Shown here: one piece after another, positions 1-64,000 of the stretch | Layout: the number at the start of each line of letters is the position of its first letter | Position numbering within the stretch: position 1 is the first letter of the stretch | From: Symsagittifera roscoffensis | Taxonomy: Eukaryota | Direction: 5' to 3' | Assembly: GCF_963678635.1 (NCBI RefSeq) | Contig: NC_087064.1 | Location: forward strand, 45,921,437-45,985,436 | Length of the DNA stretch: 64,000 bases | The notes under the pieces: generated by a model | The model's database searches: none | What the model was told of the DNA's origin: nothing | Seen by the model: the letters and a program-made list of their open reading frames with translations, nothing else | Translations under genes and position numbers: made by a program

Positions 1-1600
1 TTTGGGGAAAAATTCGTTAAGAAAGTTGGATGATATTAAATTGCCAATTTTTGACGAAGAATTTCTTTCGTATGTCTCAAAACAATAAGTGACAAAGTTT
101 ACTCAAAACTCAGAACTAACGGAGCTCAGCCTGCTGAGTTATACGGTTTGGGTAGAGTACATAAAAAAGAAATACTACTCCGTCCGGTTCTATCATTTTT
201 TGGCAGTAGTTCTCTAAACTGAAGAGCTTTTTGACCCTCCTTTTTGAAAAATTTTCTGGCGCAAACATCGAAACATCTAAGTTAGACGCTCGAGAAAAAC
301 TCGAAAAATTAATACTCGACGAAAATGAACAAACTGTTTCACTAGACGTTAAGAGTCCCGTATTGGAAGCAATTGAGATTGCCTTACGTAAATTGTATAG
401 AACTGATTACCCACCAGATATTAAAGTGCTGCTTAAGTTAGCCGTGATAAAAGTTTATTTCGAAAGCAACGGAAAAGGGTATTGCCAGAAGGATGGGTTA
501 GCCATGGGTGCATCACTGGTAGTAATTTCGGCTAATTTATGGATGCAATCGTATGAACAAATAATGAACGATAAAAACGAAGGCATAAAGCAAATAACAA
601 AAAATAATCTCAAAAAAGTCCAAGAGGCAGCAAAAGTTTTGGATGAAACAGCAAAGGTGTTGAACAGTGAAAAATGTGAAAAATGGTTTCATGCTAATTG
701 CCAAAACATCAGTAAAGACGAATACCAAAAAATGGGTGATATAATGGTACTGGGAATTCTGTCGTAATTTACCAGACATTTCAACTTGTGTTAAGGAAAG
801 AAAACTGTTCGAAAGATACAAAGACGACAAAGTTTGCGCAGTCAAAGGGGACTCAAACACGTAACTTAATAGGGTGAACTGGTTGCATTAGAACTTACCA
901 TTTACTATAAAAAAGCCAACGAAAAAGAAAAACTTGTTTTTTTGGACATGAATATTGTCCAAAAATCAACTGATACTGAAACTACTTTGAGCTTTCATAG
1001 GTGCGAACCACTCCAGTACAAAAAAAAACCTTACGGAAGGAAAACAACATAGGTTGTTTCGATATACCATTAACTGGAAGAAACTCGACAAAGCGTTAAA
1101 AACCAACGAGGAAATTGAGAAGAAAAATCAGTACCCAGAACCCTGGACATCAAAAAAATAAAAACGACATTGAAAAGAAATCACAAACAAAACATCAAAA
1201 ACTTCACAGAAAGCAAAAACAGAAAGCAGTCGCGAGAAAATTGACAAAATGATATTTTTTCTACAGCATCGAGGAAACTAAAGTTTGAAATCGACAGAAA
1301 AATTTCAAAGATCACAAGCCCGGTATTGATCATTTCACGACGCGCAAAAAAATGCCTGCCGTCGCTTAAGTCAACTTTTGACTGCAACCTGAAGTCTCAT
1401 GTGGTTTATGAAACAAAATGTAAGGAACATAGTGCCACTTATGTTGGGCAAACATGCCGACATCTAACCATACGCATAACAGAGCATCAAAAGAATGATT
1501 CGCCAGAAAGACAGCATGTCGCAGAATGCTGTGGACAATCTAAGGCTTTTGAATGGAGATTAATTGACAAAGGCAATGATTCTGAAAATTACTAACCTTA
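1..1600 (+). mobile_element. Penelope-like element PLE-1, copy a. It is partial at the window edge: RT plus GIY-YIG, with a ~395-bp internal deletion of N-terminal-domain sequence relative to copies c and d.
   Basis: Translation of 130-230 gives LYGLGRVHKKEILLRPVLSFFGSSSLN, the RT motif YGLPKIHK...RPIVS. ORF 231-767 carries SLDVKS (the RT motif A, sfDVksLFTnIP type) and GYCQKDGLAMGASLVVISANLWM (motif B). 1326-1595 encodes VVYETKC...YVGQTCRHLTIRITEH...H, a GIY-YIG endonuclease. Confidence 0.7.
1283..1595 (+). pseudogene. GIY-YIG endonuclease domain of PLE-1 copy a
   Basis: ORF 1326-1595: HVVYETKCKEHSATYVGQTCRHLTIRITEHQKNDSPERQHVAECCGQ. It has the GIY/YIG-type V-Y and Y-V-G motifs, a conserved Arg and the EH. 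The same domain is at 23,760-24,007 and 29,848-30,095. Confidence 0.7.
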
Positions 1601-1974
1601 TAATAAGATATGTAAACGCAAGCCATGTGAACATTAGGCATTTTAGCTTGATTCAAATTTTATTGTTCCAAATTAAAACATACAGATTGACTTAACTAAA
1701 TAATTTAATCCTAGGAATAACTTTAAAAAGGTGATAAAATTGGAAAAAAATTCGTCAATGACAAACTATAACCAAAAACGAATTTCCGAAAAAACGTTTT
1801 AATGATTATGTGATACTCTTAGATACTCATAAGCTTTAATCTCAATCAATTTGATTTAAAAAAGTTTTTTAACTGTAAATACTTTGAATTTCAGTCGTAT
1901 AGACTTGATGATGCTAGTTATTATTAAAACTTTACTGACTTATGAATAAGAAAAACATTAATTTCCAATAAGCT

Positions 1975-2301
1975 TCAGTTGTTTCCGAGATGTTTGTCCA
2001 TAGACTGCCATAGAGAGGTTTTCACTGAAGATTGATAGAAAAAATTCTTTAACTTTAATTTCATAGTCAAATAAGTTAAACTGCTGTTGGTAAGGATTGC
2101 ATTTGTGCTTTCAATTTGATTCCATTCAAAGACTAATATTTTGAAAAAATAGTTTTCGATGAAATGAACGCTGAATTTTTCAAGGAAGAGTAATTTGATA
2201 GCTCTCCTGTTCCCATCACTTGTGAGGTTCTCGTAATTGATTCTCGTATTGCTGGTAGTAGATTGTCTTTCACTTTCTAAAGACGACATACTAATTACCA
2301 A
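1975..2301 (-). other. ORF of unknown function, conserved in all three P-unit copies (also ~24,336-24,704 and the ~30,4xx equivalent)
   Basis: 108-aa ORF with no recognisable motif. Its conservation only reflects the recent duplication. It may be non-coding. Confidence 0.15.
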
Positions 2302-2595
2302 TTACGAAATCTTGAAATTGGTATTACATAGTGTTTAAGACTCAGATCAGCTGATGCATCATTTTATTTCCGAAACACAAGAGGGCTTAATTGTCCAGTT
2401 TAGTTGTTTCTCAAGTGATATTTTCAATTACTTTATTATACCACTTAGAAGTATTGCTGGGTAACACAAATGGCATATGACTAAAGCATTCATAAATAGT
2501 ATTTGTTTCAATTTGTTAGCGGTCATTGGAGGTAATGCTTTGATACCGCTGGCCATTTTTTCTAATATAAATTTAACTTCACCTTGAAATTTGGC

Positions 2596-2790
2596 ATATC
2601 CACAAAGTCATAATAATAATCTTAACAATAATCATAATAATAAAAAAAGATTATATCCACTGGCATATCCACAAAGTCATAATGATAATCATAATAATAA
2701 TAATAATCATAATAATAATCAAAACAATAATCATAATAAAAAAAAATTAATATCGCAAAAATAGTAATAATAATAATCACATTAATCATG
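2596..2790. repeat. AT-rich minisatellite of (ATAATAATC/ATAATAATAATC)-like units. Other copies at 25,163-25,285 and 31,236-31,335.
   Basis: Direct reading: cataataataatcttaacaataatcataataataa... repeated. Confidence 0.8.
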
Positions 2791-3538
2791 ATAAAAATAC
2801 TCGTAGTAACCCTAATATTTACAAAAAAGAGTCATAAATTTTCCATATATTTAGAAAAATTGTTTGATTAATTACAAAAAACGAAAAACATGTTGATTCT
2901 TAGGTCGAGAGTTTGACCGTAAGAAGCATAACAAAACATACTTGAATTCAATTTTTATTTCACTGAGATGCAGAGTAACGAATTTTAAACTAAGAGTGTA
3001 TAATCTGGCAAATTTTTGCTTAACTTTTTCTAAAAAGCGTTAAAATTGTAAAGTCAAGCAAACGCTTTTGCTTATTTTTTTTGCATCTTCAGATTTCAAA
3101 AAACTAAACTACTCTGTACAAAATGATCAAAAATCCTGAAAAGTGTCATTTGAGTCATTTCTTTCAAATTTAAAAAAATTAAGCAATCAAATTTCACAGA
3201 TATAACTAAAATTTTGTTAGAAGCATGATGTAACAATTTCAATAATTTACAATTTCTTTTTGTTGCTAATTTCATGCTAACAAGTAAGTGATTTAAATAC
3301 TTTTGGTTTCAGCCGAATTTTATCAATTCTAGAACAATGGCCTTAGTGTAAACTCCCTACTTCAAACTCATCGAGCGCAACAATTGCCGGTCTCCCATTC
3401 CTATTGTTACAATACTAGTTTGTGCAATCAGAAATGCCAATTTTCGAGATGTGTTTGGTGTCTATATTGTGAACTGTAAAATATGATGTAGTAATTTTGC
3501 TGCCCGCAGCACCTCTTCAGGATCACCCTTTACTGTTT

Positions 3539-4871
3539 TCATAATATCTTTAATGTAACGGAGAAAAAGTTAGCCTGCTGCACTGAATTGTTTTTCTCCC
3601 TTATCGCGGTGCATTTTCTGCAGTACCAGTCGGTTTCACTTATATTTCGATGCTCATCATCTGATATATCACCGCATTTTACGTGATACGAGTTCAAACA
3701 GCATTCGCATCCCACACCTTTTGACACGTACGTGACTTTCTTATTGCACTCGAGACATATTCCATTAGGTTCTTTTTCGGGCATAAACTTTTCACGAATA
3801 TCCCCCCGGAAGTTCAGTTTCGTACTGCTTCAGCCAAAGGTTTGCTATAAAACGACAATAGTTGCCCCTTTTGCCGAACCATTTTTTCTGAACATACTAT
3901 GTTTCACTGCACTTGAAATGGACTTGACTAACTACCATGTTCAACCGTCTCTTCATGGTTTTCCTAGCACCTGACGGCAGTTCATCTTGCTGATACAGCT
4001 TTCTCAGAGCTATGTTTAGTGCTTCTTTGAGTGAATCAATTGTATACAAACTCTTCACATCTAGAGATAGCAAGATTTCCTTTAGCTCAAGACTAATGAT
4101 CTCTCAGATTTTTCTTGCTTCTAGTGAGTTGGTTTTGATGTTTGCGCCCTCAATTTTTTCGGAAATTTTTGCAAGAACCTTGTTCAGGTTAAACTAACAG
4201 CTACCAGGCAATGAGAGGACCGGTCTTAATAGGGTTCTCTGTTTACGCACCTTGGTTTACCCAAAAAGCCTGGCGGGCTGCCTCCGAGTACACCTCATTC
4301 TTGTGTAGAGATTCTCACTTTTTTTCGTCTTTTTGCTCGTAGCCAACAAATCCTTATTGATATGTTTTTCTATCTTCATAATGATCGAATCACATGTTCC
4401 TTTGCTTTCGCTGACCTTGATTTAAATCTAACAAATCCGATAGTTATTTCTCGTAGGTAACCCTCCTCATTACGCAAAAACCAACGCCCATGTCATACGG
4501 TACCCCAACCAATCCATTACTCCTCAGATAATTTCGGGCCTTCCGAACGCCCTTGTCAGCTGGTGTTGGTTTCCCGCTTTTAGAATAGGCTTTTGCCACT
4601 GCTTCGATTTCACAAAGAGCCTTCCCAGGGACTTTTTGATATTTGAGATCCGAAAGAAAGATGTTAACATCGGCGAGAAAGTGTGTCTCACTAAATTTAT
4701 CCCTGACAGGATGTTTCGGCTCTAATTCCAACAGTTGTTGTACCCAATAAGGTAATCCAACATCATCAAGAGCTTTTAATGAACCCTTTTAATGAGGTCG
4801 ATCCTGCCTTTCTGATGGTTTAATTAGTTTTTTTTCATGGTTCTCTGTAACTTCTGCTGTTGTTGTTGTTA

Positions 4872-4927
<56 letters not shown>

Positions 4928-4929
4928 GC

Positions 4930-4966
<37 letters not shown>

Positions 4967-5022
4967 GCTGTTGTTGTTGTTGTTGTTGTTAATGTTGTTG
5001 TTGTTGTTGTTGGTGGTGGTGG

Positions 5023-5077
<55 letters not shown>

Positions 5078-5491
5078 GGTGGTGGTGTTGTTGTTGTTTT
5101 CTGTCCCCTGAGACTTGGGTATTTCATTACCGAAGGCCAAAACTTCTCATCTACACCCCTCTGTACTGCGCCTTTCGCCTTTTCCAGTTTTCTCTTGAAG
5201 TTTTTCTCATCTGTCCTTGCCTTGGTTAATCTCCGTTTCTAAAAGTCTTGTCTGAAAATTATGTACCGCTTGGTCCAAAAACATCCCATTTTCCGGTTCC
5301 CTCAACCTCAAAAAATTATGTATATTGTCGTTTTCAAAACATCCTCTCGGAAATTTACCACGCTGGTGGCAGTTGATAAATATAAAATATATGGATGCAT
5401 AATCACAGACTAATTTCAAAGTGCGTTTCTTTTTAAGGTCCAAATCAAGTTTGGAGGTTCGAGGCCTCGAGGAATAAACCTCATGTGACAC
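3539..5491 (-). mobile_element. Penelope-like element PLE-2, a diverged paralogue of PLE-1, on the minus strand. It has an N-terminal domain, an internal (AAC)n microsatellite, a 5' RT fragment, then a deletion to the C4HC3 zinc-finger linker. No GIY-YIG remains.
   Basis: Minus ORF 5207-5491 reads FPRGCFENDNIHNFLRLREP...FLDQAVHNFQTRLL. This matches the PLE-1 N-terminal CLNNDIIPHFLEFRVP...FSEQAVLNFKKRLL. Minus ORF 4444-4731 (EPKHPVRDKF..THFLADVN...LCEIEAV...PTPADKGVRKAR) aligns to PLE-1 VPKHAIKDML..IHFLADID..LCGIVA..PTDRALLRM. Minus-strand translation of ~4,150-3,960 gives RPVLS...ISLDVKSLYTIDSLKEALNIALRKLY (RT motif A). Minus ORF 3539-3784 has CLECN..x11..CECC..SYHVKC..x17..CRKC. This is homologous to PLE-1 C.KWFHANCQNISKDEYQKMGD.YW..C. 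Confidence 0.6.
4856..5097. repeat. (GTT)n, read as (AAC)n on the PLE-2 sense strand. A ~80-unit microsatellite with a few CTG/ATT/GGT variants.
   Basis: Direct reading. The ORF-track poly-L, poly-N and poly-T proteins across 4789-5140 are its six-frame images. Confidence 0.95.
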
Positions 5492-6419
5492 AATTCAAGA
5501 CAAATAACACAAAATTAACTCACCTGCTCCGTTGAAGTCTCCTCGTCAGTTTGTCCAACTATTTCCTCTCCTCTGTCCACTGTCTTTTTTCTCCACCCTC
5601 CTTCTCGTTTGCTAGTTCTTTTTCTTGTTTGAACGAAGCTTTGACAAATCAGCTGGTAGGTTGTCTTGGTGTTCGATCACAATCCGCAAAGATTTTTTTT
5701 AGCTCCAGCTGGATGTCCTGGTGTAGTCCCTGATATTCGTTCACCAGCTCCGTTCTTCTCATCCCCTTTGAAATCAGACACCCTGTAATGGAAATGACAA
5801 GAATACCCGAGCTGATGCGCTGGTTCCTGATATCTGGTGTACCGTTTCTCTGACAGTATACATTTGCGCTGATATTTGTCATTGTCTTCAAGATTTATGT
5901 CAATTCCTCTGGAGTGCAAGCTCTGTAAGTGTTTGTGCGATGGATGTTGATAGAATTACTAATAATGTCGTGCCACACCACCTTTTGACGTTTTTCCACT
6001 CCTGCAGAGTATGTTTGAGAGGTTTTTCTGCGAGTTCGTGGTATTCGAGTTTAAGGAAAGTCCCGGATTAGCCAATTTTTTGGGAAAAAAGTGTTCGTTT
6101 TTTGGGTTGCTAAGTTGTTCCAGGCGCTACAATGTACACCATTTCAATTCTAACAGGCTATTCTAACAAATCATAATTCTAACCAGGGCTCCATACAAGA
6201 ATAGAGAGATCAAAAAATCTTACAGTTCACACAGACTTTTTTGAAACGTGGACAACAACGCGGCAACAACGTGGACGGCTTTATCCTAGCTCAACATTCA
6301 AGAAAAAATAGAAAACGAAGTACGGTCTCTGATTGACCAGGGACACATGACTCGCTGAAAAAATGAAGTGACCAGCAGTTTTTTAGTCACATTGTAATAA
6401 CTGTAAAAAACTATCCAAC

Positions 6420-8700
6420 ATTGAAATTGGCAATGAATTCAAAACAAGTAAGCAAATCGTTCTATGAAAACAAGCATCGAATGCCTAACATTGACGTTTT
6501 GCTTGACAAAATTGAACACTTGCCCATGAAGTTTGAAACAAACCAAATACAACATACTTTTTCAACAATAGACGTATGCTACGAACACAGACAACTGACA
6601 ATAGACAATGACAGCCGGCTGCCATCAGACACAAAAACACATACGCATTGTAATTTTAGTTTTATCAGTGGTAGAGCTACAAAAAACTTTCAGTTCCAAA
6701 CGGGACCCTACGGGCTTACAGATATGTGCGCATAATTGTAAAAAACGAATACAGCACAATCCCTATGCAAAAGATAACATAGGAAAATTACAAAACCCTA
6801 CAGCCTTCAAATGGCTCAAAAGCTTCATTGGCTCCATTCATCATTTAAATAATTCCTACCAAACTTAGCCCAATAGTGTAGGGCCATTTTTACCTACAAC
6901 AAATTAATTCCACTGTGGATGAAACGCTGATCGCAAAAAAGCATTTAAAAAAACATTACATGCAGTACAAAACATCACCGAAAGCAGAATTTTTGTAAAT
7001 GATAGGGAGACGCGTATTGTATGCAACGCAAGTCGAGAAGGAAGAGAGGCGACTCTCGAACAAATTACACTGCACGGCTGGGCAACAATTGCATATGCGT
7101 CGCGCTTCCTAATCTCTTATGAACACAAACATTCAATCAACGAAGTGGAACTCTTGGCAGCAGTCTGACAGATTTTTCACACTAAATACAGACCACTAAG
7201 CAATAGTAAATGCTTTAGAAAGTAACAGGGGAAACAAAACCTATCAAAACCGTTGAATCAGGTGGATCGACAGACGTTTTTTGTTCAATTTTGATATAAA
7301 AACAGCTAGGAGGCAGTAAAAAGGGTATCTTTTACGACTACGAGAGGAAAACTTCTCCCCAGCAAACTGGGAAGAACATTTTGTCATTACATTAATCCCC
7401 GACTTCGTCAATTGTTTAGAATTTGAAAATAGCAGTGCTGCAAATATTTTATTGAACAATTCTCTAACCGGATATTTCGGCACGAAGAAGTCAACCTGAA
7501 CGAAATATTTAAACCTTCACATTCGATTCAAATGCAAACAGCATTCACCGTTAAAATTCAATCTTTACACACTAGACGCTCAATAGCCTTGCAACATTCC
7601 GTTCCAAGTTCTTTTGAAATTCTAAAAAAGCGATAAAATGCACAGACCTTTTATACAATGATTGCCATTAACACCGTTCAAAAGAGTCACATAAAAATGC
7701 CACAAAGGCAGTCAAGCACAATTATCAATCGCACAAACCAATTACGCCTCTTTATTGAGTCTCTTGCCAAATAACCTCCGCCCAAACTAACAATCAGCGA
7801 AGTCAAACACCAAGCGATCCCTGCGGTCGGAACCTTCACCTTCTGAAGAGTCCAGAATGAGAAAGCGGACGCGACTTGCCAAAGATTAGAGGAGGGGAGC
7901 GCTGTAGGAAGAAGACATTCCACTCTTCTGGAAAACTTGTGAAGAGTAATAGACATAGACTTCATTACAGCGGCCACAAAAAAGCTGGAGTTTTGTCTCC
8001 AATCGTCAACATGGTCAAGCAGCAGAAATGGGACAACCAAGGATTGTTATAGAACCTACTTTTACAACGTGCGGCACCGCCTGTCGTTTAGGGACAACAT
8101 CTTACTTAACGACTATAGGGTCGTGATACCGAGGGCTATACTAGTGGATGCAATGCATTCAACCCACCTGGGAAAAAATTGATGGCAGCCAAACACGTGT
8201 GGTAGCCATTCTTACACCGCGACGTAGTCTCCACCACTTAAAACTGTAAAAACTATCGAGACAAGGGTAAGGACTTTGAAGTGATATCAGACAAGCAACA
8301 CTATACCACGCTTGGCATGTTGGTAGAACCTAACAAAGAATACCAATTGGATTTCGCGGGAACTATCCGAAACAAGGAAAAGGATTTATAGTGGTTGTAG
8401 AATAATTCTCCTGTTTCCATTCGGTCAAGGTGCTTACAAATAATAATGCGGATACAATCATCTGATTTGTGCAAAATCACCTTATCAATCATCGTGTGAA
8501 CAGGCACAAAACATACGGTGCGACCAGGCACAAAACTATAGGGCCAAAAAATGTGTTTTTCACTGTAAAATTAACAAGAACAAAACTAATATATATACCA
8601 TTAGATGACCATAAGTCAATGGGTTTGTTGGAAAGGCTTATTAGAACTGTGAAACCAAGATTATAGGTAATAAGAATCGACAAAACAAACAGGTCGTATA
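6420..8700 (+). pseudogene. Ty3/gypsy-like LTR-retrotransposon pol remnant (RT, RNase H, integrase) with frameshifts and stops. Identical copy at 14,431-16,711. A ~95%-identical copy sits at 34,049-36,330.
   Basis: ORF 6421-6735: PNIDVLLDKI..FSTIDVCYEHRQLTIDNDSRLPSDTKTHTHCNFSFISGRATKNFQFQTGPYGLTDMCA (the RT P.IDDLLD..FSKLDL..GYHQI and Y.F..MPFGLTNAP block). 6608-6868 gives LKSFIGSIHHLNNSY (the FLGL.GYYRRFI block). The 35,305-35,700 copy gives VQNEKADAICQRLEE (the RNase H-end ..ADALSR motif). 8,090-8,270 gives the integrase HH..C..C region. 8,330-8,400 gives IGFRGNYPKQGKGFIVVVE.FSCF (the IDFIGPLP.S.G..YILVVVD.FSK block). 8469-8666 gives DHKSMGLLERLIRTVK (the HPQTDGQTERLNRTL block). Confidence 0.7.
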
Positions 8701-9934
8701 AACTTGCGTCGGAAGTGGCAGAGCTGATTTAAACACTTCAAATTACGCGACCACTAAGATTACGCCATTTGAAGCCCAAAATGTCAGAAAACACACCACT
8801 GAGTAACATCAGCGCCTCACCAAAACTTTCAAACCTTTAATGCTAAAACAAGAAACTTTCATATTTACATTCAAAAATAACTAATAAAGCCGGCATTACC
8901 AGCGGAGGCCAGGCGGGACCGAGAGAAAAACAGCGAGGACGTTCTAGTCCTGATGTACAGAGATACATATGCGCCAGAACCCAGAGAGCATACATACCTA
9001 CCAGAGCCAACATATAACCCACCCAATGAGAAGACTGCCACAACGACTATGGAGGACACAGTTGAAAACAGTCACAAAATAAATGCGACAACGAAACCTG
9101 GGAAAAAAGAATTCAAAGGACCAATCAAAACGTGGATGCGCACCTTAAAAAATTTCCGGTGGGTGCGTAGCTTTCATTTTCTAACCAGCCTTATGACCTG
9201 AAAAATTTTAAGCACGCCTTCTCAAGTGAAAATATATTAAACGACAAAGGACCTAGAAAAGCCAAAAGGGCGCAAACCAATAAAACACTCACAGAACAAG
9301 AAAAGCAAAACCTCGAAATAGCACCACTAGTTTTCCTACAGGATCGCTTCAAAGGTCCAGCGCACACGATTGACCCAAAAACGGGACATTGAATAGCCAG
9401 GAAAACGAGACCAGTTCCACGAAAAACGAAAAATCAAGGCACATTTGAAACTCAAATTAAAATATCCAAACGGGTCAAAATTAACTACTCAACACACCGC
9501 GTGGATCAGGGCAGACGGCAAACAACCGCGAGTAATTAGACACGATGGTCTTGCATTCATACGAGACGCAAGCGTCTACGGAAAATGAAGACCTGTGACG
9601 CTGATGGATTTTGTAGTTTATAAACATCAACCAAGAGCCAAATCTCATGTCTTAGGAGAGCGCAAACTTGCTGACAGGTGACCCTCCAAACAGACCGCCA
9701 CAACCACCAGTCCTGTGCGACCACCCCCAAAATCTATCTGAGAAGTCATTCAGCAATCGATTAACCGCAGGGCATTGGATCCACAAAAGTTGTTCGAATC
9801 TTTTGTATCGAAGACAAAACGGCCCCAAAAAAACCCAAGGACGACGAATCACAAATAAAACAACAACAAACCATACTACGAGGAAAAATGAGCCCCAAGA
9901 AGCAATCCAGAGTACTCATCAGTCAAATTGAGTT

Positions 9935-11620
9935 CCTTATCTTCAGATTCTGAAAAGAAAAGAAAAACGCCATCTCCACAGAAACCGGCCGCAAAGAGAT
10001 TAGACATAAAGCACCCCAGAACAAAACTCACCAGAATCTAGACGTTCTCCTAGGACTAGAAAAAGCGCACTCACTATAAAACTAGAAAATCTCAATCCGA
10101 TTAGCCAAATGTCGGAATCGAAAACGTCCGCAATAGTTGTATGCAGCATCGAGGAAACCGACACGCATAACAACATGCCCAACGAGACCAACAAAAACCA
10201 AGACACCCAAACAACTGATACGAAGAAGAACACAAAAGGACAAATCCTTTCGGATGGAATCACGTGTACAAAAAAAACAAGTGGATACTTCCAAGTCAGA
10301 AAATACAAGATCCAAAGAACCAAATACGCCGCATTTACACTCTCTCACCACAAAGACAAACAAATTCTTTATACATTCTCGACAGACCGAAAACGACAAA
10401 AAAATCCATTTAGCAAAAATTTTGAAACAGAAATGAATATTCTGCCTTCTATCTCCCCGGTCCGGGGTAACTCGATGACGTTCCAAAGAGAACGTGAAAC
10501 TCATATAGGACAATAACGTATCCAGAAAAAGAACCACAACAAACAAAAAACATCAATAGAGCCCCAATTAACGTGGACAAAACGTCAGACGCTAAAAAAT
10601 ATAACGACACGACGAAGAAAAGAGAGCAAAATTGATAGACTCAATTGTTCAAAAAGAGGGAAACCTTGTCCATCCCGATTTTACAGAAATACAACTAATG
10701 ATTATGAACCATACTAAAACACCAATTGGTAACTCTACTTTATTTATAGGTTTTATTGATTAGCGTATAGAAGTATGATGGTTAAATAAGTATAGACAAA
10801 AGTACTAGTTCTTGTAAGAGACTGTCTCTCAAATGAGTCGAGATCAGTGTCACCCAGACTTAAGCAGATAAGTGAGTTTAAATTGCTATTTAACCTGTTT
10901 TATTCAATCAAAGTTAGATGTTGCCAACGTAACTATGGCTTACCCTCACCTAACTGATGAGAGTATAACATGGCGCAGCCAGCAGTTTTGAAAAACACTC
11001 TCGAAAATACTCCACTGCGGCAAAAAGCCTCGGTAGAAACATTAACTGTGGGGGATATTTGCAATCAGCTGTTATTTCTGGTAATCATAGCCAAAGATGG
11101 TAGTAATCTGCAGAAATTTCATGGACCAGCAACACCAACACAAAAATCTCAGCAACCAGGTAACAAACTACCATTCAACGGGGAACCAAAACACAAGTTA
11201 GAGGTTGAGACCTGGGAAATTAGGAAAAAAGAATACAAGGGGAGAATCAATGTCAACTTCTGGACAATCTAGGACCAACTGTAGACGATTTACCGTGGGA
11301 ACAAGCGGACATGAAAAATCGCAGCTATTTTTATTTGTGTCTAGGGACAGAGGCCAAAGGCGGCAAAAAAAACCTCACTCGAACCTGAAGATACAAAATC
11401 TAACAACTAGATTTCTATGTACAGACTAGAAACAATGTCTTTAAAAAACCGAAAAAAGTATCATTTGACAGATATGAAGCGTTCACGCGCAAGCAGGGAA
11501 AAACGGAAACATTGGAGCAGATCCCCTGCGGCTTAACAGAACTCGTAGTAATAGGAAACTTCAAATGCACAACTTGTAGCGACGGAGGACGTGAGGCAGA
11601 AATTGACAGAGACCTATTCA
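9935..11620 (+). repeat. 1.68-kb sub-repeat, the founder unit of the 37.6-41.3-kb tandem array. The identical copy is at 17,946-19,631. It contains a purine tract at 9,952-9,967 and a CA|TGGCGCAGCC junction at 10,969-10,980.
   Basis: Array junction ...gaaattgacagagac|tttatcttcagattctg joins the equivalents of 11,620 and 9,935. The embedded ORFs (MSESK..., MAQPAV..., MRPGKL...) are T-poor compositional artefacts. Confidence 0.7.
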
Positions 11621-13559
11621 CAGGCAATGTGTTCAACGATGAAGTGCAAAAAGATCTGCTAGCGGAAAAGAATCTCCCGAACAAGCGTTATTTGTCAGTG
11701 TCTTCAGAATTTCTGTCAATTCCTCTGGAGTGCAAGCTCTGTAGATGTTTGTGCGATTGCTTTTGATAGAATTACTGATAATATCGTGCCACAACACCAC
11801 TTGACGTTTTTCTGCTAGAGATGCCCTGCATAGTGGGTTTGAGAGGTTTTTCTGCGAGTTCGTGGTGTTCGAGTTAAAGGAAAGTCACGGAATAGCCGAT
11901 ATTTTGGGCAGAAATTGTTCCTTCTCCGGGTTGCTAAGATATTCCAGGCTGTGGTAGAAGGAATTAGCCGCTACAATGTAGACCATTTCAATTCTAACAT
12001 TTTTTTAAAAAACCAAAAATCCAAAGGAAAAATTAAATTTACAATTCTTTGTAGGAGAGACTGTAATTGAGACTTGGCTCAACGCCGTAGAGTTTTAGAA
12101 TTTTACAACTAAATAAGTTGAGACCTACATCTAAATAAATTGTCTGACAGAGTTTTTGAAAAAATATAAATTGACTCAGTTTACTCTATTTTTGCAATTT
12201 CTTCGTGGTCTTGCAAAAAAAATTTAGCAATATAATCATGTTAACTATCTTTTGCTTAAAACTTAGACGATGCTTTGTGGTACATTCCTAAGTTTTAAAA
12301 GCAGAACTAAACAACTACAAAAAACAATTTGGTAAGCATTAAATTGAAAAAAATTGAAAAATGAAAAATATCTTTTACAATACCGCGTGAGTTTATTTCA
12401 GTTCAATTGAAAAACTCCCAGCCGATTGCAACTAAAACTCCTAATCTTTCTTATTCTCAATATTTCCCATCAAAAAGAATAAAAAATAATTACATTACTC
12501 TGAAATTTTTGCTGCAAAGCCGCGTGAATTTAACTCAATTCGATTGAAAAACTCCTAGCCGATAGCTTTCATAAAACTATTTTGGATTAACTGCAAAGTT
12601 ATCCGGATAAAAAACCAAACTGCTGTATTGTTTTTTGTGGCTCTCATTATCTTTTTCAATGGTCTATTATGTTTCAGCGCAATTGCTTTTGTTTTTTTTT
12701 GAAATTTGGTAATGAAATTTTGAATTTAGTTTTATAATGAAATAAATTAACGTGACTCTTTAGCACTTTTCTCTAATTTTCTTAATTTTTTTTATAAAAG
12801 TGTGCTTTCTTTGAAAAACTATATATACTTCGAAATAATTAACTTCAGTAAATAGCAAGGCTAGCCGGTAGTTATGCAAGTAAACTAAGCAATTCCGCAG
12901 AAAATTTGCGTCTACAAAAAAACTTGAAAACAGTTGTTTCTGTTAGGTAATGAGCGAATCTATACAAAAACCTAAGAAATAAGCATATTTTGAGGTTAAT
13001 GTAGAATATGCGTTTCTGATAACGTTTTTTTCGAAATTTTTAACAAAAAAAAACAAATAAAAAAAAACAAAAAAAAAAACAAAAAAAACTTCAATAACTC
13101 ATAATATTGGAGAAAAATGCAGTTTTTTTATTTTTTTTGCGTATTACATTTTCGGATTAAGAAGATACGACGATATGTGCCCATACTAACAGAGTCTTCT
13201 CGCGGTGTAATGTTTCAGCTGAAACGATCTAAACGCCTGAAAGCTGAACAAAATTTCTTCTATCAAAATTGCATACTGGTCAATACTTTAAAGATAGACG
13301 TGAGGGTTTATTGTGGTCTCAAACAGCTACTACTGAGGAAATTCTGGTTGAAATTTGGAGAATTTAATGAAAATGACAAGTGCACGTGGAAAATTGGGTG
13401 CGATTGTGCGGCGAACAACTGCCAGGACCCCACGTGGAAACACAGAAGCCATCCCACTACTACTACTACTAATTTTTACGGACGTAGTTGTGCATAGTTC
13501 TGATAACTTTTCAAACCATGCATCGAATCGCTGCGCTAATTCTACCTAGGAGATGGCTA

Positions 13560-13918
13560 CGCACACTTCTTACAAGAACTGATGTATGGCGACCTCTGTT
13601 AAAATATTTGAATTACTTCAAAAAAAGGTAAGAATGGCATTTGTCGAGCTTTTTTTTATTGATAAATGCTTGAATAATGATATAATTCCCCATTTTCTTG
13701 AGTTCCGTGTTCCCAAAACTGATTTTTTCTCTGAGCAAGCCGTTCTAAATTTTAAGAAAAGACTACTGAGAGATGAGATGAGAAAGTCGAAAGCTAATTT
13801 GGTTCAGCTACTGTAAAAGTTGTTGATGAAAGTAGTATCGTTTTATCCAAAAAAGTGATAAAAAGTGGCTGCCATCGGTAGTTTTCAATTTACGTCAAAA
13901 TGTCAGCACAATCATTGT
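13560..13918 (+). pseudogene. PLE-1 N-terminal-domain fragment, cut by the tandem-duplication junction. The intact continuation is at 21,570 onwards.
   Basis: ORF 13586-13816: MATSVKIFELLQKKVRMAFVELFFIDKCLNNDIIPHFLEFRVPKTDFFSEQAVLNFKKRLLRDE. This motif block is shared with the PLE-2 N-terminus. Confidence 0.55.
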
Positions 13919-16900
13919 AACAAACAAAAAGCTCTGTAAGTGTTTGTGCGATGGATGTTGATAGAATTACTAATAATGTCGTGCCACACCACCTTTTGAC
14001 GTTTTTCCACTCCTGCAGAGTATGTTTGAGAGGTTTTTCTGCGAGTTCGTGGTATTCGAGTTTAAGGAAAGTCCCGGATTAGCCAATTTTTTGGGAAAAA
14101 AGTGTTCGTTTTTTGGGTTGCTAAGTTGTTCCAGGCGCTACAATGTACACCATTTCAATTCTAACAGGCTATTCTAACAAATCATAATTCTAACCAGGGC
14201 TCCATACAAGAATAGAGAGATCAAAAAATCTTACAGTTCACACAGACTTTTTTGAAACGTGGACAACAACGCGGCAACAACGTGGACGGCTTTATCCTAG
14301 CTCAACATTCAAGAAAAAATAGAAAACGAAGTACGGTCTCTGATTGACCAGGGACACATGACTCGCTGAAAAAATGAAGTGACCAGCAGTTTTTTAGTCA
14401 CATTGTAATAACTGTAAAAAACTATCCAACATTGAAATTGGCAATGAATTCAAAACAAGTAAGCAAATCGTTCTATGAAAACAAGCATCGAATGCCTAAC
14501 ATTGACGTTTTGCTTGACAAAATTGAACACTTGCCCATGAAGTTTGAAACAAACCAAATACAACATACTTTTTCAACAATAGACGTATGCTACGAACACA
14601 GACAACTGACAATAGACAATGACAGCCGGCTGCCATCAGACACAAAAACACATACGCATTGTAATTTTAGTTTTATCAGTGGTAGAGCTACAAAAAACTT
14701 TCAGTTCCAAACGGGACCCTACGGGCTTACAGATATGTGCGCATAATTGTAAAAAACGAATACAGCACAATCCCTATGCAAAAGATAACATAGGAAAATT
14801 ACAAAACCCTACAGCCTTCAAATGGCTCAAAAGCTTCATTGGCTCCATTCATCATTTAAATAATTCCTACCAAACTTAGCCCAATAGTGTAGGGCCATTT
14901 TTACCTACAACAAATTAATTCCACTGTGGATGAAACGCTGATCGCAAAAAAGCATTTAAAAAAACATTACATGCAGTACAAAACATCACCGAAAGCAGAA
15001 TTTTTGTAAATGATAGGGAGACGCGTATTGTATGCAACGCAAGTCGAGAAGGAAGAGAGGCGACTCTCGAACAAATTACACTGCACGGCTGGGCAACAAT
15101 TGCATATGCGTCGCGCTTCCTAATCTCTTATGAACACAAACATTCAATCAACGAAGTGGAACTCTTGGCAGCAGTCTGACAGATTTTTCACACTAAATAC
15201 AGACCACTAAGCAATAGTAAATGCTTTAGAAAGTAACAGGGGAAACAAAACCTATCAAAACCGTTGAATCAGGTGGATCGACAGACGTTTTTTGTTCAAT
15301 TTTGATATAAAAACAGCTAGGAGGCAGTAAAAAGGGTATCTTTTACGACTACGAGAGGAAAACTTCTCCCCAGCAAACTGGGAAGAACATTTTGTCATTA
15401 CATTAATCCCCGACTTCGTCAATTGTTTAGAATTTGAAAATAGCAGTGCTGCAAATATTTTATTGAACAATTCTCTAACCGGATATTTCGGCACGAAGAA
15501 GTCAACCTGAACGAAATATTTAAACCTTCACATTCGATTCAAATGCAAACAGCATTCACCGTTAAAATTCAATCTTTACACACTAGACGCTCAATAGCCT
15601 TGCAACATTCCGTTCCAAGTTCTTTTGAAATTCTAAAAAAGCGATAAAATGCACAGACCTTTTATACAATGATTGCCATTAACACCGTTCAAAAGAGTCA
15701 CATAAAAATGCCACAAAGGCAGTCAAGCACAATTATCAATCGCACAAACCAATTACGCCTCTTTATTGAGTCTCTTGCCAAATAACCTCCGCCCAAACTA
15801 ACAATCAGCGAAGTCAAACACCAAGCGATCCCTGCGGTCGGAACCTTCACCTTCTGAAGAGTCCAGAATGAGAAAGCGGACGCGACTTGCCAAAGATTAG
15901 AGGAGGGGAGCGCTGTAGGAAGAAGACATTCCACTCTTCTGGAAAACTTGTGAAGAGTAATAGACATAGACTTCATTACAGCGGCCACAAAAAAGCTGGA
16001 GTTTTGTCTCCAATCGTCAACATGGTCAAGCAGCAGAAATGGGACAACCAAGGATTGTTATAGAACCTACTTTTACAACGTGCGGCACCGCCTGTCGTTT
16101 AGGGACAACATCTTACTTAACGACTATAGGGTCGTGATACCGAGGGCTATACTAGTGGATGCAATGCATTCAACCCACCTGGGAAAAAATTGATGGCAGC
16201 CAAACACGTGTGGTAGCCATTCTTACACCGCGACGTAGTCTCCACCACTTAAAACTGTAAAAACTATCGAGACAAGGGTAAGGACTTTGAAGTGATATCA
16301 GACAAGCAACACTATACCACGCTTGGCATGTTGGTAGAACCTAACAAAGAATACCAATTGGATTTCGCGGGAACTATCCGAAACAAGGAAAAGGATTTAT
16401 AGTGGTTGTAGAATAATTCTCCTGTTTCCATTCGGTCAAGGTGCTTACAAATAATAATGCGGATACAATCATCTGATTTGTGCAAAATCACCTTATCAAT
16501 CATCGTGTGAACAGGCACAAAACATACGGTGCGACCAGGCACAAAACTATAGGGCCAAAAAATGTGTTTTTCACTGTAAAATTAACAAGAACAAAACTAA
16601 TATATATACCATTAGATGACCATAAGTCAATGGGTTTGTTGGAAAGGCTTATTAGAACTGTGAAACCAAGATTATAGGTAATAAGAATCGACAAAACAAA
16701 CAGGTCGTATAAACTTGCGTCGGAAGTGGCAGAGCTGATTTAAACACTTCAAATTACGCGACCACTAAGATTACGCCATTTGAAGCCCAAAATGTCAGAA
16801 AACACACCACTGAGTAACATCAGCGCCTCACCAAAACTTTCAAACCTTTAATGCTAAAACAAGAAACTTTCATATTTACATTCAAAAATAACTAATAAAG

Positions 16901-19900
16901 CCGGCATTACCAGCGGAGGCCAGGCGGGACCGAGAGAAAAACAGCGAGGACGTTCTAGTCCTGATGTACAGAGATACATATGCGCCAGAACCCAGAGAGC
17001 ATACATACCTACCAGAGCCAACATATAACCCACCCAATGAGAAGACTGCCACAACGACTATGGAGGACACAGTTGAAAACAGTCACAAAATAAATGCGAC
17101 AACGAAACCTGGGAAAAAAGAATTCAAAGGACCAATCAAAACGTGGATGCGCACCTTAAAAAATTTCCGGTGGGTGCGTAGCTTTCATTTTCTAACCAGC
17201 CTTATGACCTGAAAAATTTTAAGCACGCCTTCTCAAGTGAAAATATATTAAACGACAAAGGACCTAGAAAAGCCAAAAGGGCGCAAACCAATAAAACACT
17301 CACAGAACAAGAAAAGCAAAACCTCGAAATAGCACCACTAGTTTTCCTACAGGACCGCTTCAAAGGTCCAGCGCACACGATTGACCCAAAAACGGGACAT
17401 TGAATAGCCAGGAAAACGAGACCAGTTCCACGAAAAACGAAAAATCAAGGCACATTTGAAACTCAAATTAAAATATCCAAACGGGTCAAAATTAACTACT
17501 CAACACACCGCGTGGATCAGGGCAGACGGCAAACAACCGCGAGTAATTAGACACGATGGTCTTGCATTCATACGAGACGCAAGCGTCTACGGAAAATGAA
17601 GACCTGTGACGCTGATGGATTTTGTAGTTTATAAACATCAACCAAGAGCCAAATCTCATGTCTTAGGAGAGCGCAAACTTGCTGACAGGTGACCCTCCAA
17701 ACAGACCGCCACAACCACCAGTCCTGTGCGACCACCCCCAAAATCTATCTGAGAAGTCATTCAGCAATCGATTAACCGCAGGGCATTGGATCCACAAAAG
17801 TTGTTCGAATCTTTTGTATCGAAGACAAAACGGCCCCAAAAAAACCCAAGGACGACGAATCACAAATAAAACAACAACAAACCATACTACGAGGAAAAAT
17901 GAGCCCCAAGAAGCAATCCAGAGTACTCATCAGTCAAATTGAGTTCCTTATCTTCAGATTCTGAAAAGAAAAGAAAAACGCCATCTCCACAGAAACCGGC
18001 CGCAAAGAGATTAGACATAAAGCACCCCAGAACAAAACTCACCAGAATCTAGACGTTCTCCTAGGACTAGAAAAAGCGCACTCACTATAAAACTAGAAAA
18101 TCTCAATCCGATTAGCCAAATGTCGGAATCGAAAACGTCCGCAATAGTTGTATGCAGCATCGAGGAAACCGACACGCATAACAACATGCCCAACGAGACC
18201 AACAAAAACCAAGACACCCAAACAACTGATACGAAGAAGAACACAAAAGGACAAATCCTTTCGGATGGAATCACGTGTACAAAAAAAACAAGTGGATACT
18301 TCCAAGTCAGAAAATACAAGATCCAAAGAACCAAATACGCCGCATTTACACTCTCTCACCACAAAGACAAACAAATTCTTTATACATTCTCGACAGACCG
18401 AAAACGACAAAAAAATCCATTTAGCAAAAATTTTGAAACAGAAATGAATATTCTGCCTTCTATCTCCCCGGTCCGGGGTAACTCGATGACGTTCCAAAGA
18501 GAACGTGAAACTCATATAGGACAATAACGTATCCAGAAAAAGAACCACAACAAACAAAAAACATCAATAGAGCCCCAATTAACGTGGACAAAACGTCAGA
18601 CGCTAAAAAATATAACGACACGACGAAGAAAAGAGAGCAAAATTGATAGACTCAATTGTTCAAAAAGAGGGAAACCTTGTCCATCCCGATTTTACAGAAA
18701 TACAACTAATGATTATGAACCATACTAAAACACCAATTGGTAACTCTACTTTATTTATAGGTTTTATTGATTAGCGTATAGAAGTATGATGGTTAAATAA
18801 GTATAGACAAAAGTACTAGTTCTTGTAAGAGACTGTCTCTCAAATGAGTCGAGATCAGTGTCACCCAGACTTAAGCAGATAAGTGAGTTTAAATTGCTAT
18901 TTAACCTGTTTTATTCAATCAAAGTTAGATGTTGCCAACGTAACTATGGCTTACCCTCACCTAACTGATGAGAGTATAACATGGCGCAGCCAGCAGTTTT
19001 GAAAAACACTCTCGAAAATACTCCACTGCGGCAAAAAGCCTCGGTAGAAACATTAACTGTGGGGGATATTTGCAATCAGCTGTTATTTCTGGTAATCATA
19101 GCCAAAGATGGTAGTAATCTGCAGAAATTTCATGGACCAGCAACACCAACACAAAAATCTCAGCAACCAGGTAACAAACTACCATTCAACGGGGAACCAA
19201 AACACAAGTTAGAGGTTGAGACCTGGGAAATTAGGAAAAAAGAATACAAGGGGAGAATCAATGTCAACTTCTGGACAATCTAGGACCAACTGTAGACGAT
19301 TTACCGTGGGAACAAGCGGACATGAAAAATCGCAGCTATTTTTATTTGTGTCTAGGGACAGAGGCCAAAGGCGGCAAAAAAAACCTCACTCGAACCTGAA
19401 GATACAAAATCTAACAACTAGATTTCTATGTACAGACTAGAAACAATGTCTTTAAAAAACCGAAAAAAGTATCATTTGACAGATATGAAGCGTTCACGCG
19501 CAAGCAGGGAAAAACGGAAACATTGGAGCAGATCCCCTGCGGCTTAACAGAACTCGTAGTAATAGGAAACTTCAAATGCACAACTTGTAGCGACGGAGGA
19601 CGTGAGGCAGAAATTGACAGAGACCTATTCACAGGCAATGTGTTCAACGATGAAGTGCAAAAAGATCTGCTAGCGGAAAAGAATCTCCCGAACAAGCGTT
19701 ATTTGTCAGTGTCTTCAGAATTTCTGTCAATTCCTCTGGAGTGCAAGCTCTGTAGATGTTTGTGCGATTGCTTTTGATAGAATTACTGATAATATCGTGC
19801 CACAACACCACTTGACGTTTTTCTGCTAGAGATGCCCTGCATAGTGGGTTTGAGAGGTTTTTCTGCGAGTTCGTGGTGTTCGAGTTAAAGGAAAGTCACG

Positions 19901-21947
19901 GAATAGCCGATATTTTGGGCAGAAATTGTTCCTTCTCCGGGTTGCTAAGATATTCCAGGCTGTGGTAGAAGGAATTAGCCGCTACAATGTAGACCATTTC
20001 AATTCTAACATTTTTTTAAAAAACCAAAAATCCAAAGGAAAAATTAAATTTACAATTCTTTGTAGGAGAGACTGTAATTGAGACTTGGCTCAACGCCGTA
20101 GAGTTTTAGAATTTTACAACTAAATAAGTTGAGACCTACATCTAAATAAATTGTCTGACAGAGTTTTTGAAAAAATATAAATTGACTCAGTTTACTCTAT
20201 TTTTGCAATTTCTTCGTGGTCTTGCAAAAAAAATTTAGCAATATAATCATGTTAACTATCTTTTGCTTAAAACTTAGACGATGCTTTGTGGTACATTCCT
20301 AAGTTTTAAAAGCAGAACTAAACAACTACAAAAAACAATTTGGTAAGCATTAAATTGAAAAAAATTGAAAAATGAAAAATATCTTTTACAATACCGCGTG
20401 AGTTTATTTCAGTTCAATTGAAAAACTCCCAGCCGATTGCAACTAAAACTCCTAATCTTTCTTATTCTCAATATTTCCCATCAAAAAGAATAAAAAATAA
20501 TTACATTACTCTGAAATTTTTGCTGCAAAGCCGCGTGAATTTAACTCAATTCGATTGAAAAACTCCTAGCCGATAGCTTTCATAAAACTATTTTGGATTA
20601 ACTGCAAAGTTATCCGGATAAAAAACCAAACTGCTGTATTGTTTTTTGTGGCTCTCATTATCTTTTTCAATGGTCTATTATGTTTCAGCGCAATTGCTTT
20701 TGTTTTTTTTTGAAATTTGGTAATGAAATTTTGAATTTAGTTTTATAATGAAATAAATTAACGTGACTCTTTAGCACTTTTCTCTAATTTTCTTAATTTT
20801 TTTTATAAAAGTGTGCTTTCTTTGAAAAACTATATATACTTCGAAATAATTAACTTCAGTAAATAGCAAGGCTAGCCGGTAGTTATGCAAGTAAACTAAG
20901 CAATTCCGCAGAAAATTTGCGTCTACAAAAAAACTTGAAAACAGTTGTTTCTGTTAGGTAATGAGCGAATCTATACAAAAACCTAAGAAATAAGCATATT
21001 TTGAGGTTAATGTAGAATATGCGTTTCTGATAACGTTTTTTTCGAAATTTTTAACAAAAAAAAAAACAAATAAAAAAAAACAAAAAAAAAAACAAAAAAA
21101 ACTTCAATAACTCATAATATTGGAGAAAAATGCAGTTTTTTTATTTTTTTTGCGTATTACATTTTCGGATTAAGAAGATACGACGATATGTGCCCATACT
21201 AACAGAGTCTTCTCGCGGTGTAATGTTTCAGCTGAAACGATCTAAACGCCTGAAAGCTGAACAAAATTTCTTCTATCAAAATTGCATACTGGTCAATACT
21301 TTAAAGATAGACGTGAGGGTTTATTGTGGTCTCAAACAGCTACTACTGAGGAAATTCTGGTTGAAATTTGGAGAATTTAATGAAAATGACAAGTGCACGT
21401 GGAAAATTGGGTGCGATTGTGCGGCGAACAACTGCCAGGACCCCACGTGGAAACACAGAAGCCATCCCACTACTACTACTACTAATTTTTACGGACGTAG
21501 TTGTGCATAGTTCTGATAACTTTTCAAACCATGCATCGAATCGCTGCGCTAATTCTACCTAGGAGATGGCTACGCACACTTCTTACAAGAACTGATGTAT
21601 GGCGACCTCTGTTAAAATATTTGAATTACTTCAAAAAAAGGTAAGAATGGCATTTGTCGAGCTTTTTTTTATTGATAAATGCTTGAATAATGATATAATT
21701 CCCCATTTTCTTGAGTTCCGTGTTCCCAAAACTGATTTTTTCTCTGAGCAAGCCGTTCTAAATTTTAAGAAAAGACTACTGAGAGATGAGATGAGAAAGT
21801 CGAAAGCTAATTTGGTTCAGCTACTGTAAAAGTTGTTGATGAAAGTAGTATCGTTTTATCCAAAAAAGTGATAAAAAGTGGCTGCCATCGGTAGTTTTCA
21901 ATTTACGTCAAAATGTCAGCACAATCATTGTAACAAACAAAAAAATG
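13919..21947 (+). repeat. 8,011-bp tandem duplication, copy 2. It runs straight on into PLE-1 copy c.
   Basis: As above. The junction aacaaacaaaaa|gctctgtaagtg at 13,918 corresponds to aacaaacaaaaaaatgaacgctgaattgc at 21,947. There the sequence continues into the P unit instead. Confidence 0.9.
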
Positions 21948-24010
21948 AACGCTGAATTGCTAAAATTGTCAAATTTCTAGGGAAAAATTCGTTAAAAAAG
22001 TTGGATGATATTAAATTGCCAATTTTTGACGAAGAATTTCTTTCGTATGTCCCAAAACATGCGATTAAGGATATGCTTAATCAAATTCATTTCCTAGCCG
22101 ATATTGACAAATTAGTTAGAAACCTGCGTGAGAATGGAATAGAGGAGGAAAAACTCTGTGGAATAGTAGCCTCCTAAAATTTGTACGCAAGGAACAACAG
22201 AGAAACACCAACTGATCGTGCACTTCTAAGAATGGTGAAATGTTTGAACGAAAATGATTTTTTTAGGTACCTTATGATAAAGGCAAGGGTATTTGTGTTA
22301 TGAAAAGGAAAACTTAAGACAAAAAACTACAAGAAATATTGAATAGTCAACAGTTTACAGAAATCGAAACTGGCACTGATATTTTGATTGTGAAAGTAAA
22401 AGAAGATATTAATAACACACTACTCGAATTGGAAAAAAACGCAGAACTAACTTAAAAATAAGTGATAAAGTTTACTCAAAACTCAGAACTAACGGAGCTC
22501 AGCCTGCTGAGTAATACGGTTTGGGTAGAGTAAGTAAAAAAGAAATACCACTCCGTCCGGTTCTATCAATTTTTGGTAGTAGTTCTCTAAACTGAAGAGC
22601 TTTTTGACCCTCCTTTTTGAAAAAAAACTTTCTGGCGCAAACATCGAAACATCTACGTTAGACGCTCGAGAAAAACTCGAAAAATTAATACTCGACGAAA
22701 ATGAACAAACTGTTTCACTAGACGTTAAGAGTCCCGTATTGGAAGCAATTGAGATTGCATTACGTAAATTGTATAGAACTGATTACGCACCAGATTTTAA
22801 AGTGCTGCTTAAGTTAGCAGTGACAAAAGTTTATTTCAAAAGCAATGGAAAAGGGTATTGCCAGAAGGATGGGTTAGCCATGGGTGCATCACTGGCAGTA
22901 ATTTCGGCTAATTTATGGATGCAATTGTACGAACAAAGAATGAACGATAAAAACGATGGCATAAAGCAAATAACATAAATAAACTCAAAAAAGTCCAAGA
23001 GGCAGCAAAAATTTTGTATGAAACAGCAAAGGTGTTGAACAGTGAAAAATGTGAAAAATGGTTTCATGCTAATTGTCAAAACATCAGTAAAGACGAATAC
23101 CAAAAAATGGGTGATATATATTGGTACTGGGAATTCTGTCGTAATTTACCAGACATTTCAACTTGTGTTAAGGAAAGAAAACCGTTCGAAAGATACAAAG
23201 ACGACAAAATTTGTGCAGTCAAAGGGGACTCAAACACGTAAATTAATAGGGTGAACTGGTTGCATTAGAACTTACCTTTTACTATAAAAAAGCCAACGAA
23301 AAAGAAGAACTTGCTTTTTTGGACATGAATATTGTTCAAAGGAAGATCACCAGCAAATGGTATCAAAAAACAACTGATACTGAAACTACTTTGAACTTTC
23401 ATAGCTGCGAACCCCTCCAGTACAAAAAGAACCTTACGGAAGGAAAATAACATAGGTTGTTTCGATATACCATTAACTGGAAGAAATTTTACAAAGCGTT
23501 AAAAACCAACGAGGAAATTGAGAAGAAAAATAAGTACCCAGAAGCCTGGACATCAAAAAAATAAAAACTACATTGAAAAGAAATCACAAACGAAAAATCA
23601 TAAACTTCACAGAAAGCAAAAACAGAAAGCAGTCGCGAGAAAATTGACAAAATGATGTTTTTTCTACAGCATCGAGGAAACTTAAGTTTGAAATCGACAG
23701 AAAAATTTCAAAGATCAAACCCGGTATTGATCATTTTCACGACGCGCAAAAAAATTGCCCGCCGTCGCTTAAGTCAACTTTTGATTGCAACCTGAAGTCT
23801 CATGTGGTTTATGAAACAAAATGTAATGAACATAGTTCAACTTATGTTGGGCAAACATGCCGAAATCTAACCATACGCATAACAGAGCATCAAAAGAATG
23901 ATTCGCCAGAAAGACAGCATGTCGCAGAATGCTGTGGACAATCTAAGGCTTTTGAATGGAGATTAATTGACAAAGGCAATGATGTTGAAAAATTACTAAC
24001 CTTATAATAA
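21590..24010 (+). mobile_element. Penelope-like element PLE-1, copy c. This is the most complete copy: N-terminal domain, RT, zinc-finger linker and GIY-YIG. It is degraded by stops and frameshifts.
   Basis: 21,599-21,829 is the N-terminal motif ORF. 21,975-22,140 reads FVKKLDDIKLPIFDEEFLSYVPKHAIKDMLNQIHFLADIDKLVRNLRENGIEEEKLCGIVAS. 22,508-22,594 reads YGLGRVSKKEIPLRPVLSIFGSSSLN. ORF 22,604-22,978 has SLDVKS and motif B. 23,014-23,241 has CEKWFHANC...YWYWEFC. 23,804-24,007 is the GIY-YIG. Confidence 0.7.
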
Positions 24011-25162
24011 GATATGTAAACGCAAGCCATGTGAACATTAGGCATTTTAGCTCGATTCAAATTTTATTGTTTCGAATTAAAACATACAGATTGACTTAAC
24101 TAAATAATTCAATCCTAGAAATAACTTTAAAAAGGTGATAAAATTGCGAAAAAATTCGTCAATGACAAACTATATCCAAAAACGAATTTCCGAAAAAACG
24201 TTTTAATGATTATGTGATACTCTTAGATACTCATAAGCTTTAATCTCAATCAATTTGATTTAAAAAAGTTTTTTAACTGTAAATACTTTGAATTTCAGTC
24301 GTATAGACTTGATGATGCTAGTTATAATTAAAACTTTACTGACTTATGAATAAGAAAAACTTTATTTTCCAAAAAGCTTCAGTTGTTTCTGCGATGTTTG
24401 TCCATAGACTGCCATAGGAGGTTTTCACTGAAGATTGGTAGAAAAAATTCTTTAACTTTTTTTTCACAGTCAAATAAGTTAAACTGCTGTTGGTAAGGAT
24501 TGCATTTGTGCTTTCAATTTGATTCCATACAAAAACTAAAATTTTGAAAAAACAGTTTTCGATAAAATGAACGCTGAATCTTCGAAGGAAGAGTAATTTG
24601 ATGGCTCTCCTGTTCCCGTCACTTGTGAGGTTCTCGTAATTGATTCTCGTATTGCTGGTAGTAGATTGTCTTTGATTTTCTAGAGATGACATACTAATTA
24701 CCAATTACGAAACCTTGAAATTGGTAGTGCATAGTGCTTAAAACTCAGATCAGCTGATGCATCATTTTATTTCCGATACACAAGAGGGCTTAATTGTCCA
24801 GTTTAGTTGTTTCTCAAGTCATATTTTCAATTACTTTGTTATACCACTCAGAAGTATTGCTGGGTAACACAAATTGCATATGACTAAAGCATTCTTAAAT
24901 AGTATTTGTTTCAATTTGTTAGCGGTCAATGGAGGTAATGCTTTGATACCGCTGGCCATTTTTCCTAATATAAATTTAATTTCACCTTGAAATGTGAGGA
25001 ATTGATCAGCAGTTAACCCTAGATTCAGATGAAAAACCATTTTGTTCTCTTCCCGAAGCATTAACCCTGGCAGATGGACTTTTATTTGTATTCGTAAAAA
25101 AATGTCGTGCAAACCCTAAATTTAATATGGTGAGGTGAACACCCCACTGGCATATCCACAAA

Positions 25163-25285
25163 GTCATAATAATAATCATAATAATAATAATCATAAAAAT
25201 AATTATAACAATAATCATAATAATAAAAAAATTAAAATCACAAAAATAGTATTAATAATAATAATCACATTAATCATGATAAAAA
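25163..25285. repeat. AT-rich minisatellite, the same family as 2,596-2,790
   Basis: Direct reading. Confidence 0.8.
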
Positions 25286-25369
25286 TACTCATAGTAACCC
25301 TAATATTTACAAAAAGGAGTCAAAAAGTTTCCGTATATTTAGAAAATTTGTTTGATTAACTGTGGCTTA

Positions 25370-27554
25370 CCCTCACCTAACTGATGAGAGTATATAATGG
25401 CGCAGCCAGCAGTTTCGAAAAAAACTCTCGAAACATTTCCATCGCGGCAAGAAGCCTCGGTAGAACCATTAACCGTGGGGGATATTTGCAATCAGCTGTT
25501 TTTTTTGGTAATCATAGCCAAAGATGGTAGTAATCTGCAGAACTTTCTTGGACCAGCAACACCAACACAAAAACCTCGGCAATCAGGTAACCAAATACCA
25601 GTCAACGGAGATCCAAAACACAAGTTAGAGATTGAGACCTGAGAAATTAGGAAAAAAGAATACAAGGGGAGAATCAATGTCAACTTCTGGACAATCTAGG
25701 ACCAACTGTAGACGATTTACCGTGGGAACAAGCGGACATGAAAAATTGCAGCTATTTTTATTTGTGTCTAGGGACAGAGGCCAAAGGCGGCTAAACAAAC
25801 CTCACTCGAACCTGAAGATACAAAACCTAACAACTAGATATCTATGGACAGACTAGAAACAATGTCTTTAAAAAACCGAGAAATGTATCATTTGACAGGT
25901 ATGAAGCATTCACGCGCAAGCAGGGAAAAACGGAAACATTGGAGCAGATCCCCTGCGGCTTAACAGAACTCGTAGTAATAGGAAACTTCAAATGCACAAC
26001 TTATAGCGACGGAGGACGTGAGGCAGAAATTGACAGAGACCTATTCACAGGCAATGTGTTCAACGATGAAGTGCAAAAAGATCTGCTAGCGGAAAAGAAT
26101 CTCCCGAACAAACGTTATTTGTCAGTGTCTTCAGGATTTCTGTCAATTTCTCTGGAGTGCAAGATCTGTAAATGTTTGTGCGATGGCTGTTGATAGAATT
26201 ACTGATAATATCGTGCCACAACACCACTTGACGTTTTTCTGCTAGAGATGCCCTGCATAGTAGGTTTGAGAGGTTTTTCTGAGAGTTCGTGGTGTTCGAG
26301 TTTAAGGAAAGTCACAGAATAGCCGATATTTTGGGCAGAAATTGTTCCTTTTCCGGGTTGCTAAGACGTTCCAGGCTGTGGTTAGCCGCTACAATGTAGA
26401 CCATTTTAATTCTAACATAATTTTCAAAAAACCAAAAATCCGAAAAACAAAGGAAAAATTAAATTTTTAATTCTTTGTAGGAGAAACTGTAATTGAGACT
26501 TGGCTCAACGCCGTAGAGTTTTACAATTTTACAACTAAATAAGTTGAGACCTACATCTAAATAAATTGTCTGACAGACTTTGAAAAACTATAAATTGACT
26601 CAGTTTACTCTAAGTTTGCAATTTCTTCGTGGTCTTGCTGTATTGTTTTTTATGGCTCTCATTATATTTTTCTATGATGTATTATGTTTCAGCGCAATTG
26701 TTGTTGTTTTTTTTTGAAATTTGGTAATGAAATTTTGAATTTAGTTTTATAATGAAATAAATTAACGTGACTCTTTAGCACTTTTCTCTAATTTTCTTAA
26801 TTTTTTTTATAAAAGTGTGCTTTCTTTGAAAAACTATATATACTTCGAAATAATTAACTTCAGTAAATAGCAAGGCTAGCCGGTAGTTATGCAAGTAAAC
26901 TAAGCAATTCCGCAGAAAATTTGCGTCTACAAAAAAACTTGAAAACAGTTGTTTCTGTTAGGTTATGAGCGGATCTAAGCAAAAACCTAGAAAATAAGCA
27001 TATTTTGTAGTAAATGTAGAATATGCGTTTCTGATAATGTTTTTTTTCGAAATTTTTATCAAAAAAAAACAAATAAAAAAAAAAAAAAAATTTCCATTTT
27101 TTGGCAGTTTTTTCAAAAGTTTTAAAAATGAGTTCAAAAAACTTCAATAACTCATAATATTGGAGAAAAATTCAGTTTTTACATTTTTTTTGCGTATTAG
27201 ATTTTCAGATTAGGAAGATACGACGATATGCATGTAAATGTGCCCATACTAACAGAGTCTTCTCGCGGTGTAATGTTTCAGCTGAAACGACCTAAACGCC
27301 TGAAAGCTGAACAAAATTTCTTCTATCAAAATTGCATACTGGTCAATACTTTAAAGATAGACGTGAGGGTTTATTGTGGTCTCAAACAGCTACTACTGAG
27401 GAAATTCTGGTTGAAATTTGGAGAATTTAATGAAAATGACAAGTGCACGTGGAAAATTGGGTGCGATTGTGCGGCGAACAACTGCCGCAGCAAGACGTAC
27501 ATGTGACGATACAATGAAGGGGCCAGGACCCCATGTGGAAACACAGAAGCCATC

Positions 27555-27599
<45 letters not shown>

Positions 27600-28037
27600 A
27601 TTTTTACGGACGTAGTTGTCCATAGTTCTGATAACTTTTCAAACCATGGCGCGAATCGCTGCGCTAATTCTACCTAGGAGATGGCTACGCACACTTCTTA
27701 CAAGAACTGATGTATGGCAATCTCTGTTAAAATATTTGAATTACTTCAATAAAAAGTAAGAATGGCATTTGTCGAGCTTTTTTCTTGATAAATGCTTGAA
27801 TAATGATATAATTCCCCATTTTCTTGAGTTCCATGTTCCCAAAACTGATTTTTTTCCCTGAGCAAGCCGTTCTAGTAAGCCGAGATGAGAAGGGCAAAAG
27901 CTAATTTAGTTCAGCTACTGTAAAAGTTGTTGAAAAAAAATATCGTTTTATCCAAAAAATTGATAAAAAGTGGCTGCCATCGGTAGTTTTCAATTTACGT
28001 CAAAAGGTCAGCACAATCATTGTAACAAACAAAAAAA
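25370..28037 (+). repeat. Diverged (~90%) copy of the Y-Z part of the 8-kb unit (equivalent to ~10,935-13,918). It replaces the distal half of P-unit copy A.
   Basis: ORFs 25,397 (MAQPAVSKKTLE), 25,632, 25,939 and 27,228 are paralogous to 10,970, 11,205, 11,512 and 13,117. 27,600-28,037 matches 13,480-13,918. Confidence 0.75.
27556..27597. repeat. (TAC)14 microsatellite. The paralogous sites 13,456-13,473 and 21,469-21,486 have (TAC)5.
   Basis: Direct reading: ctactactac... Confidence 0.9.
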
Positions 28038-30100
28038 ATGAATGCTAAATTGCTAAAATTGTCAAATTTCTAGGGAAAATTTCGTTAAAAAAGTTGGATG
28101 ATATTAAATTGCCAATTTTGACGAAGAATTTTTTTCGTATGTCCCAAAACATGCGATTAAGGATATTTTTAATCAAATTCATTTCGTAGCCGATATTGAC
28201 AAATTAGCTAGAAACCTGCGTGAGAATGGAATAGAGGAGGAAAAACTCGGGGGAATAGTAGCCTCCTAAAATTTTTACGCAAGGAACAACAGAGAAACAC
28301 CAACTGATCGTGCACTTCTAGGAATGGTGAAATGTTTGAATGAAAATGATTTTTTTTAGGTACCTTATGATAAAGGCAAGAGTATTTGTGTTATGAAAAG
28401 GATAACTTAAGACAAAAAACTACAACAAATATTGAATAGTCAACAGTTTACAGAAACTGGCACTGATATTTTGATTGTGAAAGTAGAAGAAGATATTAAT
28501 AACACACTACTCGAATTGGAAAAAAACGCAGAACTAACTTAAAAATAAGTGACAAAATTTATTTCAAAACTCAGAACTAACGGAGCTCAGCCTGCTGAGT
28601 TATACGGTTTGAGTAGAGTACATAAAAAAGAAATACCACTCCGTCCGGTTCTATCAATTTTTGGCAGTAGTTCTCTAAACTGAAGAGCTTTTTGACCCTC
28701 CTTTTTGAAAAAAAACTTTCTGGCGCAAACATCGAAACATCTACGTTAGACGCTCGAGAAAAACTCGAAAAATTAATACTCGACGAAAATGAACAAACTG
28801 TTTCACTAGACGTTAAGAGTCCCGTATTGGAAGCAATTGAGATTGCATTACGTATATTGTATAGAACTGATTACGCACCAGATTTTAAAGTGCTGCTTAA
28901 GTTAGCAGTGACAAAAGTTTATTTCAAAAGCAATGGAAAAGGGTATTGCCAGAAGGATGGGTTAGCCATGGGTGCATCACTGGCAGTAATTTCGGCTAAT
29001 TTATGGATGCAATTGTACGAACAAAGAATGAACGATAAAAACGATGGCATAAAGCAAATAACATAAATAAACTCAAAAAAGTCCAAGAGGCAGCAAAAAT
29101 TTTGTATGAAACAGCAAAGGTGTTGAACAGTGAAAAATGTGAAAAATGGTTTCATGCTAATTGTCAAAACATCAGTAAAGACGAATACCAAAAAATGGGT
29201 GATATATATTGGTACTGGGAATTCTGTCGTAATTTACCAGACATTTCAACTTGTGTTAAGGAAAGAAAACCGTTCGAAAGATACAAAGACGACAAAATTT
29301 GTGCAGTCAAAGGGGACTCAAACACGTAAATTAATAGGGTGAACTGGTTGCATTAGAACTTACCTTTTACTATAAAAAAGCCAACGAAAAAGAAGAACTT
29401 GCTTTTTTGGACATGAATATTGTTCAAAGGAAGATCACCAGCAAATGGTATCAAAAAACAACTGATACTGAAACTACTTTGAACTTTCATAGCTGCGAAC
29501 CCCTCCAGTACAAAAAGAACCTTACGGAAGGAAAATAACATAGGTTGTTTCGATATACCATTAACTGGAAGAAATTTTACAAAGCGTTAAAAACCAACGA
29601 GGAAATTGAGAAGAAAAATAAGTACCCAGAAGCCTGGACATCAAAAAAATAAAAACTACATTGAAAAGAAATCACAAACGAAACATCATAAACTTCACAG
29701 AAAGCAAAAACAGAAAGCAGTCGCGAGAAAATTGACAAAATGATGTTTTTTCTACAGCGTCGAGGAAACTTAAGTTTGAAATCGACAGAAAAATTTCAAA
29801 GATCAAGCCCGGTATTGATCATTTTCACGACGCGCAAAAAAAATGCCCGCCGTCGCTTAAGTCAACTTTTGATTGCAACCTGAAGTCTCATGTGGTTTAT
29901 GAAACAAAATGTAATGAACATAGTTCCACTTATGTTGGGCAAACATGCCGACATCTAACCATACGCATAACAGAGCATCAAAAGAATGATTCGCCAGAAA
30001 GACAGCATGTCGCAGAATGCTGTGGACAATCTAAGGCTTTTGAATGGAGATTAATTGACAAAGGCAATGATGTTGAAAAATCACTAACCTTATAATAAGA
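27690..30100 (+). mobile_element. Penelope-like element PLE-1, copy d. It is ~98-99% identical to copy c, with a ~21-bp deletion in the N-terminal motif region.
   Basis: ORFs 28,692-29,066 (RT), 29,102-29,329 (zinc finger) and 29,892-30,095 (GIY-YIG), all at +6,088 from copy c. Confidence 0.7.
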
Positions 30101-31235
30101 TATGTAAACGCAAGCCATGTGAACATTAGGCATTTTAGCTCGATTCAAGTTTTATTGTTTCGAATTGAAACATACAGATTGACTTAACTAAATAATTCAA
30201 TCCTAGAAAGGTGATAAAATTGGGAAAAAATTCGTCAATGACAAACTATATCCAAAAACGAATTTCCGAAAAAACGTTTTAATGATTATGTAATACTCTT
30301 AGATACTCATAAGCTTTAATCTCAATCAATTTGATTTAAAAAAGTTTTTTTAACTGTAAATACTTTGACTTTCAGTCGTATAGACTTGATGATGCTAGTT
30401 ATAATTAAAACTTTACTGACTTATGAATAAGAAAAACTTTATTTTCCAAAAAGCTTCAGTTGTTTCTGCGATGTTTGTCCATAGACTGCCATAGGAGGTT
30501 TTCACTGAAGATTGGTAGAAAAAATTCTTTAACTTTAATTTCACAGTCAAATAAGTTAAACTGCTGTTGGTAAGGATTGCATTTGTACTTTCAATTTGAT
30601 TCCATACAAAGACTAATATTTTGAAAACACAGTTTTCGATAAAATGAACGCTGAATCTTTCAAGGAAGAGTAATTTGATGGCTCTCCTGTTCCCATCACT
30701 TGTGAGGTTCTCGTCACTGATTCTCGTATTGCTGGTAGTAGATTGTCTTCAATTTTCTAGAGATGACATACTAATTACCAATTACGAAACCTTGAAATTG
30801 GTAGTGCATAGTGCTTAAAACTCAGATCAGCTGATGCATCATTTTATTTCCGATACACAAGAGGGCTTAATTGTCCAGTTTAGTTGTTTCTCAAGTCATA
30901 TTTTCAATTACTTTGTTATACCACTCAGAAGTATTGCTGGGTAACACAAATTGCATATGACAAAAGCATTCTTAAATAGTATTTGTTTCAAATTGTTAGC
31001 GGTCAATGGAGGTAATGCTTTGATAACGCTGGCCATTTTTCCTAATATAAATTTAATTTCATCTTGAAATGTGAGGAATTGATCAGCAGTTAACCCTAGA
31101 TTCAGATGAAAAACCATTTTGTTCTCTTCCCGAAGCATTAACCCTGGCAGATGGACTTTTATTTGTATTCGTAAAAAATGTCGTGCAAACTCTAGATTTA
31201 ATACGGTGAGTTGAACACCCCACTGGCATATCCAC

Positions 31236-31335
31236 AAAGTCATAATAATAATCATAATAATAATAATCATAATAATAATCAAAACAATAATCATAATAAT
31301 AAAAAAATAAATATCACAAAAATAGTAATATTAAA
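31236..31335. repeat. AT-rich minisatellite, same family
   Basis: Direct reading. Confidence 0.8.
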
Positions 31336-32058
31336 AATAATCACATTTATCATGATAAAAATACTCATAGTAACCCTAATATTTACAAAAAAGAGTCAAA
31401 AATTTTCCGTATATTTAGAAAATTTGTTTGATTAATTACAAAAAAAACGAAAAACATATTAATTCTTAGGTCGAGAGTTTGACCGTAATAAGCATAATAA
31501 AACATAATTGAATTCAATTTTTGTTTCACTGAGATGCAGAGTAACTGACTTTAAACTAAGAGTGTATAATCTGGCAAATTTTCGCTTAACTTTTTCTAAA
31601 AAGCGTTAAAATTGTAAAGTCAAGCAAACGCTTTTGCTTATTTTTTTTGCATCTTCAGATTTCAAAAAACTAAACTACTCTGTACAAAATGATCAAAAAT
31701 CCTAAAAAGTGTCATTCGAGTCATTTCTTTCAAATTTAAAAAACTTAAGCAATCAAATTTCACAGATATAACTAAAGTTTTGTTAGAAGCATGATGTAAC
31801 AATTTCAATAATTTACAATTTCTTTTTGTTGCTAATTTCATGCTATCAAGTAAGTGATTTAAATAGTGTAAACTCCCTACTTCAAACTCATCGCGCGCAA
31901 GAATTGCTGGTCTCCCATTCCTATTGTTACACTACTAGTTTGTGCAATCAGAAATGCCAGTTCTCCAGATGTGTTTGGTGTCTTTATTGTGAACTGTATA
32001 ATATGATGTAGTAATTTTGCTGCCAGCAGCACCTCTTCAGGATCACCCTTTACTGTTT

Positions 32059-32517
32059 TCATAATATCTTTAATGTAACGGAGAAAAAGTTAGCCTGCTG
32101 CACTGATTTATTTTTCTCCCTTATCGCGGTGCATTTTCTGCAGTACCAGTCGGTTTCACTTATATTTCGATGCTCATCAAATGATATATCACCGCATTTT
32201 ACGTAATACGAGTTCAAAAAGCATGGGCATCCCACACCTTTTGACTTGTACGTGACCTTCTTATTGCACTCGAGACATATTCCATTAAGTTCTTTTTCGG
32301 GCAAAAACCTTTCACGAACATCCCCCCGAAAGTTCAGTTTCGTACTGCTTCAGCCAAAGGTTTGCTATAAAACGACAATAGTTGCCCTTTTTGCCGAACC
32401 ATTTTTTCTGAACATACTATGTTTCACTGCACTTGAAATGGACTTGACTAACTACCATATTAGTTTTTTTTTCATGGTTCTCTGTAACTGCTGTTGTTGT
32501 TGTTATTGTTGTTGACG

Positions 32518-32603
<86 letters not shown>

Positions 32604-32614
32604 ATTGTTGTTGC

Positions 32615-32657
<43 letters not shown>

Positions 32658-32659
32658 GC

Positions 32660-32705
<46 letters not shown>

Positions 32706-33131
32706 GCTTTTGTTGTTGTTGTTGGTGTTGTTGTTGTTTTCTGTCCCCTGAGACTTGGGTATTTTATTGCCGAAGGCCAAAACTTCTCATCTACACCCCT
32801 CTGTACTGCGCCTTTCGCCTTTTCCAGTTTTCCCTTGAAGTTTTTCTCATCTGTCCTTGCCTTGGTTAATCTCCGTTCCTAAAATTCTTGTCTGAAAATT
32901 ATGTACCGCTTGGTCCGAAAACATCCCATTTTGCGGTACCCTCAACCTCAAAAAATTATGTATATTGTCGTTTTCGAGACATCCTCTTGGAAATTTACCA
33001 CGCTGGTGGCAGTTGATAAATATAAAATATATGGATGCATAATCACAGACTAATTTCCAAGTGCGTGTCTTTTTAAGGTCCAAATCAAGTTTGGAGGTTC
33101 GAGGCCTCGAGGAATAAACCTCATGTGACAC
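32059..33131 (-). mobile_element. PLE-2 copy in P-unit B. It has the N-terminal domain, the (AAC)n tract and the C4HC3 finger. It lacks the 860-bp 5'-RT segment that is present at 3,940-4,800.
   Basis: Minus ORFs 32,847-33,131 and 32,059-32,304 are paralogues of 5,207-5,491 and 3,539-3,784. The sequence at 32,440-32,490 joins directly to the microsatellite. Confidence 0.6.
32491..32737. repeat. (GTT)n microsatellite, the paralogue of 4,856-5,097 with different length and variants
   Basis: Direct reading. Confidence 0.95.
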
Positions 33132-33554
33132 AATTCAACCCAAATAACACAAGTTTAACTCACCTGCTCCGTTGAAGTCTCCTCGTCAGTTCGTCCAACA
33201 ATTTCACCTCCTCTGTCCACTGTCTTTTTTTCTCCACCCTCCTTCTCGTTTGCTAGTTCTTTTTCTTGTATGAACGAAGCTTCGACGAATCAGCTGGTAG
33301 GTTGTCTCTGTGTTCGATCACAATCCGCAAAGATTTTTTTAGCTCCAGCTGGATGTCCTGGTGTAGTCCCTGATATTCGTTCACCAGCTCCGTTCTTCTC
33401 ATCCCTTTGAAATCAGACACCTCGTAATAGAAATGACAAGAATACCCGAGCTGATGAGCTGGTTCCTGATATCTGGTGTACCGTTTCTCTGACAGTATAC
33501 ATTTGCGCTGATATTTGTCATTGTCTTCAAGATTTATGTCAATTCCTCTGGAGT

Positions 33555-36500
33555 GCAAGCTCTGTAAGTGTTTGTGCGATGGCTGTTGATAGAATTACTA
33601 ATAATGTCGTGTGACACCACCTTTTGACGTTTTTCTACTATAGATGCCCTGCAGAGTAGGTTTGAGAGGTTTTCTGCGAGTTCGTGGTATTCGAGTTTAA
33701 GGAAAGTCCCGGATTAGCCAATTTTTTGGGAAGAAATTGTTCGTTTTTAGGGTTGCTAAGTTGCTCCAGGCGCTACAATGTACACCATTTCAATTCTAAC
33801 AGGCTATTCTAACAAATCACAATTCTAACCAGGGCTCCAAACAAGAATAGAGGGATCAAAAAATCTTACAGTTCACACAGAATTTTTTGAAACGTGGACA
33901 ACAGCGCGGCAACAACGTGGACGGCTTTATCCTAGCTCCACATTCAAGAAAAAATAGAAAACGAAGTACGGTCTCTGATTGACCAGGGACACATGATTCG
34001 CTGAAAAAATGAAGTGACCAGCAGTTTCTTAGTCTCATTGTAATAACTGTGAAAAAAGATCAAACCTTGAAATTGGCAATGAATTCAAAACAAGTAAGCA
34101 AATCGTTCTATGAAAACAAGCATCGAATGCCTAACATTGACGTTTTGCTTGATAAAATTGAACACTTGCCCAAGAAGTTTGAAACAAACCAAATACAACA
34201 TACTTTTTCAACAGTAGACGTATGCTACGAATATAGACAACCGACAATAGACAATGACAGCCGGCTGCCATCAGACAAAAAAACACATACACATTGTAAT
34301 TTTAGTTTTATCAGTGGTAGAGCTACAAAAAACTCTCAGTTCCAAACGGGACCCTGCGGGCTTACAGATATGTGCGCATAATTGTGAAAAACGAATACGA
34401 CACAATCCCTATGCAAAAGAAAACATATTAAAATTACAAAACCCTACAACCTTCAAATGGCCCAAAAGCTTCATTGGCTCCATTCATCGTTTAAATAATT
34501 CCTACCAAACTTAGCCCAATAGTGTAGGGCCATTTTTACCTACAACAAATTAATTCCACTGTGCATGAAACGCTGATCGCACAAAAGCATTTAAAAAAAC
34601 ATTACCTACAGTACAAAATATCACCGAAAACAGAATTTTCGTAAGCGATAGGGAAACGCGTATTGTATGCGACGCAAGTCGAGAAGAAAGAGAGGCGGCT
34701 CTCGAACAAATTACACCGCACGGCTGGGCAACAATTGCATATGCGTCGCGTTTACTAAACTCTTATGAACACAAACATTCAATCAATGAAGTGGAACTCT
34801 TGGCAGCAGTCTGGCAGATGTTTCACACTAAATACAGACCACTAAGCAATAGTAAATGCTTTACAAAGTAACGGGGGAAATAAAACCTATCAAAACCGTT
34901 GAATCAGGTTGACCGACAGACGTTTTTTGTTCAACTTTGATATAAAAACAGCTAGGAGGCAGTAAAATGGGTAGCTTTCACGACACACGTGAGGAAAACT
35001 TCTCCCCAGCATACTGGGAAGAACATTTTGTCATTACATTAATCGACGACTTTGTCAATTGCATAAAGTTTGAAAATAGCAGTGCTGCAAATATATTATT
35101 GAACAATTCTCCAACCGGATATTTTGGCACGAAGAACTCAACCCGAACGAAATATTTAAATCTTCACATTCGATTTAAATGCAAACAGCATTCACCGTTA
35201 AAATTCAATCTTTACACACTAGACGTTCAATAGACTTGCAACATTCCGTTCCAAGTTCAATTGAAATTCTAAAAAAGCGATAAAATGGACAGACCTTTTA
35301 TACAATGATTGCCATTAACACCGTTCAAAAGAGTCACATTAAAATGCCACAAAGGCAGTCAAGCACAATTATCCTTCGCACAAACCAATTACGCCTCTTT
35401 ATTGAGTCTCTTGTCAAATCACCTCCCCCCGAAATAACAATCAGCGAGGTCAAACACCAAGCGATCACATCGGTCGGAACCTTCACCTTCCGAAGAGTCC
35501 AGAATGAGAAAGCGGACGCGATTTGCCAAAGATTAGAGGAGGGGAGCGCTTTAAGGAAGAAGGCATTCCACTCTTCCGGAAAACATGTGAAGAGTAATAG
35601 ACATAGACTTAATTACAGCGGCCACAAAAAAGCTCGAGTTTTTTCTCCAATCGTCAACATGGTCAAGCAGCAGAAATGGGACAACCAAAGCTTGTTATAG
35701 AACCTACTTTTACAACGTGCGGCACCGCCTGTCGTTTAGGGACAACATCTTACTTAACGACTATAGGGTCGTGATACCGAGGGCTACACTAGTGGATGCA
35801 ATGCATTCAACCCACCTGGGAAAAAATTGCATGTTAGAGGCAGCCAAACACGTGTGGTAGCCATTCTTACACCGCGACCTAGTCTCCACCGCACAAAACT
35901 GTAAAAAATATCGAGACAAGGGTAAGGACTTTGAAGTGATATCAGACAAGCAACACTATACCACGCTTGATATGTTGGTAGAACCTAACAAAGAATACCA
36001 ATTGGATTTCGCGGGACCACTATCCGAAACAAGGAAAAGGATTTATAGTGGTTGTAGAATAATTCTCCTGTTTCCATTCGGTCAAGGTGCTTAAAAATAA
36101 TAAAGCGGATACAAGCATCTGATTTATGCAAAATCACCTTATCAATCATCGTGTGAACAGGCACAAAACGTACGGTGCGACCAAGCACAAAACTATAGGG
36201 CCAACAAATGTGTATTTCGCTGTAAAATTAACAATAACAAAACTAATATATATACCAGTAGATAACCACAAGTCCATGGGTTTGGTGGAAGGGCTTATTA
36301 GAACTCTGAAACCAAGATTATAGGTAATAAGAATCGACAAAACAAACAGGTCGTATAAACTTGCGTCGGAAGTGGCCGAGCGGATTTAAACACTTCAAAT
36401 TACGCGACCACTAAGATTACGCCATTTGAAGCCCAAAATGTCATAAAACACACCACTGAGTAACATCAGCGCATCACCAAAACTTTCAAACATTTCATGC

Positions 36501-37594
36501 GAAAACAAGAAACTTTCATAATTACATTCAAAAATAACTAATAAAGCCGGCATTACCAGCGGAGGGCAGGCGGGACCGAGAGAAAAACAGCGAGGACGAG
36601 CTAAACTTGATGTACAGAGATACATACGCGCCAGAACCCAGAGAGCGTACATACCTACCAGAGCCAACATATAACCCACCCAATGACAAAACTGCCACAA
36701 CTACTATGGAGGACACAGTTGAAAACAGTCACAAAACAAATGCGACAACGAAACCTGGGAAAAAAGAAGGCAAAGGACCTATCAAAACGTGAATGCGCAC
36801 CTCAAAAAATTTCCGGTGGGTGCGCAGCTTCCATTTTCTAACCAGCCCTAAGACCTGAAAAATTTTAAGCACGCCTTCTCAAGTGAAAATATAATACACG
36901 ACAAATGACCTAGAAAAGCCAAAAGGGCGCAAACCAATAAAACACTCACAGAACAAGAAAAGCAAAACCTCGAAAGAGCACCACTAGTTTTCCTACAGGA
37001 CCGCTTCAAAGGTCCAGCACACACTATTGACCCAAAAACGGGACATTGAATAGCCCGGAAAACGAGACCAGTTCCACGAAAAACGAAAAATCAAGGCAAA
37101 TTTGGGGCTCAAATTAAAATTATCCAAACGGGTCAAAATTAACTACTCAACACACCGCGTGGATCAGGGCAGACGGCAACCAACCGCGAGTAATTAGACA
37201 CGATGGTCTTGCATTCATACGAGACCCAAGCGTCTACGGAAAGTGAAGACCTGCGACGCTGAAGGATTTTGTAGTTTATAAACATCAACCAAGAGCCAAA
37301 CCTCATGTCTTAGGAGAGCGCAAACTTGCTGACAGGTGACCCTCCAAACAGACCGCCACAACCACCAGTCCTGTGCGACCACCCCCAAAATCTATCTGAG
37401 AAGTCATTCAGCAATCGATTAACCGCAGGGCATTGGATCCACAAAAGTTGTTCGAATCTTTTGTATCGAAGACAAAACGGGCCCAAAAAAACCCAAGAAC
37501 AACGAGTGACAAAGAAAACACCAACAAACCATACTACCAGGAAAAATGAGCCCCAAGAAGTAATCCAGAGTACTCTTCAGTCAAATTGAGTTCC
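33555..37594 (+). repeat. X' segment. It is a ~95% copy of 5,908-9,935 and includes the gypsy-like pol remnant at 34,049-36,330.
   Basis: ORFs 34,049, 34,254, 35,305 and 36,126 are paralogous to 6,421, 6,608, ~7,660 and 8,469. Confidence 0.8.
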
Positions 37595-40500
37595 TTATCT
37601 TCAGATTCTGAAAAGAACAGAAAAACGCCATCTCCACAGAAACCGGCCGCAAAGCGATTAGACATAAAACACCCCAGAACAAAACTCACCAGAATCTAGA
37701 CGTTCTCCTAGGTCTAGAAAAAGCGCACTCACCATAAAACTAGAAAATCTCATTCCGATTAGCCAAATGTCGGAATTGAAAATGTCCGCAATAGTTGTAT
37801 GCAGCATCGAGGAAACCGACAAGCACAACAACATGCCCAACAAGACCAGCAAAAACCAAGACACCCAAACAACTGATACGAAGAAGAACACAAAGCGACA
37901 AATTCTTTCGGATGGAATCACGTGTACGAAAATACAAGTGGATACTTCCAAGTCAGAAAATACAAGATCCAAAGAACCAAATACGCAGCAAACCATACAC
38001 ACTCTCTCACCATAAAGACCAACAAATTCTTTTTACATTCTCGACAGACCGAAAACGACAGAAAATCCAATTAGCAAAAATTTCGAAACAACAATGAATA
38101 TTCTGCAATCTATCTCCCCGGTCCGGGGTAACTCGATGACGTTCCAGAGAGAACGTGAAACTCATGCAGGGCAACAACGTATTCAGAAAGAGAACCACAT
38201 CAAACAAAAAACATCAATAGAGCCCCAGTTAACGAGGACAAAAAGTCAGACGCTAAAACATATAACGACACGACGAAGAAAAGAGAGCAAAATTGATAGA
38301 CTCAATTGTTCAAAAAGAGGGAAATCTTGTTCATCCCGATTTTACAGAAATACAACTAATGATTATGAACCATACTAAAACAACCAATTGGCAACTCATA
38401 CTTTATTTATAGGTTTTTGTGATTAGCGTATAGAAGTATGATGATTAAATAAGTATAGACAAATGTACTAGTTCTTGTAAGAGACTGTCTCTCAAATGAG
38501 TCGATGTCAGTGTCACCCAGACTTAAGCAGAGAAGTGAGTTTAAATTGCTATTTAACCTGTTTCATTCAATCAACGTTAGATGTTGCCAACGTAACTGTG
38601 GCTTACCCTCACCTAACTGATGAGAGTATAACATGGCGCAGCCAGCAGTTTCGAAAAACACTCTCGAAATTACTCCATTGCGGCAAAAAGCCTCGGTAGA
38701 ACCATTAACCGTGGGGGATATTTGCAATCAGCTGTTATTTCTGGTAATCATAGCCAAAGATGGTAGTAATCCGCAGAACTTTCTTGGACCAGCAATACCA
38801 ACACAAAAACCTCAGCAACCAGGTAACAAACTACCAGTCAACGGAGAACCAAAACCCAAGTTAGAGATTGAGACCTGAGAAATTAGGAAAAAAGAATACA
38901 AGGGGAGAATCAATGTCAACTTCTGGACAATCTAGCACCAACTGTAGACAATTTACCGGGGGAACAAGCGGACATGAAAAATCGCAGCTATTTTTATTTG
39001 TGTCTAGGGACAGATGCCAAAGGCGGCTAAGCAAACCTGACTCGAACCTGAAGATACAAAACCTAACAACTAGATATCTATGAACAGACTAGAAACAATG
39101 TCTTTAAAAAACCAAGAAATGTATAATTTGACAGGTATGAAGCGTTCACGCGCAAGCAGGGAAAAACGGAAACATTGGAGCAGATCCCCAGTGGCTTAAC
39201 AGAACTCGTAGTAATAGGAAACTTCAAATGCACAACTTGTAGCAACGGAGAACGTGAGGCAGAAATTGACAGAGACTTTATCTTCAGATTCTGAAAAGAA
39301 CAGAAAAACGCAATCTCCACAGAAACCGGCCGCAAAGAGATTAGGCATAAAGCACCCCAGAACAAAAGTCATCAGAATCTAGACGTTCTCCTAGGACTAG
39401 AAAAAGCGCACTCACCATAAAACTAGAAAATCTCCTTCCGATTAGCCAAATGTCGGAATCGAAAATGTCCGCAATAATTGTATGCAGCATCGAGGAAACC
39501 GACACGCATAACAACATGCCCAACGAGACCAACAAAAACCAAGACACCCAAACAACTGATACGAAGAAGAACACAAAGCGACAAATCCTTTCGGATGGAA
39601 CCACGTGTACGAAAATACAAGTGGATACTTCCAAGTCAGAAAAAACAAGATCCAAAGAACCAAATACGCAGCAAACCATAGTCACTCTCTCACCACAAAG
39701 ACCAACAAATTCTTTTTACATTCTCGACAGACCGAAAGCGACAGAAAATCCAATTAGCAAAAATTTCGAAACAGCAATGAATATTCTGCAATTTATCTCC
39801 CCGGTCCGGGGTAACTCGATGACGTTCCAAAGAGAACGTGAAACTCATGCAGGACAACAATGTATCCAGAAAGAGAACAACATCGAACAAAAAACATCAA
39901 TAGAGCCCCAATTAACGAGGCAAAAAAGTCAGACGCTAAAACATATAACGACACAACGAAGAAAAGAGAGCAAAATTGATAGACTCAATTGTTCAAAAAG
40001 AGGGAAATCTTGTTCATCCCGATTTTACAGAAATACAACTAATGATTATTAACCATACTAAAACAACCAATTGGTAACCCATACTTTATTTATAGGTTTT
40101 ATTGATTAGCGTATAGAAGTATGATGAATAAAGAAGTATAGACAAATGTACTAGTTCTTGTAAGAGACTGTCTCTCAAATGAGTCGAGGTCAGTGTCACC
40201 CAGACTTAAGCAGAGAAGTGAGTTTAAATTGCTATTTAACCTGTTTCATTCAATCAACGTTAGATGTTGCCAACGTAACTGTGGCTTACCCTCACCTAAC
40301 TGATGAGAGTATAACATGGCGCAGCCAGCAGTTTCGAAAAACACTCTCGAAATTACTCCATTTCGGCAAAAAGCCTCGGTAGAACCATTAACCGTGGGGG
40401 ATATTTGCAATCAGCTGTTATCTCTGGTAATCATAGCCAAAGATGGTAGTAATCTGCAGAACCTTCTTGGACCAGCAACACCAACACAAAAACCTCAGCA

Positions 40501-41340
40501 ACCAGGTAACAAACTACCAGTCAAAGGAGAACCAAAACACAAGTTAGAGATTGAGACCTGAGAAATTAGGAAAAAAGAATACAAGGGGAGAATCAATGTC
40601 AACTTCTGGACAATCTAGGACCAACTGTAGACGATTTACCGTGGGAACGAGCGGACATGAAAAATCGCAGCTATTTTTATTTGTGTCTAGGGACAGAGGC
40701 CAAAGGCGGCTAAACAAACCTGACTCGAACCTGAACATACAAAACCTAACAACTAGATATCTATGGACAGACGAGAAACAGTGTCTTTAAAAAACCGAGA
40801 AATGTATCATTTGACAGGTATGAAGCGTTCACGCGCAAGCAGGGAAAAACGGAAACATTGGAGCAGATCCCCTGCGGCTTAACAGAACTCGTAGTAATAG
40901 GAAACTTCAAATGCACAACTTGTAGCAACGGAGAACGTGAGGCAGAAATTGACAGAGACTTTATCTTCAGATTCTGAAAAGAACAGAAAAACGCAATCTC
41001 CACAGAAACCGGCCGCAAAGAGATTAGGCATAAAGCACCCCAGAACAAAAGTCATCAGAATCTAGACGTTCTCCTAGGACTAGAAAAAGCGCACTCACCA
41101 TAAAACTAGAAAATCTCCTTCCGATTAGCCAAATGTCGGAATCGAAAATGTCCGCAATAATTGTATGCAGCATCGAGGAAACCGACACGCATAACAACAT
41201 GCCCAACGAGACCAACAAAAACCAAGACACCCAAACAACTGATACGAAGAAGAACACAAAGCGACAAATCCTTTCGGATGGAATCACGTGTACGAAAATA
41301 CAAGTGGATACTTCCAAGTCAGAAAAACGGAGAACGTGAG
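37595..41340 (+). repeat. Tandem array of the 1.68-kb sub-repeat. It has two full 1,683-bp units (37,595-39,276 and 39,277-40,959). The third unit (40,960-41,340) carries an internal ~1.3-kb deletion.
   Basis: ORF-track entries recur at +1,683 (37,767 to 39,450 to 41,133; 38,633 to 40,316; 38,868 to 40,551). At 41,326 the sequence jumps from the equivalent of ~10,300 to ~11,590. Confidence 0.85.
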
Positions 41341-43180
41341 GCAGAAATTGACAGAGACCTATTCACAGGCAATGTGTTCAACGATGAAGTGCAAAAAGAT
41401 CTGCTAGCGGAAAAGAATCTCCGGAACAAGCGTTATTTGTCAGTGTCTTCAGGATTTCTGTCAATTCCTCTGGAGTGCAAGCTCTGTAAATGTTTGTGCG
41501 ATGGTTGTTGATAGAATTACTGATAATATCGTGCCACAACACCACTTGACGTTTTTCTGCTAGAGATGCCCTGCATAGTGGGTTTGAGAGGTTTTTCTGC
41601 GAGTTCGTGGTGTTCGAGTTAAAGGAAAGTCACGGAATAGCCGATATTTTGGGCAGAAATTGTTCCTTCTCCGGGTTGCTAAGATATTCCAGGCTGTGGT
41701 AGAAGGAATTAGCCGCTACAATGTAGACCATTTCAATTCTAACATTTTTTTAAAAAACCAAAAATCCAAAGGAAAAATTAAATTTACAATTCTTTGTAGG
41801 AGAGACTGTAATTGAGACTTGGCTCAACGCCGTAGAGTTTTAGAATTTTACAACTAAATAAGTTGAGACCTACATCTAAATAAATTGTCTGACAGAGTTT
41901 TTGAAAAAATATAAATTGACTCAGACTACTCTAAATTTGCAATTTCTTCGTGGTCTTGCAAAAAAAAACGTTTAGCATTATAATCATGTTAACTATCTTT
42001 TGCTTAAAATTTAGACGATGCTTTGTGGTAAATTCGTAAGTTTTAAAAGCAGAACAAACAACTACAAAAAACAATTTGGTAAGCCTTAAATTGAAAAAAA
42101 TTGAAAAATGAAAAATATCTTTTACAATACCGCATGAGTTTATTTCAGTTCAATTGAAAAACTCCCAGCCGATTGCAACTAAAACTCCTAATCTTTCTTA
42201 TTTTCAATGTTTCCCATCAAAAAGAATAAAAAATAATTACATTACTCTGAAATTTTTGCTGCAAAGCCGCGTGAATTTAACTCAATTCGATTGAAAAACT
42301 CCCAGCCAGTAGCTTTTGAAACTATTTCAGATTAACTACAAAAAACAATTTGGTAAGCATTAAATTGAAAAAAATTGAAAAATGAAAAATATCTTTTACA
42401 ATACCGCATGAGTTTATTTCAGTTCAATTGAAAAACTCCCAGCCGATTGCAACTAAAACTCCTAATCTTTCTTATTTTCAATGTTTCCCATCAAAAAGAA
42501 TAAAAAATAATTACATTACTCTGAATTTTTGCTGCAAAGCCGCGTGAATTTAACTCAATTCGATTGAAAAACTCCCAGCCAGTAGCTACTAAAACTATTT
42601 CGGATTAACTGCAAATTAATCCAGATAAAACACCAAACTGCTGTATTGTTTTTTATGGCTCTCATTATATTTTTCCATGATGTATTATGTTTCAGCGCAA
42701 TTGTTGTTGTTTTTTTTTGAAATTTGGTAATGAAATTTTGAATTTAGTTTTATAATGAAATAAATTAACGTGACTCTTTAGCACTTTTCTCTTATTTTCT
42801 TAATTTTTTTATAAAAGTGTGCTTTCTTTGAAAAACTATATATACTTCGAAATAATTAACTTCAGTAAATAGCAAGGCTAGCCGGTAGTTATGCAAGTAA
42901 ACTAAGCAATTCCGCAGAAAATTTGCGTCTACAAAAAAACTTGAAAACAGTTGTTTCTGTTAGGTTATGAGCGGATCTAAACAAAAACCTATAAAATAAG
43001 CATATTTTGTAGTAAATGTAGAATATGCGTTTCTGATAAAGTTTTTTTCGAAATTTTTATCAAAAAAAAAAAATTCCATTTTTTGGCAGTTTTTTTAAAA
43101 GTTTTAAAAATGAGTTCAAAAAACTTCAATAACTCATACTATTGGAGAAAAATTCAGTTTTTACATTTTTTTTGCGTATT
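41341..43180 (+). repeat. Copy of the Y-end and Z segment (equivalent to ~11,590-13,150). It contains an internal ~190-bp direct duplication at 42,020-42,590.
   Basis: 41,161-41,511 and 41,520-43,150 match 11,512-11,766 and 11,770-13,150. The block ttggtaagc(a/c)ttaaattgaaaaaaattgaaaaatgaaaaatatc... occurs twice. Confidence 0.75.
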
Positions 43181-43993
43181 ATAAGCCCACTCGATTCATA
43201 AGACAATTACTTGTGGTACTTGATTTTTTATAGAAAAAAAAAACAAAGTAAAAAATATTAAAACACACGCGAATACGACAAGTTTTGAGCCAAAAATGAT
43301 TTTGTAAGTCTTTTCAAAAATTTCATACCCCCTAAAACTGCCTGTAATAGCACTACCCAACCAATAGTTAATAGTAATTTAACACACTCAGCAATTACCC
43401 ACCCATACGTGATACGACTAACTTTTTTAAACTAGTTGATAACCCGAAAAAAGTCTGGATTTCATTTGATAACGCTTGCTAATCGCATGCTTGAGAAACC
43501 AGATGAGTTTAGTTTATCGAAAGAATTTAATAATTGTCAGACTTAAAAGCTCCTGAATTTTACAAAAAGTTATAGCCGGTTATACTCTCTTGACTTCATG
43601 GCTCTCATTGTTAAATTGAAGTTTTCTAAGAGGTATAGAATTGTCCACATTCTTGCAGTAAATTTTGCACAAATTTGTTTTAACTTGTGGGTTAGACTTC
43701 ACAAAAATAAACAATCTGGAGGTGTAATTTTACACTAGAAAGCTTGTTTGTGTACATAACATTAATAAAAAATCAAACCTTTTAGTAGTTCGAGCGACTG
43801 ACAAACTGTTTGTGCAAATTTCAGCTTTTAGTTTTTAGTCAGATTATAGTTTTTCAGCTTTTAGTTTTCAGCTTTCAAGTTTTTAGTCAAACAGACCAAA
43901 AATGATCATTAAGCGATATTTATGGCCAAGAGTGACTGGTGGCGTAAACTTAATTCAGAATATCTTGATTAAGGATTGTTAAATGCATGCTTG

Positions 43994-44012
43994 CCCCCCC
44001 CCCCCCCCCCCC
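43994..44012. repeat. Poly-C tract (C19). It reads as a G19 run on the minus strand.
   Basis: Direct reading. Confidence 0.95.
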
Positions 44013-44275
44013 AGAAAATAAATCGAGTCTTTTCTTAACTGAGTCAGCGGCGGATTTAGATCGATAGTTAAATATATAATTGTTGGCTCGCACTCCAGGA
44101 AGAAAAGGCACGCATGTGAATCAGTTTCTCCAGATAAATTTGAAATTTATGAAATTGAAAACAAACTGATGTCCTTGAAACTCTTAGAATTTCTAACTTA
44201 TGATTGACACTTTTTGATAAATATAACCCGGTTTAAGAAAACTATCAATCGGCAAACTTTTCATTCTGCTGGCGA

Positions 44276-44420
44276 ATCTGAAAACGAAAATCCAACGTCG
44301 GAACTAAAAGTTGATCACATTTATCTTGACCTTTATACTTTTGCTGTTCGATAGTGGAGTTAGCGTTGATTTAACAAGGGAACTTTAAAATGAACAATTT
44401 AAGTTCAGAAATCAATTCAG
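44276..44420 (+). mobile_element. SINE-like short interspersed element, copy A (head region)
   Basis: It shares the core gaatctgaa...gatcac...ttttgctgttcgata(g/c)tggagtt.g...ttttaacaa(a/g)gaa...gaactgaa with 49,800-50,075, 55,495-55,640 and 61,845-62,115. Confidence 0.55.
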
Positions 44421-45432
44421 TTTTCCTGAAAAAAAAAAAGAAACATCATGACCTTAATAATAGTCAGAACTATCTCAATCGAAGTAAGTTTTAGTCGCCT
44501 ATTCGCACTTTTGACGGATTTCATGTGTTTTTTGCCCTTCTTTTTAAATTGATCAGAAATTCAACAAGATGAGCTTACCTTGCAGCTCAAATCAAGTATG
44601 AGAAGGCTTCAATATGACAAATCAATGAACTCTATCTGAAGTTTATTTGTGGCTTCTGGAGTTGAGTTGAGAATACATGCGAGAACTCAACAATATGCGT
44701 AAGCGTAACCCAACAATATGCGAGAATACAATATACGTAACCCAACAATTCTTGAACCAACTTGAAACTAAATGAAGCAAAAATTTTGATGTCACTTACA
44801 CTTTGCAGAAAAAAAATTATGGGGGAGGAAAATTTTCTGATTAAAGCGACCGTGAAAACTCAAGCCAATAACCTAAAAAAGTAAGTGCGAAAAATTATTA
44901 CCTAAATAAGTGTCCCTCATCACTCAGATATGCATATTTGAGTCCAAGGTTAGAAAAAAAATGGTGCAGTAAATTTTTATTAATTATTTATTAATCTTTC
45001 ATCAATTAAAGGTATGCCTAATTTACCATGCATTAATCTTTGAATTTCAAATTAACATTTCTATAGCAGTTAATGTCCAGTTAATGAATAGATAAAGAAT
45101 GTTTTATAGATAAATCTTGAGGGAGTATACATTTCCCAGTTTATCTGCAGCAGATATGTTCGACAGTTTCACACGCGTGTCTTCGTTTCTTGAAACTGTT
45201 AGGCAGGAGACAGGTCCACTACATGAAAATTGGCCAACCTGAAAAACAACGTAAATAAAGACAAGTTAGAACAACAGCCTTAAATAACCATCTTACATAC
45301 TGTTAGATTTAACACTTGTTTTAAAAAAATCAATTTTTTAAATCGGAAATAAAAGTTTGCAAGTTTTGTTTCAAGAAGTTAAATCTAAAAGCAACTGAAA
45401 TCTTTCGTAAGCTGAATTTTAATTCATTCTTA

Positions 45433-45615
45433 CTAACTTCTCCATTTTTTTACATGCACGAAATGTATTAAGGAGCTTGCCTGTATCAGACGTCTTTCTT
45501 TTGTACCATCTTTGTCAACTTCTTCTTTTCTCCACACTCTGATCTCGCAGTCGTCCCCAGCAGTTACTAGCAGGGCATGCGCCAATGAAATACACCTAAC
45601 TGCTCCCTCGTGTGC
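45433..45615 (-). CDS. WD40-repeat protein gene, terminal coding exon (E10). The stop codon is at 45,433-45,435.
   Basis: Acceptor aattgttgcag|GCACACGAG in phase 0. The translation is AHEGAVRCISLAHALLVTAGDDCEIRVWRKEEVDKDGTKERRLIQASSLIHFVHVKKWRS*, a WD blade with the ...AGDDCEIRVW motif. Confidence 0.55.
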   Translation of the reverse strand, partial: AHEGAVRCISLAHALLVTAGDDCEIRVWRKEEVDKDGTKERRLIQASSLIHFVHVKKWRS

Positions 45616-45766
45616 CTGCAACAATTATTATCTCAAATCCGCACGTTCGAACAACCGTTAAGTTCAAAAAAACTTACACGCAAATTAGAGCACACTACAA
45701 ATACAATGACCAGAAATAGTAAACGTGACTATGAGACAATGAACAAAGATTACTCGTGACAGGTAC

Positions 45767-45910
45767 CTTGGTAGCCATTGTTTGTTCAACTTTCCACACC
45801 GAACTATTTCTCTTTTCGTACTCCTTCGGGCAGATCATGTGGACGAATCCATTCGCATCTCCAATGTAGAACAAGCCCTGTTCTCGTGCATCCACTTCAA
45901 AACAAGTCCA
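45767..45910 (-). CDS. WD40-repeat protein gene, exon E9. The donor is firm. The acceptor is ambiguous, with alternatives up to ~45,945.
   Basis: Donor ACCAAG|GTACCT in phase 0 joins in frame to E10. The translation includes DAREQGLFYIGDANGFVHMICPKEYEKRNSSVWKVEQTMATK. Confidence 0.45.
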
Positions 45911-46273
45911 CTGAGAAGAAGAGAATTCGTGACAAGTTTCTATTCTGTAACCTAGAAGAAAAATAAATATTTCAACACTGGGGCCAAATAAGATGACAGA
46001 GCGTTAAAAAACAGATTTAAGCCGGTTACACTCAAAACAATTCATTAATTTTAAAATTTTAACTTATCTGACAAAAAAAAGAACAGCCAATCGAGGATTG
46101 CAAAAGACTAATGAACGCAATTAAACATAAAAAAACACTGTTGAAAAAATCTCAACTTTTGAATTTCAAAGTAAAAAATAGATGCCCTTTAAGCTCTTTG
46201 AATTTCTAGAACAATTTATGATTGCCGCTTTTTTGATAACATTAACCCAAATTGAGAAAACTGGATCAACAGG

Positions 46274-46634
46274 CAGGGGCGGATTTAGGGGGGCGGACGC
46301 CCCCCCCCCTCAGGGATTCGACCCCCTGCCGACCCAAAGGGTCCCCCCTTTGATACTTTTTCAGAAATCCATTTTTGGCCGACCGACCGTAAAATTTTTT
46401 TAAAGGCTCTTTCGGCGCCAATATATATTAACTTTGAGGGGGAGCGCGCGCCAAAAAAACGCGATTTTTTTGTGAAAGTTTTTCCAAAAAGTGCCCAAAA
46501 TAGGGGCAAAACAGTGCTTTGGGAGAGCTCGAAAAATCAATTTGATCGACCTAAAAAAAAGGTCGTCAAAATTTTGGAAAATTTTTTGAAAATCCGCCCC
46601 CCCTCCCCTCGAGAAAATCCTAGATCCGCCCCTG
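46274..46634. mobile_element. hAT-like MITE of 361 bp with 16-bp imperfect TIRs (CAGGGGCGGATTTAGG / CCTAGATCCGCCCCTG). It is flanked by an 8-bp target-site duplication TCAACAGG at 46,266-46,273 and 46,635-46,642.
   Basis: Direct reading. The TIR begins CAGGG, matching the hAT YARNG rule. An 8-bp TSD is the hAT hallmark. The element is a GC-rich island in an AT-rich intron. Confidence 0.65.
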
Positions 46635-46899
46635 TCAACAGGTAAAGTTTTTTTCCGCTGGGAAATCTTTAGAAACAAATTCTACTTTCGAAACTAGAAA
46701 ACGCTCACGAATTTTTGCGCCAACTGCACGTTCGTTTTTGGAGAGTGCTATTTACGTCACTTTCAGCAGATGAATTTCAATTGATCTCAAAAAATGCATT
46801 ATACCTAAGTGCATCAATATTTTAAGATTTACCTGAAAAAAAATCAGTAGGACCTATATGATAGTCTTCACTACGTTCATTACTCTTAATCATTTAAAT

Positions 46900-47250
46900 T
46901 TGATCAGATTGATTGAACTATCATTGCTTTGCACAGTCGTCAACCATAGTTTACCGGCTCTTCGGTCCGGAGTCTGGAACAAAGCGTTCGATGAGCTAAC
47001 AAAACAATCGCGTTCATCCATACTACAGTGCAGGTTCCAGAAAGTCTTATTTGGCCCCTTCACTACCAGCCAATCAGTACGCCAGGGCTCATCTTTCAAA
47101 GATGGAGAGGCTGTGCTCCACAGATTCATTACGTTCTCTGGTCTGGAGACGCTTCGAGCTAATGCAGTCAATGAACCGTCCCAGCAACAGAACAATATTG
47201 GGTTCTTTTTGTCAATAAGGGACGACACTTTGCGTATATTGGCCACTGGA
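46900..47250 (-). CDS. Candidate additional exon (E8) of the WD40 gene. Boundaries are unresolved.
   Basis: Minus ORF 46,890-47,297 (135 aa, no stops) contains ...PILFCCWDGSLTALARSV...NLWSTASPSLKDEPWRTDWLVVKG. The overlapping plus-strand ORF 46,858-47,307 is probably the mirror artefact. The 3' end overlaps SINE-like tail sequence. Confidence 0.25.
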
Positions 47251-47601
47251 GATCCTAGATCAGTTGTCGACAACAAACTAGAACGCAACATTATCAAGTT
47301 TTCGTAAAAATTTCAGACACTTACTCAGCTTCATTAAAATAAAAATATTAAATTAGGCAACTTTTAAGGCTGAATTCATGATGCTTAATATGGAGTTGAT
47401 CTATAATTCTCTCAATCTCCCCCTAATTCCACCCCGAGTAGAAAGAATAAAAGAATTTTTGTAAAAAAAGAAACACTTTCGAAGAAAGAACGACACACTC
47501 AATTCGCAGGTTGATCGCTTATAGTTTAAGTATACTTCCAGTCAGTCTCATTTTATTGCTCACAAAACCTCTCGAACATTTCTTCAACATTCCAGACTCA
47601 C

Positions 47602-47940
47602 AGTAGAAATGAGAACAAACCTCAGTGATGCAATGGACCCGTAGGCCCCATTGTTTGCTTCCGTTATCTCCCAATTGTGCACTTTGCCATCACGTCCCGC
47701 ACTCATCACGAACACTCTCTTTGCGTGCACAGCCACATTCACCCCACTCACAAACCCCTTGTGGTGCTTCGGGTGGACCGAATGGTTCATTGTGAGCCGT
47801 CTCCCCGAGGAGTGTTCGACTACTTGTAATTCACCAGCCACGTCTCCCACAACTACACGTGCAAGTGAGCTGACGACGTAGAAGTCAATAGCGGAGATCG
47901 TGACGTCACAGCATTTATTCACGCTTTTAGCACTGTCACT
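47602..47940 (-). CDS. WD40-repeat protein gene, exon E7
   Basis: Acceptor tttcgtatag|AGTGAC in phase 0, continuing from E6. Donor TCTACT|GTGAGT. An alternative donor at CTGAG|GTTTGT lies ~24 nt upstream. The translation includes VFVMSAGRDGKVHNWEI (a WD motif). Confidence 0.55.
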
Positions 47941-48217
47941 CTATACGAAATTTTTTTCAACCTTAATTGGAATTTTTTAATATTCTTTTTTTAATCTTTG
48001 TTTTCAATTTAAAAGATAATCAGCATCAAATTAGAATTTGAACTTCATTTTCTGATTCCACAACACTCTTTCTGCTTTGAAGACATTTGAAAACAGATTT
48101 TCGTAATAATCATATTGAATCCAACTAAATGAATGGCAGTGAACGTTGTTCAGTCTGAAGTGCTCATAAAACCTTGTTCAGTCTTATCATTCGTTGTTAT
48201 TATTTAATGATATATAC

Positions 48218-48501
48218 CTGAACTTTCAGGTCCCATTTGATCACGTTCGAATCACTCGCGCCTGAAAACACGCTCGAATCCTTGCTCTGTTCACATACAC
48301 AATTGACCACTTCTGAGTGACCGACAAGAGACGAGGTCTGATCCCCGACCATGGGGTCAACGACAGTCGTGTGTCCATCTTCGTGTCCAATCACCAAATG
48401 CACTTCTTTTTTCGACTCTTCTTTCTTAGTCGGGATTTCTCTCTTGCTCTGAGCAGAAATTTCTTCATCCTTTTCTACTTCAGCAGCCCAATCTGCAATC
48501 T
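48218..48501 (-). CDS. WD40-repeat protein gene, exon E6
   Basis: Acceptor tttgtctgttcag|AGATTGCAG. Donor GTTCAG|GTATAT. 1 nt from E5 plus AG forms GAG, so the frame is kept. The translation includes LVGHSEVVNCV...SGASDSNVIKWDL (a WD blade). Confidence 0.65.
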
Positions 48502-48826
48502 CTGAACAGACAAACATGTTTCGGACTTCGATAACAGTGTTTTTGTTCCGATTAACCAAAAGCAGTTTTAAATTTTTAGTAACTTCAAGGGCAGTCAAGT
48601 TTAGCCGATAGGCGTGCTACTCTGGAGTGGATTAATTTTTGAATTTGTTTATGGATTTAACTAAACATGTCTCAGCTTTTCGAAATAATAACTCGAGCGG
48701 ACTTCGAGTTAGGGAAACTTCGCTTGATGTTGTTTTTGTTGGAAAATATGGCATTTATAAGATATTCTTGAAACATTTTTGGAGCTTTCTGAAAACTTTC
48801 AATAATTAAGTCTTATTTGAACTCAC

Positions 48827-49010
48827 CCAGATTCATAACAGGTGAGTCCTCATCTGCCTCAGCTTTTATTCTGGCCTCACATACAAGCGTAGATATGCTT
48901 GCACTTGCCGGCGAAGTGAATTGATTGGACGCCAATATGGACCCTGTGGAGTATCTCCAGCACTTCACAACGCCTTCGCTGTCACTCGATACAATCAAAT
49001 CAGCATCGTT
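48827..49010 (-). CDS. WD40-repeat protein gene, exon E5
   Basis: Acceptor ttttttag|AACGATGCT. Donor AATCTGG|GTGAGT. The translation is NDADLIVSSDSEGVVKCWRYSTGSILASNQF... Confidence 0.65.
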
Positions 49011-49799
49011 CTAAAAAACATTTCAGAATGACCCATCAACAAACATATGCTGAAAACATCTGTAAAATGCTTGTTATGTTGTTTTTCCAACCCGACAGAG
49101 CAGCTGTCACATTTTAAGGAAACGAAATGCGAAATGCTTCAGCCGTGCAAAGTGAAAGCACTAATCAAATTAAAACTAGCGAACAGAGACAGCTGGAAAA
49201 GTGTTTATGAATTACAAGAAACCAAAAAATATATCTTTTTTTCTGATCATTTCAAGGGAAAGCATATCACGGTAAATCTCGTTGAATTTCGCAATATTGA
49301 CACTTTTTTGATAAAAACTGACCCATATTTTGCGCACTATTTACACTTTTTTTCTTGGAGAGCTTCATGTGCATTCCTTACCACTGTCTGACCTGGAAGT
49401 CAAAGAATCAGTTCACTTCCGCTTATAAACTAGCCAAATTTTCCGCTTGCGCCACCTAATCCTCGAAATACCGCTCTTATCGATGTCAAAACCATCATTT
49501 ATAACTACCTAGATCTGTGTAATAAAATGGAGCTAATTAGATAATGAATACAAAAATTCAGTTCCTTTTTGCAATCTTTTTTTCAATGCAATGGCTCGTT
49601 TATGCAATAGTCAGGCGTTGAGAAAATAAAACATCAACTGATATTGGAAATTACCTCTTTTAAATCACAGTAATTTGCTTCTTGCTAGTCCGCCCATACC
49701 CAATAAAGCGAAGGAACTAAGACATAGGATCGATTGTTTCAGCGCTATTTTAAGCATCTCAAAACCACAGGGAATATACTTATGTCGGCAAAATAATGT

Positions 49800-50075
49800 G
49801 GGAATCTGAAATCCTTTTTCGAAACTAGAAGTCGATCACGCGCATTTCGTGACCCTTACATTTTTGCTGTTTGATACTGGAGTTTGCCTTCCTTTTAACA
49901 AAACAAATGAACTGAACTCAAAAACAAATCAAAAGACAAACCTCGAAAAATTAAATTTGAGCTAAACAAAAACAAAATTTGAACTATTTCTGAAAAAAAA
50001 AACGTAAATAAAAATCATTCACGTTCATCGACTCTTGAAAAAACTTCGCTTTGTTGAACGGAAAAATTAAATGTT
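49800..50075 (+). mobile_element. SINE-like short interspersed element, copy B. Full-length: head plus tail ...cttcactacgttcatcgactcttgaaaaa...ttgaacggaaaaatt.
   Basis: See copy A. The tail is shared with copy D (61,990-62,115) and with 46,858-46,900. Confidence 0.55.
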
Positions 50076-51835
50076 TGATTATTTATTTAAATGAGGCAAG
50101 ACGCCATATTTACAAACCGCCATACCATATCTTGGAGCCGAAATTACATCAAAATTATGTAACAAATGCATAACACCAGTGACAATCTGTTGTTATGTTA
50201 CATAAAAATGTTTATGTTCAGCTTGTTGAAATGGTAATATTATTTTCGGCTTGTTAGCTGACCACCATAATTTCGATTAGCTAAAATATAAACAACTAGG
50301 GTTGACGAGAAAAAGTTGAAACACTTCACTATTTAGACATTTTGTAAGACAAACTTTCACTAAGCTTGGCTCAATTAGCTTGTTTACGCACATTTTACAA
50401 TCCAGCTTCAGTATTAATTAACATACGGGCCACCGACAAATCAAATTTCAGAAAAAAATTTCGTATTCAAGCGTATTTTCTTTATTTACTTTCAAATCTG
50501 GAACCATAAATGATTATCAGATGAAATCGAGTGATGCATCATCATATTAAAATCATTTCAACCAAATTTGAGCAGTAGTTTCAAAGTTTATCCGATGTCA
50601 AGAAAAATCGAGTAACAATTTTTGGTTATATTTTCCACAAAAAAACGAAGTTAAGGCCAACGCCAGCCAAAACCGCTTCAAGTCAATAAAATTCCACGCC
50701 GCAGCCAGACCTTTGCAAGCTTCTTGCTCGGAAACAGTCTATTTTAGTTTTTTTTTGATAAAATGTTTCCAAAAAACGGACAACAACTGCTAACTTTATT
50801 TTTTTTTGGCCTCATCATACTGGCTCAATGAATTCAATCGTATTCTATTTATTAAGTTTCAAAACTGCATAATTCATTCGAAGTGCAGTCCATTATGTAA
50901 ATGCCCTCCAGTTAATTTTTTTTTGCAAATCACGGCGGCTAAATCATTCGCATTACAGACTTGAAATTTTATTTCAGCGACAATGCATAATGGGCTTAAT
51001 ACATATCTATTTTGTAAACAAATAGCGTGCAAAGCTTCAGAAAAATCATTTAGCTAGCAAATGATATTCTAATTCCCTAAATTATAATCCTCACTTTCCC
51101 AGGAGCAATATGTCCCTATGAAATTTCGATTGAGCGAATTGATGTTAAATTCCAATTAAAAAATAGTCAATGTGATTTTGACTTAGAGACATAAGTCTGA
51201 TAGCGATACTCTGTACTTTAAGTGCCCTTAAGCTCAACGTCATTTCATTGCTTTAAAAACTTCTCTCTAGATTTGGATCAACAGATTCAACCCAACTGAA
51301 ACCAAATTACCATGACTAATTAAACCCTTTTATCGCATTTAGCCCATGAGGGAGATTTATGCAAATGTCTGCAAACAGTCCTAGCGCTGACTAATGCTAT
51401 TTAGATATTATCATCGGTATTTTTCAACCAAATTAAAACTATTTGGTTACATTCAACTATCTGTGGAATTAAATTCAGATAAGATTCAGAAAAAAGGATT
51501 CACACGTGATTTCAATTATCAACATCATATCATGTTATGTTGGGTAGGAAGTGGTGTAAATAGCGTCTTCTAACCAATTAGTAAGACCAAAAAAGCTCGT
51601 ATAATAATAACAAGACTGCTCGTATCAGGGCGAAGCCCTGAATGTTCCGACTGCCTTTTAAGGTTTATGGAGCAGCAGTAAAAGCATTAAAAAAATAAAA
51701 TAAAATAAAATGAAAATTTTTTCTAAAATTTGAAATTTTTTGTGAAAATCATCCCCCCACACGCCATATAGAGTACAAAAAGAGAGATTTCGTTCCTTGT
51801 AACAAATCAATTATGGCAAATAAGCTTCTTTTAAC

Positions 51836-52145
51836 CAATTTGGAACGATTATAAGACGGATTAACTCTCCGCTTACGCGTTAATAGCGCGAAATATATCG
51901 CGCGTTAATTGTCCCAAATTGGCCAAAATGGCAATCTTTAAACCCCCATAACTTTACGAAAAATGATCACAGGTGAAATATCTTTTCAAATTTAAGCTCA
52001 GGACAACAATAACTTTTGAAGGATATAAAAAAATTCCGTCAAAAATGGCTAGTTAAAAAGTCGAAATTTGTCTGAAGAAAAAAAACCCACCCCGAGCACA
52101 AATATTCCGTTACTTTCGTATCGAAAGTCGGAACAATAAATGTAA
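51836..52145 (+). repeat. ~300-bp interspersed repeat, copy 1. A partial copy is at 52,866-52,960 and another copy at 53,196-53,465.
   Basis: Shared blocks: gacggattaa(c/a)tctccgctt...cccccataacttt(a/g)c(g/a)aaaaatgatca...caacaata...ccgagc(a/t)caaatattccgt. Confidence 0.6.
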
Positions 52146-54038
52146 GTTTCTGCGATTCGCAGAGGCTCTATGATAGGCTTTGCAGCCTGTGTAAGCGTAG
52201 TCCGTTTCTCTTATTTCCTCACATTCCAGACTGAGTTATTTCGTTGAGCGGAGTCCTTTTTTTTGCGATTGTGGATTATGGGTCAATTTTTGCGTCTAGA
52301 ATTTACATGTGGTAGCACTATTACAGCCGGAATTGGTCAAGCTGTGGTAGACCTGCAGCTAGAGGTCAAGTGAGAGCTCGTCCTCTTCATCTATCATTGC
52401 CATGGCAGTGAATCAATTACACGAATTGAACGCCTAGCCACTATACTAAGTCGAACTGGTAAGGCGTTCAATTTGCATAGGAATGAAAACCTGATTGTTC
52501 GAACTGATCTTTAGCGTCGATGAAAAAGTTTTTCTTAGAAAAAACTGTGGGAAACATGAAAAAATTTCAAAATGTTTGTTTTTTCAGTACCATCTCTTAA
52601 TTTATCCTTCTACACGCTATGTTAAGTACAGAGTGATACAAGTTGGTATGGTAATTGATTAATAAAAGCAATTTAGTGATTTCAATCCAACTTGAAATGA
52701 TTTGATTTGCTGGTGACACATTGGAAAGGGCAAAATATATTGCGCGTTTATTATCTCACGTTGACATATTATGATCAAAGTAGCCCCAAATTCAATCCCC
52801 AATAACCTTAGAACCAAAATTTGCTAGAAAAATTTAACACAAATCGAAACAGATCAGCTAAAAAACCTGGAATTAAAATTTGTCTGGAGAACAAAAAATC
52901 CCGAGCACAAATATTCTGTCACTTTGTTGAAAAATCGGAACGAATAGCTTGCGTCAAGACATTTCACAATAATTTCTGCGCCATATTTAATAGCCGGTTT
53001 ACGTGTGAACACGACGAAGTGCAGCGCGTGTTTATGGTCCCAAATATGCAAATCAGCATTAAATTTTTAAAACAAAAATTTCTGAAATATAAATTTTTGA
53101 AAAACACCCTTCACATTCTATAAAAAGTACAAAAGTACAAAGTGATATATTTCGCATATAGCAAAGTACTAAATAGACTAAATAGAAAGCTTCAACTCAA
53201 TTTCGAACGATTTCTAAGACGGATTAAATCTCCGCTTTATTAGCAAGAAATAGATCGCACGTTAAATGTCTCAAATGGTCAAACTTTGAACCCCCATAAC
53301 TTTGCAAAAAATGATCAGAAGTCAAATATCTTTTTCAATTTCTCAAGACAACAATACATGTTGAATGATTTTTAAAGATTCCGTAAAAAAATTGCTGGAG
53401 AAAAAACCACCCTGAGCTCAAATATTCCGTCTCTTTCTTAAGTCAGAACAATTAGGATCAATCAAGATAAAAACGTCGTAGTCAAGTTCATTAATGACGT
53501 TTAAATCTTCATATACCAGTAAAATTCACGATTCAAGGAAACAAATTTTCAGAGCGTAAAGAAGTGATATGAACTTTCAACAAACAGAATTTTTTCGATA
53601 GAAATTTGATAGGCTAATTAATCGACCACGAAGTGGTAAGGAACTATGTGCTTTGTATGTTTTCTTCTCAATTCTGACGGCTAAAAAAAGTTTGAAGGGA
53701 GTCCAGGGTTGCATCATATTCAATCCCTATAATCGTAATTCGGATACCAAAAAACGAGAGATTGAACTAGACAATTTTATAAGTCTGCAATTTTTTCATT
53801 AATCTAGTAATTATTACCTCTCATTTGGCAGCGTTTTACGTAACTCAATCGCATTTAGGTAAAAAATAAACGACAAATATTTCAGCAAAAGAAAAACAAT
53901 GTTCTGTATCTTATTTGCTTTACTCCAATGGCTGAGGTCCGCATATTCTGTACTATTTCTACAATATTAGTCAGATCAAACACTTCAACATTTAAAATAA
54001 AAATTCAACAAAACTAGTTGGGTAAGATTTGGACTAAC

Positions 54039-54320
54039 AAAATACTTGACGTATTGTATAGCCGAGTTGTGGCCTGTCAATGTGTATGCAGCACAATTAG
54101 CATCAATCACTGCTCTTTCTTCTTTCCCTTTCTTGTCGCCCTCTTTCATCACCAGGTGGTTTATCCTCTTCCAAACTCTGATTGAGTTGTCTGCCGAGCC
54201 AGTGACGACTACTTCTTCACTGGCATCCAGACACGTGACCCAGTCTTCATGAGCATTTTGGATCACTTGCACTGGTCCTTTGCCGTTTTTGATTTTCTTC
54301 ATGTCCCAAAGAGCCACTTT
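54039..54320 (-). CDS. WD40-repeat protein gene, exon E4
   Basis: Acceptor aaatgattgcag|AAAGTGGCT in phase 0. Donor TATTTT|GTTAGT. The translation is KVALWDMKK...VVVTGSADNSIRVWK...LTGHNSAIQYVKYF (WD GH and WD-type motifs). Confidence 0.6.
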
Positions 54321-55494
54321 CTGCAATCATTTAGCACATTTATTATTAAGTCAGTTAAGGTATAAAGGATATCCAAGCATTAAGGTACTTTATTAACCTA
54401 AATTGCAAAAGTATATCGAAATTTAGATGCCCGGCAGCTGATATCAAACTCAATGCCGACATACGTCTTTGCGGTTAATGAAACGTTTTTATTACGGTTT
54501 TTTTTTCATAAAAATTTAGGTGATAAAAATAGGTGATCATTTCTTAATCACTGATTTGAAAATCGATGGGTCTTTTATGCTTATTCGATGTTTGACGCAG
54601 AGGCGAGACAGCTTCGCAACACTTGCGATACAAGGCAAGTTGTCGACAGAAAATGAATGAACACAGAGGCGAAGCTGCGCTTCGCAAACACTTGCGACAA
54701 CACGACCAAAAAGCAGCTCTATCTATAAAAAGTAGAAATAAGCGTCGAATTACCAAAAACTCGGATACGTGTCGGATTCAAATCTGCGATCTACTGCAAT
54801 CAAATGATTTTGAGTCTCACGCACTATCCACTCAGCTACGCAAGCTTAACAACCAAGAAACAGTAGTCACGAATAAAGCCGCTACATATGCTAATAAATT
54901 GCCAATGCCATTTAGCAAAAATGGCACCAAATACAAATAGACACAATGCTGCAAATAATAATTTGGAATATAAAAAACTGAAGGCAACCACACTAAATTT
55001 GCATCACAACAATCACGACCACAACAAATCGCAAAGCACAAAGCCACATTATGTATAAATTACGCATTTCAAAAAATTGCTTGATACATTAAGTTAGAAA
55101 AATTCTGAAATCGAGTTTTCATTATTGTTATGTTGTTTGAAACAAATCACCTTTACGGTTCATTTGATGAATTAAAAATGCATCAACTGTGTTAACTTAT
55201 CATCATTCGAATGTCAAAGCAGATGCTATGAAAAAGCTGTCAAGGCGTCACCAAAAGTGGCACCAATATTTCTGACTTAGGCTGGAAAAAAAAAGAAAGT
55301 TCGCACTAATACACATGGGTTCGCAAGTTTAAAAAACGTTCAAAACAGCAACATAGCCAACAGACAGTCGGAAAAAAAGCCAATAACGCAAAAAAGAGAA
55401 AACAATTTTCGAACTTCCAGGAAAACAGATTGATTAAATTAACACAATGAGAAAACAGGATCAATAGCTAAAATTTTTAATTCGCTTGGAAACC

Positions 55495-55640
55495 TGAAAA
55501 TTAAATTCCATTTTCGAAAATTCTGCTGTTCGATAAAGTACTGCTGTTGGATAAACGACACTTTTGCTGTTCGATAACGGAGTTGGTCTTCCTTTTAACA
55601 AAGGAAATGAGCTGAATTAAAAAAAAATCAAAAGCCAAAC
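55495..55640 (+). mobile_element. SINE-like short interspersed element, copy C (head region), within a WD-gene intron
   Basis: See copy A. Confidence 0.5.
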
Positions 55641-55858
55641 TGCGAAAAAAAATCATCCCGAAAAAAATCTCACCGCCTATACATGAGTCTTGAAGAAGTT
55701 AATTTTGAGATAAACATTACCAGGAAAACAATTTCCAGTATCCACAGTTGAATTAATATCGAAACAAAATTGCGCAAGGGTAACTATGCCGATAACATTA
55801 GTTTAATATTTAAGGTTCAATACAGAGGCGAAGCTGCGCTTCGCAAACACAAGCGAGG

Positions 55859-57105
55859 AAAATGTAAAAAAGCTTTGAACGGGAAAATCAAAGTGAAATA
55901 AGACAGATTCAAAATACACCTTGAAAAAAAATTGTTGAGAGTAGAAGTTTTATTTTCTCACATCTGCTCTACGACCGTTTGTTATTTTTCTAACATTAGC
56001 AACTAATAAAGCAGCTACAGTTTTTATCAAATGCAAATTGCCAATGTTATGCAGCAAAAATTCGACCAAAAAAATACTTAAATGTTCTGGATTTGAATAT
56101 CAGACCTGTTGATTAGGAGTCTCACGTCCTCGCATCTGCCCTACGGTCGCTCGGAAGTAAACTAGTGGCCAAACTAATTTTGGATCTACCAGCTCTAATA
56201 ATTCAATCACATATTTTACGGACACGGAAATGCATAATTTTCAAAATAAGGGACTTTATGTTAACCCTAGAGTTTCTCTGCTTATCTATGGGATGAAAGG
56301 CAAATTTAAAAGAAAAAAATACTATTCGCTTTTCCAATTGAAGTCTATCTCAGGTTAAGCTGGGTAGTTTTTGAAAAAGTGAAAAAGGTTCCATAAATCG
56401 ATCGAAAATTCAAAAATCGAACTTTTCCTAAATCCAAAAAAAAATCGCTAAATAAGCATGGAACTAGCTTCTGATTTCTACACCCGGGTTTTCAGATAGA
56501 AGATTTCGACACCCTGATTTTTTAGATGGAACCCTTAATATCAGATTTAGCTAGAAGTTTTCGATAATAGTGACAAATTTTCTAAAAGGGTAAAAACTTA
56601 AAAACGAATTTTTCCGAAGTCCATATCAGCTTTTCTACAGAAGAGTAACAGGGTAAAACAGATAACGCAGGGAAAGTCTAAGCACCATGTCAGTTTTATT
56701 GATCTATTAACATCAGAATCAGCAAATTCGTTTTTCGAAAAAAGAAAAGCTTTCCAAAAAACGGGCATACTGTTTTTCAAAATGCAGGGCATAGCCGTTT
56801 GCACAGATAAGATCGGATTAACTGATTTTTTTTGGTTAAACACAAACACTCAAAAAAGTTTCAAAAATAAACCAATATGTCAAAAATGGGCTTGTTTGAG
56901 GCATGCCGAATTTAGGGATTAGCCTCTTGAGAGATCCCTCTATATTGTTCTTTTGATTGACACCTACATCTCAAGTTTGTGCGTTCAATATTTGCGTTCA
57001 AAAATGAAAAGAAAAAAATCAAAAAATAGGCCAAAATCTCCCTATTGAAACTTTCGAAGGCTGCAGTGAGTAAGGTAACATAAAAGAAGACTAGCGAAAT
57101 ATACA
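55859..57105 (+). repeat. 1.2-kb dispersed repeat, copy 1, in the E3-E4 intron. Copy 2 is at 62,756-64,000.
   Basis: Near-identical sequence over >1.2 kb from ...tgtaaaaaagctttgaacgggaaaatcaaag to ...ctgcagtgagtaaggtaacataaaagaagactagcgaaatat. Confidence 0.85.
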
Positions 57106-58025
57106 GGCACAAAGAAAAGCAGCCGGCTTTTCCATTGTTACCAATTTTTTGAAAATCGGTACAGTAGTTTGAGAAAAATTGAAACTTCTGCAAAAAGTGC
57201 AAAAATTTTCCAAAGTGTTGCAAAAAACAACGAAAAACAACATATCCCATTTATGTTCATTATACATGTTTTTTTTTCAAATCGAAACTAACACTAGCCA
57301 AAAAAAGCAGCAACATATGCCATTAAATTGGTTATGCTTAAATATGATTAAATTCAAATATACCAAAAAAGCCACCAAGTGAGTACTTTTATTAGCGACT
57401 TAGGTGATAAACAATTCTTCGTAATCATACACTACGCTTCGCTTATGTTAAAGCTATGAAACGTTTGAAAACTCCAAGTTTTTAGGTCTCCTCAACACAG
57501 AGACGCCAACAAACTTTTTCGCCCGTTAAATAAGGCAATCAGAGGCAGCTAAGCCAATATAGTATAATCGGAAACCTTTCAAGTCATTGAGTAAATCAAA
57601 ACAATGAAATCGGTCAAAGCAATTTTACAGGCAATGAAAAAAGAACATAGTACCAGTAAATAACAGTAATAACAACTATTAGCTAATTTTGAATTTTCCA
57701 GAAATTGTGCATATCAGCACAAATAATACAGTGATTCTGTTTCACAAAATTTTTTTTCGAAAGAAGTCAATATTCCAACTTTATCACGCTTGCTACTCGC
57801 AAGCGTAGACAACTTAAAATTAAATTTTCAACTATTTACAGAGTACCGTTGTTGTTTTCTGGTTAAAACTTAAGACTTTTCCCGGATTTTTTAACTTCAG
57901 GCGGTGGGCATCAAGCCACTTCAAGAAACCCGGCGTTTCTTTTCTCGGCTGATTTTACCTAGTGTACTATTATCAATTTCAGGCGGTTTGCCGGCTCCTC
58001 CGAGCTGCTTGAAATTTGCACTTAC

Positions 58026-58158
58026 CCTGTCTTTAGCTGCTGAGAAGAGAGTACGGTCCACAAATGCTAAATGGGTGAGGGGTCCCTCATGGGCGCTCTG
58101 CACAGTGAACAGTCTCTCGAGGTGTACAGGTGCAAAATGATCACTCGCATCGCGACTT
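58026..58158 (-). CDS. WD40-repeat protein gene, exon E3
   Basis: Acceptor tttttgtgcag|AAGTCGC with a 1-nt phase start. Donor GACAGG|GTAAGT. TC from E2 plus A forms TCA, so the frame is kept. The translation is SRDASDHFAPVHLERLFTVQSAHEGPLTHLAFVDRTLFSAAKDR. Confidence 0.6.
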
Positions 58159-58318
58159 CTGCACAAAAACTAACTATTAATCGTCCATAATCCTTCCATA
58201 GATTATCGTTATAGCGTCAAATTTAAAGGAGTTTAATGACCGATAAAGAGTCTATAAAAAATCGATGCTCGACAAACAATCCTAGTCCAGCGAACCCTAA
58301 GAAGAACTGCACGCTTAC

Positions 58319-58714
58319 GAAATTTGGCTAGACTCCACTTTGAACAAGTCCACATTTCCATACTCGGATCCCACACTCACAACCCAGAAAATTTTCTCTT
58401 TAACTGGTACTATTCCAACACCCAGACAAGTTTGCTTCTCAGAGGAGTAGAAATCATACTGGACACCACTGAAGGAGCTTTTTTTCTTCGTTTTCTCTGT
58501 AGCCACGCCTATCTTCTCAACAGTGAACTTAACATCTGAGTTGAAATGCCACGTAGAAATAGGCCGTGAAGCGGTTTTAGGATAACAGTATGCAATGAAG
58601 AGACGTCTTTCGCTTACGACTAAAAGCGAGTTATCAATCCACTCTATAAATTGAAGAATGGCTTTGAAATCCTGTGGGAATCGGGTAGACTTGAGTATCT
58701 TGTAAGTTGAGCCA
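58319..58714 (-). CDS. WD40-repeat protein gene, exon E2 (396 nt)
   Basis: Acceptor tttgtgtttttag|TGGCTCAAC. Donor ATTTC|GTAAGC. The frame is open for 131 codons: GSTYKILKSTRFPQDFKAILQFIEWIDNSLLVVSERRLFIAYCYPKTASRPISTWHFNSDVKFTVEKIG...GVGIVPVKEKIFWVVSVGSEYGNVDLFKVESSQIS. The ORF track shows only the part after an internal GTG. Confidence 0.55.
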
Positions 58715-58950
58715 CTAAAAACACAAATGTAAGTTTAAGTCAAGTATTTTGGATGTCAACCGTAAGTCTAGTCAACTATGCAACCTTTATTATAGTTAAA
58801 CCTTTTACAGGCTATTTATGAAATTGCGAAGCGTTTAATTTATAACAGCTGATTGCAAAATCCTGTTTGCTGAGACTTAAAAAATGTCAGATCAAAACAC
58901 AGAAAATGAACATTTGAAAAGCAGGGAAAATTTCTCTTGCAAAGTTTGTA

Positions 58951-59201
58951 CCATGCAACTGAAATGTTCCCGTCAGCTAGAAGCACAGCAAATAGCGTCT
59001 GGTTTTTACAAAATGCAACACTCTTCACGGAGACATCCTGAGTGTCCTCTCGTCTACTACTCTTCGAAACAATCGCATTAGACGGATTGTCTTCAGTCAG
59101 AGTTTGTTGTCTCACGTCTAGAGCTGTGATCTCTTTGCCCAGGTCACTTCTCCATACCCTTAATTGACCGTCACTGCCAGTTCCCACCAACATTTGGCCG
59201 C
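58951..59201 (-). CDS. WD40-repeat protein gene, exon E1, the most 5' exon I could find. It starts with an acceptor, so at least one further upstream exon exists.
   Basis: Acceptor ctatttcag|GCGGCCAA. Candidate donor GCATG|GTACAA, weak but phase-compatible with E2. The translation is GGQMLVGTGSDGQLRVWRSDLGKEITALDV... (a WD motif). Confidence 0.4.
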
Positions 59202-61844
59202 CTGAAATAGATTAAAAAATTAACAATCTGGGCAAAAACTACGAGGCAACAAATTGTAGAAAAATCATGAATTTAACTATGCATCGTGATGATAAAACAA
59301 AAATTCAGCAGCGGCACCAGGCTTGACATAAATATGCGGCGCATAACCCCGCATAATTAGCCTTCAATTCGAAATCGAAGAATACCGCAGAAATTTTGCA
59401 TAATTGAAGGATTTCGAGCAAACTTTTCGAATTTTTCCGAAAATTTTATAGAGATGGCATTGAATTTTTTGACGCTTCAAAAATTCGACGCTTAAAAAGC
59501 TCAAGTACCCAAAAAAAATCAAAATTAAATTAAAGGAAAATTTTTGGGTTTAATTCTGTTGGGAGGGTGGTCAAAATACTTATTTGGCAAAAATCTGAAT
59601 TTTTTGGCTAAAATTTTCATACTTTTTTCCCGTGGAATTTTATATTTGTAGAAATGCCCACATAATTAATAAAAACTACCCGCAGTCCGAACTGCATAAT
59701 TTAACTACTTATGCCCGCTGATTTTTGCCAAGCCTGTTGGCAGCATTATTCTTGATTGTTTACTTCATATCGCGTGTTTTTCAGCCGTATGGATAACGGA
59801 GCTGTAATTGTTTCGAATTCTTGTAATGATACAATAATATGGGCAGTATCTTATAAATACCAGTTTCTTTTGAATAAGCAGAGGATCAAATTTCTATCAT
59901 ATCAACATCTTCCTAGAATTAAATCGAAAATTATGTCTGATCCGAGCATAGAAAAGAATTCAAACTGATTTTGCAAGAATTAATTGGAAAGACTAAGATC
60001 TTGCTCAAAAAGATTATCATGTCCGATTTAAGCAGATCAGGCAAGACAGAGGAATCTGTTCGACTAGATAACATCGATTAAAATCACGCTTAGTCCTGAT
60101 TGACACCTGAATAAAATCTAGATTGCTAAACTTAGCAAATTCGAATTAAGAAATAAGCATCAGATTTTTCCGTTGCATCAGATCCTGCAGCAATTCTTAG
60201 CATTCACTTAATTCAACGCAGATTTTAATTAGTGGGAAGGGATGGAGGAGGATGTTGGACACTCTCAACGCCCACAGGGACTCTTGCAACACTCATTTTG
60301 GCCAAACCCTGTTTTGGCCGAATTTTCAGCAGCGCAGGCAAAATTTTGAAAAACAGGTTTAAAAAAGCCGTTTCACCCCCTAAATTGGCCTCTGCTTTAT
60401 AGAGTGTCCAGAGAGCTCCAAAATTATGTTTAGTCGACTCAAAAAATAGTAGATGAAATAATCAATCTCTGAAATTAAATTTTGATGTAATGGCGAGAAA
60501 AGGTAAGACTTGACGAATCAAGTTTTAATAACAAAACTAACAGAAATTTTCATTGGCAAATTCGGATCTAATTCAAATTCAAAAAAGCAAAAAGAAGCAA
60601 GATCTTTGCAAGAAGCACAGAAAATTCCAAATACAACACAGTAGAAAGTACCTGAGCAGAAACCATTTCAAAAAATACAAAGTTTTGAAGCCCCCTTCTT
60701 GTCAAAACACACGCGCAAACGAACACTTTCTTTGCTGATGAAACGACGCAATATAACACTATTTAGCCGATAAATATAGGCCAAAATCATTTGAGCAGAA
60801 TAAAACATGTGAGCGAAAAAAAAGAATATACGAAGTCAACGTCAGTCAGTAAATTACAAACCGCAGAAAAAATCAAAACACTAAAAGCAAATAAAATAAA
60901 AATAACGTAGAGCAAAACAAATTCTGCGATGTCGCAACTATGCTGACAAAACATAAGCAGACAAATCATAAGCCGCCATTTTTTTTTAAACGAATTAATT
61001 CCAGTTTAAAAAAAAGCAGTCAGGTTCGAACCCAGAGTTTCTGCCGTCGCAGATTATTCCTTGCCTCCAAACCAATTGTGCCGGAGAAGGAAAAAAACTG
61101 AATTCATGAACTGAACATGAAATTACCATTTCCAATTTTTCCCTTTCTGTGAAATAAGTTATTTAGAGGAAAAAAGTCTCGTACCCAGTTGCAGCACACT
61201 TGCAAAAGCAACAACCAAGTAAAACAAAAAAGGCCGTTTTTCTATGAGAATTTTTGCTCAACTTCGAGTCATGATTGAACCTTTTTATGTCGATCCCACC
61301 CAACTTTTAATCTCAAAAATAGTCAACAGACTTTTAAAAAAGTGTCAATGAACGCAAAACGAGAATGAAAAAAGGCCAATGTACTATCAAAAAATAACTC
61401 TAAAAGAGCTTAAAAAACACAAAAATTCGCAATAACAGAAGAGCCATAGATACCGAACAAATGATTGAACTTTTTCCAAATAAGGAATTTCGGAGAAGAT
61501 ATAGTATATTTAATCTCCGAAACTTTTTTCGTCAGAATTTATCAAGAAACATTTACAAAAACTAGGCCAAAAAATAACTTTTTTATTTCGCTGGGAATTA
61601 TTACAAATGGATTTTGTTTTTGAAATTAGGCCAGTCATAATTTTGGCGCGAATTGCACTTTTGCTACTGGAGAGCGTAATTTGTCTTTTTTAACAACTGA
61701 GTTAGAATTGTTTGGACAAAAAATTAAGAAATGTATGGCTTTTAACATTTTTTAATTTTAAGAACTAACTAAGATTGACTCTTTTTTTTGATAAAAAAGT
61801 CATTAAGAACAATGGATCAAAGTAATTTTATTATTCGGCTGAGA

Positions 61845-62115
61845 AATCTGAATACTTCAACCCAATTTCGGAAATAGAATTCGATCACGTTTTTTGCACG
61901 TTCTATTCGATAGTGGAGTTTGTTTTTCTGTTAACAAAGGAAATAAAGTGAGCTGAAAAAGAAATCAAGTCAAACCTTGAAAAATCAAGTTAAGCGTGAG
62001 CACTTTTCAAGAATTTTCCTGAAAAAATCTTCAAGACCTATTTCAGAGTCTTCACTACGTTCATCGACTCTCGAAAAATTTTTATCGAGAACCTGAACGG
62101 AAAAATTCGACTCCG
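61845..62115 (+). mobile_element. SINE-like short interspersed element, copy D (full length)
   Basis: See copies A and B. Confidence 0.55.
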
Positions 62116-62755
62116 ATGACGAGAACACTTTTAACATAAATCCACAAGTTGGATCAATTTAGGATGCAAGACAAAATACAGCCAGAAGAAATTCGGAAAA
62201 TATTCGATGGATGCAAAAGGATAATGAAAAAAAAGAAGATGTACTATCGAAAAAAAAATTAAAACTGGAGCTTTGAAAAGAACACAAAATTGCCACACAC
62301 ATAATAAAACCATAGAAACCGAAAAAAATTGAACATCTCTGAGAATAATTGAGAATAATTTTCCTTTTTTAGCAATTAAAATTTAATTGAACATTAAACA
62401 TAAAAATTAACCTAGAAAAATTGAACTTAACCCTTAACAACTTCTACCATACCAAAAACTCTTTCGTATAAAAAAACATAATCACTTCACTTCGTTCACT
62501 TACACTAGAACAGAAACTTTAACAAGTTTTAGATTAATTCAAAAAAGAAGAGGCGTAATTACGGGCACAATTACTTAAAATATTATATTCATTCACCATG
62601 AGAAACATAGCCAACATACAGCTGAAAAATATTCGATAAAAACAAGCAAACAATTTTTTTTAAATAACTCAACTTTCGAATTTCAAAGTAGAAAAAACAT
62701 GACCTTAAAGCTCTTTAAATTTCAAGAACATTTTATATTTGACACTTTTCTGATA

Positions 62756-64000
62756 AAATGTAAAAAAGCTTTGAACGGGAAAATCAAAGTGAAATAAGAC
62801 AGATTCAAAATACACCTTGAAAAAAAATTGTTGAGAGTAGAAGTTTTATTTTCTCACATCTGCTCTACGACCGTTTGTTATTTTTCTAACATTAGCAACT
62901 AATAAAGCAGCTACAGTTTTTATCAAATGCAAATTGCCAATGTTATGCAGCAAAAATTCGACCAAAAAAATACTTAAATGTTCTGGATTTGAATATCAGA
63001 CCTGTTGATTAGGAGTCTCACGTCCTCGCATCTGCCCTACGGTCGCTCGGAAGTAAACTAGTGGCCAAACTAATGTTGGATCTACCAGCTCTAATAATTC
63101 AATCACATATCTTACGGACACGGAAATGCATAATTTTCAAAATAAGGGACTTTATGTTAACCCTAGAGTTTCTCTGCTTATCTATGGGATGAAAGGCAAA
63201 TTTAAAAGAAAAAAATACTATTCGCTTTTCCAATTGAAGTCTATCTCAGGTTAAGCTGGGTAGTTTTTGAAAAAAGTGAAAAAGGTTCCATAAATCGATC
63301 GAAAATTCAAAAATCGGACTTTTCCTAAATCCAAAAAAAAATCGCTAAATAAGCATGGAACTAGCTTCTTATTTCTACACCCTGGTTTTCAGATAGAAGA
63401 TTTCGGCACCCTGATTTTTTAGATGGAACCCTTAATATCAGATTTAGCTAGAAGTTTTCGATAATAGTGACAAATTTTCTAAAAGGGTAAAAACTTAAAA
63501 ACGAATTTTTCCGAAGTCCATATCAGCTTTTCTACAGAAGAGTAACAGGGTAAAACAGATAACGCAGGGAAAGTCTAAGCACCATGTCAGTTTTATTGAT
63601 CTATTAACATCAGAATCAGCAAATTCGTTTTTCGAAAAAAGAAAAGCTTTCCAAAAAACGGGCATACTGTTTTTCAAATTGCAGGGCATAGCCGTTTGCA
63701 CAGATAAGATCGGATTAACTGATTTTTTTTTGGTTAAACACAACTACTCAAAAAAGTTTCAAAAATAAACCAACATGTCAAAAATGGGCTTGTTTGAGGC
63801 ATACCGAATTTAGGGATTAGCCTCTTGAGAGATCCCTCTACATTGTTCTTTTGATTGACACCTACATCTCAAGTTTGTGCGTTCAATATTTGCGTTCAAA
63901 AATGAAAAGAAAAAAATCAAAAAATAGGCCAAAATCTCCCTATTGAAACTTTCGAAGGCTGCAGTGAGTAAGGTAACATAAAAGAAGACTAGCGAAATAT
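62756..64000 (+). repeat. 1.2-kb dispersed repeat, copy 2. It runs off the window end.
   Basis: Matches 55,859-57,105 at an offset of 6,897. Confidence 0.85.

Follow-up and report, generated by a model that had tools for sequence, protein, structure and literature searches.

Tandem duplication of a 14-kb block of decayed retrotransposon fragments in an animal genome

The question raised by the first 43,181 bases of the stretch of DNA analysed here (64 kb in all, referred to as the window) is what kind of repeat structure they form and how it arose. A preliminary description had read them as a higher-order mosaic of the blocks listed in Table 1. Self-BLASTN of bases 1–43,181 placed 42,011 of 43,181 bases (97%) in paralogous alignments that are ≥300 bp long and ≥90% identical; the longest self-match in a shuffled window, which served as a chance control, was 33 bp. 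The repeat map built from self-BLASTN and a four-way MAFFT alignment reproduces the earlier block map almost block for block, so the blocks are real. They do not, however, form a nest of different rearranged pieces. All repeats are direct and collinear, as in tandem duplication, no inverted repeats appeared in the self-BLASTN of the array, and the blocks resolve into a simple series of head-to-tail copies of one ∼14-kb unit, modified by copy-specific deletions and duplications. About four units are visible in the window, and the array continues past its left edge. Head-to-tail copying, at least three times over, of a ∼14-kb block of decayed retrotransposon fragments was thus followed by further duplications and deletions that reshaped the result, an ordinary pattern for repeat-rich animal DNA. 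That the whole of bases 1–43,181 is an array of this unit, itself a graveyard of mobile elements, and that tandem duplication and unequal exchange produced it, is very likely.

Table 1. Positions of the blocks, unit copies and elements in the window
Feature	Position	Strand	Evidence or remark
P block	1–5917		
XYZ block, first	5918–13930		
XYZ block, second	13929–21943		
Truncated P block	21944–25356		
Y′Z′ block	25357–28035		
Third P block	28036–33557		
X′ block	from 33558 onward		
1.68-kb repeats block	37595–39276, 39278–40959, 40961–41326		All in copy C, the last partial
Z block, terminal	41327–43181		
Unit copy A	1–13146	+	Collinear with 28069–43181 (∼95%) and 21976–27199 (∼95%); cut by the left window edge inside PLE-1
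Unit copy B	21160–27199	+	MAFFT four-way alignment
Unit copy C, last unit	27200–43181	+	BLASTN and MAFFT; stops at the array boundary
8,012-bp duplication, copy 1 (XYZ)	5918–13929	+	Compared base by base with copy 2
8,012-bp duplication, copy 2	13930–21942	+	BLASTN, MAFFT, junction reading
SINE-like short dispersed repeat with (ACT)n end	13187–13469; also 21200–21482, 27250–27597	+	90–93% identity to L003 5611–5895
PLE-1, decayed Penelope-like element	21483–24100; second full copy about 27598–30190; in copy A, 3′ part 1 to ∼1700 and 5′ part 13470–13930	+	N-terminal domain, RT, PHD finger, GIY-YIG; 3′ end approximate
PLE-2, decayed, other PLE family	3009–6182; copy in unit C 31575–33828	-	ORF1 and N-terminal domain, RT, PHD
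(TGT)∼80 microsatellite in PLE-2 coding region	4858–5098; copy in unit C 32492–32738	.	TRF
Decayed pol remnant, LTR retrotransposon	6367–8663; also 14378–16674, 34013–36320	+	Pfam RT_RNaseH_2
1.68-kb segment (R1.68)	9937–11613 in A (single copy); partial in B, 25357–26040	+	BLASTN
PLE-2-like 5′ fragment (5′ end and ORF1 start)	11689–12123; also 19700–20134, 26116–26549, 41434–41868	-	Nucleotide comparison
274-bp tandem duplication	42060–42615	+	TRF: period 274, 2.0 copies, 97% matches; unit C only; also in MAFFT alignment
Host gene, WD40-repeat protein, multi-exon	47587–59211	-	Outside the array (context)

The unit comprises, in order, 40 bp of unassigned DNA, the SINE-like repeat, PLE-1, PLE-2 in reverse orientation, the pol remnant, ∼3 kb of unannotated A-rich DNA, the PLE ORF1 fragment and ∼1 kb of AT-rich DNA. 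All copies share the element junctions and the (TGT)n expansion, which shows directly that tandem duplication of the block as a whole acted on elements that had by then decayed or, at the least, become nested; the (TGT)n tract, found in A as well as in C, is older than the unit duplication. The flanks of the SINE-like repeat and of its match at L003 are unrelated on both sides. In the pol remnant, Pfam RT_RNaseH_2 was detected at 6923–7165 (E = 2 × 10−8, 34.4 bits, above the cut-off); RT-like and integrase-like motifs are discernible by eye only and neither is confirmed by Pfam. No gag or protease region precedes it, and on the 5′ side it adjoins PLE-2 at about 6182. Pfam searches gave no match for R1.68 on either strand, nor for stop-free stretches (≥55 aa) of Y on both strands and of Z on the plus strand. 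ARAGORN found no tRNA, and Rfam found no RNA at gathering scores over the whole window or at E ≤ 5 over 20–34 kb, with two chance-level miRNA matches only.

A stitched PLE-1 pseudo-protein matched PLE proteins with RVT_1, PHD and GIY-YIG domains (E = 9 × 10−153, 45% identity, 98% coverage). The element contains many stops and frameshifts, and Pfam returned GIY-YIG with an E-value of 0.003 (below its cut-off) and PHD with an E-value of 0.0045. The combination of RT and C-terminal GIY-YIG that marks a PLE is present in PLE-1; PLE-2 has lost its GIY-YIG part, and ∼0.7 kb is missing between its RT and 3′ end. The label PLE-2, already used in the preliminary description, is correct as judged by PLE protein matches and by nucleotide matches to the reference PLE copies at L002 and L003, which are independent copies from other assemblies (82–84% identity to L002 and L003 10038–12560; 77–78% to their 3′ ends). 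Its protein is collinear with P0003 and homologues of its ORF1 lie directly upstream of RT ORFs; the AlphaFold2 model of the PLE ORF1 (mean pLDDT 43) was too poor for a fold search. The PLE-2-like 5′ fragment (11689–12123) is 82–88% identical to L002 and L003 9831–10298 and 78% identical to 5873–6182. The reference copies show the classic arrangement, in which the 3′-end segment is repeated upstream of the element. Organism-named PLE matches came solely from the acoel Symsagittifera roscoffensis (42–44%), and the PLE and LTR families of the array fragments still have many ORF-bearing copies in related assemblies. This PLE family, in which ORF1 is separate and the reverse transcriptase contains a PHD finger, is a by-product that may be of more interest than the array.

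The unit boundaries are defined by a recurrent end-to-start junction, GCGTATTA/CATTTTCGG. The sequence ...GCGTATTA is followed by (C/G)ATTTTC(G/A)G at 13146/13147, 21159/21160 and 27199/27200, and the last unit ends at the same point, 43181, where it is followed by TAAGCCC and unique DNA (TAAGCCCACTCG...) that matches no unit. Such a recurrent junction with a terminal stop at a unique flank is the arrangement of a tandem duplication, as are breakpoints unrelated to mobile-element ends: 40 bp separate the unit boundary from the SINE-like repeat downstream of it, position 5918 is in PLE-2 ORF1 and position 13930 is in the PLE-1 coding region. The breakpoints inside elements and the junction microhomology of only 1–2 nt point to ordinary duplication and unequal exchange rather than transposition.

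The units also carry private changes. In copy A a deletion at position 83 has removed 398 bp (previously put at ∼395 bp). Copy B has lost ∼8.06 kb internally (A-coordinates ∼2869–10929; junction 25356/25357, GTTTGAT/TAACTG, with the 2-nt microhomology 'TA'), ∼0.4 kb at a second site (A 12212–12620) and about 20 bp near 27876, the last described earlier as a 21-bp deletion at ∼27,870. Copy C has gained the extra 1.68-kb repeat copies and the 274-bp tandem duplication and lacks 883 bp of A (3941–4823). The preliminary description had recorded this as an 860-bp PLE-2 segment (3,940–4,800) absent from P-unit B; the segment is real but represents a deletion in copy C, and in A it forms an uninterrupted stretch of the PLE-2 coding region. 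The reported expansion of (TAC)5 to (TAC)14 at 27,556 corresponds to (ACT)5 at 13455–13469 and (ACT)14 at 27557–27598. All four copy-specific lesions of the earlier account are therefore real in the MAFFT alignment and copy comparison.

The two XYZ blocks, once estimated to share 99.9%, are 99.96% identical by BLAST. Over 8,012 bp they differ by one substitution (9344 T/C) and a 2-nt difference in the length of an A-run at 13044. The junction ...ACAAACAAAA/AGCTCTG has 1 nt of microhomology, with the left breakpoint inside PLE-2 ORF1 and the right inside the PLE-1 N-terminal coding region. Coincidence of the left breakpoint (5918) with the start of similarity between the two ORF1 fragments was rejected, the similarity being present already from 5873. 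A pair this similar could also arise if part of the structure, above all 5918–21942, were a false duplication by the assembler, e.g. through end-to-end placement of two haplotypes or of reads with errors. Long-read assembly error would give the same pattern, long reads typically err in the length of homopolymers and the lone base difference could be a heterozygous site. The 8-kb junction is, however, a clean single breakpoint with its 1 nt of microhomology, and the older units, which are 2–5% different and have private indels, cannot be assembly duplicates. An assembly artefact is thus considered unlikely, and the near-identical pair could be used as a checkpoint of assembly quality.

Counting substitutions only, the P units are 94.7% (A–B), 94.8% (A–C) and 98.0% (B–C) identical, with local 500-column windows of up to 100%, in keeping with the 93–99% given earlier. 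The other paralogues share 93–97% by substitutions and 90.5–96.9% by BLAST with gaps, where 90–95% had been given for X′, Y′Z′ and Z″, and the R1.68 copies share 96.3% (C1–C2), 99.7% (C2–C3) and about 94.7% (A–C). These graded identities support the proposal of at least three rounds of segmental duplication at one locus; about six events were counted. Ordered by divergence, the series would begin with a unit duplication that set A apart from the common precursor of B and C (∼5% divergence; ∼95% identity), followed by duplication of the internal 1.68-kb segment (3.7%; 96.3%), the split between B and C (∼2%; ∼98%), the 274-bp duplication in C (2.5%; 97.5%), a further copying of the 1.68-kb segment (0.3%; 99.7%) and finally the 8,012-bp tandem duplication (∼0.01% divergence). 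Deletions of 8, 0.9 and 0.4 kb would have been interspersed among these events. The order of the middle events is uncertain because the divergences fit no single clean tree: the 1.68-kb C1 and C2 copies are more diverged than B and C elsewhere.

Site patterns conflict between regions. Copy A is the odd one out in P (124 versus 26 and 24 sites) and at the end of Z (32 versus 2 and 2), whereas at A-coordinates 11581–12211 it is copy B (19 versus 5 and 6). These regional conflicts suggest gene conversion or unequal exchange between units, in support of the recombination invoked in the preliminary description. Since the junctions share only 1–2 nt, the first duplication and the deletions are probably the outcome of joining, whether non-homologous or microhomology-mediated, or else of template switching during replication. 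With a second unit in place, gene conversion and unequal crossing-over between the units would have altered the copy number and made the regionally conflicting relationships. Transitions and transversions between copies are about equal (32:33, 21:20 and 98:83), so the substitutions look neutral; a RIP- or methylation-type mutation bias was rejected, no class of change being dominant. With neutral-looking substitutions and stop-rich coding regions, the array gives no sign of a function at the sequence level.

The array lies next to a gene: the WD40-repeat gene, with its long open exons, lies only 4.4 kb beyond its end. Against Pfam WD40 (cut-off 27) the stitched exons reach 58.6 bits (E = 6 × 10−16), and the stitched protein has no close homologue (best match 28% identity over 14% of the query). 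An exact-match protein search with a 200-aa ORF from the window returned no record. The right-flank ORFs gave no match in a Pfam search of that flank. The preliminary description had called the architecture typical of pericentromeric or heterochromatic repeat nests, a setting that draws no support from this single 64-kb window: a gene is close by, a scan found no telomeric repeats and TRF found no satellite repeats. It is distinctly unlikely that the 14-kb composite is the repeat unit of a macrosatellite that is young and still expanding, is a mobile composite present at other loci or is a small-RNA source locus kept beside the WD40 gene; if it were, the near error-free 8-kb duplication would mark ongoing, population-polymorphic structural instability.

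The last of these possibilities, taken by itself as a functional piRNA-type source locus whose fragments would be kept or amplified since their transcripts silence active PLE and LTR elements, appears quite improbable. Nested transposon clusters in heterochromatin or piRNA clusters, e.g. Drosophila flamenco-type loci, contain dense decayed retroelement fragments with local duplications, and piRNA clusters of other animals are also prone to local duplication. The array resembles such loci as a dense nest of decayed fragments with local duplications, its source families keep ORF-bearing copies and it adjoins a gene. It differs from flamenco-type loci in the proximity of the WD40 gene with its long open exons; its fragments lie on both strands and no sequence feature sets a piRNA cluster apart from any transposon graveyard.

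PLEs typically occur as partial tandems forming pseudo-LTRs and prefer microsatellite targets (Craig et al., 2021; PMC8557442). The array contains PLEs, and PLE-1 starts right after the (ACT)n tract, with the unit boundary just ∼320 bp away, so that the unit might be regarded as a single giant composite retroelement carried by PLE-1 and the array as the partial-tandem arrangement of a PLE insertion. In such an arrangement the unit is one PLE and the junctions run from 3′ end to 5′ end. Here the period is 14 kb, full-length PLEs of this kind at L003 being ∼3.85 kb, and the boundary lies off the PLE-1 end, upstream of the separate SINE-like repeat. The unit contains unrelated elements on both strands, including the reverse-oriented second PLE family and the LTR-type pol remnant, and the units are 2–5% diverged with different indels. 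No hammerhead ribozyme was detected by Rfam at gathering scores in the whole window or at E ≤ 5 over 20000–34000, a result of little weight in copies so decayed. A PLE-1 composite is accordingly very improbable. An LTR-retrotransposon tandem (LTR–internal–LTR–internal–LTR) formed by unequal LTR recombination and later invaded by other elements is scarcely credible: such arrays have a period of one LTR plus the internal region and a plus-strand pol remnant is present in every long unit, but the only long direct repeats within the unit are the two 78%-identical PLE ORF1 fragments, the array ends in ...TTA and not in the ...CA of a canonical TG...CA terminus, and in place of gag–pol only the RNase H domain is detectable.

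The favoured reading, tandem duplication of a composite block, has its closest parallels in tandem segmental duplications and in transposon-derived tandem arrays that can seed satellite DNA (McGurk & Barbash, 2018; PMC5932611; reviewed in PMC12628747). Alike are the head-to-tail, transposon-made copies, the graded divergence of the units and the unequal exchange that alters copy number and homogenizes. Those transposon-derived arrays start from a dimer of a single element made by double insertion (PMC5932611), whereas here several unrelated dead elements make up a 14-kb repeat unit, of which just about four copies are visible. The array is a textbook case of a block of dead transposons becoming a local tandem repeat that is then altered by unequal exchange, gene conversion and microhomology-mediated deletion. 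For an animal genome that is apparently poorly sampled, it can be used as an internal clock of neutral decay, and it illustrates step by step how a transposon graveyard begins to turn into tandem repeat DNA.

With a minimum length of 300 bp, self-BLASTN of the window returned 30 alignments, every one of them direct and none inverted; the longest self-match in a shuffled window used as a control was 33 bp. Paralogous alignment (at least 300 bp, 90% identity) covers 42,011 of the 43,181 bases in 1-43,181, and a four-way MAFFT alignment of the segments 1-13930, 13931-21943, 21944-28035 and 28036-43400 is collinear along its entire length. These alignments reproduce the block map of the preliminary description and confirm the mosaic that it had noted, and all four of the copy-specific lesions that it had listed were recovered; the feature is real and was accurately described. 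The notation P / XYZ / XYZ / P-trunc+Y'Z' / P / X'(R)nZ reduces to one unit of ~14 kb repeated head-to-tail. At 43181 the final unit closes with ...GCGTATTA and gives way to unique sequence (TAAGCCC...); this ...GCGTATTA recurs at 13146, 21159 and 27199, each time directly before the start of the next unit. Phasing on this junction gives four units in the window (see table).

Features of the window (PLE, Penelope-like element)
Feature	Positions	Strand	Remarks
Unit A	1-13146		truncated by the window edge
Short unit	13147-21159		product of an 8,012-bp tandem duplication of 5918-13929
Unit B	21160-27199		deletions of ~8.06 kb (unit A coordinates ~2869-10929) and 0.4 kb
Unit C	27200-43181		lacks 883 bp of PLE-2; 1.68-kb segment x2.2; 274-bp tandem duplication
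PLE-2	6182 down to 3009	-	second PLE; translation collinear with PLE protein P0003
PHD finger sites	3542-3829 (-), 633-730 (+), 23050-23150 (+)		also in PLE proteins P0001 and P0003
Second fragment of PLE-2-family ORF1 and 5' end	11689-12123	-
SINE-like short dispersed repeat	13187-13469, 21200-21482, 27250-27597		~285 bp; (ACT)n terminus
Multi-exon WD40-repeat gene	59,211 to 47,587	-	long open exons; Pfam WD40 58.6 bits (cut-off 27)

The duplication that produced the short unit is of very recent origin, its two copies differing by one substitution (9344) and by 2 nt in the length of an A run. It is possible that this near-perfect pair is an artefact of assembly, as its sole indel is a homopolymer length difference; however, the older units are 2-5% divergent and carry private indels, which an artefact cannot produce. 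Ordered by the divergence between copies, the events involve A versus B/C (~95% identity), the 1.68-kb copies C1 and C2 of unit C (96.3%), the 274-bp duplication (97.5%), B versus C (~98%), the 1.68-kb copies C2 and C3 (99.7%) and the 8-kb pair (~99.99% for substitutions), with the middle of this order being uncertain because of mosaicism. Substitutions between copies show no directional bias, the element coding regions are interrupted by stops and frameshifts, and the decay of the array looks neutral. That the array might be a functional locus of the piRNA type is unlikely.

The unit contains two decayed PLEs. A PLE-1 protein stitched together from stop-free stretches of the + strand, running from ~13,500 over the Z-to-P boundary to ~1,600, matches PLE proteins with RVT_1, PHD and GIY-YIG domains over 98% of its length (E-value 9e-153, 45% identity); its direct Pfam matches to GIY-YIG (E-value 0.003) and PHD (E-value 0.0045) both lie under the cut-off. 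Of the protein matches to the PLE query, those that carry an organism name all come from the acoel Symsagittifera roscoffensis (42-44%). At the nucleotide level PLE-2 shows 82-84% identity to PLE copies from two ENA assemblies (contigs L002 and L003 10038-12560) and 77-78% to the 3' ends of these copies, and the window element lacks ~0.7 kb between the two matching parts. Relatives of the window PLE families are numerous in the ENA assemblies ERZ25071366 and ERZ25878734, and since nucleotide identity reaches 93% these assemblies represent related species or the same genus. The reference PLE copies of the ENA contigs are arranged in the classic PLE ways: L001 7747-12580 has inverted head-to-head ORFs, and L002 7447-13701 has partial tandems in which the 3'-end segment is repeated upstream as a pseudo-LTR. 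In both window families RT motifs B and C have a PHD finger between them (...GLAMGASL...C-x2-C...W(F/Y)H..C...RYVDD); the PHD insertions reported for the algal Chlamys PLEs are at other positions (PMC8557442). The PLE-2 coding region also harbours an expanded (TGT)~80 microsatellite (4858-5098 and 32492-32738), which in one frame of the - strand reads as a long poly-Thr or poly-Asn tract; its homologue P0003 lacks a repeat at the equivalent site.

For a separate - strand ORF (5518-6125), 31 homologues were found in ENA assemblies (130-222 aa, 59-81% identity). In both of the loci examined (L002 10001-10666 and L003 10001-10654) the homologue lies directly upstream of a PLE RT ORF, which identifies this frame as ORF1 of the PLE-2 family. 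The ORF1 product is ~220 aa long with a conserved 'VVVWHDIINNSINSH...CQRNGTPDIRNQ' signature; it has no match in Pfam, and AlphaFold2 gave no usable model (pLDDT 43). To our knowledge, no ORF1 of this kind has been described for PLEs.

Elsewhere in the unit, 6923-7165 (+) matches Pfam RT_RNaseH_2 over the cut-off (34.4 bits) and marks a decayed LTR-retrotransposon pol; RT-like and integrase-like motifs flanking this RNase H region are sightings by eye only. The SINE-like repeat is 90-93% identical to L003 5611-5895 with both flanks unrelated, and in copy B its (ACT)n tract has grown from 5 to 14 units. PLE-1 starts directly after this (ACT)n, consistent with the preference for microsatellite targets that has been reported for PLEs (PMC8557442). 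Neither the A-rich region at 8.7-11.7 kb, including the 1.68-kb segment, nor the terminal ~1 kb of the unit has a Pfam match.

The junctions between elements are identical in every unit, and the (TGT)~80 tract is common to A and C, which alone keep that region of PLE-2; these shared features indicate that copying of the block came after the nesting of the elements. Breakpoints and element ends fall at different positions: the SINE-like repeat starts 40 bp downstream of the unit boundary, in the 8-kb duplication the PLE-1 N-terminal coding region (13929) is joined to mid-ORF1 of PLE-2 (5918), and at the deletion junctions of A, B and C no more than 1-2 nt of sequence are shared. This pattern does not fit transposition, and the founding duplication and the deletions could instead have arisen by non-homologous or microhomology-mediated joining or by replication template switching. 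After tandem copies have arisen, unequal crossing-over and gene conversion are expected to drive further change (cf. PMC5932611), and the units, once present in tandem, would then have been altered by both. Counts of odd-one-out sites for A, B and C, respectively, are 124, 26 and 24 in P (1-5917) and 32, 2 and 2 in the last part of Z; in unit A coordinates, B is the odd one out at 11581-12211 (5, 19 and 6 sites) and the pattern at 10721-11580 is star-like. Such regionally conflicting site patterns are evidence for exchange between units and, with the graded identities, bear out the earlier proposal that the architecture is recombination-driven and records several rounds of segmental duplication. 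A tandem generated by PLEs was rejected, as the unit is not a PLE and its boundary is not at a PLE end, as was an LTR-internal-LTR array, given the ...TTA terminus, the lack of an LTR-like repeat inside the unit and the missing gag and protease region.

The window has a G+C content of 36% and only four ORFs longer than 150 aa, and no tRNA and no Rfam family at the gathering score were found across it; the DNA looks eukaryotic and repeat-rich in character. Shortly past the array end is a C19 homopolymer (43994-44012). The spacer between array and gene contains a repeat (46085-46843) that matches L001 19153-21363 at 81-85% in both orientations and includes an open frame, rich in proline and glycine, for which Pfam gave no match. 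The nearest exon of the WD40 gene is 4.4 kb from the array end. A search of 5.8 billion proteins gave no close homologue of its product (best match 28% identity over 14% of the query), and the gene is either fast-evolving or of a poorly sampled lineage. A 1.25-kb direct repeat (98.9% identity; 55859-57102 and 62755-64000, 6.9 kb apart) may be a young dispersed element present twice or an LTR pair; the first copy is intronic, since it lies between WD40 exons, and the second continues past the right window edge. Neither telomeric repeats nor satellite-like arrays were found in the window, and the pericentromeric or heterochromatic setting proposed earlier sits a little awkwardly with the gene-bearing flank. 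Biologically the array is nothing out of the ordinary: a transposon graveyard amplified locally in tandem, an instance of a well-known kind.

Follow-up and report, generated by a model that had tools for sequence, protein, structure and literature searches.

A probable very young tandem duplication of 8,011 bp, formed independently of homology within a mosaic of dead transposons

Two copies of an 8-kb segment lie head to tail in the window (the whole 64,000-nucleotide stretch of DNA that was analysed) and resemble each other so closely that the duplication must be either extremely recent or an artefact, an alternative posed by an earlier note on this DNA and upheld here. Which of the two holds, and by what route such a tandem would have formed, are the questions that this locus raises. 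Self-BLAST aligned 5918-13930 with 13929-21943 at 99.963% identity over 8015 columns, with one mismatch and one gap, and offset scanning and direct reading likewise confirmed a tandem duplication with a period of 8011. Unit 1 (5918-13928, forward strand, 8011 bp) carries a T at 9344 and a run of nine A at 13045-13053, and unit 2 (13929-21941, forward strand, 8013 bp) carries a C at 17355 and a run of eleven A at 21056-21066. By offset scanning and direct reading these are the sole differences between the units, one substitution and one homopolymer length, as had first been described; the boundaries given at that time (5908, 13918/13919 and 21947/21948) had the right period and were 4-10 bp off in position. 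Both units are direct and contiguous, with a single novel junction that leads from the distal end to the proximal start. The difference between the A9 and A11 runs is of the type that long-read errors yield.

The duplicated material is composed of decayed transposons. Unit 1 closes with a 3′-truncated 5′ fragment of a Penelope-like element (PLE; 13456-13928, forward strand), delimited by self-BLAST and by tblastn to P0002, an intact relative (~860 codons) that served as the reference for the position of the junction. The protein homology of this fragment covers 13622-13798 (P0002 residues 18-74), and the cut at ~codon 120 of ~860 bears out the earlier claim that the junction falls in the N-terminal region of the PLE and truncates it. 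[quoted passage not shown] An intact PLE body had been thought to continue past unit 2; the body is indeed contiguous there, but it is decayed, with at least six frame switches by tblastn to P0002. Because of this decay, Pfam matches on the raw frames are weak (GIY-YIG, E=0.0038, below Pfam's cut-off; PHD, E=0.0078), and a stitched pseudo-protein matches RVT_1 + GIY-YIG (RT/PHD/GIY-YIG) proteins with E=2e-177. In each of the copies P1, P2 and P3 the RT is followed by a C-terminal GIY-YIG, the arrangement of a canonical EN+ PLE, and this order of parts was confirmed by tblastn. Since the consensus of the three copies remains frameshifted and frame switches are common to P2 and P3, the PLE copies were already dead.

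Other debris surrounds and fills the units. A second, diverged PLE remnant in inverted orientation (3396-5437, reverse strand), 3′-truncated and matching P0002 residues 1-612, lies a short way to the left of unit 1; it is split by a (TGT)~80 microsatellite and resembles P1-P3 at the protein level only. Within unit 1 lies a decayed LTR-retroelement pol remnant (6421-7183, forward strand; counterpart in unit 2 at 14432-15194), which has RT-like motifs from ~6421 and an RNase H at 6929-7183 (PF17919 RT_RNaseH_2, E=5e-9, 36.5 bits; cut-off 29.8); integrase-like fragments downstream of it, judged by eye, gave no Pfam match. No tRNAs were found in the window. With 154 aa as its longest ORF, no intact ORF, and the nearest host exon ~25 kb away, the duplicated material is expected, from its sequence, to have no function.

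The position of the junction inside a PLE brings up an origin in the element itself, in which the tandem would have been made at retrotransposition as a partial tandem of the pseudo-LTR type. PLEs commonly insert as partial head-to-tail tandems, in which a 5′-truncated copy, that is, a 3′ part, stands ahead of the full copy (PMC8557442). Here, however, it is the 5′ end of the element that lies upstream, limited to codons ~1-120, and other elements account for ~7.5 kb of each 8-kb unit. The PLE is moreover dead, with frameshifts common to its copies; Rfam searches (gathering score over the whole window, E<=5 over 1-44000) returned no hammerhead ribozymes or other relevant RNA families, and these searches together with sensitive self-BLAST found no pseudo-LTR. 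An origin driven by the PLE can hardly be credited, and the earlier view that this is not a PLE-type partial tandem stands on the same two grounds, the 5′ nature of the upstream fragment and the ~7.5 kb per unit foreign to this PLE.

The junction itself is more informative about the route. It lies between 13928 and 13929 (13927-13930, no strand assigned), is the sole new junction, and joins the PLE N-terminal region to the equivalent of 5918, with ...GTAACAAACAAA before it and AAGCTCTGTAAG... after it, and neither Ns nor filler bases between them. One side is ~codon 120 of the dead PLE and the other the middle of unrelated retroelement debris. The initial 2 bp of the unit (AA, 13929-13930) recur after unit 2 at 21942-21943, which amounts to a 2-bp microhomology, and at least 2 bp is reached by 19% of random breakpoint pairs in the window sequence (p=0.19). 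Comparison of 1.2 kb around the left breakpoint with 1.2 kb around the right one disclosed no homology beyond chance (best match 16 nt, E=0.05; local alignment score 11, with shuffled sequences averaging 9.3 and reaching at most 16). Sensitive self-BLAST, minus-strand matches included, detected no inverted DNA repeats, and a hairpin-based mechanism is not arguable because inverted repeats near the breakpoints are only weak (10-19 nt).

These findings bear directly on non-allelic homologous recombination (NAHR), in the form of unequal crossing-over between flanking paralogous sequences, which had originally been proposed as the cause. In favour of such an exchange, direct paralogous repeats of 94-96% identity crowd the surrounding 43 kb. 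They belong to an older tandem array (1-43181, forward strand) with a ~14-kb composite unit of PLE, inverted PLE, LTR-element debris and an AT-rich tail, present three times at 94-96% identity: unit A begins ~860 bp before the start of the window and ends at ~13150, unit B, which has lost a large internal part, is represented by ~21160-27200, and unit C occupies ~27200-43181. Unequal crossing-over may well have expanded this array, from two units to three. The new 8-kb duplication sits within it in a different register, and its breakpoints fall at non-equivalent places in the paralogous ~14-kb units. NAHR would leave a copy of the repeat at both outer edges as well as at the junction. The sequences that precede 5918 and 13929 are unrelated to each other, as are those that follow 21943 and 13928, and self-BLAST found no repeat pair 8,011 bp apart in the window. 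As the breakpoints share only 2 bp (AA) and no paralogous sequence, NAHR is not supported and must be considered extremely improbable.

One repeat does touch a breakpoint. Referred to as R, it is 310 bp long (5873-6182, forward strand), was detected by sensitive self-BLAST, and spans the left breakpoint; other copies of it, diverged to 76-86% identity, occupy 11689-12024, 26116-26417, 33512-33828 and 41434-41769, with none at the right breakpoint. Unequal LTR-LTR exchange was considered and rejected, given that the R partner is 5,816 bp away rather than 8,011 bp and that the right breakpoint is without an R copy.

Evidence on the age of the duplication and on its reality comes from a second public assembly of the same locus (ENA ERZ25878734). 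Its contig ctg24344l contains one unit and is colinear with the window out to a host WD40 gene, the spacing to the WD40 exon being within ~50 bp of that expected. A search with the stitched WD40 host protein yielded no homologue. Contig and window are identical over 1-1000 and ~22.6-31.8 kb; between these stretches, ~109 substitutions and 7 indels separate them. At 77 sites units 1 and 2 agree with each other and the allele differs, against 1 site at which the two units differ, and 497 bp present in both window units are missing from the allele. Because the lone unit of the allele differs from both units at the same 77 sites, the duplication would be recent, on one haplotype and not fixed. At the site that distinguishes the units, a C is present in the allelic contig and likewise in the older paralogue (window 37001), so T9344 is derived and C is ancestral. 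In self-BLAST the paralogues are unbroken across the equivalents of 5918 (33557) and of 21943, and since the allelic contig and the older paralogues both run continuously through the breakpoint positions, the one-unit state is ancestral. The haplotype comparison that the earlier note had proposed has in this way been run in part, and with a one-unit allelic contig it contradicts a two-copy state that is fixed and old. Heterotype false duplication, the stacking of two alleles, was ruled out separately: both units share the 77 differences and the 497 bp relative to the allele, and no Ns are present.

A different kind of artefact would leave one unit on both haplotypes, the second being a misread graph loop or a "homotype" false duplication. 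A difference of a single substitution and one homopolymer length is compatible with read error, false duplications occur in long-read assemblies (Ko et al. 2022, PMC9516828), and ERZ25878734 gives the locus a single unit and leaves a loop contig over. On the other hand, there is no gap between the copies, both assemblies call T and then C in successive units on an otherwise identical haplotype background, and the junction is identical at the base level in two differently built assemblies, and therefore reads that carry the junction are needed. An artefact of this kind is considered unlikely. It weighs against a genuine duplication that junction and copy number are known from assemblies possibly built from a single read set. 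In ERZ25878734 the flanks of the duplicated haplotype were not kept as a separate contig, four window-specific ORFs are not on record, and two further window ORFs are likewise absent, possibly through different gene-caller starts; because those flanks lack a contig of their own, the second assembly does not display the order flank, unit, junction, unit, flank. The junction 40-mer was absent from the JGI metagenome contigs.

The leftover contig, ctg14844c, is repeat-only and 21,004 bp long (2.62 units), and its name ends in "c", which we take to be the assembler's circular flag. The exact junction 40-mer occurs twice in it and a third time with one indel, in the order tail, junction, T unit, junction, C unit, junction, C unit. 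Its first full unit differs from unit 1 by a single 1-bp indel, and its last ~8 kb contains many 1-bp indels. At the level of sequence this contig supports the junction, and it would be compatible both with a copy number of 2 or more and with a graph-loop artefact. Its three serial junctions, in the order (tail)-T-C-C, raise the question of whether the same event and mechanism produced an array of at least three units that the window under-represents, particularly as arrays of near-identical 8-kb units that exceed typical HiFi reads become collapsed or looped by assemblers; a strict two-unit array, for its part, cannot give this order without going round the loop, which weighs against the preferred explanation given below. 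In the window, however, unique flanking sequence borders the T unit immediately on the left and the C unit on the right, and the final third of ctg14844c is of low quality. Moreover, the small repeat-only "circular" contigs of metagenome long-read assemblers often contain repeats that no read supports, and assemblers of this type frequently circularise contigs falsely and duplicate repeats (bioRxiv 10.1101/2025.04.22.649783). At least three units thus seem rather unlikely, although this reading deserves some weight.

The same contig could also point to a circle, whereby the 8,011-bp segment would have been excised as an extrachromosomal circle closed between 13928 and 5918 and then re-integrated by homologous recombination or copied by rolling circle, and might persist as a circle in the sample. 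A unit-only contig with a "c" suffix fits this course, and homologous re-integration of a monomer circle yields exactly the observed junction. If it were true, ctg14844c would be a real molecule and circle-mediated amplification of transposon debris would have been caught in the act. At 2.62 units, however, closure of the contig would join unit coordinate 9972 to 13011, which matches nothing in the window. Read instead as a two-unit circle with an untrimmed end overlap of 4,977 bp, it would measure 16,027 bp (21,004 - 4,977), or two units, and the overlap would pair the T unit with the C unit. A T/C difference between units is unexpected for fresh copies of one circle, and the frequency of false circularisation just mentioned counts against the circle as well, leaving it quite improbable.

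The explanation that probably holds is a genuine and very young tandem duplication that brought 8,011 bp of dead transposon mosaic to two or more copies on one haplotype only and arose independently of homology. The locus combines direct copies that have one junction, breakpoints that lack extended identity, and a single-copy allele, the features of a non-homologous tandem duplication copy-number variant (CNV). Such breakpoints are assigned to end-joining or to replication-associated repair, and NAHR needs long identity (PMC4056370). A homology-independent route may have made the junction either by end-joining of a pair of breaks in misaligned sister chromatids or by a replicative template switch of the FoSTeS/MMBIR type, which would have gone 8,011 bp back and started within an A-run. 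These two routes look alike in the sequence and cannot be told apart from it.

The locus offers an example of how a region built by an older ~14-kb amplification can re-duplicate in another register while leaving the plentiful homology nearby unused, and it holds a clean internal clock, with 1 difference between the copies against 77 between the alleles. Since the assemblies disagree, variously giving two units, a single unit or a "circular" contig of repeats only, the locus should be checked before it enters copy-number or transposon-count statistics.

Among known systems, false assembly duplications (Ko et al. 2022, PMC9516828) are alike in their near-identical adjacent copies, in a heterozygous and repeat-rich region, and in a further assembly of the locus with one copy. 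They differ in that the copies here are not the two alleles, no gap separates them, and the junction is repeated in a second assembly. NAHR between low-copy repeats has the same outcome, a tandem duplication within a repeat-rich region, but its defining flanking homology is missing at the new breakpoints. The pseudo-LTR partial tandems of PLEs (Arkhipova 2006; Craig et al. 2021, PMC8557442) similarly have a PLE fragment before a longer copy in the same orientation; in those the fragment is the 3′ part of a 5′-truncated copy, whereas here it is the 5′ end, 7.5 kb of foreign sequence intervenes, a hammerhead motif is absent, and the element is non-functional. The closest likeness is to the polymorphic tandem duplications (CNVs) of Drosophila and human (Cardoso-Moreira et al. 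2012, PMC4056370), which share the head-to-tail copy with one simple junction, the microhomology of 0-2 bp, the absence of filler and of flanking low-copy repeats, and the segregating state. Nothing of substance differs from them, the present case being 8 kb of wholly dead transposon sequence with a copy number of at least 2; judged by its sequence, the duplication would be an ordinary structural variant of little biological weight.

Positions 5918-13930 of the window match 13929-21943 in a self-comparison spanning 8015 columns (99.963% identity; a single mismatch and a single gap), and in a fixed-offset scan the 8,011-bp offset was perfect over 5918-13053 save position 9344, which agrees with the earlier note on both the period and the number of differences between the copies. 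Its coordinates were 4-10 bp away from the edges read directly, which place unit 1 at 5918-13928 (8011 bp) and unit 2 at 13929-21941 (8013 bp). The units differ by a substitution (T9344 in unit 1, C17355 in unit 2) and in an A-run of nine bases (13045-13053) versus eleven (21056-21066). At the junction 13928/13929, the sole novel join, ...GTAACAAACAAA is followed by AAGCTCTGTAAG... with zero filler bases, and the unit's opening AA is found again directly 3' of unit 2. The unit contains no intact genes, being made up of part of a 310-bp repeat (within which the left breakpoint falls), the decayed pol of an LTR retroelement, whose RNase H domain scores above the Pfam cut-off, ~4.5 kb of A-rich, unassigned sequence, and the 5'-most ~470 bp of a Penelope-like element (PLE); the duplicated segment is not expected to have a function. 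Taken as a whole, the tandem duplication is probably genuine, very young and heterozygous, and what it copied is 8,011 bp of dead transposon mosaic.

Exact-ORF look-ups located the locus on two contigs of a second public assembly (ENA ERZ25878734). The first, ctg24344l, is linear (468 kb) and carries one copy of the unit. Its colinearity with the window extends from before position 1 as far as a WD40 exon at 58840-59193, and the spacing departs by no more than about 50 bp from what an 8-kb unit and a 497-bp indel, as the only large differences, would predict. Once the window is de-duplicated, the two sequences are identical at 1-1000 and ~22.6-31.8 kb, with about 109 substitutions and 7 indels in between, a distribution typical of a heterozygous bubble. 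Both units and the older paralogue have the 497 bp (window 8647-9143), which are missing from the single-copy allele; this allele is therefore the one bearing a deletion, a second structural difference within the bubble. At 77 sites in the unit both window copies are alike and differ from the ctg24344l allele, while they differ from each other at one, which rejects the idea that two alleles were assembled side by side. The comparison with another haplotype that the earlier note had proposed thus gives a single unit and a two-copy state that is not fixed; the duplication originated in the lineage of a single haplotype, and its age corresponds to roughly 1% of the divergence between the alleles. 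At the equivalent of 9344, C is found in the allele as well as in the older paralogue, which makes the T of unit 1 derived.

The second contig, ctg14844c (21,004 bp), is made solely of the 8-kb unit in the window's haplotype form, and the 'c' ending of its name appears to be the assembler's circular flag. Its order is unit tail, T unit, C unit and 4 kb of another C unit, with a junction between each piece and the next; the T unit differs from unit 1 by one 1-bp indel, and the exact junction 40-mer occurs twice, with a third occurrence carrying one indel. This contig supports a junction carried by reads, both assemblies possibly stemming from one read set, and a graph-loop artefact is an improbable explanation of the chromosomal tandem. 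An array of strictly two units could yield the contig's unit order only by passage round a loop; the duplicated haplotype has two copies, possibly more. The last ~8 kb contain many 1-bp indels, and the stated closure, which would run from unit coordinate 9972 to 13011, matches nothing. A circle-mediated origin of the tandem is very improbable. Falsely circular, repeat-inflated small contigs are documented for metagenome long-read assemblers (bioRxiv 10.1101/2025.04.22.649783). The flanks of the duplicated haplotype have no separate contig in ERZ25878734, which is what would be left if an assembler pops simple haplotype bubbles and cannot pop a cycle.

The new duplication lies, in a different register, within an older tandem array (window 1-43181, by self-comparison) of three ~14-kb composite units, 94-96% identical among themselves and composed of dead transposons: a PLE, an inverted PLE, the debris of LTR elements and an AT-rich tail. 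Its outer edges, which are non-homologous, and its internal junction are sharp. Upstream sequence of ctg24344l (piece L005 8907-9770) puts the array's start at unit coordinate ~13152, ~860 bp outside the window; its end is at window 43181, unit coordinate ~13146, and the array therefore opens and closes at one point of its unit. In the middle unit the counterpart of 2871-10930, about 8 kb, has been lost. Array unit C alone contains, at 37595-41326, about 2.2 tandem copies (96-97% identical) of a 1,683-bp segment equivalent to 9937-11613, and a 274-bp tandem repeat occupies 42060-42615. Upstream of the window, beside the array, long ORFs of 1023 aa (faint RVT_1 match) and 473 aa (PHD and Exo_endo_phos matches, both weak) at L005 1962-6948 (ctg24344l 205182-210168) suggest a possibly intact non-LTR-type retroelement.

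A stitched pseudo-protein of the three PLE copies, P1 (1-3300), P2 (21469-25359) and P3 (27584-31900), matches proteins of 700-890 aa with E down to 2e-177 that bear RVT_1 and a PHD finger; a C-terminal GIY-YIG is Pfam-significant in the relative P0001 and was seen only by eye in the sequences of P0002 and P0005. By tblastn against P0002 (intact, 859 aa), P2 needs at least six frame switches to span residues 18-832, position 13928 at the junction corresponds to about codon 120, and a second, diverged, inverted PLE remnant (5437 to 3396, minus strand) lies just left of the unit. Frameshifts remain in the P1/P2/P3 majority consensus and at least four frame switches occupy identical positions in P2 and P3, so that the copies must have multiplied by DNA-level duplication of an already dead element and not by retrotransposition. 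Inside the remnant's N-terminal coding region, a (TGT)n microsatellite of ~80 repeats (4858-5098 and 32492-32738) splits the parts matching P0002 residues ~87 and ~118. Besides the C-terminal GIY-YIG, the family carries a PHD finger inside its reverse transcriptase, between motif B (GLAMGAS) and motif C (RYVDD), at 22951-23241 (P2), 29039-29329 (P3), 537-767 (P1) and 3539-3784 on the minus strand (inverted copy). The insert is likewise placed in the intact P0001 (representing 104 sequences; Pfam PHD E=4e-6), P0002 (242 sequences; 7e-6) and P0005, whose insert gave no Pfam PHD match. The only PHD-in-PLE report among the papers searched concerns algal Chlamys elements, in which, unlike here, the endonuclease is N-terminal and the insertion points differ (PMC8557442).

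The window is eukaryotic in character, with 36% G+C, few long ORFs, long microsatellites and a multi-exon WD40-repeat host gene on the minus strand (46890-59193, about 46.9-59.2 kb; Pfam WD40 E=1.8e-8); it contains no tRNA or Rfam families. Single exons of this gene match Pfam WD40, and its five stitched exon-like ORFs returned no homologue at E<=1e-5 in a search of 5.8 billion proteins. Inside the gene lies another tandem duplication (55859-62285 and 62755-64000, running past the window end), its period about 6.9 kb and its copies 98.5-98.9% identical. It takes in at least one exon-like ORF (58840-59193), and the window and the allelic contig have it in common.

Unequal crossing-over requires paralogous sequence at both breakpoints and leaves a copy of the repeat at the left edge, the junction and the right edge. 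Within 1.2 kb around each of 5917/5918 and 21943/21944, shared sequence did not exceed chance (best match 16 nt, E=0.05); the local alignment score across the breakpoints was 11, with shuffles giving a mean of 9.3 and a maximum of 16. No repeat pair 8,011 bp apart exists in the window, and the earlier note's proposal of unequal recombination between flanking paralogous sequence is accordingly not borne out. Its doubt about a PLE-type tandem was justified: in PLE partial tandems a 5'-truncated copy precedes a full copy (PMC8557442), whereas the piece lying upstream in this case is the 5' end and the unit is mostly foreign sequence, and these features, together with the dead element and the absence of a hammerhead motif in an Rfam search of the window, rule such a tandem out. 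Microhomology at the junction is 2 bp, a length that random breakpoint pairs in the window sequence reach 19% of the time, and the duplication probably formed via homology-independent joining or template-switching, with its right end in an A-run. The event is of an already well-known kind: in the classification of Drosophila and human CNVs, blunt or microhomology breakpoints are attributed to end-joining or replication-associated repair and non-allelic homologous recombination is tied to long identity, and the 8-kb duplication falls in the blunt/microhomology class (PMC4056370).

Follow-up and report, generated by a model that had tools for sequence, protein, structure and literature searches.

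A short LTR between Pol and Gag remnants of a decayed Ty3/gypsy fragment in the Symsagittifera roscoffensis genome

Does the 8,011-bp periodicity at this locus of Symsagittifera roscoffensis reflect a tandem array of retroelements that share their LTRs, and is the segment at 9906–10990 largely one of those LTRs? Both had been proposed in an earlier reading of the letters (hereafter the sequence-only reading) of the window, by which we mean the whole 64,000-nucleotide stretch analysed here. We conclude, at a probability of roughly 85%, that 9906–10990 holds the 3' end of a dead Ty3/gypsy-type element, one LTR and the 5' end of a like element. The flagged kilobase is mostly dead gypsy Pol-tail coding sequence, followed by a genuine but short LTR (307 bp) and a putative PBS. 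The feature is ordinary, and the 8-kb periodicity is an unrelated and very recent segmental duplication. The CA/TGG junction on which the earlier proposal was built is real, whereas the rest of that reading of the segment, namely the ~1-kb LTR, the PPT, the inverted ends and the period, did not hold.

Pol, LTR and Gag remnants in the gypsy fragment

The gypsy fragment occupies 6183–11688 (5,506 bp) and is so decayed that six-frame Pfam and ORF listing kept only an RNase H domain; intact relatives were needed for mapping. All of its coding remnants lie on the plus strand. The left end (6183–6303) carries a C-terminal remnant of ORF1 (Gag-PR), corresponding to residues ~548–579 (tblastn match at 6183–6278, E = 1.4e-5). 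It is followed at 6304–7301 by an RT and RNase H remnant interrupted by frameshifts and stops (tblastn with the RT of relative L001; Pfam RT_RNaseH_2 and RT_RNaseH), and by an integrase remnant comprising the H2C2 zinc domain and the rve core at 7949–8612 (tblastn; Pfam rve and Integrase_H2C2 in the relative). The remnant of the Pol C-terminal tail, the relative's 'ORF3', was placed at 8670–10585 (tblastn residues 1–648 at 8670–10498, E = 1.5e-81); the alignment stops at residue 648 of 676, at 10498, and the end at 10585 is an extrapolation from there. Pfam returned no domain for this tail in the relative. At the right end, 10970–11685 holds an N-terminal Gag remnant, ORF1 residues 1–237 (tblastn residues 1–89 and 69–237, E = 1e-47), so the expectation that Gag remnants would be absent from 10,990–13,900 was wrong. 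ORF1 residues 238–547, the zinc-knuckle and protease region, gave no tblastn match anywhere in the window. The motifs CFKCG…H…C, CNKCTKRGHFARLC and ADTGSP can be recognized by eye in ORF1 of the relative, and Pfam gave no match there. The Pol domains are of gypsy type and in the order RT, RNase H and integrase, and the best solved-structure match of the relative is the Ty3 RT/RNase H (E = 3e-58). Pol tail, PPT, LTR, PBS and Gag are contiguous over 8670–11685, and six-frame Pfam of 11690–13930, to the right of the fragment, found no domain.

The gypsy family is abundant, counting over 1,100 relatives at E ≤ 1e-20, and cluster look-ups attached no name to it. Canonical LTR pairs with 5-bp TSDs were found in three relatives, one each in L001 (TSD GGAGC), L003 (CCCTT) and L005 (TAAGT). 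The L001 element has 352-bp LTRs (TGTTAT…ATAACA), the PPT AAAAAGAGGGAAA and the junction …GGGTATAACA/TGGCGCAGCCAGCA. The LTR-plus-internal period of the relatives ranges from 6,228 to 7,010 bp. As a separate observation, the L001/L002 locus contains an 8,352-bp array with a junction between Pol tail and non-element DNA.

From left to right, 9906–10990 consists of the Pol-tail remnant (to ~10585), a short untranslated spacer, the PPT, the LTR and the putative PBS. The part from 9906 to ~10585 encodes, in decayed form, the last ~225 residues of the Pol C-terminal tail, which is of unusual length. The purine tract GAAAAGAAAAGAAAAA (9952–9967, plus strand) is indeed present, but the PPT role proposed for it is lost, since the tract is in-frame coding sequence (…S-E-K-K-R-K…) inside this remnant. 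The surrounding coding sequence reads …SSDSEKKRKTPSPQKPAAKR…, with the translation LSSLSSDSEKKRKTPSPQKPAAKRLDI versus ISLSSDTDVNENTPSPDKPAAKRIDI in the relative, and purine runs of 13 nt or longer occur four times in the 8-kb unit, this tract included. The true PPT, AAAAAGAGGGAAA, lies at 10651–10663 (plus strand) and directly abuts the LTR; L001 and L005 have the identical 13-mer at the 3' LTR, and that of L003 is nearly identical.

The LTR itself, the sole one per unit, is the 307 bp at 10664–10970 (plus strand), as delimited by alignment to both L001 LTRs and by BLAST against the LTRs of L001–L005. An LTR spanning 9968–10970, as had been suggested, would start with CG and not TG, and there is no ~1-kb direct repeat of 9968–10970 other than the copies within larger segmental duplications. 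The 3' end of the window LTR reads …GAGAGTATAACA and keeps the terminal …ATAACA, and its 5' start is CCTTGT (TCTTGT in copy 3) versus TGTTAT in the relatives; this non-TG start probably reflects decay. No second LTR copy was found in the window besides those in the duplicated units, and the two LTRs that form flanking direct repeats in L001, L003 and L005 are not seen in the window copy. With a single LTR per unit, the window copy represents part of a family member rather than a complete element. As for the inverted similarity of the segment ends, it amounts to nine exact nucleotides (ACTGATGAG), a chance match of which about three would be expected in 1.3 kb. The claimed ends were not among the 19 comparable pairs returned by the repeat tool, and their left arm (9911–9923) falls outside the proposed LTR.

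The CA/TGG junction, in contrast to the rest of that reading, survived comparison with the intact relatives, in which the 5' LTR ends at the same place. CA occupies 10969–10970 and TGG 10971–10973, in the context ...GAGTATAACA/TGGCGCAGCCAGCAG, and 10970/10971 is the true 3' end of the LTR followed by a TGG-initiated putative PBS. The junction …GTATAACA/TGGCGCAGCCAGCA is identical in four diverged relatives (L001–L004) and in all four window copies, and L005 matches at 13 of 14 positions. The LTRs are only 72–84% identical, yet outside L005 the 14-nt TGGCGCAGCCAGCA is invariant; conservation falls right after PBS nucleotide 14, and synonymous positions within the 14 nt are conserved too. Judged by these alignments, conservation of the junction is far above chance. 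The putative PBS, TGGCGCAGCCAGCA (10971–10984, plus strand), overlaps the Gag start codon, which straddles the LTR/PBS boundary: its A is the last LTR base (10970), and the TGG belongs to the ATG. Gag starts with ATG GCG CAG CCA GCA (MAQPA). A PBS function is thus suggested by position and conservation, and the Gag N-terminus could account for part of that conservation.

A tRNA 3' end complementary to the candidate PBS would read …TGCTGGCTGCG(CCA). Drosophila tRNA-Ser presumably ends in …CTGCGCCA, and hence a tRNA-Ser-like acceptor with G73 would be expected as the primer. ARAGORN, for which the positive control passed, found no tRNA genes in the window, in L001–L005 or in two further host sequences (L121 and L122), ~200 kb of host DNA in all, and Rfam gave no match in the window. 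The predicted tRNA end TCGAATCNNTGCTGGCTGCG had 115 matches in a metagenome scan, all in GC-rich bacterial coding sequences (…IESLLAA…) and none in tRNAs, and a literature search for a PBS starting with TGGCGCAG returned irrelevant results only.

Segmental duplications and the repeats that flank the fragment

The 8,011-bp unit is a segmental tandem duplication in two copies at 5918–21943, with its junction at 13930/5918 and 99.96% identity between the copies, whose alignment over 8,013 bp shows a single mismatch and a single gap. Each unit consists of 265 bp of a repeat termed R300-A, the 5,506-bp gypsy fragment, 336 bp of a second repeat, R300-B, and 1,906 bp of AT-rich non-element DNA. The junction lies in non-LTR DNA with at most ~2 nt shared, and the array comprises exactly 2.0 units with no third LTR. 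The equation of the 8,011-bp period with an LTR plus an internal region therefore fails, since the family period is 6.2–7.0 kb and the unit combines 5,506 bp of element with ~2,500 bp of other DNA. In a second assembly of the same locus, L122, which is 99.1–99.5% identical, the 8-kb junction is missing; the two halves of the junction map 7.5 kb apart, and both outer flanks are contiguous at 100%. The duplication appears to be polymorphic between assemblies, and either assembly could be wrong in copy number (by expansion or by collapse).

Two further periodicities involve the same DNA. A ~14.3-kb unit is present in ~2.9 copies at ~94–95% identity, with array edges at ~66–80 and ~43,215 in non-element DNA, and a 1,683-bp unit within copy 3, at ~96–97% identity, has its non-LTR junction at 11613/9937. 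At no duplication junction is an array bounded by LTRs, or a unit boundary placed in LTR homology. The gypsy fragment would have been copied passively in three later rounds of segmental tandem duplication, with units of ~14.3 kb, 1,683 bp and 8,011 bp. We infer that the 8,011-bp duplication is the youngest of the three and has no relation to LTR recombination.

The outer borders of the gypsy fragment show neither an LTR nor a short TSD, and repeats of ~320 bp adjoin them instead. R300-A (5873–6182, minus strand, placed by tblastn) adjoins the fragment on the left and is a 5'-terminal part of a retroelement family that we call X; R300-B (11689–12024, minus strand, likewise placed by tblastn) adjoins it on the right and is the 5'-terminal ~336 bp of X. 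The two are direct repeats with 78% identity. Residues 25–140 of the L121 ORF at 8561–9043 match 6087→5751 (tblastn) and the RT-PHD part of X matches 4391→3611, while residues 3–93 of L121 ORF g8561 match 11977→11705 (tblastn), which places R300-B. R300-A runs leftwards into a longer X copy, and R300-B is the terminal ~336 bp only. Element X is an RT-PHD-HTH_animal retroelement that is possibly Penelope-like, a label resting on a motif seen by eye, with no GIY-YIG domain detected in X by Pfam. Relatives of the X RT family occur in Symsagittifera roscoffensis and Convolutriloba macropyga at 42–55% identity. Two other identities of R300 were considered and rejected. If R300 were the gypsy element's true LTR pair, it would lack an adjoining PBS or PPT and a TSD, and it differs in base composition and encodes the antisense 5' ORF of another retroelement; as diverged Gag-C/PR sequence, it has no similarity to ORF1 residues 238–547 or to L001–L005.

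Origin of the shared LTR

One part of the shared-LTR proposal stands and the other does not. The LTR is shared, because Pol lies to its left and PBS-Gag to its right; the 8-kb array was not made by LTR exchange. The shared-LTR layout implies a product of the kind that arises by LTR–LTR recombination, via a tandem dimer or a one-LTR circle or concatemer. Normal integrase-mediated insertion does not account for its arrival here, because the borders are without LTR or TSD and both adjoin the same ~320-bp piece of X. The flanking repeats are only 78% identical, suggesting that the gypsy fragment would have entered, or been trimmed, here once and long ago.

We consider it plausible, at somewhat less than even odds, that a one-LTR circle or concatemer, or its RNA or cDNA, was broken in ORF1 and captured without integrase in the 5' region of X. 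Such a capture may have proceeded by end-joining at a staggered break, by replicative template switching or by switching during reverse transcription of X, and it would leave ~320 bp of X duplicated, one copy on each side. The two fragment ends fall within ~10 bp of the edges of the R300 direct repeat, and the continuity of R300-A with a longer X copy, set against the terminal ~336 bp that R300-B comprises, is consistent with such an event, as is the agreement in composition between R300 and the upstream X DNA. The missing LTR and TSD at the borders also fit, and a single event accounts for all four boundaries. However, a target duplication of 310–336 bp is unusually long, neither an empty site nor another X copy supports a single-copy state of R300 before the insertion, and the loss of 930 bp of ORF1 has to be assumed as well.

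A less likely but still tenable origin is a tandem dimer (LTR-internal-LTR-internal-LTR) formed in place on the chromosome by unequal LTR exchange and then cut down to the central internal-LTR-internal part; the reduction would have come from deletions, or else from X-family elements inserting independently into ORF1 in each of the two units. No other path to shared LTRs is documented as often, and remnants of dimers running from internal region to internal region have been reported (PMC5932611). If 6182 and 12024 both mark the true 5' terminus of X, two independent X insertions and one deletion would need no coincidence at the right-hand limits. Several independent events would nevertheless be required, nothing of Gag, LTR or Pol from the outer halves was found left of 5873 or right of 12024, and the 3' end of the left X copy (X-A) adjoins another X copy and not Gag.

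A more doubtful proposition sees in the 5.5-kb Pol-LTR-Gag fragment the fossil of an extrachromosomal gypsy molecule, a one-LTR circle or a concatemer, returned to the genome without the help of integrase. Re-entry might have occurred through template switching while the neighbouring RT-PHD element, possibly Penelope-like, underwent target-primed reverse transcription, and because of that switching the same ~320-bp X 5' terminus would cap both ends of the fragment. If the circle reading is true, the locus would be a natural chimera of two unrelated retroelement classes that records the reintegration of a circle in an animal genome.

The remaining proposals retain an LTR-exchange array. It is improbable that the ~14.3-kb array is the shared-LTR tandem array, with a large insertion, from R300-B to R300-A, nested in its internal region; were it so, the idea of the sequence-only reading would hold at a period of 14.3 kb and not 8 kb. 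Exactly one LTR falls in each unit of the 14.3-kb frame, the R300 direct repeats, with a TG start and a CA end, delimit what lies between Gag residue 237 and ORF1 residue 548, and X sequence crosses the nominal unit boundary uninterrupted in copies 2 and 3. Against this, the array borders at ~66–80 and ~43,215 lie in non-element DNA and not at LTRs, R300 corresponds to the 5' coding end of X in antisense rather than to an LTR and has no adjoining PBS-like or PPT-like sequence or TSD, and the DNA separating the R300 copies is a patchwork of microsatellites and at least two oppositely oriented X copies. The original 8-kb model (a ~1-kb LTR at 9968–10970, a PPT at 9952–9967 and an 8,011-bp period equal to LTR plus internal region, made by unequal LTR recombination) gains from the genuine CA/TGG junction and from the one LTR per 8-kb unit between Pol and Gag but is effectively refuted, given the Pol-tail coding remnant at 9906–10585 and the real LTR of 307 bp, a junction (13930/5918) outside the LTR with ~2.5 kb of non-element DNA per unit, family periods of 6.2–7.0 kb, 2.0 units without a third LTR, and the duplication missing in L122.

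Comparison with known systems

The family to which the fragment belongs resembles Ty3/gypsy elements (Metaviridae) in the order of Gag-PR, RT, RNase H and integrase, in its RT_RNaseH_2, Integrase_H2C2 and rve domains and in the TGG-initiated putative PBS adjoining the 5' LTR, and the relatives share with them the short TG…CA LTRs, the 6-bp terminal inverted repeats, the PPT at the 3' LTR and the 5-bp TSDs. Unlike those elements, the window copy is decayed and permuted, with one LTR, no TSD and no zinc-knuckle/protease region. The family itself differs by a ~600-residue Pol tail after the integrase core, in which no domain is recognized, and by having no leader between PBS and Gag, since the ATG of Gag sits across the LTR/PBS boundary. 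Yeast Ty1 Gag likewise starts within the LTR, and the Ty1 PBS is thus translated. For annotation, we suggest that the region be labelled a decayed Ty3/gypsy fragment whose features are an LTR of 307 bp, a PPT and a putative PBS overlapping the Gag start codon, located within nested segmental duplications and not in a tandem LTR-element array. The signature AAAAAGAGGGAAA/TGTTAT…ATAACA/TGGCGCAGCCAGCA with a 5-bp TSD is a usable seed for annotating this abundant unnamed family in a host genome that is poorly annotated.

Retrotransposon cDNA and extrachromosomal circles can be captured at chromosome breaks, as with yeast Ty1 cDNA. The fragment is like such captures in being without LTR ends or a short TSD and in having the order expected from a one-LTR circle; it is unlike them in its flanking ~320-bp target duplication and in the ancient date of the event. 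Tandem LTR-retrotransposon arrays with shared LTRs were reportedly described by Ke and Voytas in 1997. With these arrays the locus shares a single LTR between two internal regions (Pol-PPT-LTR-PBS-Gag), an arrangement diagnostic of LTR–LTR exchange, whereas here only about one period is left, without LTRs at its limits. It is established that such exchange yields shared-LTR tandems (PMC5932611, PMC7215508), exemplified by Drosophila tandems (PMC5932611) and Cassandra arrays (PMC7215508). The 8,011-bp, 1,683-bp and ~14.3-kb periods, unlike those of shared-LTR arrays, include non-element DNA and have non-LTR junctions; because this holds for all junctions, the observed arrays were not built by LTR exchange.

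The closest likeness of the 8-kb periodicity is to recent segmental tandem duplications (copy-number variants with microhomology junctions), with which it shares near-identical units, a ~2-nt junction and a presence that differs between assemblies. As this locus shows, tandem segmental duplications of ~1.7 to 14 kb have arisen often and recently in this genome, which bears on assembly quality control and on the amplification of transposable-element fragments without transposition. Nothing notable sets the present case apart from such duplications; the retroelement fragment merely happens to lie inside.

The gypsy family and its remnant in the window

Relatives were sought with the best-preserved RT/RNase H stretch of the window's element, and the matching loci on long ENA contigs (L001–L005) carry far more intact copies than the window. 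The L001 element (7921–15282) has 352-bp LTRs that are 99.4% identical to each other, start with TGTTAT, end with ATAACA and are flanked by a 5-bp TSD (GGAGC); the PPT AAAAAGAGGGAAA adjoins the 3' LTR, and TGGCGCAGCCAGCA directly follows the 5' LTR. LTR pairs are also present in L003 (TSD CCCTT) and L005 (TSD TAAGT). The 3' LTR of L003 is interrupted at 14168–18225 by a non-LTR retrotransposon (ORF 15254–17620, Exo_endo_phos_2 and RVT_1), and its 5-bp TSD is intact despite this insertion. The closest solved structure to a relative's RT/RNase H is yeast Ty3 (E=3e-58), and a relative's integrase has H2C2 and rve domains; the family belongs to Ty3/gypsy.

Long ORFs are absent from the region of the window that holds the element, where stops run throughout every frame, and only a gypsy-type RNase H domain was detected when stop-masked translations were compared with Pfam. 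Searching the window by tblastn with the L001 proteins placed RT/RNase H at 6304–7301, integrase at 7949–8612 and a long Pol C-terminal tail ('ORF3', 676 aa, without Pfam domain) at 8670–10498. ORF1 (Gag-PR) is represented by residues 1–237 at 10970–11685, Gag residue 237 marking the right limit of the fragment, and by residues ~548–579 at its left start, from 6183; residues 238–547, with the zinc knuckles and protease, are missing from the fragment. A ~496-bp indel (window 8648–9144 versus ~4543 in L122, the same locus in another assembly) lies within the integrase/Pol-tail remnant. A strong strand asymmetry at 6100–11650 (C > G and A >> T, the AT skew reaching +0.44) is limited to the gypsy fragment; the flanking DNA of a second retroelement family (X) and of the R300 repeat is T-rich on the same strand. 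The asymmetry may represent the usual A-rich retroelement plus strand or G-to-A hypermutation.

LTR boundary, PPT and PBS

The sequence-only reading had proposed a ~1-kb LTR at 9968–10970, ending at a CA|TGG junction. That end is confirmed: …GAGTATAACA|TGGCGCAGCCAGCAG has CA at 10969–10970 and TGG at 10971–10973, and the junction is an LTR end followed by a putative PBS because alignment with both L001 LTRs puts the LTR at 10664–10970 (307 bp, ending …GAGAGTATAACA) and because the next 14 nt are conserved in relatives. The proposed start is not, as 9968 reads CG rather than TG, and the first ~680 bases of the flagged interval (9906–10990) are decayed Pol-tail coding sequence because tblastn maps L001 ORF3 across them to 10498. 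The true LTR start is decayed to CCTTGT (TCTTGT in copy 3 of the ~14.3-kb array). The purine tract GAAAAGAAAAGAAAAA is present at 9952–9967 as quoted but is not the PPT; it lies in frame inside the Pol-tail remnant (window …LSSLSSDSEKKRKTPSPQKPAAKRLDI… versus the relative's …ISLSSDTDVNENTPSPDKPAAKRIDI…) and is among four purine runs of >=13 nt in the unit, whereas the real PPT, identical to that of the relatives, is placed by the same alignment at 10651–10663. The supposedly inverted-similar ends share merely 9 exact nt (ACTGATGAG), with ~3 such matches expected by chance per 1.3 kb; the left arm (9911–9923) falls outside the proposed LTR, and the pair is not among the 19 comparable or better inverted pairs reported by a repeat tool in the region. 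The LTR end and PBS were thus called rightly inside an otherwise wrong model.

The 14-nt TGGCGCAGCCAGCA after the LTR is the same in L001–L004 and in each of the four window copies, and L005 matches it at 13/14 positions, against an LTR identity of merely 72–84%, and conservation collapses at once beyond nt 14. The PBS bases also encode the Gag N-terminus (ATG GCG CAG CCA GCA = MAQPA), the A of the ATG being the final LTR base. Because synonymous third positions are invariant as well, this argues for a nucleotide-level constraint, putatively that of a PBS, acting besides the protein constraint. No tRNA genes or Rfam families were found in the window, and no tRNA genes in ~200 kb of host DNA (ARAGORN; positive control passed); a metagenome scan with the predicted tRNA 3' end matched bacterial coding sequences alone, and a literature search on the PBS found nothing.

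Nested duplications and retroelement X

Self-comparison revealed several nested duplications, not a single period. The segments 5918–13930 and 13929–21943 form an 8,011-bp tandem duplication with 99.96% identity (one mismatch and one gap in 8,013 bp). In each unit the 5,506-bp gypsy fragment lies between 265 bp of R300-A and 336 bp of R300-B, and a further 1,906 bp is AT-rich DNA in which no domain could be recognised. This period had been equated with LTR plus internal region, which fails because the family's LTR-plus-internal period is 6,228–7,010 bp, because of the unit's composition and near-identity, because the junction 13930|5918 sets AT-rich DNA against the interior of R300-A (~2 nt shared), outside the LTR, and because L122 has a single copy. 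No third LTR accompanies the duplication. L122, from an ENA sample also containing L001 and L003, is 99.1–99.5% identical to the window locus; in it the outer flanks of the duplication are contiguous at 100%, and the junction halves lie 7.5 kb apart. Unless one assembly is wrong, then, the duplication arose after the two had diverged.

R300, a ~310–336-bp direct repeat inside each unit (5873–6182 versus 11689–12024, 78% identity by self-comparison), is a remnant of X's first ORF in antisense orientation. Family X has the domains RVT_1, PHD and HTH_animal, and those of its relatives that carry names come from two acoels, Symsagittifera roscoffensis and Convolutriloba macropyga, which tentatively suggests an acoel host. 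To its left, R300-A is continuous with a longer copy of X (first ORF 6087->5751, RT-PHD 4391->3611); R300-B is the terminal ~336 bp of X and no more. X remnants lie at 85–1586 (+), 3611–6182 (−), and 22458–24004 and 28393–30092 (+). The plus- and minus-strand copies stand tail to tail and meet at (ATA)n/(TCATAATAATAA)n microsatellites (2608–2799), and a (TGT)n microsatellite of ~80 units (4858–5098 and 32492–32738), poly-Thr when read on the minus strand, lies between the first ORF and RT of minus-strand X. A GIY-YIG-like motif ('VLYEITC…YVGQT') was noticed by eye in an X relative, and Pfam gave no confirmation of a GIY-YIG domain in X; X may be Penelope-like.

A ~14.3-kb segmental tandem unit is present in ~2.9 copies from ~66–80 to ~43,215, with ~94–95% identity. 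Copy 2 has a deletion (2871->10930), and copy 1 has additional sequence at 3941–4823 relative to copy 3. In copy 3, a 1,683-bp sub-unit (9937–11613 equivalent) containing Pol-tail residues ~452–676, PPT, LTR, PBS and Gag residues 1–215 is repeated ~2.2 times at 37595–41326, giving extra LTR copies at 38326–38633 and 40009–40316. We rejected this stretch as a small 'LTR array' in favour of segmental duplication, as its junction 11613|9937 joins Gag residue ~215 to Pol-tail residue ~452, outside the LTR. One 1,683-bp copy holds a 200-aa ORF (39450–40052) that, with the Pol stop lost, extends into the LTR. Near the large array's right end lies a 274-bp tandem repeat (42060–42615; two copies at 97%, 137-bp sub-period), and A-rich (AACAAAAAAAAA)n tracts at 13045–13088 and 21056–21101, shortly before the 14.3-kb unit's right edge, possibly represent a poly(A)-like tail from retroposition. 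Short minus-strand ORFs with WD40-like motifs (…VTGSADNSIRVWK…, …SGASDSNVIKWDL…) at ~46,800–59,200 resemble host-gene exons; 55859–57102 recurs at 62755–64000 with 98.9% identity.

Elsewhere in the same genome, a second locus (L001 1–13815, L002 5463–21326) has a tandem array of at least three units (8,352-bp period, >99.6% identity) around a more intact family member. Its unit comprises 2.46 kb of flanking DNA, with minus-strand GPAT_C-like gene fragments, the 5' LTR and the internal region as far as the Pol tail; its junction joins the Pol tail to non-element flanking DNA with ~1–2 nt shared, outside the LTR. Two independent ~8-kb tandem duplications with the same gypsy family are a curious coincidence.

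Origin of the shared LTR

Each unit has one LTR, with Pol and PPT to its left and PBS and Gag to its right, an arrangement never seen in canonical family members. Such sharing requires recombination between two LTRs, in a chromosomal tandem dimer or through a 1-LTR circle or concatemer; the earlier idea of LTR recombination survives to this extent, and its extension to the 8,011-bp period does not. Both borders of the gypsy fragment (6183–11688) fall at R300 edges, and neither carries an LTR or short TSD. Our leading reading, at a probability of about 0.4, is that a circle or concatemer was captured without integrase, with a ~320-bp target duplication. A chromosomal tandem dimer, trimmed later, is a somewhat less likely source of the same borders and shared LTR. 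A true LTR array at 14.3 kb with nested X material is highly improbable; both edges of that array lie within the window, in non-element DNA.

The feature is ordinary, a decayed piece of a Ty3/gypsy family that lacks annotation, and recent segmental duplications multiplied it passively. It is mildly unusual in being a permuted shared-LTR fragment with one and the same piece of a different retroelement at either end, and in the overlap of the family's Gag start codon with the LTR/PBS boundary, and in nothing else; shared-LTR tandems themselves are well documented (PMC5932611, PMC7215508).

Follow-up and report, generated by a model that had tools for sequence, protein, structure and literature searches.

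A fossil Penelope-like element of Symsagittifera roscoffensis with a PHD finger inside its reverse transcriptase, most probably dead before it was duplicated

Within a stretch of 64,000 nucleotides of Symsagittifera roscoffensis DNA (contig NC_087064.1, positions 45,921,437 to 45,985,436 of the forward strand; hereafter the window), we find that positions 21599-24081 very probably represent a pseudogenised Penelope-like element (PLE) with a GIY-YIG endonuclease (EN+), of the Penelope/Poseidon type and of a sublineage with a PHD finger in its reverse transcriptase (RT), which had died before being passively multiplied by segmental or tandem duplication. This element, PLE-1, is an ordinary genomic fossil whose sole unusual trait is the PHD zinc finger inserted within the RT. 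A frameshift-aware alignment of its copy A to the intact 859-aa protein P0002 spreads the full protein footprint over three frames of the plus strand (21599-24081), with 362 of 789 residues identical (46%; residues 7-832). The frameshift-corrected translation of copy A matches P0001 and P0002, intact proteins with RVT_1, PHD and GIY-YIG domains, with E values of 2.6e-156 and 9.9e-147 respectively, and identity to intact PLE proteins is 45-48%. These matches, together with the motif order and a GIY-YIG domain above its gathering score, identify copy A as a PLE, and they bear out a first-pass annotation that had proposed an EN+ PLE with this domain order. Every peptide quoted in that annotation is located in copy A, far beyond chance expectation, and its interval of 21590-24010 does hold the element, with the footprint now corrected to 21599 to about 24081 because the endonuclease tail carries on in another frame.

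In every copy the motifs follow one another as N-block, GxK, DKG, RT1-4, PHD, RT5-7, thumb and GIY-YIG (frameshift-aware alignment). The conserved N-terminal block (21668-21766, plus strand, as are all features of copy A) consists of FIDKCLNNDIIPHFLEFRVP at 21668-21727 and FSEQAVLNF at 21740-21766, and sits inside 21599-21829, the only intact ORF piece of this copy. It had been suggested that the block, C....IP.FL.F[KR].P, is conserved throughout the family, and indeed it is found in 38/38 aligned full-length relatives and is degraded yet recognisable in the diverged fossil PLE-2 of the same window; it is probably not a newly noticed domain, however, as the conserved N-terminal motifs N1-N3 of PLEs have already been described (Arkhipova 2006, as cited in PMC8557442). 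The region of the GxKF/Y-type N motif (named after PMC8557442) follows at 22049-22108, with LSYVPKHAIKD where relatives have LSLGPKHP and then HFLADID (VPKHAIKDML at 22049-22078, HFLADID at 22088-22108), and is itself followed at 22267-22302 by the aligned DKG motif VPYDKGKGICVM, which includes VPYDKGKG and is of a kind diagnostic of PLE reverse transcriptases (PMC8557442).

The RT fingers and palm align at 22515-22921, comprising YGLGRVSKKEIPLRPVLS at 22515-22568 (copy A has S where copies B and C have H), motif 3(A) SLDVKS at 22715-22732 and motif 4(B) QKDGLAMGASLAVISANLWM, with QKDGLAMGASL..ANLWM at 22862-22921. The LYTNVP that follows SLDVKS in relatives is deleted from all window copies, and motif 5(C) at 23185-23226 has RYVDD mutated to RYKDD in all three copies that reach it. 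In intact relatives RVT_1 (PF00078) reaches 33-34.5 bits, its gathering score being 29.6. At 23310-23555 align motifs 6-7 of the RT together with the thumb region (LAFLDMNI, WYQKTTDTETTLNFHSCEPLQYKK, NKYPEAWTS); the relatives carry PF26215 (HTH_animal) in their precomputed annotation. The interval 23756-24081 holds the RT-EN linker with a single Cys and no CX2-5CxxC, and then the GIY-YIG domain (VVYETKCNEH..YVGQTCR..EH), the tail of which is frameshifted. Scanned alone, the GIY-YIG fragment at 23756-24004, which follows all RT motifs, reaches 25.4 bits with PF01541 (gathering score 22.6); VVYETKC..YVGQTCR..EH lies at 23801-23932, and the endonuclease tail IIRYVNASHVNIRHF...RIK is in another frame, ending at about 24081. 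The core of this domain reads VVYKLSCSGCTSTYVGQT..RH..EH in intact relatives and VVYETKCNEHS(S/A)TYVGQT in all window copies, with the first Cys retained and a His at the second position.

Between RT motifs 4(B) and 5(C) of copy A lies a degenerate PHD finger (22990-23139). Its C..WFH..C...W..C pattern had been noticed at first pass and is present as CEKWFHANC...WEFC at 23041-23139, but its identity as a PHD finger was overlooked. The ligands are partly lost in PLE-1 (CESC to SEKC and WYC to WYW), and PF00628 scores 21 bits vs a gathering score of 24, over the second half only (profile positions 14-47 of 47); a full C4HC3 finger occupies the same site in P0001 and P0002, at 27.2 and 26.4 bits respectively vs that same gathering score. 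The best PDB sequence matches of the finger are likewise PHD fingers (1wev, MLL1 PHD3, Pygopus and TAF3), and it is conserved both in intact relatives and in PLE-2. The latter is a diverged, 3'-truncated PHD-bearing PLE fossil on the minus strand (3429-5437; 35% amino acid identity to PLE-1 and 55% to P0002) which keeps all eight PHD ligand positions and is without thumb or endonuclease. In 78 of the 86 relatives that have both motifs the spacing between B and C is 34-47 aa, and in 7/86 it is 102-116 aa with a PHD-like finger; among the matches listed, 13 of 163 proteins carry such a finger. PHD-bearing sequences group together in a neighbour-joining tree without support values, and a further protein, P0017, has an unrelated 224-aa insert at the same B-C place.

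We found no description of a PHD finger between RT motifs 4(B) and 5(C) in the literature searched. We tentatively suggest, as a reading that has somewhat less than an even chance of being correct, that PLE-1, PLE-2 and their intact relatives (P0001, P0002, P0016, P0018, P0020, P0053 and others) might form an undescribed sublineage of animal-type PLEs with a C-terminal endonuclease, in which the PHD finger was gained once in the RT palm between 4(B) and 5(C), and which includes young high-copy families with intact ORFs. If so, the B-C gap would be a permissive insertion site (compare the P0017 insert), and the PHD finger could steer integration towards particular chromatin states. From established PLE biology, a live member would be expected to make a single ORF product whose GIY-YIG domain nicks the target DNA, and the free 3'-OH would then prime reverse transcription of the element's own RNA in a target-primed manner; the most plausible role of the PHD finger in such a member would be to anchor the enzyme on chromatin or histone H3 tails, which is purely our inference.

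Judged solely by which motifs are present and which absent, PLE-1 is placed as Penelope/Poseidon-like. The placement follows from the RT-EN linker, as in the scheme of PMC8557442 a CX2-5CxxC linker separates Neptune/Nematis from Penelope/Poseidon, and copies A, B and C as well as P0001, P0002, P0011 and P0012 have a single linker Cys and no CX2-5CxxC. Similar to Penelope/Poseidon elements (Arkhipova 2006; Craig et al. 2021, PMC8557442), the family has a single ORF, N-terminal GxK-type and DKG motifs, a PLE-type RT and no CX2-5CxxC linker, but it differs from them in an insert of about 65-80 aa with a C4HC3 PHD finger between RT4(B) and RT5(C). Neptune/Nematis elements are alike in an RT followed by a C-terminal GIY-YIG domain with CCHH, and in their DKG and N-terminal motifs, whereas the linker here (..TTRK..C(L/P)PSLKS..) has a single Cys in window copies and intact relatives; membership was rejected since neither the window copies nor their closest intact relatives contain CX2-5CxxC. 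The Chlamys PLEs of Chlamydomonas (Craig et al. 2021, PMC8557442) also have a PHD finger as an accessory domain of the polyprotein. However, these green-lineage elements have an N-terminal endonuclease, a CxC motif and an IFD, and their PHD finger lies between RT2a and RT3(A) or inside the endonuclease, whereas here we observe the C-terminal endonuclease and DKG of animal-type PLEs, with the finger between RT4(B) and RT5(C). Naiad/Chlamys membership (N-terminal GIY-YIG, CxC, DKA/DK) was therefore rejected, the endonuclease being C-terminal, DKG present and a CxC domain missing, as was membership of Hydra (DKT, no CCHH, CxCX5C linker), given the DKG, the lack of CxCX5C and relatives with two Cys inside the GIY-YIG core.

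No pseudo-LTR and no direct or inverted repeat flanking 21599-24081 was found around copy A; at L001 (ENA assembly ERZ25878734), where the intact relative P0002 is encoded, the ORF is flanked by a 113-nt direct repeat, with inverted partner copies in addition. Rfam, run with the gathering score on the entire window, with E<=10 on 20000-26700 and with E<=1 on L001, detected no hammerhead ribozyme, searches which minimal PLE hammerheads may slip past, and our own stem-aware CUGANGA-stem-GAAA scan gave no credible hammerhead and only a weak chance match at 21346. Hammerhead-like CTGATGA..CGAAA strings at 25381, 38617 and 40300 were rejected as copies of one TATATAA-box repeat with no helix II. 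Two structural hallmarks of canonical PLEs are thus missing. A structure model of P0002 has as its top Foldseek PDB matches the TERT chains 3du5 and 6usr (E about 7e-7, with TM-scores of only 0.25-0.35), on a model of low confidence (mean pLDDT 64.7, pTM 0.47, 13-sequence alignment). This is consistent with the relationship between PLEs and TERTs, the RTs of which are sister groups (PMC8557442); unlike the PLE-1 relatives, TERT is without endonuclease, PHD finger or DKG and N-terminal motifs. In the same model the N-terminal block is predicted to lie in the loop between long helices H2-35 and H55-94 (pLDDT 66-88), and the PHD region (pLDDT 35-52) is too weak to place the finger against the RT.

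Three copies of PLE-1 had been recognised in the window and all are present, although a fourth, partial one was missed. The closest of these to A is its sister, copy B (27714-30169, plus strand), with 2.2% substitutions across the ORF and with 11 stops and 11 frameshifts of its own count, and copy C (1-1677, plus strand; 4 stops and 8 frameshifts by alignment) is cut by the window start and is without an equivalent of 22060-22453 and of a further 27 bp. The fourth, copy D, is a 5' fragment with the N-terminal ORF only (13586-13930, plus strand), and lies within an 8-kb tandem duplication of 99.96% identity that could be an assembly artefact; its segment 12621-13930 duplicates 20632-21943 at 99.9%. 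When metagenome contigs were scanned for exact matches to a 24-mer taken from the GIY-YIG region, no further copies came up.

From the comparison of these sequences we conclude that the PLE-1 copies all descend from a single dead insertion through segmental or tandem duplication, and not from independent transpositions. This conclusion draws on shared flanks, on flank divergence that is about that of the ORF, and on equal divergence across codon positions. The upstream flank (20632-21598, plus strand) was duplicated along with PLE-1 in A, B and D, with an A-B divergence of 3.4% vs 2.2% for the ORF, and the downstream flank (24082-25359, plus strand) diverges by 2.8% between A and B and by 5.0% between A and C. 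The latter is common to A and B up to 25359, and to C up to 24996 and then again at 25144-25359. A/B homology as a whole runs over 20632-25359 vs 26636-31435, far past the 2.5-kb footprint, and A-B substitutions at codon positions 1, 2 and 3 are equal (2.4%, 2.2% and 2.0%). Moreover, the same 1.28-kb repeat stands upstream of A, B and D, and PLE-2 lies downstream of both B and C, a second, internally deleted PLE-2 copy detected by sequence comparison (31949-33077, minus strand) being arranged downstream of B as PLE-2 is downstream of C. Within the upstream flank lie an (ACT)n microsatellite (21469-21484) and, at 21159, a repeat breakpoint that recurs at 27199 and at 43181, where a fourth copy of this flank ends; considered as a candidate empty site, the sequence past 43181 has no match elsewhere in the window, which leaves the ends of the element undefined. 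Pfam scans of the flank ORFs at 21130-21510 and 24336-24704 (minus strand) gave no matches.

The repeats that surround copy A could also mean that a larger mobile unit, for example a non-autonomous LTR-type element, carried the PLE fossil as cargo and so multiplied it, without segmental duplication at the DNA level. On either side of copy A with its flanks stand direct 1.28-kb repeats (18941-20225 and 25357-26638, 93.6% identical) which read TGTGG just inside their start and have a TATATAA box; a dead Gypsy/BEL-like pol adjoins, and an LTR-internal-LTR-internal array is a classic product of unequal LTR recombination. However, the 1.28-kb segment is elsewhere joined to other sequence, in 1.68-kb tandem duplications (37595-41327), B and C run on into PLE-2 and not into a second repeat, and no target-site duplications, primer-binding site or polypurine tract were identified, so that we consider this origin unlikely.

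The lesions themselves suggest that PLE-1 was dead before it was duplicated, as many of them are shared and the consensus of the copies is still broken. Aligned within 21600-24004, copy A has 9 in-frame stops and about 11-12 frameshifts, with more stops at 24005, and with stops and frameshifts also in B and C we agree with the first-pass annotation that no copy is intact. It had further held that the lesions differ from copy to copy and that an essentially complete element would emerge from a consensus, which would fit a model where the three are independent products of retrotransposition, each with lesions of its own. Private lesions do exist (a stop at 22512 in A alone, a stop at 23448 missing from C and several frameshifts found only in C), and the copies are 94% identical with gaps counted. 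Nevertheless, at least eight stops or frameshifts are common to every copy that covers their sites: those at P0002 positions 206, 253 and 291 are common to A and B, the sole copies covering them, and those at 338, 502, 569, 578 and about 590 are common to A, B and C. In the majority consensus 8-11 stops remain, along with 9-12 frameshifts, and the longest run free of stops is 131 aa; the flanks are common for 0.9-1.3 kb on each side and further. Independent insertion is thus already refuted for these copies, and we give it very little probability. That the ORF is still functional, with its stops and frameshifts explained by introns, selenocysteine recoding or a variant genetic code, is effectively refuted and the least probable reading of all, for although PLEs can keep introns and some Naiad PLEs encode selenoproteins via UGA (PMC8557442), the 2483-bp footprint of 827 codons vs the 859 aa of P0002 has no intron room, the inspected stops are all TAA or TAG (21827, a TAG near 22260, 22175, 22315 and 22512) and stand opposite varied residues (A, Y, L, I, P and V), frameshifts number about 11, YKDD stands in place of the catalytic YVDD, and substitutions are neutral across codon positions. 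Synonymous to non-synonymous counts between PLE-1 copies are 8:31 and 13:41.

The history we favour, duplication of an already dead insertion, would begin with a single element that carried at least eight stops or frameshifts, the deletion after motif A and the change of YVDD to YKDD. Segmental or tandem duplication of a transposon-rich block, which also contains PLE-2 and the dead LTR-retrotransposon pol, would then have passively copied this insertion along with its flanks (about 1 kb upstream and 0.9-1.3 kb downstream). The outcome would be copies C, A/B and, very recently, D, with neutral decay of the copies after duplication.

As to the window itself, what it contains are decayed transposon fossils, duplicated along with the DNA around them, and they do not suffice to reconstruct an active element. 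For annotation the lesson is that several copies in a single window do not by themselves imply independent insertions, and that shared lesions and flanks should be checked before a rescue by consensus. The fossils did lead us to intact relatives, and with them to a modest wider point, namely that some canonical PLEs have a PHD finger inside the RT, whereas in the literature searched PHD fingers were described only in Chlamys elements of green algae, and there at positions other than this one. This finding, should it be confirmed, would add an accessory chromatin-reader domain to animal-type PLEs, and would mark the B-C gap as an insertion-tolerant site, relevant to target choice by these little-studied, telomerase-related retroelements.

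We found that PLE-1 is a known kind of element, a Penelope-like element (PLE), correctly identified and in a dead state. All peptides quoted in the first-pass annotation were recovered within 21599-24081 (copy A) on the forward strand, spread over three reading frames, and when the translation of this copy was frame-corrected, stitched by hand and searched against 5.8 billion proteins, it matched 13 of them, the best being P0001 (708 aa, E 2.6e-156) and P0002 (859 aa, E 9.9e-147), both with RVT_1, PHD and GIY-YIG annotations. The GIY-YIG domain claimed there was likewise borne out, the window fragment scanned alone scoring 25.4 bits against a Pfam gathering score of 22.6. Judged by these sequence matches, the PLE observation is real, far beyond chance.

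A frameshift-aware alignment pairs copy A with residues 7-832 of intact P0002 at 46% identity, and the domain order proposed earlier is still legible in the resulting translation. This alignment places, all on the forward strand, the N-terminal block (FIDKCLNNDIIPHFLEFRVP..FSEQAVLNF) at 21668-21766, a GxK-type motif followed by HFLADID at 22049-22108, the DKG motif at 22267-22302, YGLGRVSKKEIPLRPVLS at 22515-22568, reverse transcriptase (RT) motif 3(A) as SLDVKS at 22715-22732 with the next residues, LYTNVP, deleted, motif 4(B) at 22862-22921, a PHD finger at about 22990-23139, motif 5(C), mutated to RYKDD, at 23185-23226, motifs 6-7 and the thumb at 23310-23555, an RT-endonuclease linker with a single Cys between the thumb and the GIY-YIG domain, and that domain itself at 23801-24004; the endonuclease tail runs on in another frame to about 24081. 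Within the GIY-YIG core all three copies read KCNEH (23822-23833 and its equivalents in copies B and C), so that the C-x2-C pair specific to PLEs has His instead of its second Cys, either as an ancestral trait of the family or as a mutation common to the copies. As aligned, the architecture of copy A is that of a canonical PLE with a C-terminal endonuclease as in PMC8557442. That study sorts PLE clades by the DKG motif, the endonuclease position and a CX2-5CxxC linker; since PLE-1 has DKG, a C-terminal endonuclease and a linker without CX2-5CxxC, the scheme excludes Naiad/Chlamys, Hydra, Neptune and Nematis, and the motif set fits Penelope/Poseidon. The PDB entries closest to the structure model of P0002 (mean pLDDT 64.7) are telomerase TERT chains, a result weakly consistent with the known PLE-TERT relationship.

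The N-terminal block was thought to be family-wide, and this is supported: 38/38 aligned full-length relatives share the pattern F-L-x-x-C-x4-[LIV]-[IV]-P-x-F-L-x-F-[KR]-x-P, with a helical segment after it, and in the P0002 model the block falls within the loop that connects two long helices. According to PMC8557442, however, conserved N-terminal PLE motifs, N1-N3, date from a 2006 description, and N1 may be this block.

The proposal that a consensus of the three copies would give an essentially complete element fared differently. Comparison of the window against itself to map the copies revealed that homology between A and B (27714-30169) spans 20632-25359 and 26636-31435, 4.7 kb of which the coding footprint takes up 2.5 kb, and that copy C, cut by the window edge, aligns over 1-2593 to 21976-24996 of A, with A's 22060-22453 deleted. 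A fourth copy, D, is partial and was missed by the first-pass annotation; it lies at 12621-13930, its N-terminal ORF beginning at 13586, and is contained in an 8.0-kb perfect-tandem duplication (5918-13930 and 13929-21943, 99.96% identity) that is either a very recent event or an assembly artefact, and one junction of which falls inside PLE-1 at 21943, leaving D partial. The flanks are shared too, a 1.28-kb repeat standing upstream of A, B and D alike and PLE-2, a second, diverged PLE fossil, downstream of both B and C. Lesion mapping on P0002 placed stops or frameshifts at positions 206, 253 and 291 in each of the two copies that cover them, and lesions at 338, 502, 569, 578 and about 590 in A, B and C alike; these three also share the deletion at motif A, the mutation to YKDD and the loss of PHD cysteines. 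Even in a majority consensus 8-11 stops and 9-12 frameshifts persist, and no more than 131 aa can be read without a stop. Substitutions in the ORF (2.2% for A-B, 3.8-3.9% for A-C and B-C) fall equally on all three codon positions, with synonymous:non-synonymous tallies of 8:31 and 13:41, and the flanks have diverged to a similar degree. At the sequence level, the shared lesions and flanks, the broken consensus and the even codon-position divergence show a single, already-dead PLE-1 insertion that segmental or tandem duplication multiplied along with its flanks and that then decayed neutrally, and rescue by consensus is thus refuted.

Several hallmarks of PLEs were looked for around the copies. 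Rfam detected no hammerhead ribozyme in the window or at the P0002 locus, whatever the threshold used, and none emerged from a simple pattern or stem-aware scan; the sole pattern matches were copies of the 1.28-kb TATA-box repeat, and the hammerhead-like string CTGATGA...CGAAA inside it was rejected, having no helix II and no Rfam match. We found no pseudo-LTR around the window copies and, within the window, no empty site to fix the ends of PLE-1. Copies A and B each have an (ACT)n microsatellite, about 115 bp before the PLE-1 start codon (A, 21469-21484, 5 units; B, 27557-27598, 14 units), and because PLEs are reported to favour microsatellites as insertion sites, it could mark the 5' junction.

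PLE-2 lies on the minus strand at 5437-3429 (55% identity to P0002 over residues 119-596, 35% to PLE-1); another copy of it, carrying a deletion, sits at 33077-31949, also minus. It keeps 8/8 PHD ligand positions, is 3'-truncated and so without thumb and endonuclease, and has a degraded yet recognisable N-terminal block (CFENDNIHNFLRLREP). The window as a whole is AT-rich (30-42% GC) with only one ORF of at least 180 aa, a profile that fits eukaryotic, transposon-rich DNA. A decayed Gypsy/BEL-like pol is encoded in a segment at 5.5-11 kb and in its duplicates. This LTR-retrotransposon pol lies on the forward strand at about 6300-9600 and recurs at about 14300-17600 and about 33900-37300; it has a strong A-over-T skew and 40-42% GC, and shows an RT-like FSTIDVCYEHRQL, an RNase H-like ..IAYASRFL..NEVELLA.. 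and motifs resembling the H..H and core of an integrase. The 1.28-kb repeat (10930-12214, 18941-20225 and 25357-26638; partial at 38593-39276 and 40276-40959) has TGTGG just inside its start and a TATATAA box, and forms an LTR-like bracket round copy A and its flanks. A degenerate AT-rich (ATAATAATC)n-like array at 25148-25324 closes the shared downstream flank and recurs at about 2657-2871 and about 31220-31435. Further on are a 1.68-kb unit in tandem (37595-39644 and 39278-41327, 96.9% identity; extra partial unit 40961-41326), a 1.25-kb repeat (55859-57102 and 62755-64000, 98.9% identity, the second copy cut by the window end) and, at about 47584-59193 on the minus strand, exon-sized ORFs with WD40 repeats (e.g. 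53985-54326, PF00400 36.7 bits); these ORFs, at about 47.5-59.2 kb, are probably a host gene with introns.

The PHD finger lies between RT motifs 4(B) and 5(C); in P0002 it corresponds to residues about 480-545. The PLE-1 segment in the window matches the second half of the Pfam profile (21 bits), and the complete C4HC3 finger scores 27.2 bits in P0001 and 26.4 in P0002, both above the gathering score; compared by sequence with the PDB, it matches PHD fingers best (1wev, MLL1 PHD3, Pygopus and TAF3). With P0002 as query, exhaustive phmmer searching gave 20818 matches at E<=1e-3. Spacing was counted in 86 proteins with both motifs B and C among the matches listed and those found before, and was 34-47 residues in 78/86 and 102-116 residues, with a PHD-like finger, in 7/86. 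The one other, P0017 (776 aa), has an unrelated low-complexity insert of 224 residues at the PHD position, which suggests that this site tolerates insertions. Among the matches listed, 13/163 proteins carry the finger, and the PHD-bearing sequences, window PLE-1 included, form one cluster in a neighbour-joining tree without support values. Some of these families are young and probably active, given that clusters at >=90% identity hold 242 (P0002) and 104 (P0001) members on long contigs, intact ORFs included, and that at its locus P0002 (6001-8580, +) stands head-to-head, about 64 bp apart, with a 729-aa partner copy (3747-5936, -), a 113-nt direct repeat flanking the ORF. More inverted copies (97-99% identity) lie at 578-2367, a complex inverted arrangement typical of PLE insertions.

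In the literature searched, Chlamys elements of Chlamydomonas are the only PLEs reported to carry PHD fingers, placed either between RT2a and RT3(A) or within the endonuclease (PMC8557442), whereas in the PLE-1 family the finger sits between 4(B) and 5(C). The PHD finger within the RT is the sole feature of wider interest in PLE-1 and, as far as these comparisons reach, defines a lineage of canonical-type PLEs of which we found no description in that literature.

Follow-up and report, generated by a model that had tools for sequence, protein, structure and literature searches.

Organization of the tandem array

The window (that is, the whole 64-kb stretch of DNA analyzed) contains at least three segmental copies of ~14 kb, and within copy III a 1,683-bp segment of a decayed retrotransposon is repeated head-to-tail. 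The array was detected by repeat finding together with self-BLAST; TRF, with a longest period of 500, was blind to it. Repeat finding gave an exact period of 1,683 bp. Copies of the unit start were located at 9937, 17948, 37595, 39278 and 40961 (spacings of 8011, 19647, 1683 and 1683), the last three being the starts of the array units. By self-BLAST, 37595-39644 matched 39278-41327 with 96.9% identity, and the reference segment (9937-11613) matched 39278-40959 with 94.3% identity. The units, their joints and the equivalent segments elsewhere in the window are as follows:

37595..39277, + strand: unit U1, 1,683 bp, with the 3' part of orfB, PPT, LTR, PBS and gag codons 1-215
39278..40960, + strand: unit U2, 1,683 bp, with 62 substitutions and zero indels relative to U1
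40961..41365, + strand: partial unit U3, the first 366 bp (one mismatch to U2) plus the unit's final 39 bp
41326/41327, + strand: deletion joint of U3, sequence CCAAGTCAGAAAAACGGAGAACGTGAGG, with AAC microhomology
39261..39290, + strand: junction J1, from gag codon ~215 to orfB codon ~90, AGAAATTGACAGAGAC-T-TTATCTTCAGATT
40944..40973, + strand: junction J2, same sequence as J1
9937..11620, + strand: the equivalent segment as a single copy in segmental copy I; LTR at 10667-10970
17948..19631, + strand: second copy, identical to 9937-11620, inside the 8,011-bp duplicate
25357..26047, + strand: part of the equivalent segment as a single copy in segmental copy II, namely the final ~41 bp of the LTR, PBS and the 5' part of gag

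The array thus amounts to 2.24 head-to-tail units at one locus in the 64-kb window, in agreement with the roughly 2.2-fold amplification of a retroelement-derived 1,683-bp segment (spacings of 1683 and 1683) described in an earlier note on this DNA. The same note had the segment as single-copy in each 8-kb unit, which was also found (9937-11620 and 17948-19631, in units of 8,011 bp), and its internal deletion of ~1.3 kb in the last unit corresponds to the 1,278 bp that are absent from U3, where 40961-41326 is fused directly to 41327-41365 in the assembled sequence. The end of the array, previously placed at 41340, should be moved to 41365.

The array junction (...GACAGAGAC/TTTATCTTCAG) occurs two times. 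The precise and novel nature that had been ascribed to it was confirmed with the junction 30-mer AGAAATTGACAGAGACTTTATCTTCAGATT, which was found exactly twice, at 39261 and 40944, against an expectation of 0 in shuffles. At the junction itself (39277 and 40960) stands a T, where both parental contexts have C, and microhomology at this joint is 0-3 bp, CCT being shared at most. No further junction copies occur in the 64 kb, and both junction and unit are absent from the remaining 20 kb of the window. A search with the unit-end 19-mer, which occurs in junction and non-junction contexts alike, returned six loci in metagenome_contigs, all of them bare 19-20-mer chance matches, and 0 matches in viral_contigs. 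Two ORFs of the window, looked up by exact sequence, had no recorded match.

Composition of the unit and its parent element

Each unit consists of ~730 bp from the 3' internal region (orfB, starting near codon 90, and PPT), followed by LTR, PBS and gag codons 1-215; orfB is represented by its last two thirds, as judged by comparison with intact relatives. OrfB is a post-pol ORF, the third reading frame of the decayed retrotransposon. The anatomy of the window (orfB, PPT, LTR, PBS and gag) was mapped from the relatives by alignment and tblastn, which gave these further features:

38328..38633, + strand: LTR in U1, 306 bp, TGTT...AACA, with the PPT at 38312-38324 and the PBS (TGGCGCAGCCAGCAG) at 38634-38648
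40011..40316, + strand: LTR in U2, 306 bp; PPT at 39995-40007, PBS at 40317-40331
33512..37594, + strand: the same dead element of copy III upstream of the array, with an S remnant, pol (RT with its core missing, RNase H and integrase), orfA and the start of orfB
41366..41700, + strand: downstream of the array, gag continued (codon ~216 to ~240), then an S remnant

The origin from an 'LTR and leader' region suggested in the earlier note could be kept for the LTR, one of which, complete with 306 bp, is present in the unit. It had to be given up for the leader, because the gag ATG straddles the boundary between LTR and PBS and leaves the unit without one.

An intact relative from another assembly, L001 (9653-16835), carries gag, pol, orfA and orfB between 349-bp TG..CA LTRs that are 99.7% identical, has the target-site duplication CAACC, and shows the domain order RVT_1, RT_RNaseH(_2), Integrase_H2C2 and rve. 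The window pol is colinear with that of L001 at 6241-8681 and 33829-36338. Both the order of coding regions (gag, then pol with RT, RNase H and integrase) and the LTR ends TGT(T/C)...AACA, with PPT (AAAAAGAGGGAAA) and PBS (TGGCGCAGCCAGCAG) placed as in L001, are those of Ty3/gypsy (Metaviridae) elements. On Pfam, the window ORF fragments gave an RNase H match only (RT_RNaseH_2). Pol residues 270-352, which lie within the RVT_1 match, are absent, and the frameshifts are common to all copies. Pol, orfA, orfB, PPT, LTR, PBS and gag follow one another directly on the + strand, as in a head-to-tail tandem with a shared LTR. No LTR pair or target-site duplication was found in the window, where each copy has a single LTR between 3' and 5' internal sequence, and a complete insertion with two LTRs and a target-site duplication was seen only in relatives such as L001. 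The parent is a long-dead remnant of Ty3/gypsy type (pol-orfA-orfB-LTR-gag), in which two elements share one LTR.

A 315-bp overlap, S (5873-6182 versus 11689-12024, 78-84% identity), marks slightly over one period of this tandem. This repeat of 261-340 bp had been considered as the LTR and was rejected, as the relatives map the true LTR to 10667-10970. S has weak matches to gag 223-270, pol 48-54 and pol 96-129, and is the overlap of a 5'-truncated and a 3'-truncated element in a degenerate gag-C/pol-N region.

All five relatives from other assemblies (L001 and L008-L011) are ordinary single elements of ~7.1 kb with LTR pairs of ~350 bp, and no comparable tandem arrays were found in them. A stop-free stretch of 233 codons in U2 (39351..40049, + strand) is homologous to orfB residues 123-300 of the L001 relative, with 40% identity, and has no Pfam match. 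It was rejected as a new gene: it is a truncated orfB homolog on an A-rich strand, and U1 and the reference copy both have this region in broken form. Neither Rfam nor tRNA scans gave a hit in the window. Searches with gag, pol and the host WD40 gene yielded nothing beyond unnamed ENA proteins and generic WD40 matches.

Divergence and relative ages of the units

U1 and U2 differ at 62 of 1683 positions (3.7%) in an alignment without indels, and the divergence extends through all three parts of the unit (4.5%, 2.6% and 3.3%); the last 85 bp are identical. U2 and U3 differ at a single position in 366 (0.27%). The ~14-kb segmental copies are 4.8-5.4% apart (4.8% for the flanks of copies I and III, 5.3-5.4% for the unit versus the reference), and the divergence between U1 and U2 is about two thirds of that value.

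Relative to copy I, U1 and U2 have 58 substitutions and 5 indels in common. In a four-taxon test with copy II as the fourth taxon, the informative sites were 4:0:0 in favor of (U1,U2), for the last 685 bp of the unit that copy II spans, the first 1 kb being without an outgroup. The terminal branches were 12 and 8 for U1 and U2, against 19 and 18. Over the first 280 bp the three copies are nearly equidistant, with 4 shared sites versus 6 and 8 private ones, which are small numbers. These data make U1 and U2 sister copies, so that the duplication took place locally and at the DNA level. It should be noted that gene conversion between U1 and U2 could imitate a younger sister relationship, and that a recent duplication explains the near-identity of U2 and U3 (1/366) equally well as concerted evolution does.

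As judged from the sequence divergence, the first duplication is old, and only the partial U3 is recent. The view of an array 'being born' therefore does not apply to U1 and U2, which are already 3.7% diverged, and holds solely for U3 (0.27%). The array gathers substitutions like the surrounding junk.

Origin of the array

Taking all evidence together, we consider a local, nested tandem duplication at the DNA level inside a dead remnant of Ty3/gypsy type, in two steps, an old and then a recent one, to be the most probable origin (probability about 0.8). The coordinates, composition, sister relationship and relative ages of the units are shown by the data above, and the molecular mechanism of each step is what we infer. 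In the old step, after the 14-kb copies had separated, copy III would have undergone a tandem duplication of 1,683 bp, a stretch that has orfB codon ~90 at one end, gag codon ~215 at the other and the LTR in between. The join would be non-homologous or microhomology-mediated, and template switching during replication or end-joining between sister chromatids are candidate routes; the T at the junction would have to be ascribed to a C>T change after the event or to a base added without template. In the recent step, the 1.7 kb of homology between two units may have enabled the formation of a third, copied from U2, by slipped or unequal exchange or by a template switch within the identical last 85 bp. 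The 1,278-bp deletion in U3 at AAC could have arisen together with the unit, through two template switches, or shortly afterwards.

Nested tandem duplications of 14 kb, 8 kb and 274 bp are also present in the region. The 8,011-bp duplication is 99.96% and the 274-bp duplication 97.5% identical, and the joints of these two duplications and of the copy II deletion show 1-4-bp microhomology. The category that fits this locus best is tandem segmental duplication mediated by microhomology, with unequal exchange as a later step (replication slippage, FoSTeS/MMBIR or NHEJ). Direct tandem copies, joints with 0-4-bp microhomology, homology-driven copy gain, a gain-plus-deletion event and several differently sized events in one region are all shared with it, and no difference is visible.

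Other origins were weighed against this two-step duplication. The observed layout would be produced exactly if three elements had once stood in tandem (ancestor X-LTR-E-LTR-Y) and the middle one had lost the ~5 kb between gag codon 215 and orfB codon 90. An LTR-UTR~LTR model has been published for CRM-derived repeats such as maize CRM1TR (PMC3648361), Drosophila LTR tandems show internal-to-internal junctions (PMC5932611), and the parent already is a shared-LTR tandem. However, such an ancestor predicts that U1 and U2 differ from each other at least as much as from copies I and II, with the single copy grouping with one unit, whereas the 4:0:0 sites, the five shared indels and the shorter branches make U1 and U2 sisters. 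It also has copies I and II collapse to one LTR, which requires independent collapses. This origin is disfavored, and we regard it as very improbable. An internally deleted, non-autonomous element (LTR-gagN/orfB'-LTR) made elsewhere by template switching of reverse transcriptase was also considered, as the array contains the following arrangement:

38328..40316, + strand: LTR-PBS-gag(1-215)/orfB(~90-end)-PPT-LTR, 1,989 bp, probably a by-product of the duplication

Here two LTRs, PBS and PPT stand in the correct order, a layout like that of LARD or TRIM elements, and reverse transcription typically leaves deletions at short homologies. Yet there is no target-site duplication at 38328-40316 as a mark of mobility, and the sequences to the left of the first LTR and to the right of the second run colinearly into the resident element, on the PPT side and on the gag side. 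Moreover, the divergence between U1 and U2 extends over the LTR as well as the rest of the unit, no mosaic boundary being seen, and the lineage-specific changes of copy III are common to both units. It is thus highly improbable that an element of this kind was formed elsewhere, and hardly to be expected that one entered by retrotransposition, ectopic recombination or gene conversion. As for array formation in situ, reverse transcription could not have been responsible, since the pol gap and the shared frameshifts indicate that the element was dead before the duplication.

A repeat that was mis-joined or over-expanded in assembly might be suspected, given that U3 is oddly truncated and nearly identical to U2 and that the adjoining 8,011-bp duplicate is 99.96% identical. 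However, with 62 differing sites U1 and U2 must be separate genomic sequences rather than a single one read twice, and at the deletion joint of U3 the sequence is continuous, with clean microhomology; we consider an artifact extremely unlikely. The locus could also be the seed or an outlier of a satellite or macrosatellite, that is, a small family copy of longer 1,683-bp arrays elsewhere, for example in pericentromeres. The head-to-tail units, the identical junction and the recent second expansion step fit such an idea, and LTR/UTR regions of LTR retrotransposons have served as satellite sources (PMC3648361, PMC7004042, PMC5932611). Of the features of a satellite, head-to-tail units of constant period are present, and a long array of tens of copies or more does not occur in the 64-kb window. 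Against a satellite stand the mere 2.24 copies, the 3.7% difference between U1 and U2 without sign of homogenization, the lack of further copies in the remaining 20 kb and the single elements in the five relatives. In addition, several unrelated nested duplications occur at the locus, and a general tendency to local duplication suffices. Satellite membership is therefore very unlikely and is speculation, and the duplication is real but ordinary. For a junction that is unique to this locus, with no larger arrays, the earlier note itself had reserved the reading of a local triplication only, which is the default.

Significance and comparison with known systems

It is conceivable, if very doubtful, that the duplication of a stretch of 3' internal sequence, LTR and 5' internal sequence rebuilt a complete LTR-PBS-...-PPT-LTR mini-element (38328-40316) from dead DNA, together with a 1.68-kb tandem seed, and that the junction acted as a founder elsewhere in the genome. 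If so, this junction could be the founder of a new non-autonomous family or of a satellite with kilobase monomers, and the junction 30-mer would occur at many loci; this role presupposes proteins supplied in trans by active relatives, or continued unequal exchange. Only amplification or mobilization of the junction elsewhere in the genome would give the locus greater interest. As it stands it carries little weight, being a further low-copy tandem duplication in a graveyard of transposons that is prone to duplicate. Its modest value is that of a dated, fully resolved case of the earliest stage assumed by TE-to-satellite models, with relative ages for the successive stages: a shared-LTR tandem, a non-homologous duplication across the LTR and a homology-driven step with deletion.

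Among known systems, the centromeric satellites of potato (monomers of 979 bp to 5.4 kb) and the 4.7-kb Sobo repeat, as they are cited in PMC3648361, are similar in having kilobase monomers with homology to LTR retrotransposons. In that account their arrays extend over hundreds of kilobases to megabases, to which nothing at the locus is comparable. In Ogre/Tat elements, short tandem repeats of the 3' UTR have given rise to satellites by expansion (Vondrak et al., 2020, PMC7004042, and Macas et al., 2009, cited therein). As at our locus, the repeats involve the region 3' of pol in Ty3/gypsy elements, and stepwise expansion from short arrays has been proposed. However, the Ogre/Tat monomers are short, lie within each element copy and are thought to be made during replication of active elements, with long arrays formed later, whereas the unit described here spans LTR and gag, occurs at one locus and originated at the DNA level in a dead copy.

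Head-to-tail tandems of LTR retrotransposons that share an LTR, and low-copy tandems with internal-to-internal junctions, have been described (McGurk and Barbash, 2018, PMC5932611, citing Ke and Voytas, 1997), the latter as common raw material of satellites. Both are matched here, by the shared-LTR parent (pol-orfB-PPT-LTR-PBS-gag) and by the new junction, internal-to-internal and of low copy number. In Drosophila such tandems, as inferred from read pairs, are young polymorphisms that belong to active families, whereas the present element was already dead and its first duplication is old. Finally, the maize tandem repeats CRM1TR and CRM4TR derive from centromeric Ty3/gypsy retrotransposons (Sharma, Wolfgruber and Presting, 2013, PMC3648361). 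Their monomers also consist of an LTR and adjoining internal sequence, with one non-homologous internal junction in every unit, and illegitimate recombination has been proposed for their initiation. They form many-copy centromeric or pericentromeric arrays that are homogenized by gene conversion and transcribed, in contrast with 2.24 copies and no homogenization here, and the phylogeny at our locus favors a duplicated stretch of 3' internal sequence, LTR and 5' internal sequence over a deletion inside an element.

Structure of the tandem array

Seed-and-extend repeat finding in the window recovered five copies of the unit start (9937, 17948, 37595, 39278 and 40961), with spacings of 8011, 19647, 1683 and 1683 bp, and self-BLAST aligned 37595-39644 with 39278-41327 (96.9%) and 9937-11613 with 39278-40959 (94.3%). 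Both array joints read ...GAAATTGACAGAGAC|TTTATCTTCAG..., and the junction 30-mer occurred exactly twice in the window (39261 and 40944), the chance expectation being none. The head-to-tail array with a 1,683-bp period described previously is real; it was absent from the output of TRF, for which periods were limited to 500 or less. Its units are as follows:

37595-39277: U1, 1,683 bp
39278-40960: U2, 1,683 bp
40961-41365: U3, partial, first 366 bp (40961-41326) joined to last 39 bp (41327-41365)

The alignment of U1 with U2 spans 1,683 bp and shows 62 substitutions but no indels. The internal deletion of ~1.3 kb attributed to the last unit corresponds to 1,278 bp absent from U3, a gap bounded by AAC microhomology, and the last position of the array is 41365, not 41340 as stated in the earlier note.

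Composition of the unit and its intact relatives

Long ORFs are few in the window, the DNA of which is clearly eukaryotic and rich in repeats. In a protein search with conceptual translation, the unit matched gag proteins from ENA assemblies, which start with MAQPA..., and the window gag starts likewise at 10970, 38633 and 40316. One such gag belongs to an intact relative (L001, 9653-16835) with LTRs of 349 bp (99.7% identical, TGTTAT...ATAACA), a CAACC target-site duplication, the polypurine tract (PPT) AAGGAGGGAAA and the primer-binding site (PBS) TGGCGCAGCC, the TGG of which completes the gag ATG. This element carries four ORFs (gag, pol, orfA and orfB), and its pol contains RVT_1, RT_RNaseH, Integrase_H2C2 and rve, that is, the Ty3/gypsy order. 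Four further relatives share the ~7.1-kb layout, two of them with orfA and orfB fused as one 553-594-codon ORF3. Landmarks were carried from the relatives onto the window by alignment and tblastn, and are listed here for the single-copy reference, the equivalent of the unit in segmental copy I:

6241-8681: pol
8917-9230: orfA
9700-10498: orfB
10651-10663: PPT
10667-10970: LTR
10971-10985: PBS
10970-11679: gag codons 1-237

Thus, the 1,683-bp unit could be divided into three parts, with the left breakpoint inside orfB and the right one inside gag:

Part 1, about 733 bp: orfB from about codon 90 to its end, spacer and PPT
Part 2, 306 bp: one whole LTR
Part 3, about 644 bp: PBS and gag codons 1 to about 215

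As proposed, the unit derives from a retroelement and includes the LTR. A leader region had also been assigned to the unit; however, the gag start codon spans the LTR/PBS boundary (L001 9998-10015; window 10968-10985), the last LTR base A and the PBS TGG forming ATG. Thus, a 5' leader is wholly absent from these elements, and the non-LTR remainder of the unit is orfB and gag sequence.

A third ORF downstream of pol (orfA plus orfB) is conserved in this retroelement lineage (L001 14742-16454; L010/L011 14560-16345; window 8917-10498). Window and L001 versions share about 40% identity. No Pfam match was found for this ORF, which might be env-like.

The parent element

The parent (3' internal-LTR-5' internal) is a head-to-tail element pair with one common LTR. 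A 315-bp repeat, S (5873-6182 versus 11689-12024, 78-84% identity; further copies at 33512-33771 and 41434-41694), is the overlap of the 5'-truncated left element with the 3'-truncated right element, and the two copies enclose slightly more than one period (5,816 bp) of the shared-LTR tandem. The S copies have diverged 3-4 times as much as the 14-kb copies, so either the tandem is much older or two different elements were joined. In every window pol copy, the region matching residues 270-352 of the relative, which form the C-terminal half of RVT_1, is missing (sites 6732-6773 and 34378-34419); the amplified element was already non-functional. Stops and frameshifts are also common to all window copies, and the element was dead before any of these rearrangements. 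Across U1 and U2 runs a stretch (38328-40316) with the layout of a non-autonomous element (LTR-PBS-truncated interior-PPT-LTR), for which no evidence of past movement was found.

The surrounding segmental block

The window begins with 43 kb (80-43181) in which a ~14.4-kb block is repeated in tandem at least three times, the copies being 94-96% identical:

80-13930: copy I
22454-28035: copy II, with reference 2872-10929 deleted
28541-43181: copy III

Blocks are joined by a ~505-bp linker (21944-22453 and 28036-28540), and the block array may extend left beyond the window. Copy I holds a nested 8,011-bp tandem duplication (5918-21943; 99.96% identical, three differences), much more recent than the 1,683-bp array nested in copy III. 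Its joint at ~13929 shows A/AA microhomology only, and the copy II deletion, which stops 41 bp short of the LTR end, has TAA(C) at its joint (25330-25390); microhomology is thus just 1-4 bp at both. Copy III also carries a 274-bp tandem duplication (42060-42615, 97.5%) that is single in copy I (12309-12569), with a weak 137-bp sub-period detected by TRF. Long (TGT)n microsatellites of ~80 units occupy matching positions in copies I and III (4858-5098 and 32492-32738).

Age and origin of the array

Copies I and III differ by 4.8% with 11 indels over 4.7 kb of flank, units and reference by 5.3-5.4%, and U1 and U2 by 3.7% (orfB part 4.5%, LTR 2.6%, gag 3.3%). Against copy I, U1 and U2 have 58 substitutions and five indels in common. 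Over the 685 bp that copy II also has, parsimony-informative sites (4:0:0) favoured the grouping (U1,U2), and its terminal branches were 12 and 8 versus 19 and 18. By these divergences and this grouping, the first duplication arose in situ within the copy III lineage, once the 14-kb copies had split; it lies at roughly two thirds of the depth of that split and is not recent. U3, which differs from U2 at 1 of 366 positions and from U1 at 15, is a recent copy of U2. Thus, the suggestion that the array is just being born was overstated: it suits U3 but not the first duplication.

A three-element tandem followed by internal deletion, as modelled for CRM1TR of maize (PMC3648361), would give a matching layout, but it predicts U1 and U2 to be older than the segmental split and is contradicted by the phylogeny. 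Arrival of a deletion derivative by retrotransposition is likewise contradicted, as the locus has no target-site duplication and the sequence is colinear onward on both sides. An assembly artefact might be considered for U3 alone, but would fail to account for the 62 differences between U1 and U2. A true satellite elsewhere in the genome would be a further candidate. In the collections searched, which do not include the source genome, the unit-end 19-mer gave only chance matches among metagenome contigs and had no match among viral contigs, look-ups of the ORFs of the window found no record, and protein searches returned no near-identical sequence.

The locus is best classed as a nested tandem duplication, mediated by microhomology, within a transposon graveyard that is prone to duplication. 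The parental contexts at the breakpoint (GAGAC-C-TATTC and GTTC-C-TTATC) have at most CCT in common, plus AAATTGA nearby. Both joints have T as the junction base, which was therefore either changed before the later gain of U3 or untemplated. U1 and U2 are identical over their last 85 bp, which offer the homology for gaining U3; this gain could have come about by unequal exchange and then deletion, or in one replication event during which the template was switched twice.

Comparison with known repeats

Tandem repeats and satellites derived from transposable elements are already well documented. Maize CRM1TR and CRM4TR are LTR/UTR-derived tandem repeats (PMC3648361); that paper also cites retrotransposon-derived centromeric satellites with kilobase monomers in potato, as well as the Sobo repeat. 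In Ogre elements, satellites arise out of 3' UTR tandem repeats (PMC7004042). For Drosophila, frequent tandems with a shared LTR are described along with internal-to-internal tandem junctions at low copy number, and these are seen as satellite raw material (PMC5932611). The present locus resembles the earliest stage of the models for these repeats; its copy number is below that defining a satellite, and the satellite claim is unsupported.

Other features

Other transposon remnants in the block comprise a match to the GIY-YIG domain, ORFs with PHD fingers and N-terminal-domain-like ORFs; from their motifs, they probably come from a Penelope-like element. They lie at:

210-1592
3542-3829, minus strand
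4447-4788, minus strand
13583-13813

GIY-YIG and gypsy-type remnants in the first 43 kb are on the plus strand. To the right of the block lies an intron-containing WD40-repeat host gene (minus strand, exons 45698-59211, long introns), for which the protein database gave no close orthologue, only generic WD40 matches of 24-27% identity. A 1.25-kb direct repeat (55859-57102 and 62755-64000; 98.9% identical, 6,896 bp apart), which reaches the window end, may represent a pair of LTRs or a further segmental duplication within the host gene region. In L001, a gene product with a Monjiviricetes_fusion (PF24664) match (2172-4790) lies 5 kb away from the retroelement and may be an endogenous viral element.

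Follow-up and report, generated by a model that had tools for sequence, protein, structure and literature searches.

The region analyzed here is the 3′ part of a larger protein-coding host gene, LOC134841399, of the acoel Symsagittifera roscoffensis, and it lies within a 64,000-nucleotide stretch of DNA that was examined as a whole (the window). Eleven exons, rebuilt from the sequence, run along the minus strand from 59,201 to 45,104 and join in one open frame. Read from the ATG at 59193, this frame is identical at 872 of 872 residues to the RefSeq protein XP_063713433.1, annotated as “uncharacterized protein LOC134841399” (Symsagittifera roscoffensis). An identity of this extent lies far beyond chance, and the exon chain is therefore real. 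The gene itself is already known, as an uncharacterized protein in RefSeq. On balance, we favor a TEP1-like STAND protein whose WD40 region is encoded here, a family membership suggested chiefly by the C-terminal end of the protein, and the window probably holds only the back half of that larger TEP1-like gene.

The original prediction for this DNA had proposed a multi-exon WD40 host gene on the minus strand, and both the residue-for-residue RefSeq match and the retention of intron positions in three other genomes bear this out. The splice phases that it gave (TG+T, TC+A, 0, 0, G+AG, 0 and 0) are every one correct on the rebuilt chain, and its seven junctions stand, save that the E1 donor, placed one base off, is at 58952/58951. 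Junctions E7-E8 and E8-E9, which it had not listed, lie at 47621/47277 and 46955/45951, respectively. All intron acceptors are AG, and the donors comprise nine GT and one GC, the latter belonging to intron 10. The 3′ terminus had been misplaced because both this GC-AG intron and the exon after it, the eleventh, went unrecognized. E10 was read onward to a TAG at 45433, a frame that is broken by a 7-base indel in the sister lineage; in the RefSeq product, by contrast, E10 is spliced from 45481 to E11 (45238-45104), and the gene extends 329 bases below 45433.

Table 1. Coding exons of LOC134841399, the duplicated segments and a mobile-element insertion, in window coordinates.
Feature	Positions	Strand	Remarks
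Exon E1	58952..59201	-	RefSeq CDS start is ATG 59193-59191; phase 1 acceptor at 59201 takes upstream exon E0
Exon E2	58319..58714	-	Non-canonical blades; fastest-evolving part; homologues P0020, P0021 and P0023
Exon E3	58026..58158	-	
Exon E4	54039..54320	-	Canonical WD repeats and HEDWVT motif; 95% identical in L001, conserved in L005
Exon E5	48827..49010	-	
Exon E6	48218..48501	-	Bears the Lys/Glu-rich insert EVEKDEEISAQSKREIPTKKEESKKE
Exon E7	47621..47940	-	Its open frame leads to the RefSeq protein via the 90% cluster
Exon E8	46955..47277	-	18 bases inserted in frame in the sister lineage
Exon E9	45767..45951	-	
Exon E10	45481..45615	-	3′ end at GC donor (CAG/GCAAGC)
Exon E11	45104..45238	-	Last coding exon; stop TAA 45106-45104; supplies the TEP1_C-type last blade
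Copy A of duplication	55857..62761	-	Spans E1-E3 with 3.5 kb of the intron upstream of them and some of intron 3
Copy B tail (upstream copy)	62761..64000	-	Equals 55857-57100 of copy A; junction at ~62757-62761
MITE-like insertion, intron 8	46257..46651	.	Terminal inverted repeats CAGGGGCGGATYTAGG

The joined peptide matches the Pfam WD40 profile (PF00400), as had been anticipated, at 92 bits against a cut-off of 27 and in four separate stretches, and the Lys/Glu-rich linker of the original prediction is located in E6. Counted by eye, the 872 residues contain ~15-16 blade-like units, which is enough WD40 blades for at least two beta-propellers. AlphaFold2 models are of low confidence, with a mean pLDDT of 33.7 for the sequence by itself and 45.7 when a generic WD40 alignment was supplied, confidence being confined to the canonical blades. 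Sequence searches with the protein and a three-lineage profile (using a 615-residue chain, the non-canonical parts and the profile) returned generic WD40 matches or nothing. Similarly, searches of the PDB with the protein and with the profile recovered generic WD40 proteins only, and no solved structure of a TEP1 WD region was found there. Word-index searches failed to recover even the identical RefSeq protein, since a 112-residue fragment stands as the representative of its 90% cluster.

Within the window, tblastn located no extra WD exons either upstream of E1 or downstream of E11. The 5′ exons, which the original prediction had not found, are indeed absent from the window, and upstream WD exons were located outside it. 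The remainder of the window consists of degenerate retroelement-like open frames, as judged by eye, which is consistent with the claim that it contains only this one host gene. Repeat insertions in the introns had likewise been foreseen, and a MITE-like element is present in intron 8. No Rfam matches were obtained in the window.

Closer examination of the DNA past base 64,000 reveals at least six further exons at a distance of 7-23 kb, five of them WD-like and one helical. The gene is thereby larger than its RefSeq model, and the upstream exons continue into exon 1 with matching phase. Over the pieces that align, B1, B2, C, D and E0 share 46-70% identity with their L005 counterparts; the last three of them were recovered from the L002 lineage too. 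Helical exon A is found 10 kb farther upstream, at about +23 kb from the window, and the reconstructed WD region comes to ~1,150 residues. Since exon A is helical and not N-terminal, the gene clearly continues past the explored upstream DNA. The remaining upstream DNA carries an LTR-retroelement gag. One intron of the L002 lineage harbors a family-B DNA polymerase element.

Orthologous exons with shared splice positions and phases occur in three other genomes (L001/L009, L002/L008 and L005), and these bear directly on where the gene begins. The RefSeq model appears 5′-truncated, probably through an in-gene tandem duplication or an assembly artefact. We regard as quite improbable the alternative that the model is complete, that is, a stand-alone 872-residue WD40 protein translated from ATG 59193, with the upstream WD exons forming a separate gene. 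The RefSeq product does begin at this ATG, which lies 8 bases past the E1 acceptor, and the exon 1 start may be transcript-backed. Spliced-leader trans-splicing at the exon 1 acceptor could perhaps supply the true 5′ end; acoels use this mechanism, and it is widespread in S. roscoffensis, in which ~10,400 genes are trans-spliced (PMC9911081). However, the resulting protein would start in the middle of a WD blade, from a methionine that is not conserved: the same position is Asn in L002 and Leu in L005, in both of which the acceptor, donor and phase of E1 are identical to those in the window. The E0-E1 junction is phase 1 across all lineages, three lineages place this in-phase join at an identical position, and L008 has D and E0 fused, followed by E1. 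With the junction conserved and the methionine not, exon 1 was rejected as the ancestral first exon. Finally, no gene is on record with exactly the P0131 product, which can mean a longer isoform.

The tandem duplication itself is recent, spans 6.9 kb within the gene and takes in exons 1-3; its copies are 98.4% identical, and it is absent from L001. Together, E1, E2 and E3 amount to 779 bases, and E3 read into E1 meets a stop after 13 codons (frame 0). Splicing of both copies into one mRNA would shift the frame, and a working mRNA would therefore have to skip one copy. Alternatively, translation could restart at the ATG that comes first in exon 1, where the RefSeq protein starts, and the frame-breaking duplication may explain why the RefSeq model begins at that ATG. 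A bolder reading, which we consider unlikely, is that the TEP1-like gene has been remodelled, either into mutually exclusive cassettes enforced by the frameshift or into a split gene with a stand-alone, 872-residue, WD40-only protein. In the split case, if true, the WD40 protein would be made apart from the NTPase/effector half, representing a natural uncoupling of a STAND sensor from its effector.

The duplication could also be taken to mark a decaying gene or pseudogene, in which the internal duplication broke the frame and exons 1-3 are now drifting. The frameshift on two-copy splicing agrees with such decay, as do the 13 non-synonymous and 2 synonymous changes that separate exons 1-2 of the window from L001, and the fact that five of the six exon differences between copies A and B alter an amino acid. 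In contrast, exons 4-6 have diverged far less (2 non-synonymous and 2 synonymous changes), the full set of 11 exons is intact, exons 1-3 in each of their two copies, splice sites are conserved, and the exon 8 indel of the sister lineage stays in frame. Derived changes are in excess in copy A, yet non-coding DNA shows this as well (48 vs 20), so the excess gives no indication of relaxed selection. A selection signal drawn from the asymmetry between the copies was rejected on the same ground, non-coding DNA being equally asymmetric. Decay of this gene is very improbable.

The TEP1-like assignment draws principally on the last blades of the protein. The Pfam model of the TEP1 C-terminal propeller (PF25048) matches in a single stretch exactly at the protein C-terminus, residues 785-868 aligning to model positions 1-71 of 73 (51 bits, E 1.4e-13). 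Without exon 11, the match shrinks to model positions 1-31 at 15.8 bits. The summed score of PF25048 is promiscuous, generic WD40 proteins attaining 145-155 bits, such that only end-to-end coverage counts. By this measure, neither the generic WD40 controls (4 of 10 of which list the model) nor the other blades of this protein ever extend past model position 50. The model of the second TEP1 propeller (PF25047) scores 63 bits, under its cut-off of 89 and below the scores of generic WD40 proteins, with its best stretch pairing residues 231-309 with model positions 84-164 of 255. No TEP1-specific signal was found in the first-propeller region. A collinear BLASTP match, at ~21-33% identity, to what we take to be the human TEP1 sequence serves as a lead only.

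It is possible, if doubtful, that the gene instead encodes an acoel-specific or fast-evolving multi-propeller WD40 scaffold that is not a TEP1 orthologue, whether an NWD1/NWD2-like STAND protein or an unrelated WD40 protein, in which event the TEP1_C match would reflect general WD40 similarity. The subthreshold PF25047 score, the silent first-propeller region and the purely generic WD40 matches of the profile searches all accord with a scaffold of this kind. So does an exhaustive phmmer search with E2, which gave just three true relatives, P0020, P0021 and P0023 (50%, 98% and 37% identity, respectively), each an unnamed open-frame fragment on a metagenome or assembly contig; the other two of its five matches, P0022 and P0024, were discarded as spurious repeat proteins. 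General WD40 similarity does not, however, readily account for an end-to-end PF25048 match at the exact C-terminus, unlike anything in the control proteins or the other blades. Moreover, a helical exon followed by ~1,150 residues of WD blades fits the layout of TEP1/NWD STAND proteins. We accordingly retain the TEP1-like assignment as the preferred one.

Vertebrate TEP1 (telomerase-associated protein 1, a vault component) likewise ends in a long C-terminal WD40 run, its WD region spanning ~1,200 residues in the human protein against ~1,150 in the acoel reconstruction, and the last two acoel blades fit the Pfam TEP1 C-terminal model end to end. The published TEP1 architecture comprises TROVE, vWA, TIR-like DUF4062, NACHT, a helical domain and WD40 repeats (bioRxiv 10.64898/2026.09.21.753143, 10.64898/2026.05.01.722283), and the acoel gene similarly has a helical segment ahead of its WD region. 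Counting against the assignment, ~33 kb of contig from the same species, explored upstream of the window, yielded no coding sequence for the TROVE, vWA, TIR-like DUF4062 or NACHT parts, and the second-propeller model stays under its cut-off. The acoel gene also differs from TEP1 in its tandem duplication of three exons.

NWD1 and NWD2, STAND proteins composed of TIR-like, NACHT, helical and WD40 parts, also place many WD40 repeats after a helical domain. The N-terminal, RNA-binding TROVE and vWA module separates TEP1 from both of them. No NWD-specific signal was found in the acoel gene, however, and the sole family-specific Pfam signal is that of TEP1. In the STAND NTPase APAF-1, ligand sensing falls to tandem WD40 propellers; the WD region of APAF-1 matches the profile of the acoel gene at E 1e-22. 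This match is no better than that of WDR5 or UTP proteins and thus represents generic WD40 similarity, and the NB-ARC and CARD of APAF-1 were not seen in the acoel gene. Bacterial and fungal multi-WD40 proteins (Nostoc alr3466 type, PkwA and HET-E-like NACHT-WD40 proteins) are the top database matches for the canonical blades. These matches cover canonical blades only, spanning 20-40% of the query with 22-31% identity, and the proteins are without the non-canonical blades and the C-terminal end of the acoel protein.

As a TEP1-like gene, LOC134841399 would encode in full an effector and NTPase module, next a helical domain resembling that of APAF-1 and, after it, an extended WD40 region. Most of this WD40 ‘sensor’ would be encoded in the window, its putative role being to bind partners or ligands and to control the N-terminal module. 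As a discovery the locus carries little weight, given that it is an ordinary host gene and that WD40 genes are commonplace; its value lies in annotation. The RefSeq model is seemingly 5′-truncated, and the protein acquires a tentative name, the WD40 region of a TEP1-like STAND protein. Where the original prediction had left the identity of the gene unknown, it is now narrowed to LOC134841399, likely the WD40 portion of a TEP1-like gene. TEP1 has been described in recent preprints as a TIR-like NADase within the vault. Should the acoel gene prove to be a TEP1 orthologue in the Xenacoelomorpha, it would provide a data point on the spread of the TEP1 system in early-branching bilaterians.

On its minus strand the window carries a genuine WD40 host gene of an ordinary kind, for which an annotation already exists. 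Open frames between 45.3 and 59.6 kb on that strand were linked at canonical splice sites, yielding ten exons whose joined frame stays open for 845 codons. Rejoining these exons bore out every phase of the original prediction (TG+T, TC+A, 0, 0, G+AG, 0 and 0) and all of its junctions except the exon 1 donor, which actually lies at 58952/58951. The Lys/Glu-rich stretch that it described is present in exon 6, and the WD40 content that it claimed is recovered by Pfam, whose cut-off is 27 bits, with scores of 80 bits for this first version and 92 for the complete protein.

The RefSeq entry XP_063713433.1 ("uncharacterized protein LOC134841399", 872 residues) shares a 90% cluster with the open frame of exon 7 in the window, and the window translation equals it at 872 of 872 residues, which places the host among the acoels. 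This identity requires that exon 10 end at an earlier donor and that an eleventh exon follow. The predicted exon chain, right elsewhere, was therefore wrong at its 3′ end: read-through of exon 10 to a TAG at 45433 is not used by RefSeq, and a 7-base indel disrupts that frame in a sister lineage, in which exon 11 is conserved. Intron 10 (window 45239-45480) is GC-AG, and its donor is kept in the sister lineage.

Positions of the 3′ exon boundary, the upstream exons and the repeated sequences
Feature	Position	Detail
Exon 10 donor	45481	CAG/GCAAGC, GC donor; needed for match to RefSeq
Exon 11	45238-45104	minus strand; needed for match to RefSeq
Exon E0	~71.0-71.2 kb, window-equivalent	same-species contig
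Exons D to B1	~75.5-77.1 kb, window-equivalent	same-species contig
Exon A	~87.4-87.6 kb, window-equivalent	same-species contig
Direct repeat, 8,011 bases	6024-12920, 14035-20931, 33670-42600	three copies
RT-like fragment	210-1592, 22583-24004, 28671-30092	three copies

Word-indexed protein searches with the gene's translation returned generic WD40 proteins only. Such a search also missed the RefSeq protein, despite 100% identity, because its 90% cluster is represented by a fragmentary open frame of 112 residues, predicted in prokaryote style on a eukaryotic contig. An exhaustive search with exon 2 found three true relatives, each of them a one-exon open frame on a large ENA contig. These frames, together with that of exon 1 in the window, led to four loci: a same-species contig (ERZ25878734 ctg24344l) with 99.7% identity to the window, the sister lineage (L001 and L009) with 93-97% identity, and two distant lineages (L002/L008/L011 and L005/L006).

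In the sister lineage, each of the eleven exons persists with its splice sites, and exons 1-6 diverge by 1.4% in L001, compared with roughly 3-7% for the surrounding introns. Substitutions relative to L001 are uneven: exons 1-2 have 13 non-synonymous and 2 synonymous changes, exons 4-6 have 2 of each. Exon 8 holds the sole coding-exon indel, 18 bases in frame; compared with the window it is a tandem insertion, ARNVSR (L009:11242-11586). Exon 1 of L002 keeps the acceptor, donor and phases of the window at 43% protein identity, and its exon 2 is 50% identical. L005 is compact, with introns of ~75 bases, and is collinear with S. roscoffensis from E0 to E4, sharing the phase 1 junction between E0 and E1. 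The first ~15 bases of intron 4 (window 54020-54039; L005 ~3385-3400) read GTTAGTCCAAATCTT and GTTAGTCACAATCTT, respectively, and are conserved beyond expectation from the rest of the intron.

The database gene model probably lacks 5′ sequence. Exon 1 opens partway through a WD blade, and in place of its Met L002 has Asn and L005 has Leu. An additional exon, E0 (SYRGHSDSVRSVVFTRPDGSRLISSSLDGQLRLWSV...), was located on the same-species contig; the single base left by its donor, read with the two bases that open exon 1, makes up a Gly codon. Four more WD-like exons (D, C, B2 and B1) lie farther upstream, and their aligned pieces share 46-70% identity with L005; exon C is present in the L002 lineage too, where D and E0 form one fused exon. 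A helical exon, A, lies ~10 kb beyond this group and matches L005 at E 6e-6, and the remaining upstream sequence covered is retroelement DNA. In the L002 lineage, a 508-residue open frame (L011:17343-18869) carries the family-B DNA polymerase motif LLYSDTDSLLY, which suggests a Polinton/Maverick-like element in the intron upstream of exon C of the orthologous gene.

Exons 1-3 also lie in an apparent duplication inside the gene. Window positions 62,755-64,000 match intron 3 (55.8-57.2 kb), and the same-species contig reveals a 6.9-kb tandem unit, 98.4% identical between copies, that runs from 3.5 kb of upstream intron through exons 1-3 into part of intron 3. The duplication spans window 55857-64000, with its junction at 62,757-62,761, and L001 is single-copy. 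This is either a recent event or an assembly or haplotype artefact; the published assembly paper cautions about under-collapsed haplotypes (PMC9911081), yet the junction is common to the window and the same-species ENA contig, two separate assemblies. Derived changes are more numerous in the window copy than in the upstream copy, but non-coding DNA shows the same asymmetry (48 versus 20), so nothing about selection follows. Exons 1-3 are intact in both copies and sum to 779 bases; splicing upstream-copy exon 3 to window-copy exon 1 thus shifts the frame and meets a stop after 13 codons. From that point on, the first in-frame ATG is 59193, exactly the RefSeq start, from which we infer that RefSeq holds a truncated prediction of the protein. 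Alternatively, trans-splicing to the acceptor of exon 1 could account for this start; some 10,400 S. roscoffensis genes carry a trans-spliced leader (PMC9911081).

The window's character matches the published genome, with 36.7% GC and 61% repeats, LTR retrotransposons in the majority (PMC9911081). Copies 1 and 2 of the 8,011-base repeat are 100% identical and copy 3, at 97%, contains internal 1,683-base tandem repeats at 37595, 39278 and 40961. The unit, A-rich on the plus strand with RT-like frames that are all broken, looks like a degenerate LTR-type retroelement; a perfect match over 7 kb stands out and may reflect duplication during assembly. The three-copy fragment carries an RT-like frame (YCQKDGLAMGASL), a weak PHD-like CxxWFHxxC motif and a GIY-YIG-like motif (VVYETKC...YVGQTCR), which by eye suggests Penelope-like elements; Pfam gave a sub-threshold PHD match and nothing else. 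Long ACN microsatellites (4792-5238 and 32420-32878) lie within repeated units and translate as threonine runs on one strand and valine runs on the other. A MITE-like element of ~395 bases with terminal inverted repeats CAGGGGCGGATYTAGG occupies intron 8 (46257-46651), with a degenerate third match to its repeat at 44045.

Profile searches of the protein database and PDB returned generic WD40 proteins only, and two AlphaFold2 runs were poor (pLDDT 33.7 and 45.7). As judged by profile comparison, the one family-specific signal, seen after exon 11 was added, is PF25048, the C-terminal beta-propeller of telomerase-associated protein 1 (TEP1). Residues 785-868, at the exact C-terminus, match model positions 1-71 of 73 in a single stretch of 51 bits; with the originally predicted 3′ end, coverage is positions 1-31 only, at 15.8 bits. 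PF25048 was listed in 4 of 10 generic WD40 control proteins, two with large summed scores, but their best stretches end at or before position 50, and this protein's other blades end at 33-38. The TEP1 second-propeller model (PF25047) scored 63 bits, below its cut-off of 89. As a lead only, two collinear matches emerged from BLASTP against an unverified 569-residue sequence taken to be the C-terminus of human TEP1: residues 249-622 (including the HEDWVT motif) with positions 17-313 of that sequence, and residues 783-868 with 494-566 at 33% identity. TEP1 is ordered as TROVE, vWA, TIR-like DUF4062, NACHT, an APAF-1-like helical domain and WD40 repeats, and NWD1 and NWD2 share this architecture minus the TROVE and vWA module (bioRxiv 10.64898/2026.09.21.753143; 10.64898/2026.05.01.722283). 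A helical exon followed by ~1,150 residues of WD blades, as in the acoel gene, fits this layout. That the gene is TEP1-like is plausible and, though unproven, slightly favored.

The window encodes most of a long WD40 region, amounting to at least two propellers, with a further one upstream. Regions of this kind serve as binding platforms. In a TEP1-like gene, the window part would be the C-terminal sensor or repeat portion of a STAND NTPase. By analogy with APAF-1, the WD40 region may restrain the NTPase as long as no ligand is bound, an idea that for TEP1 the preprint authors themselves describe as speculation.
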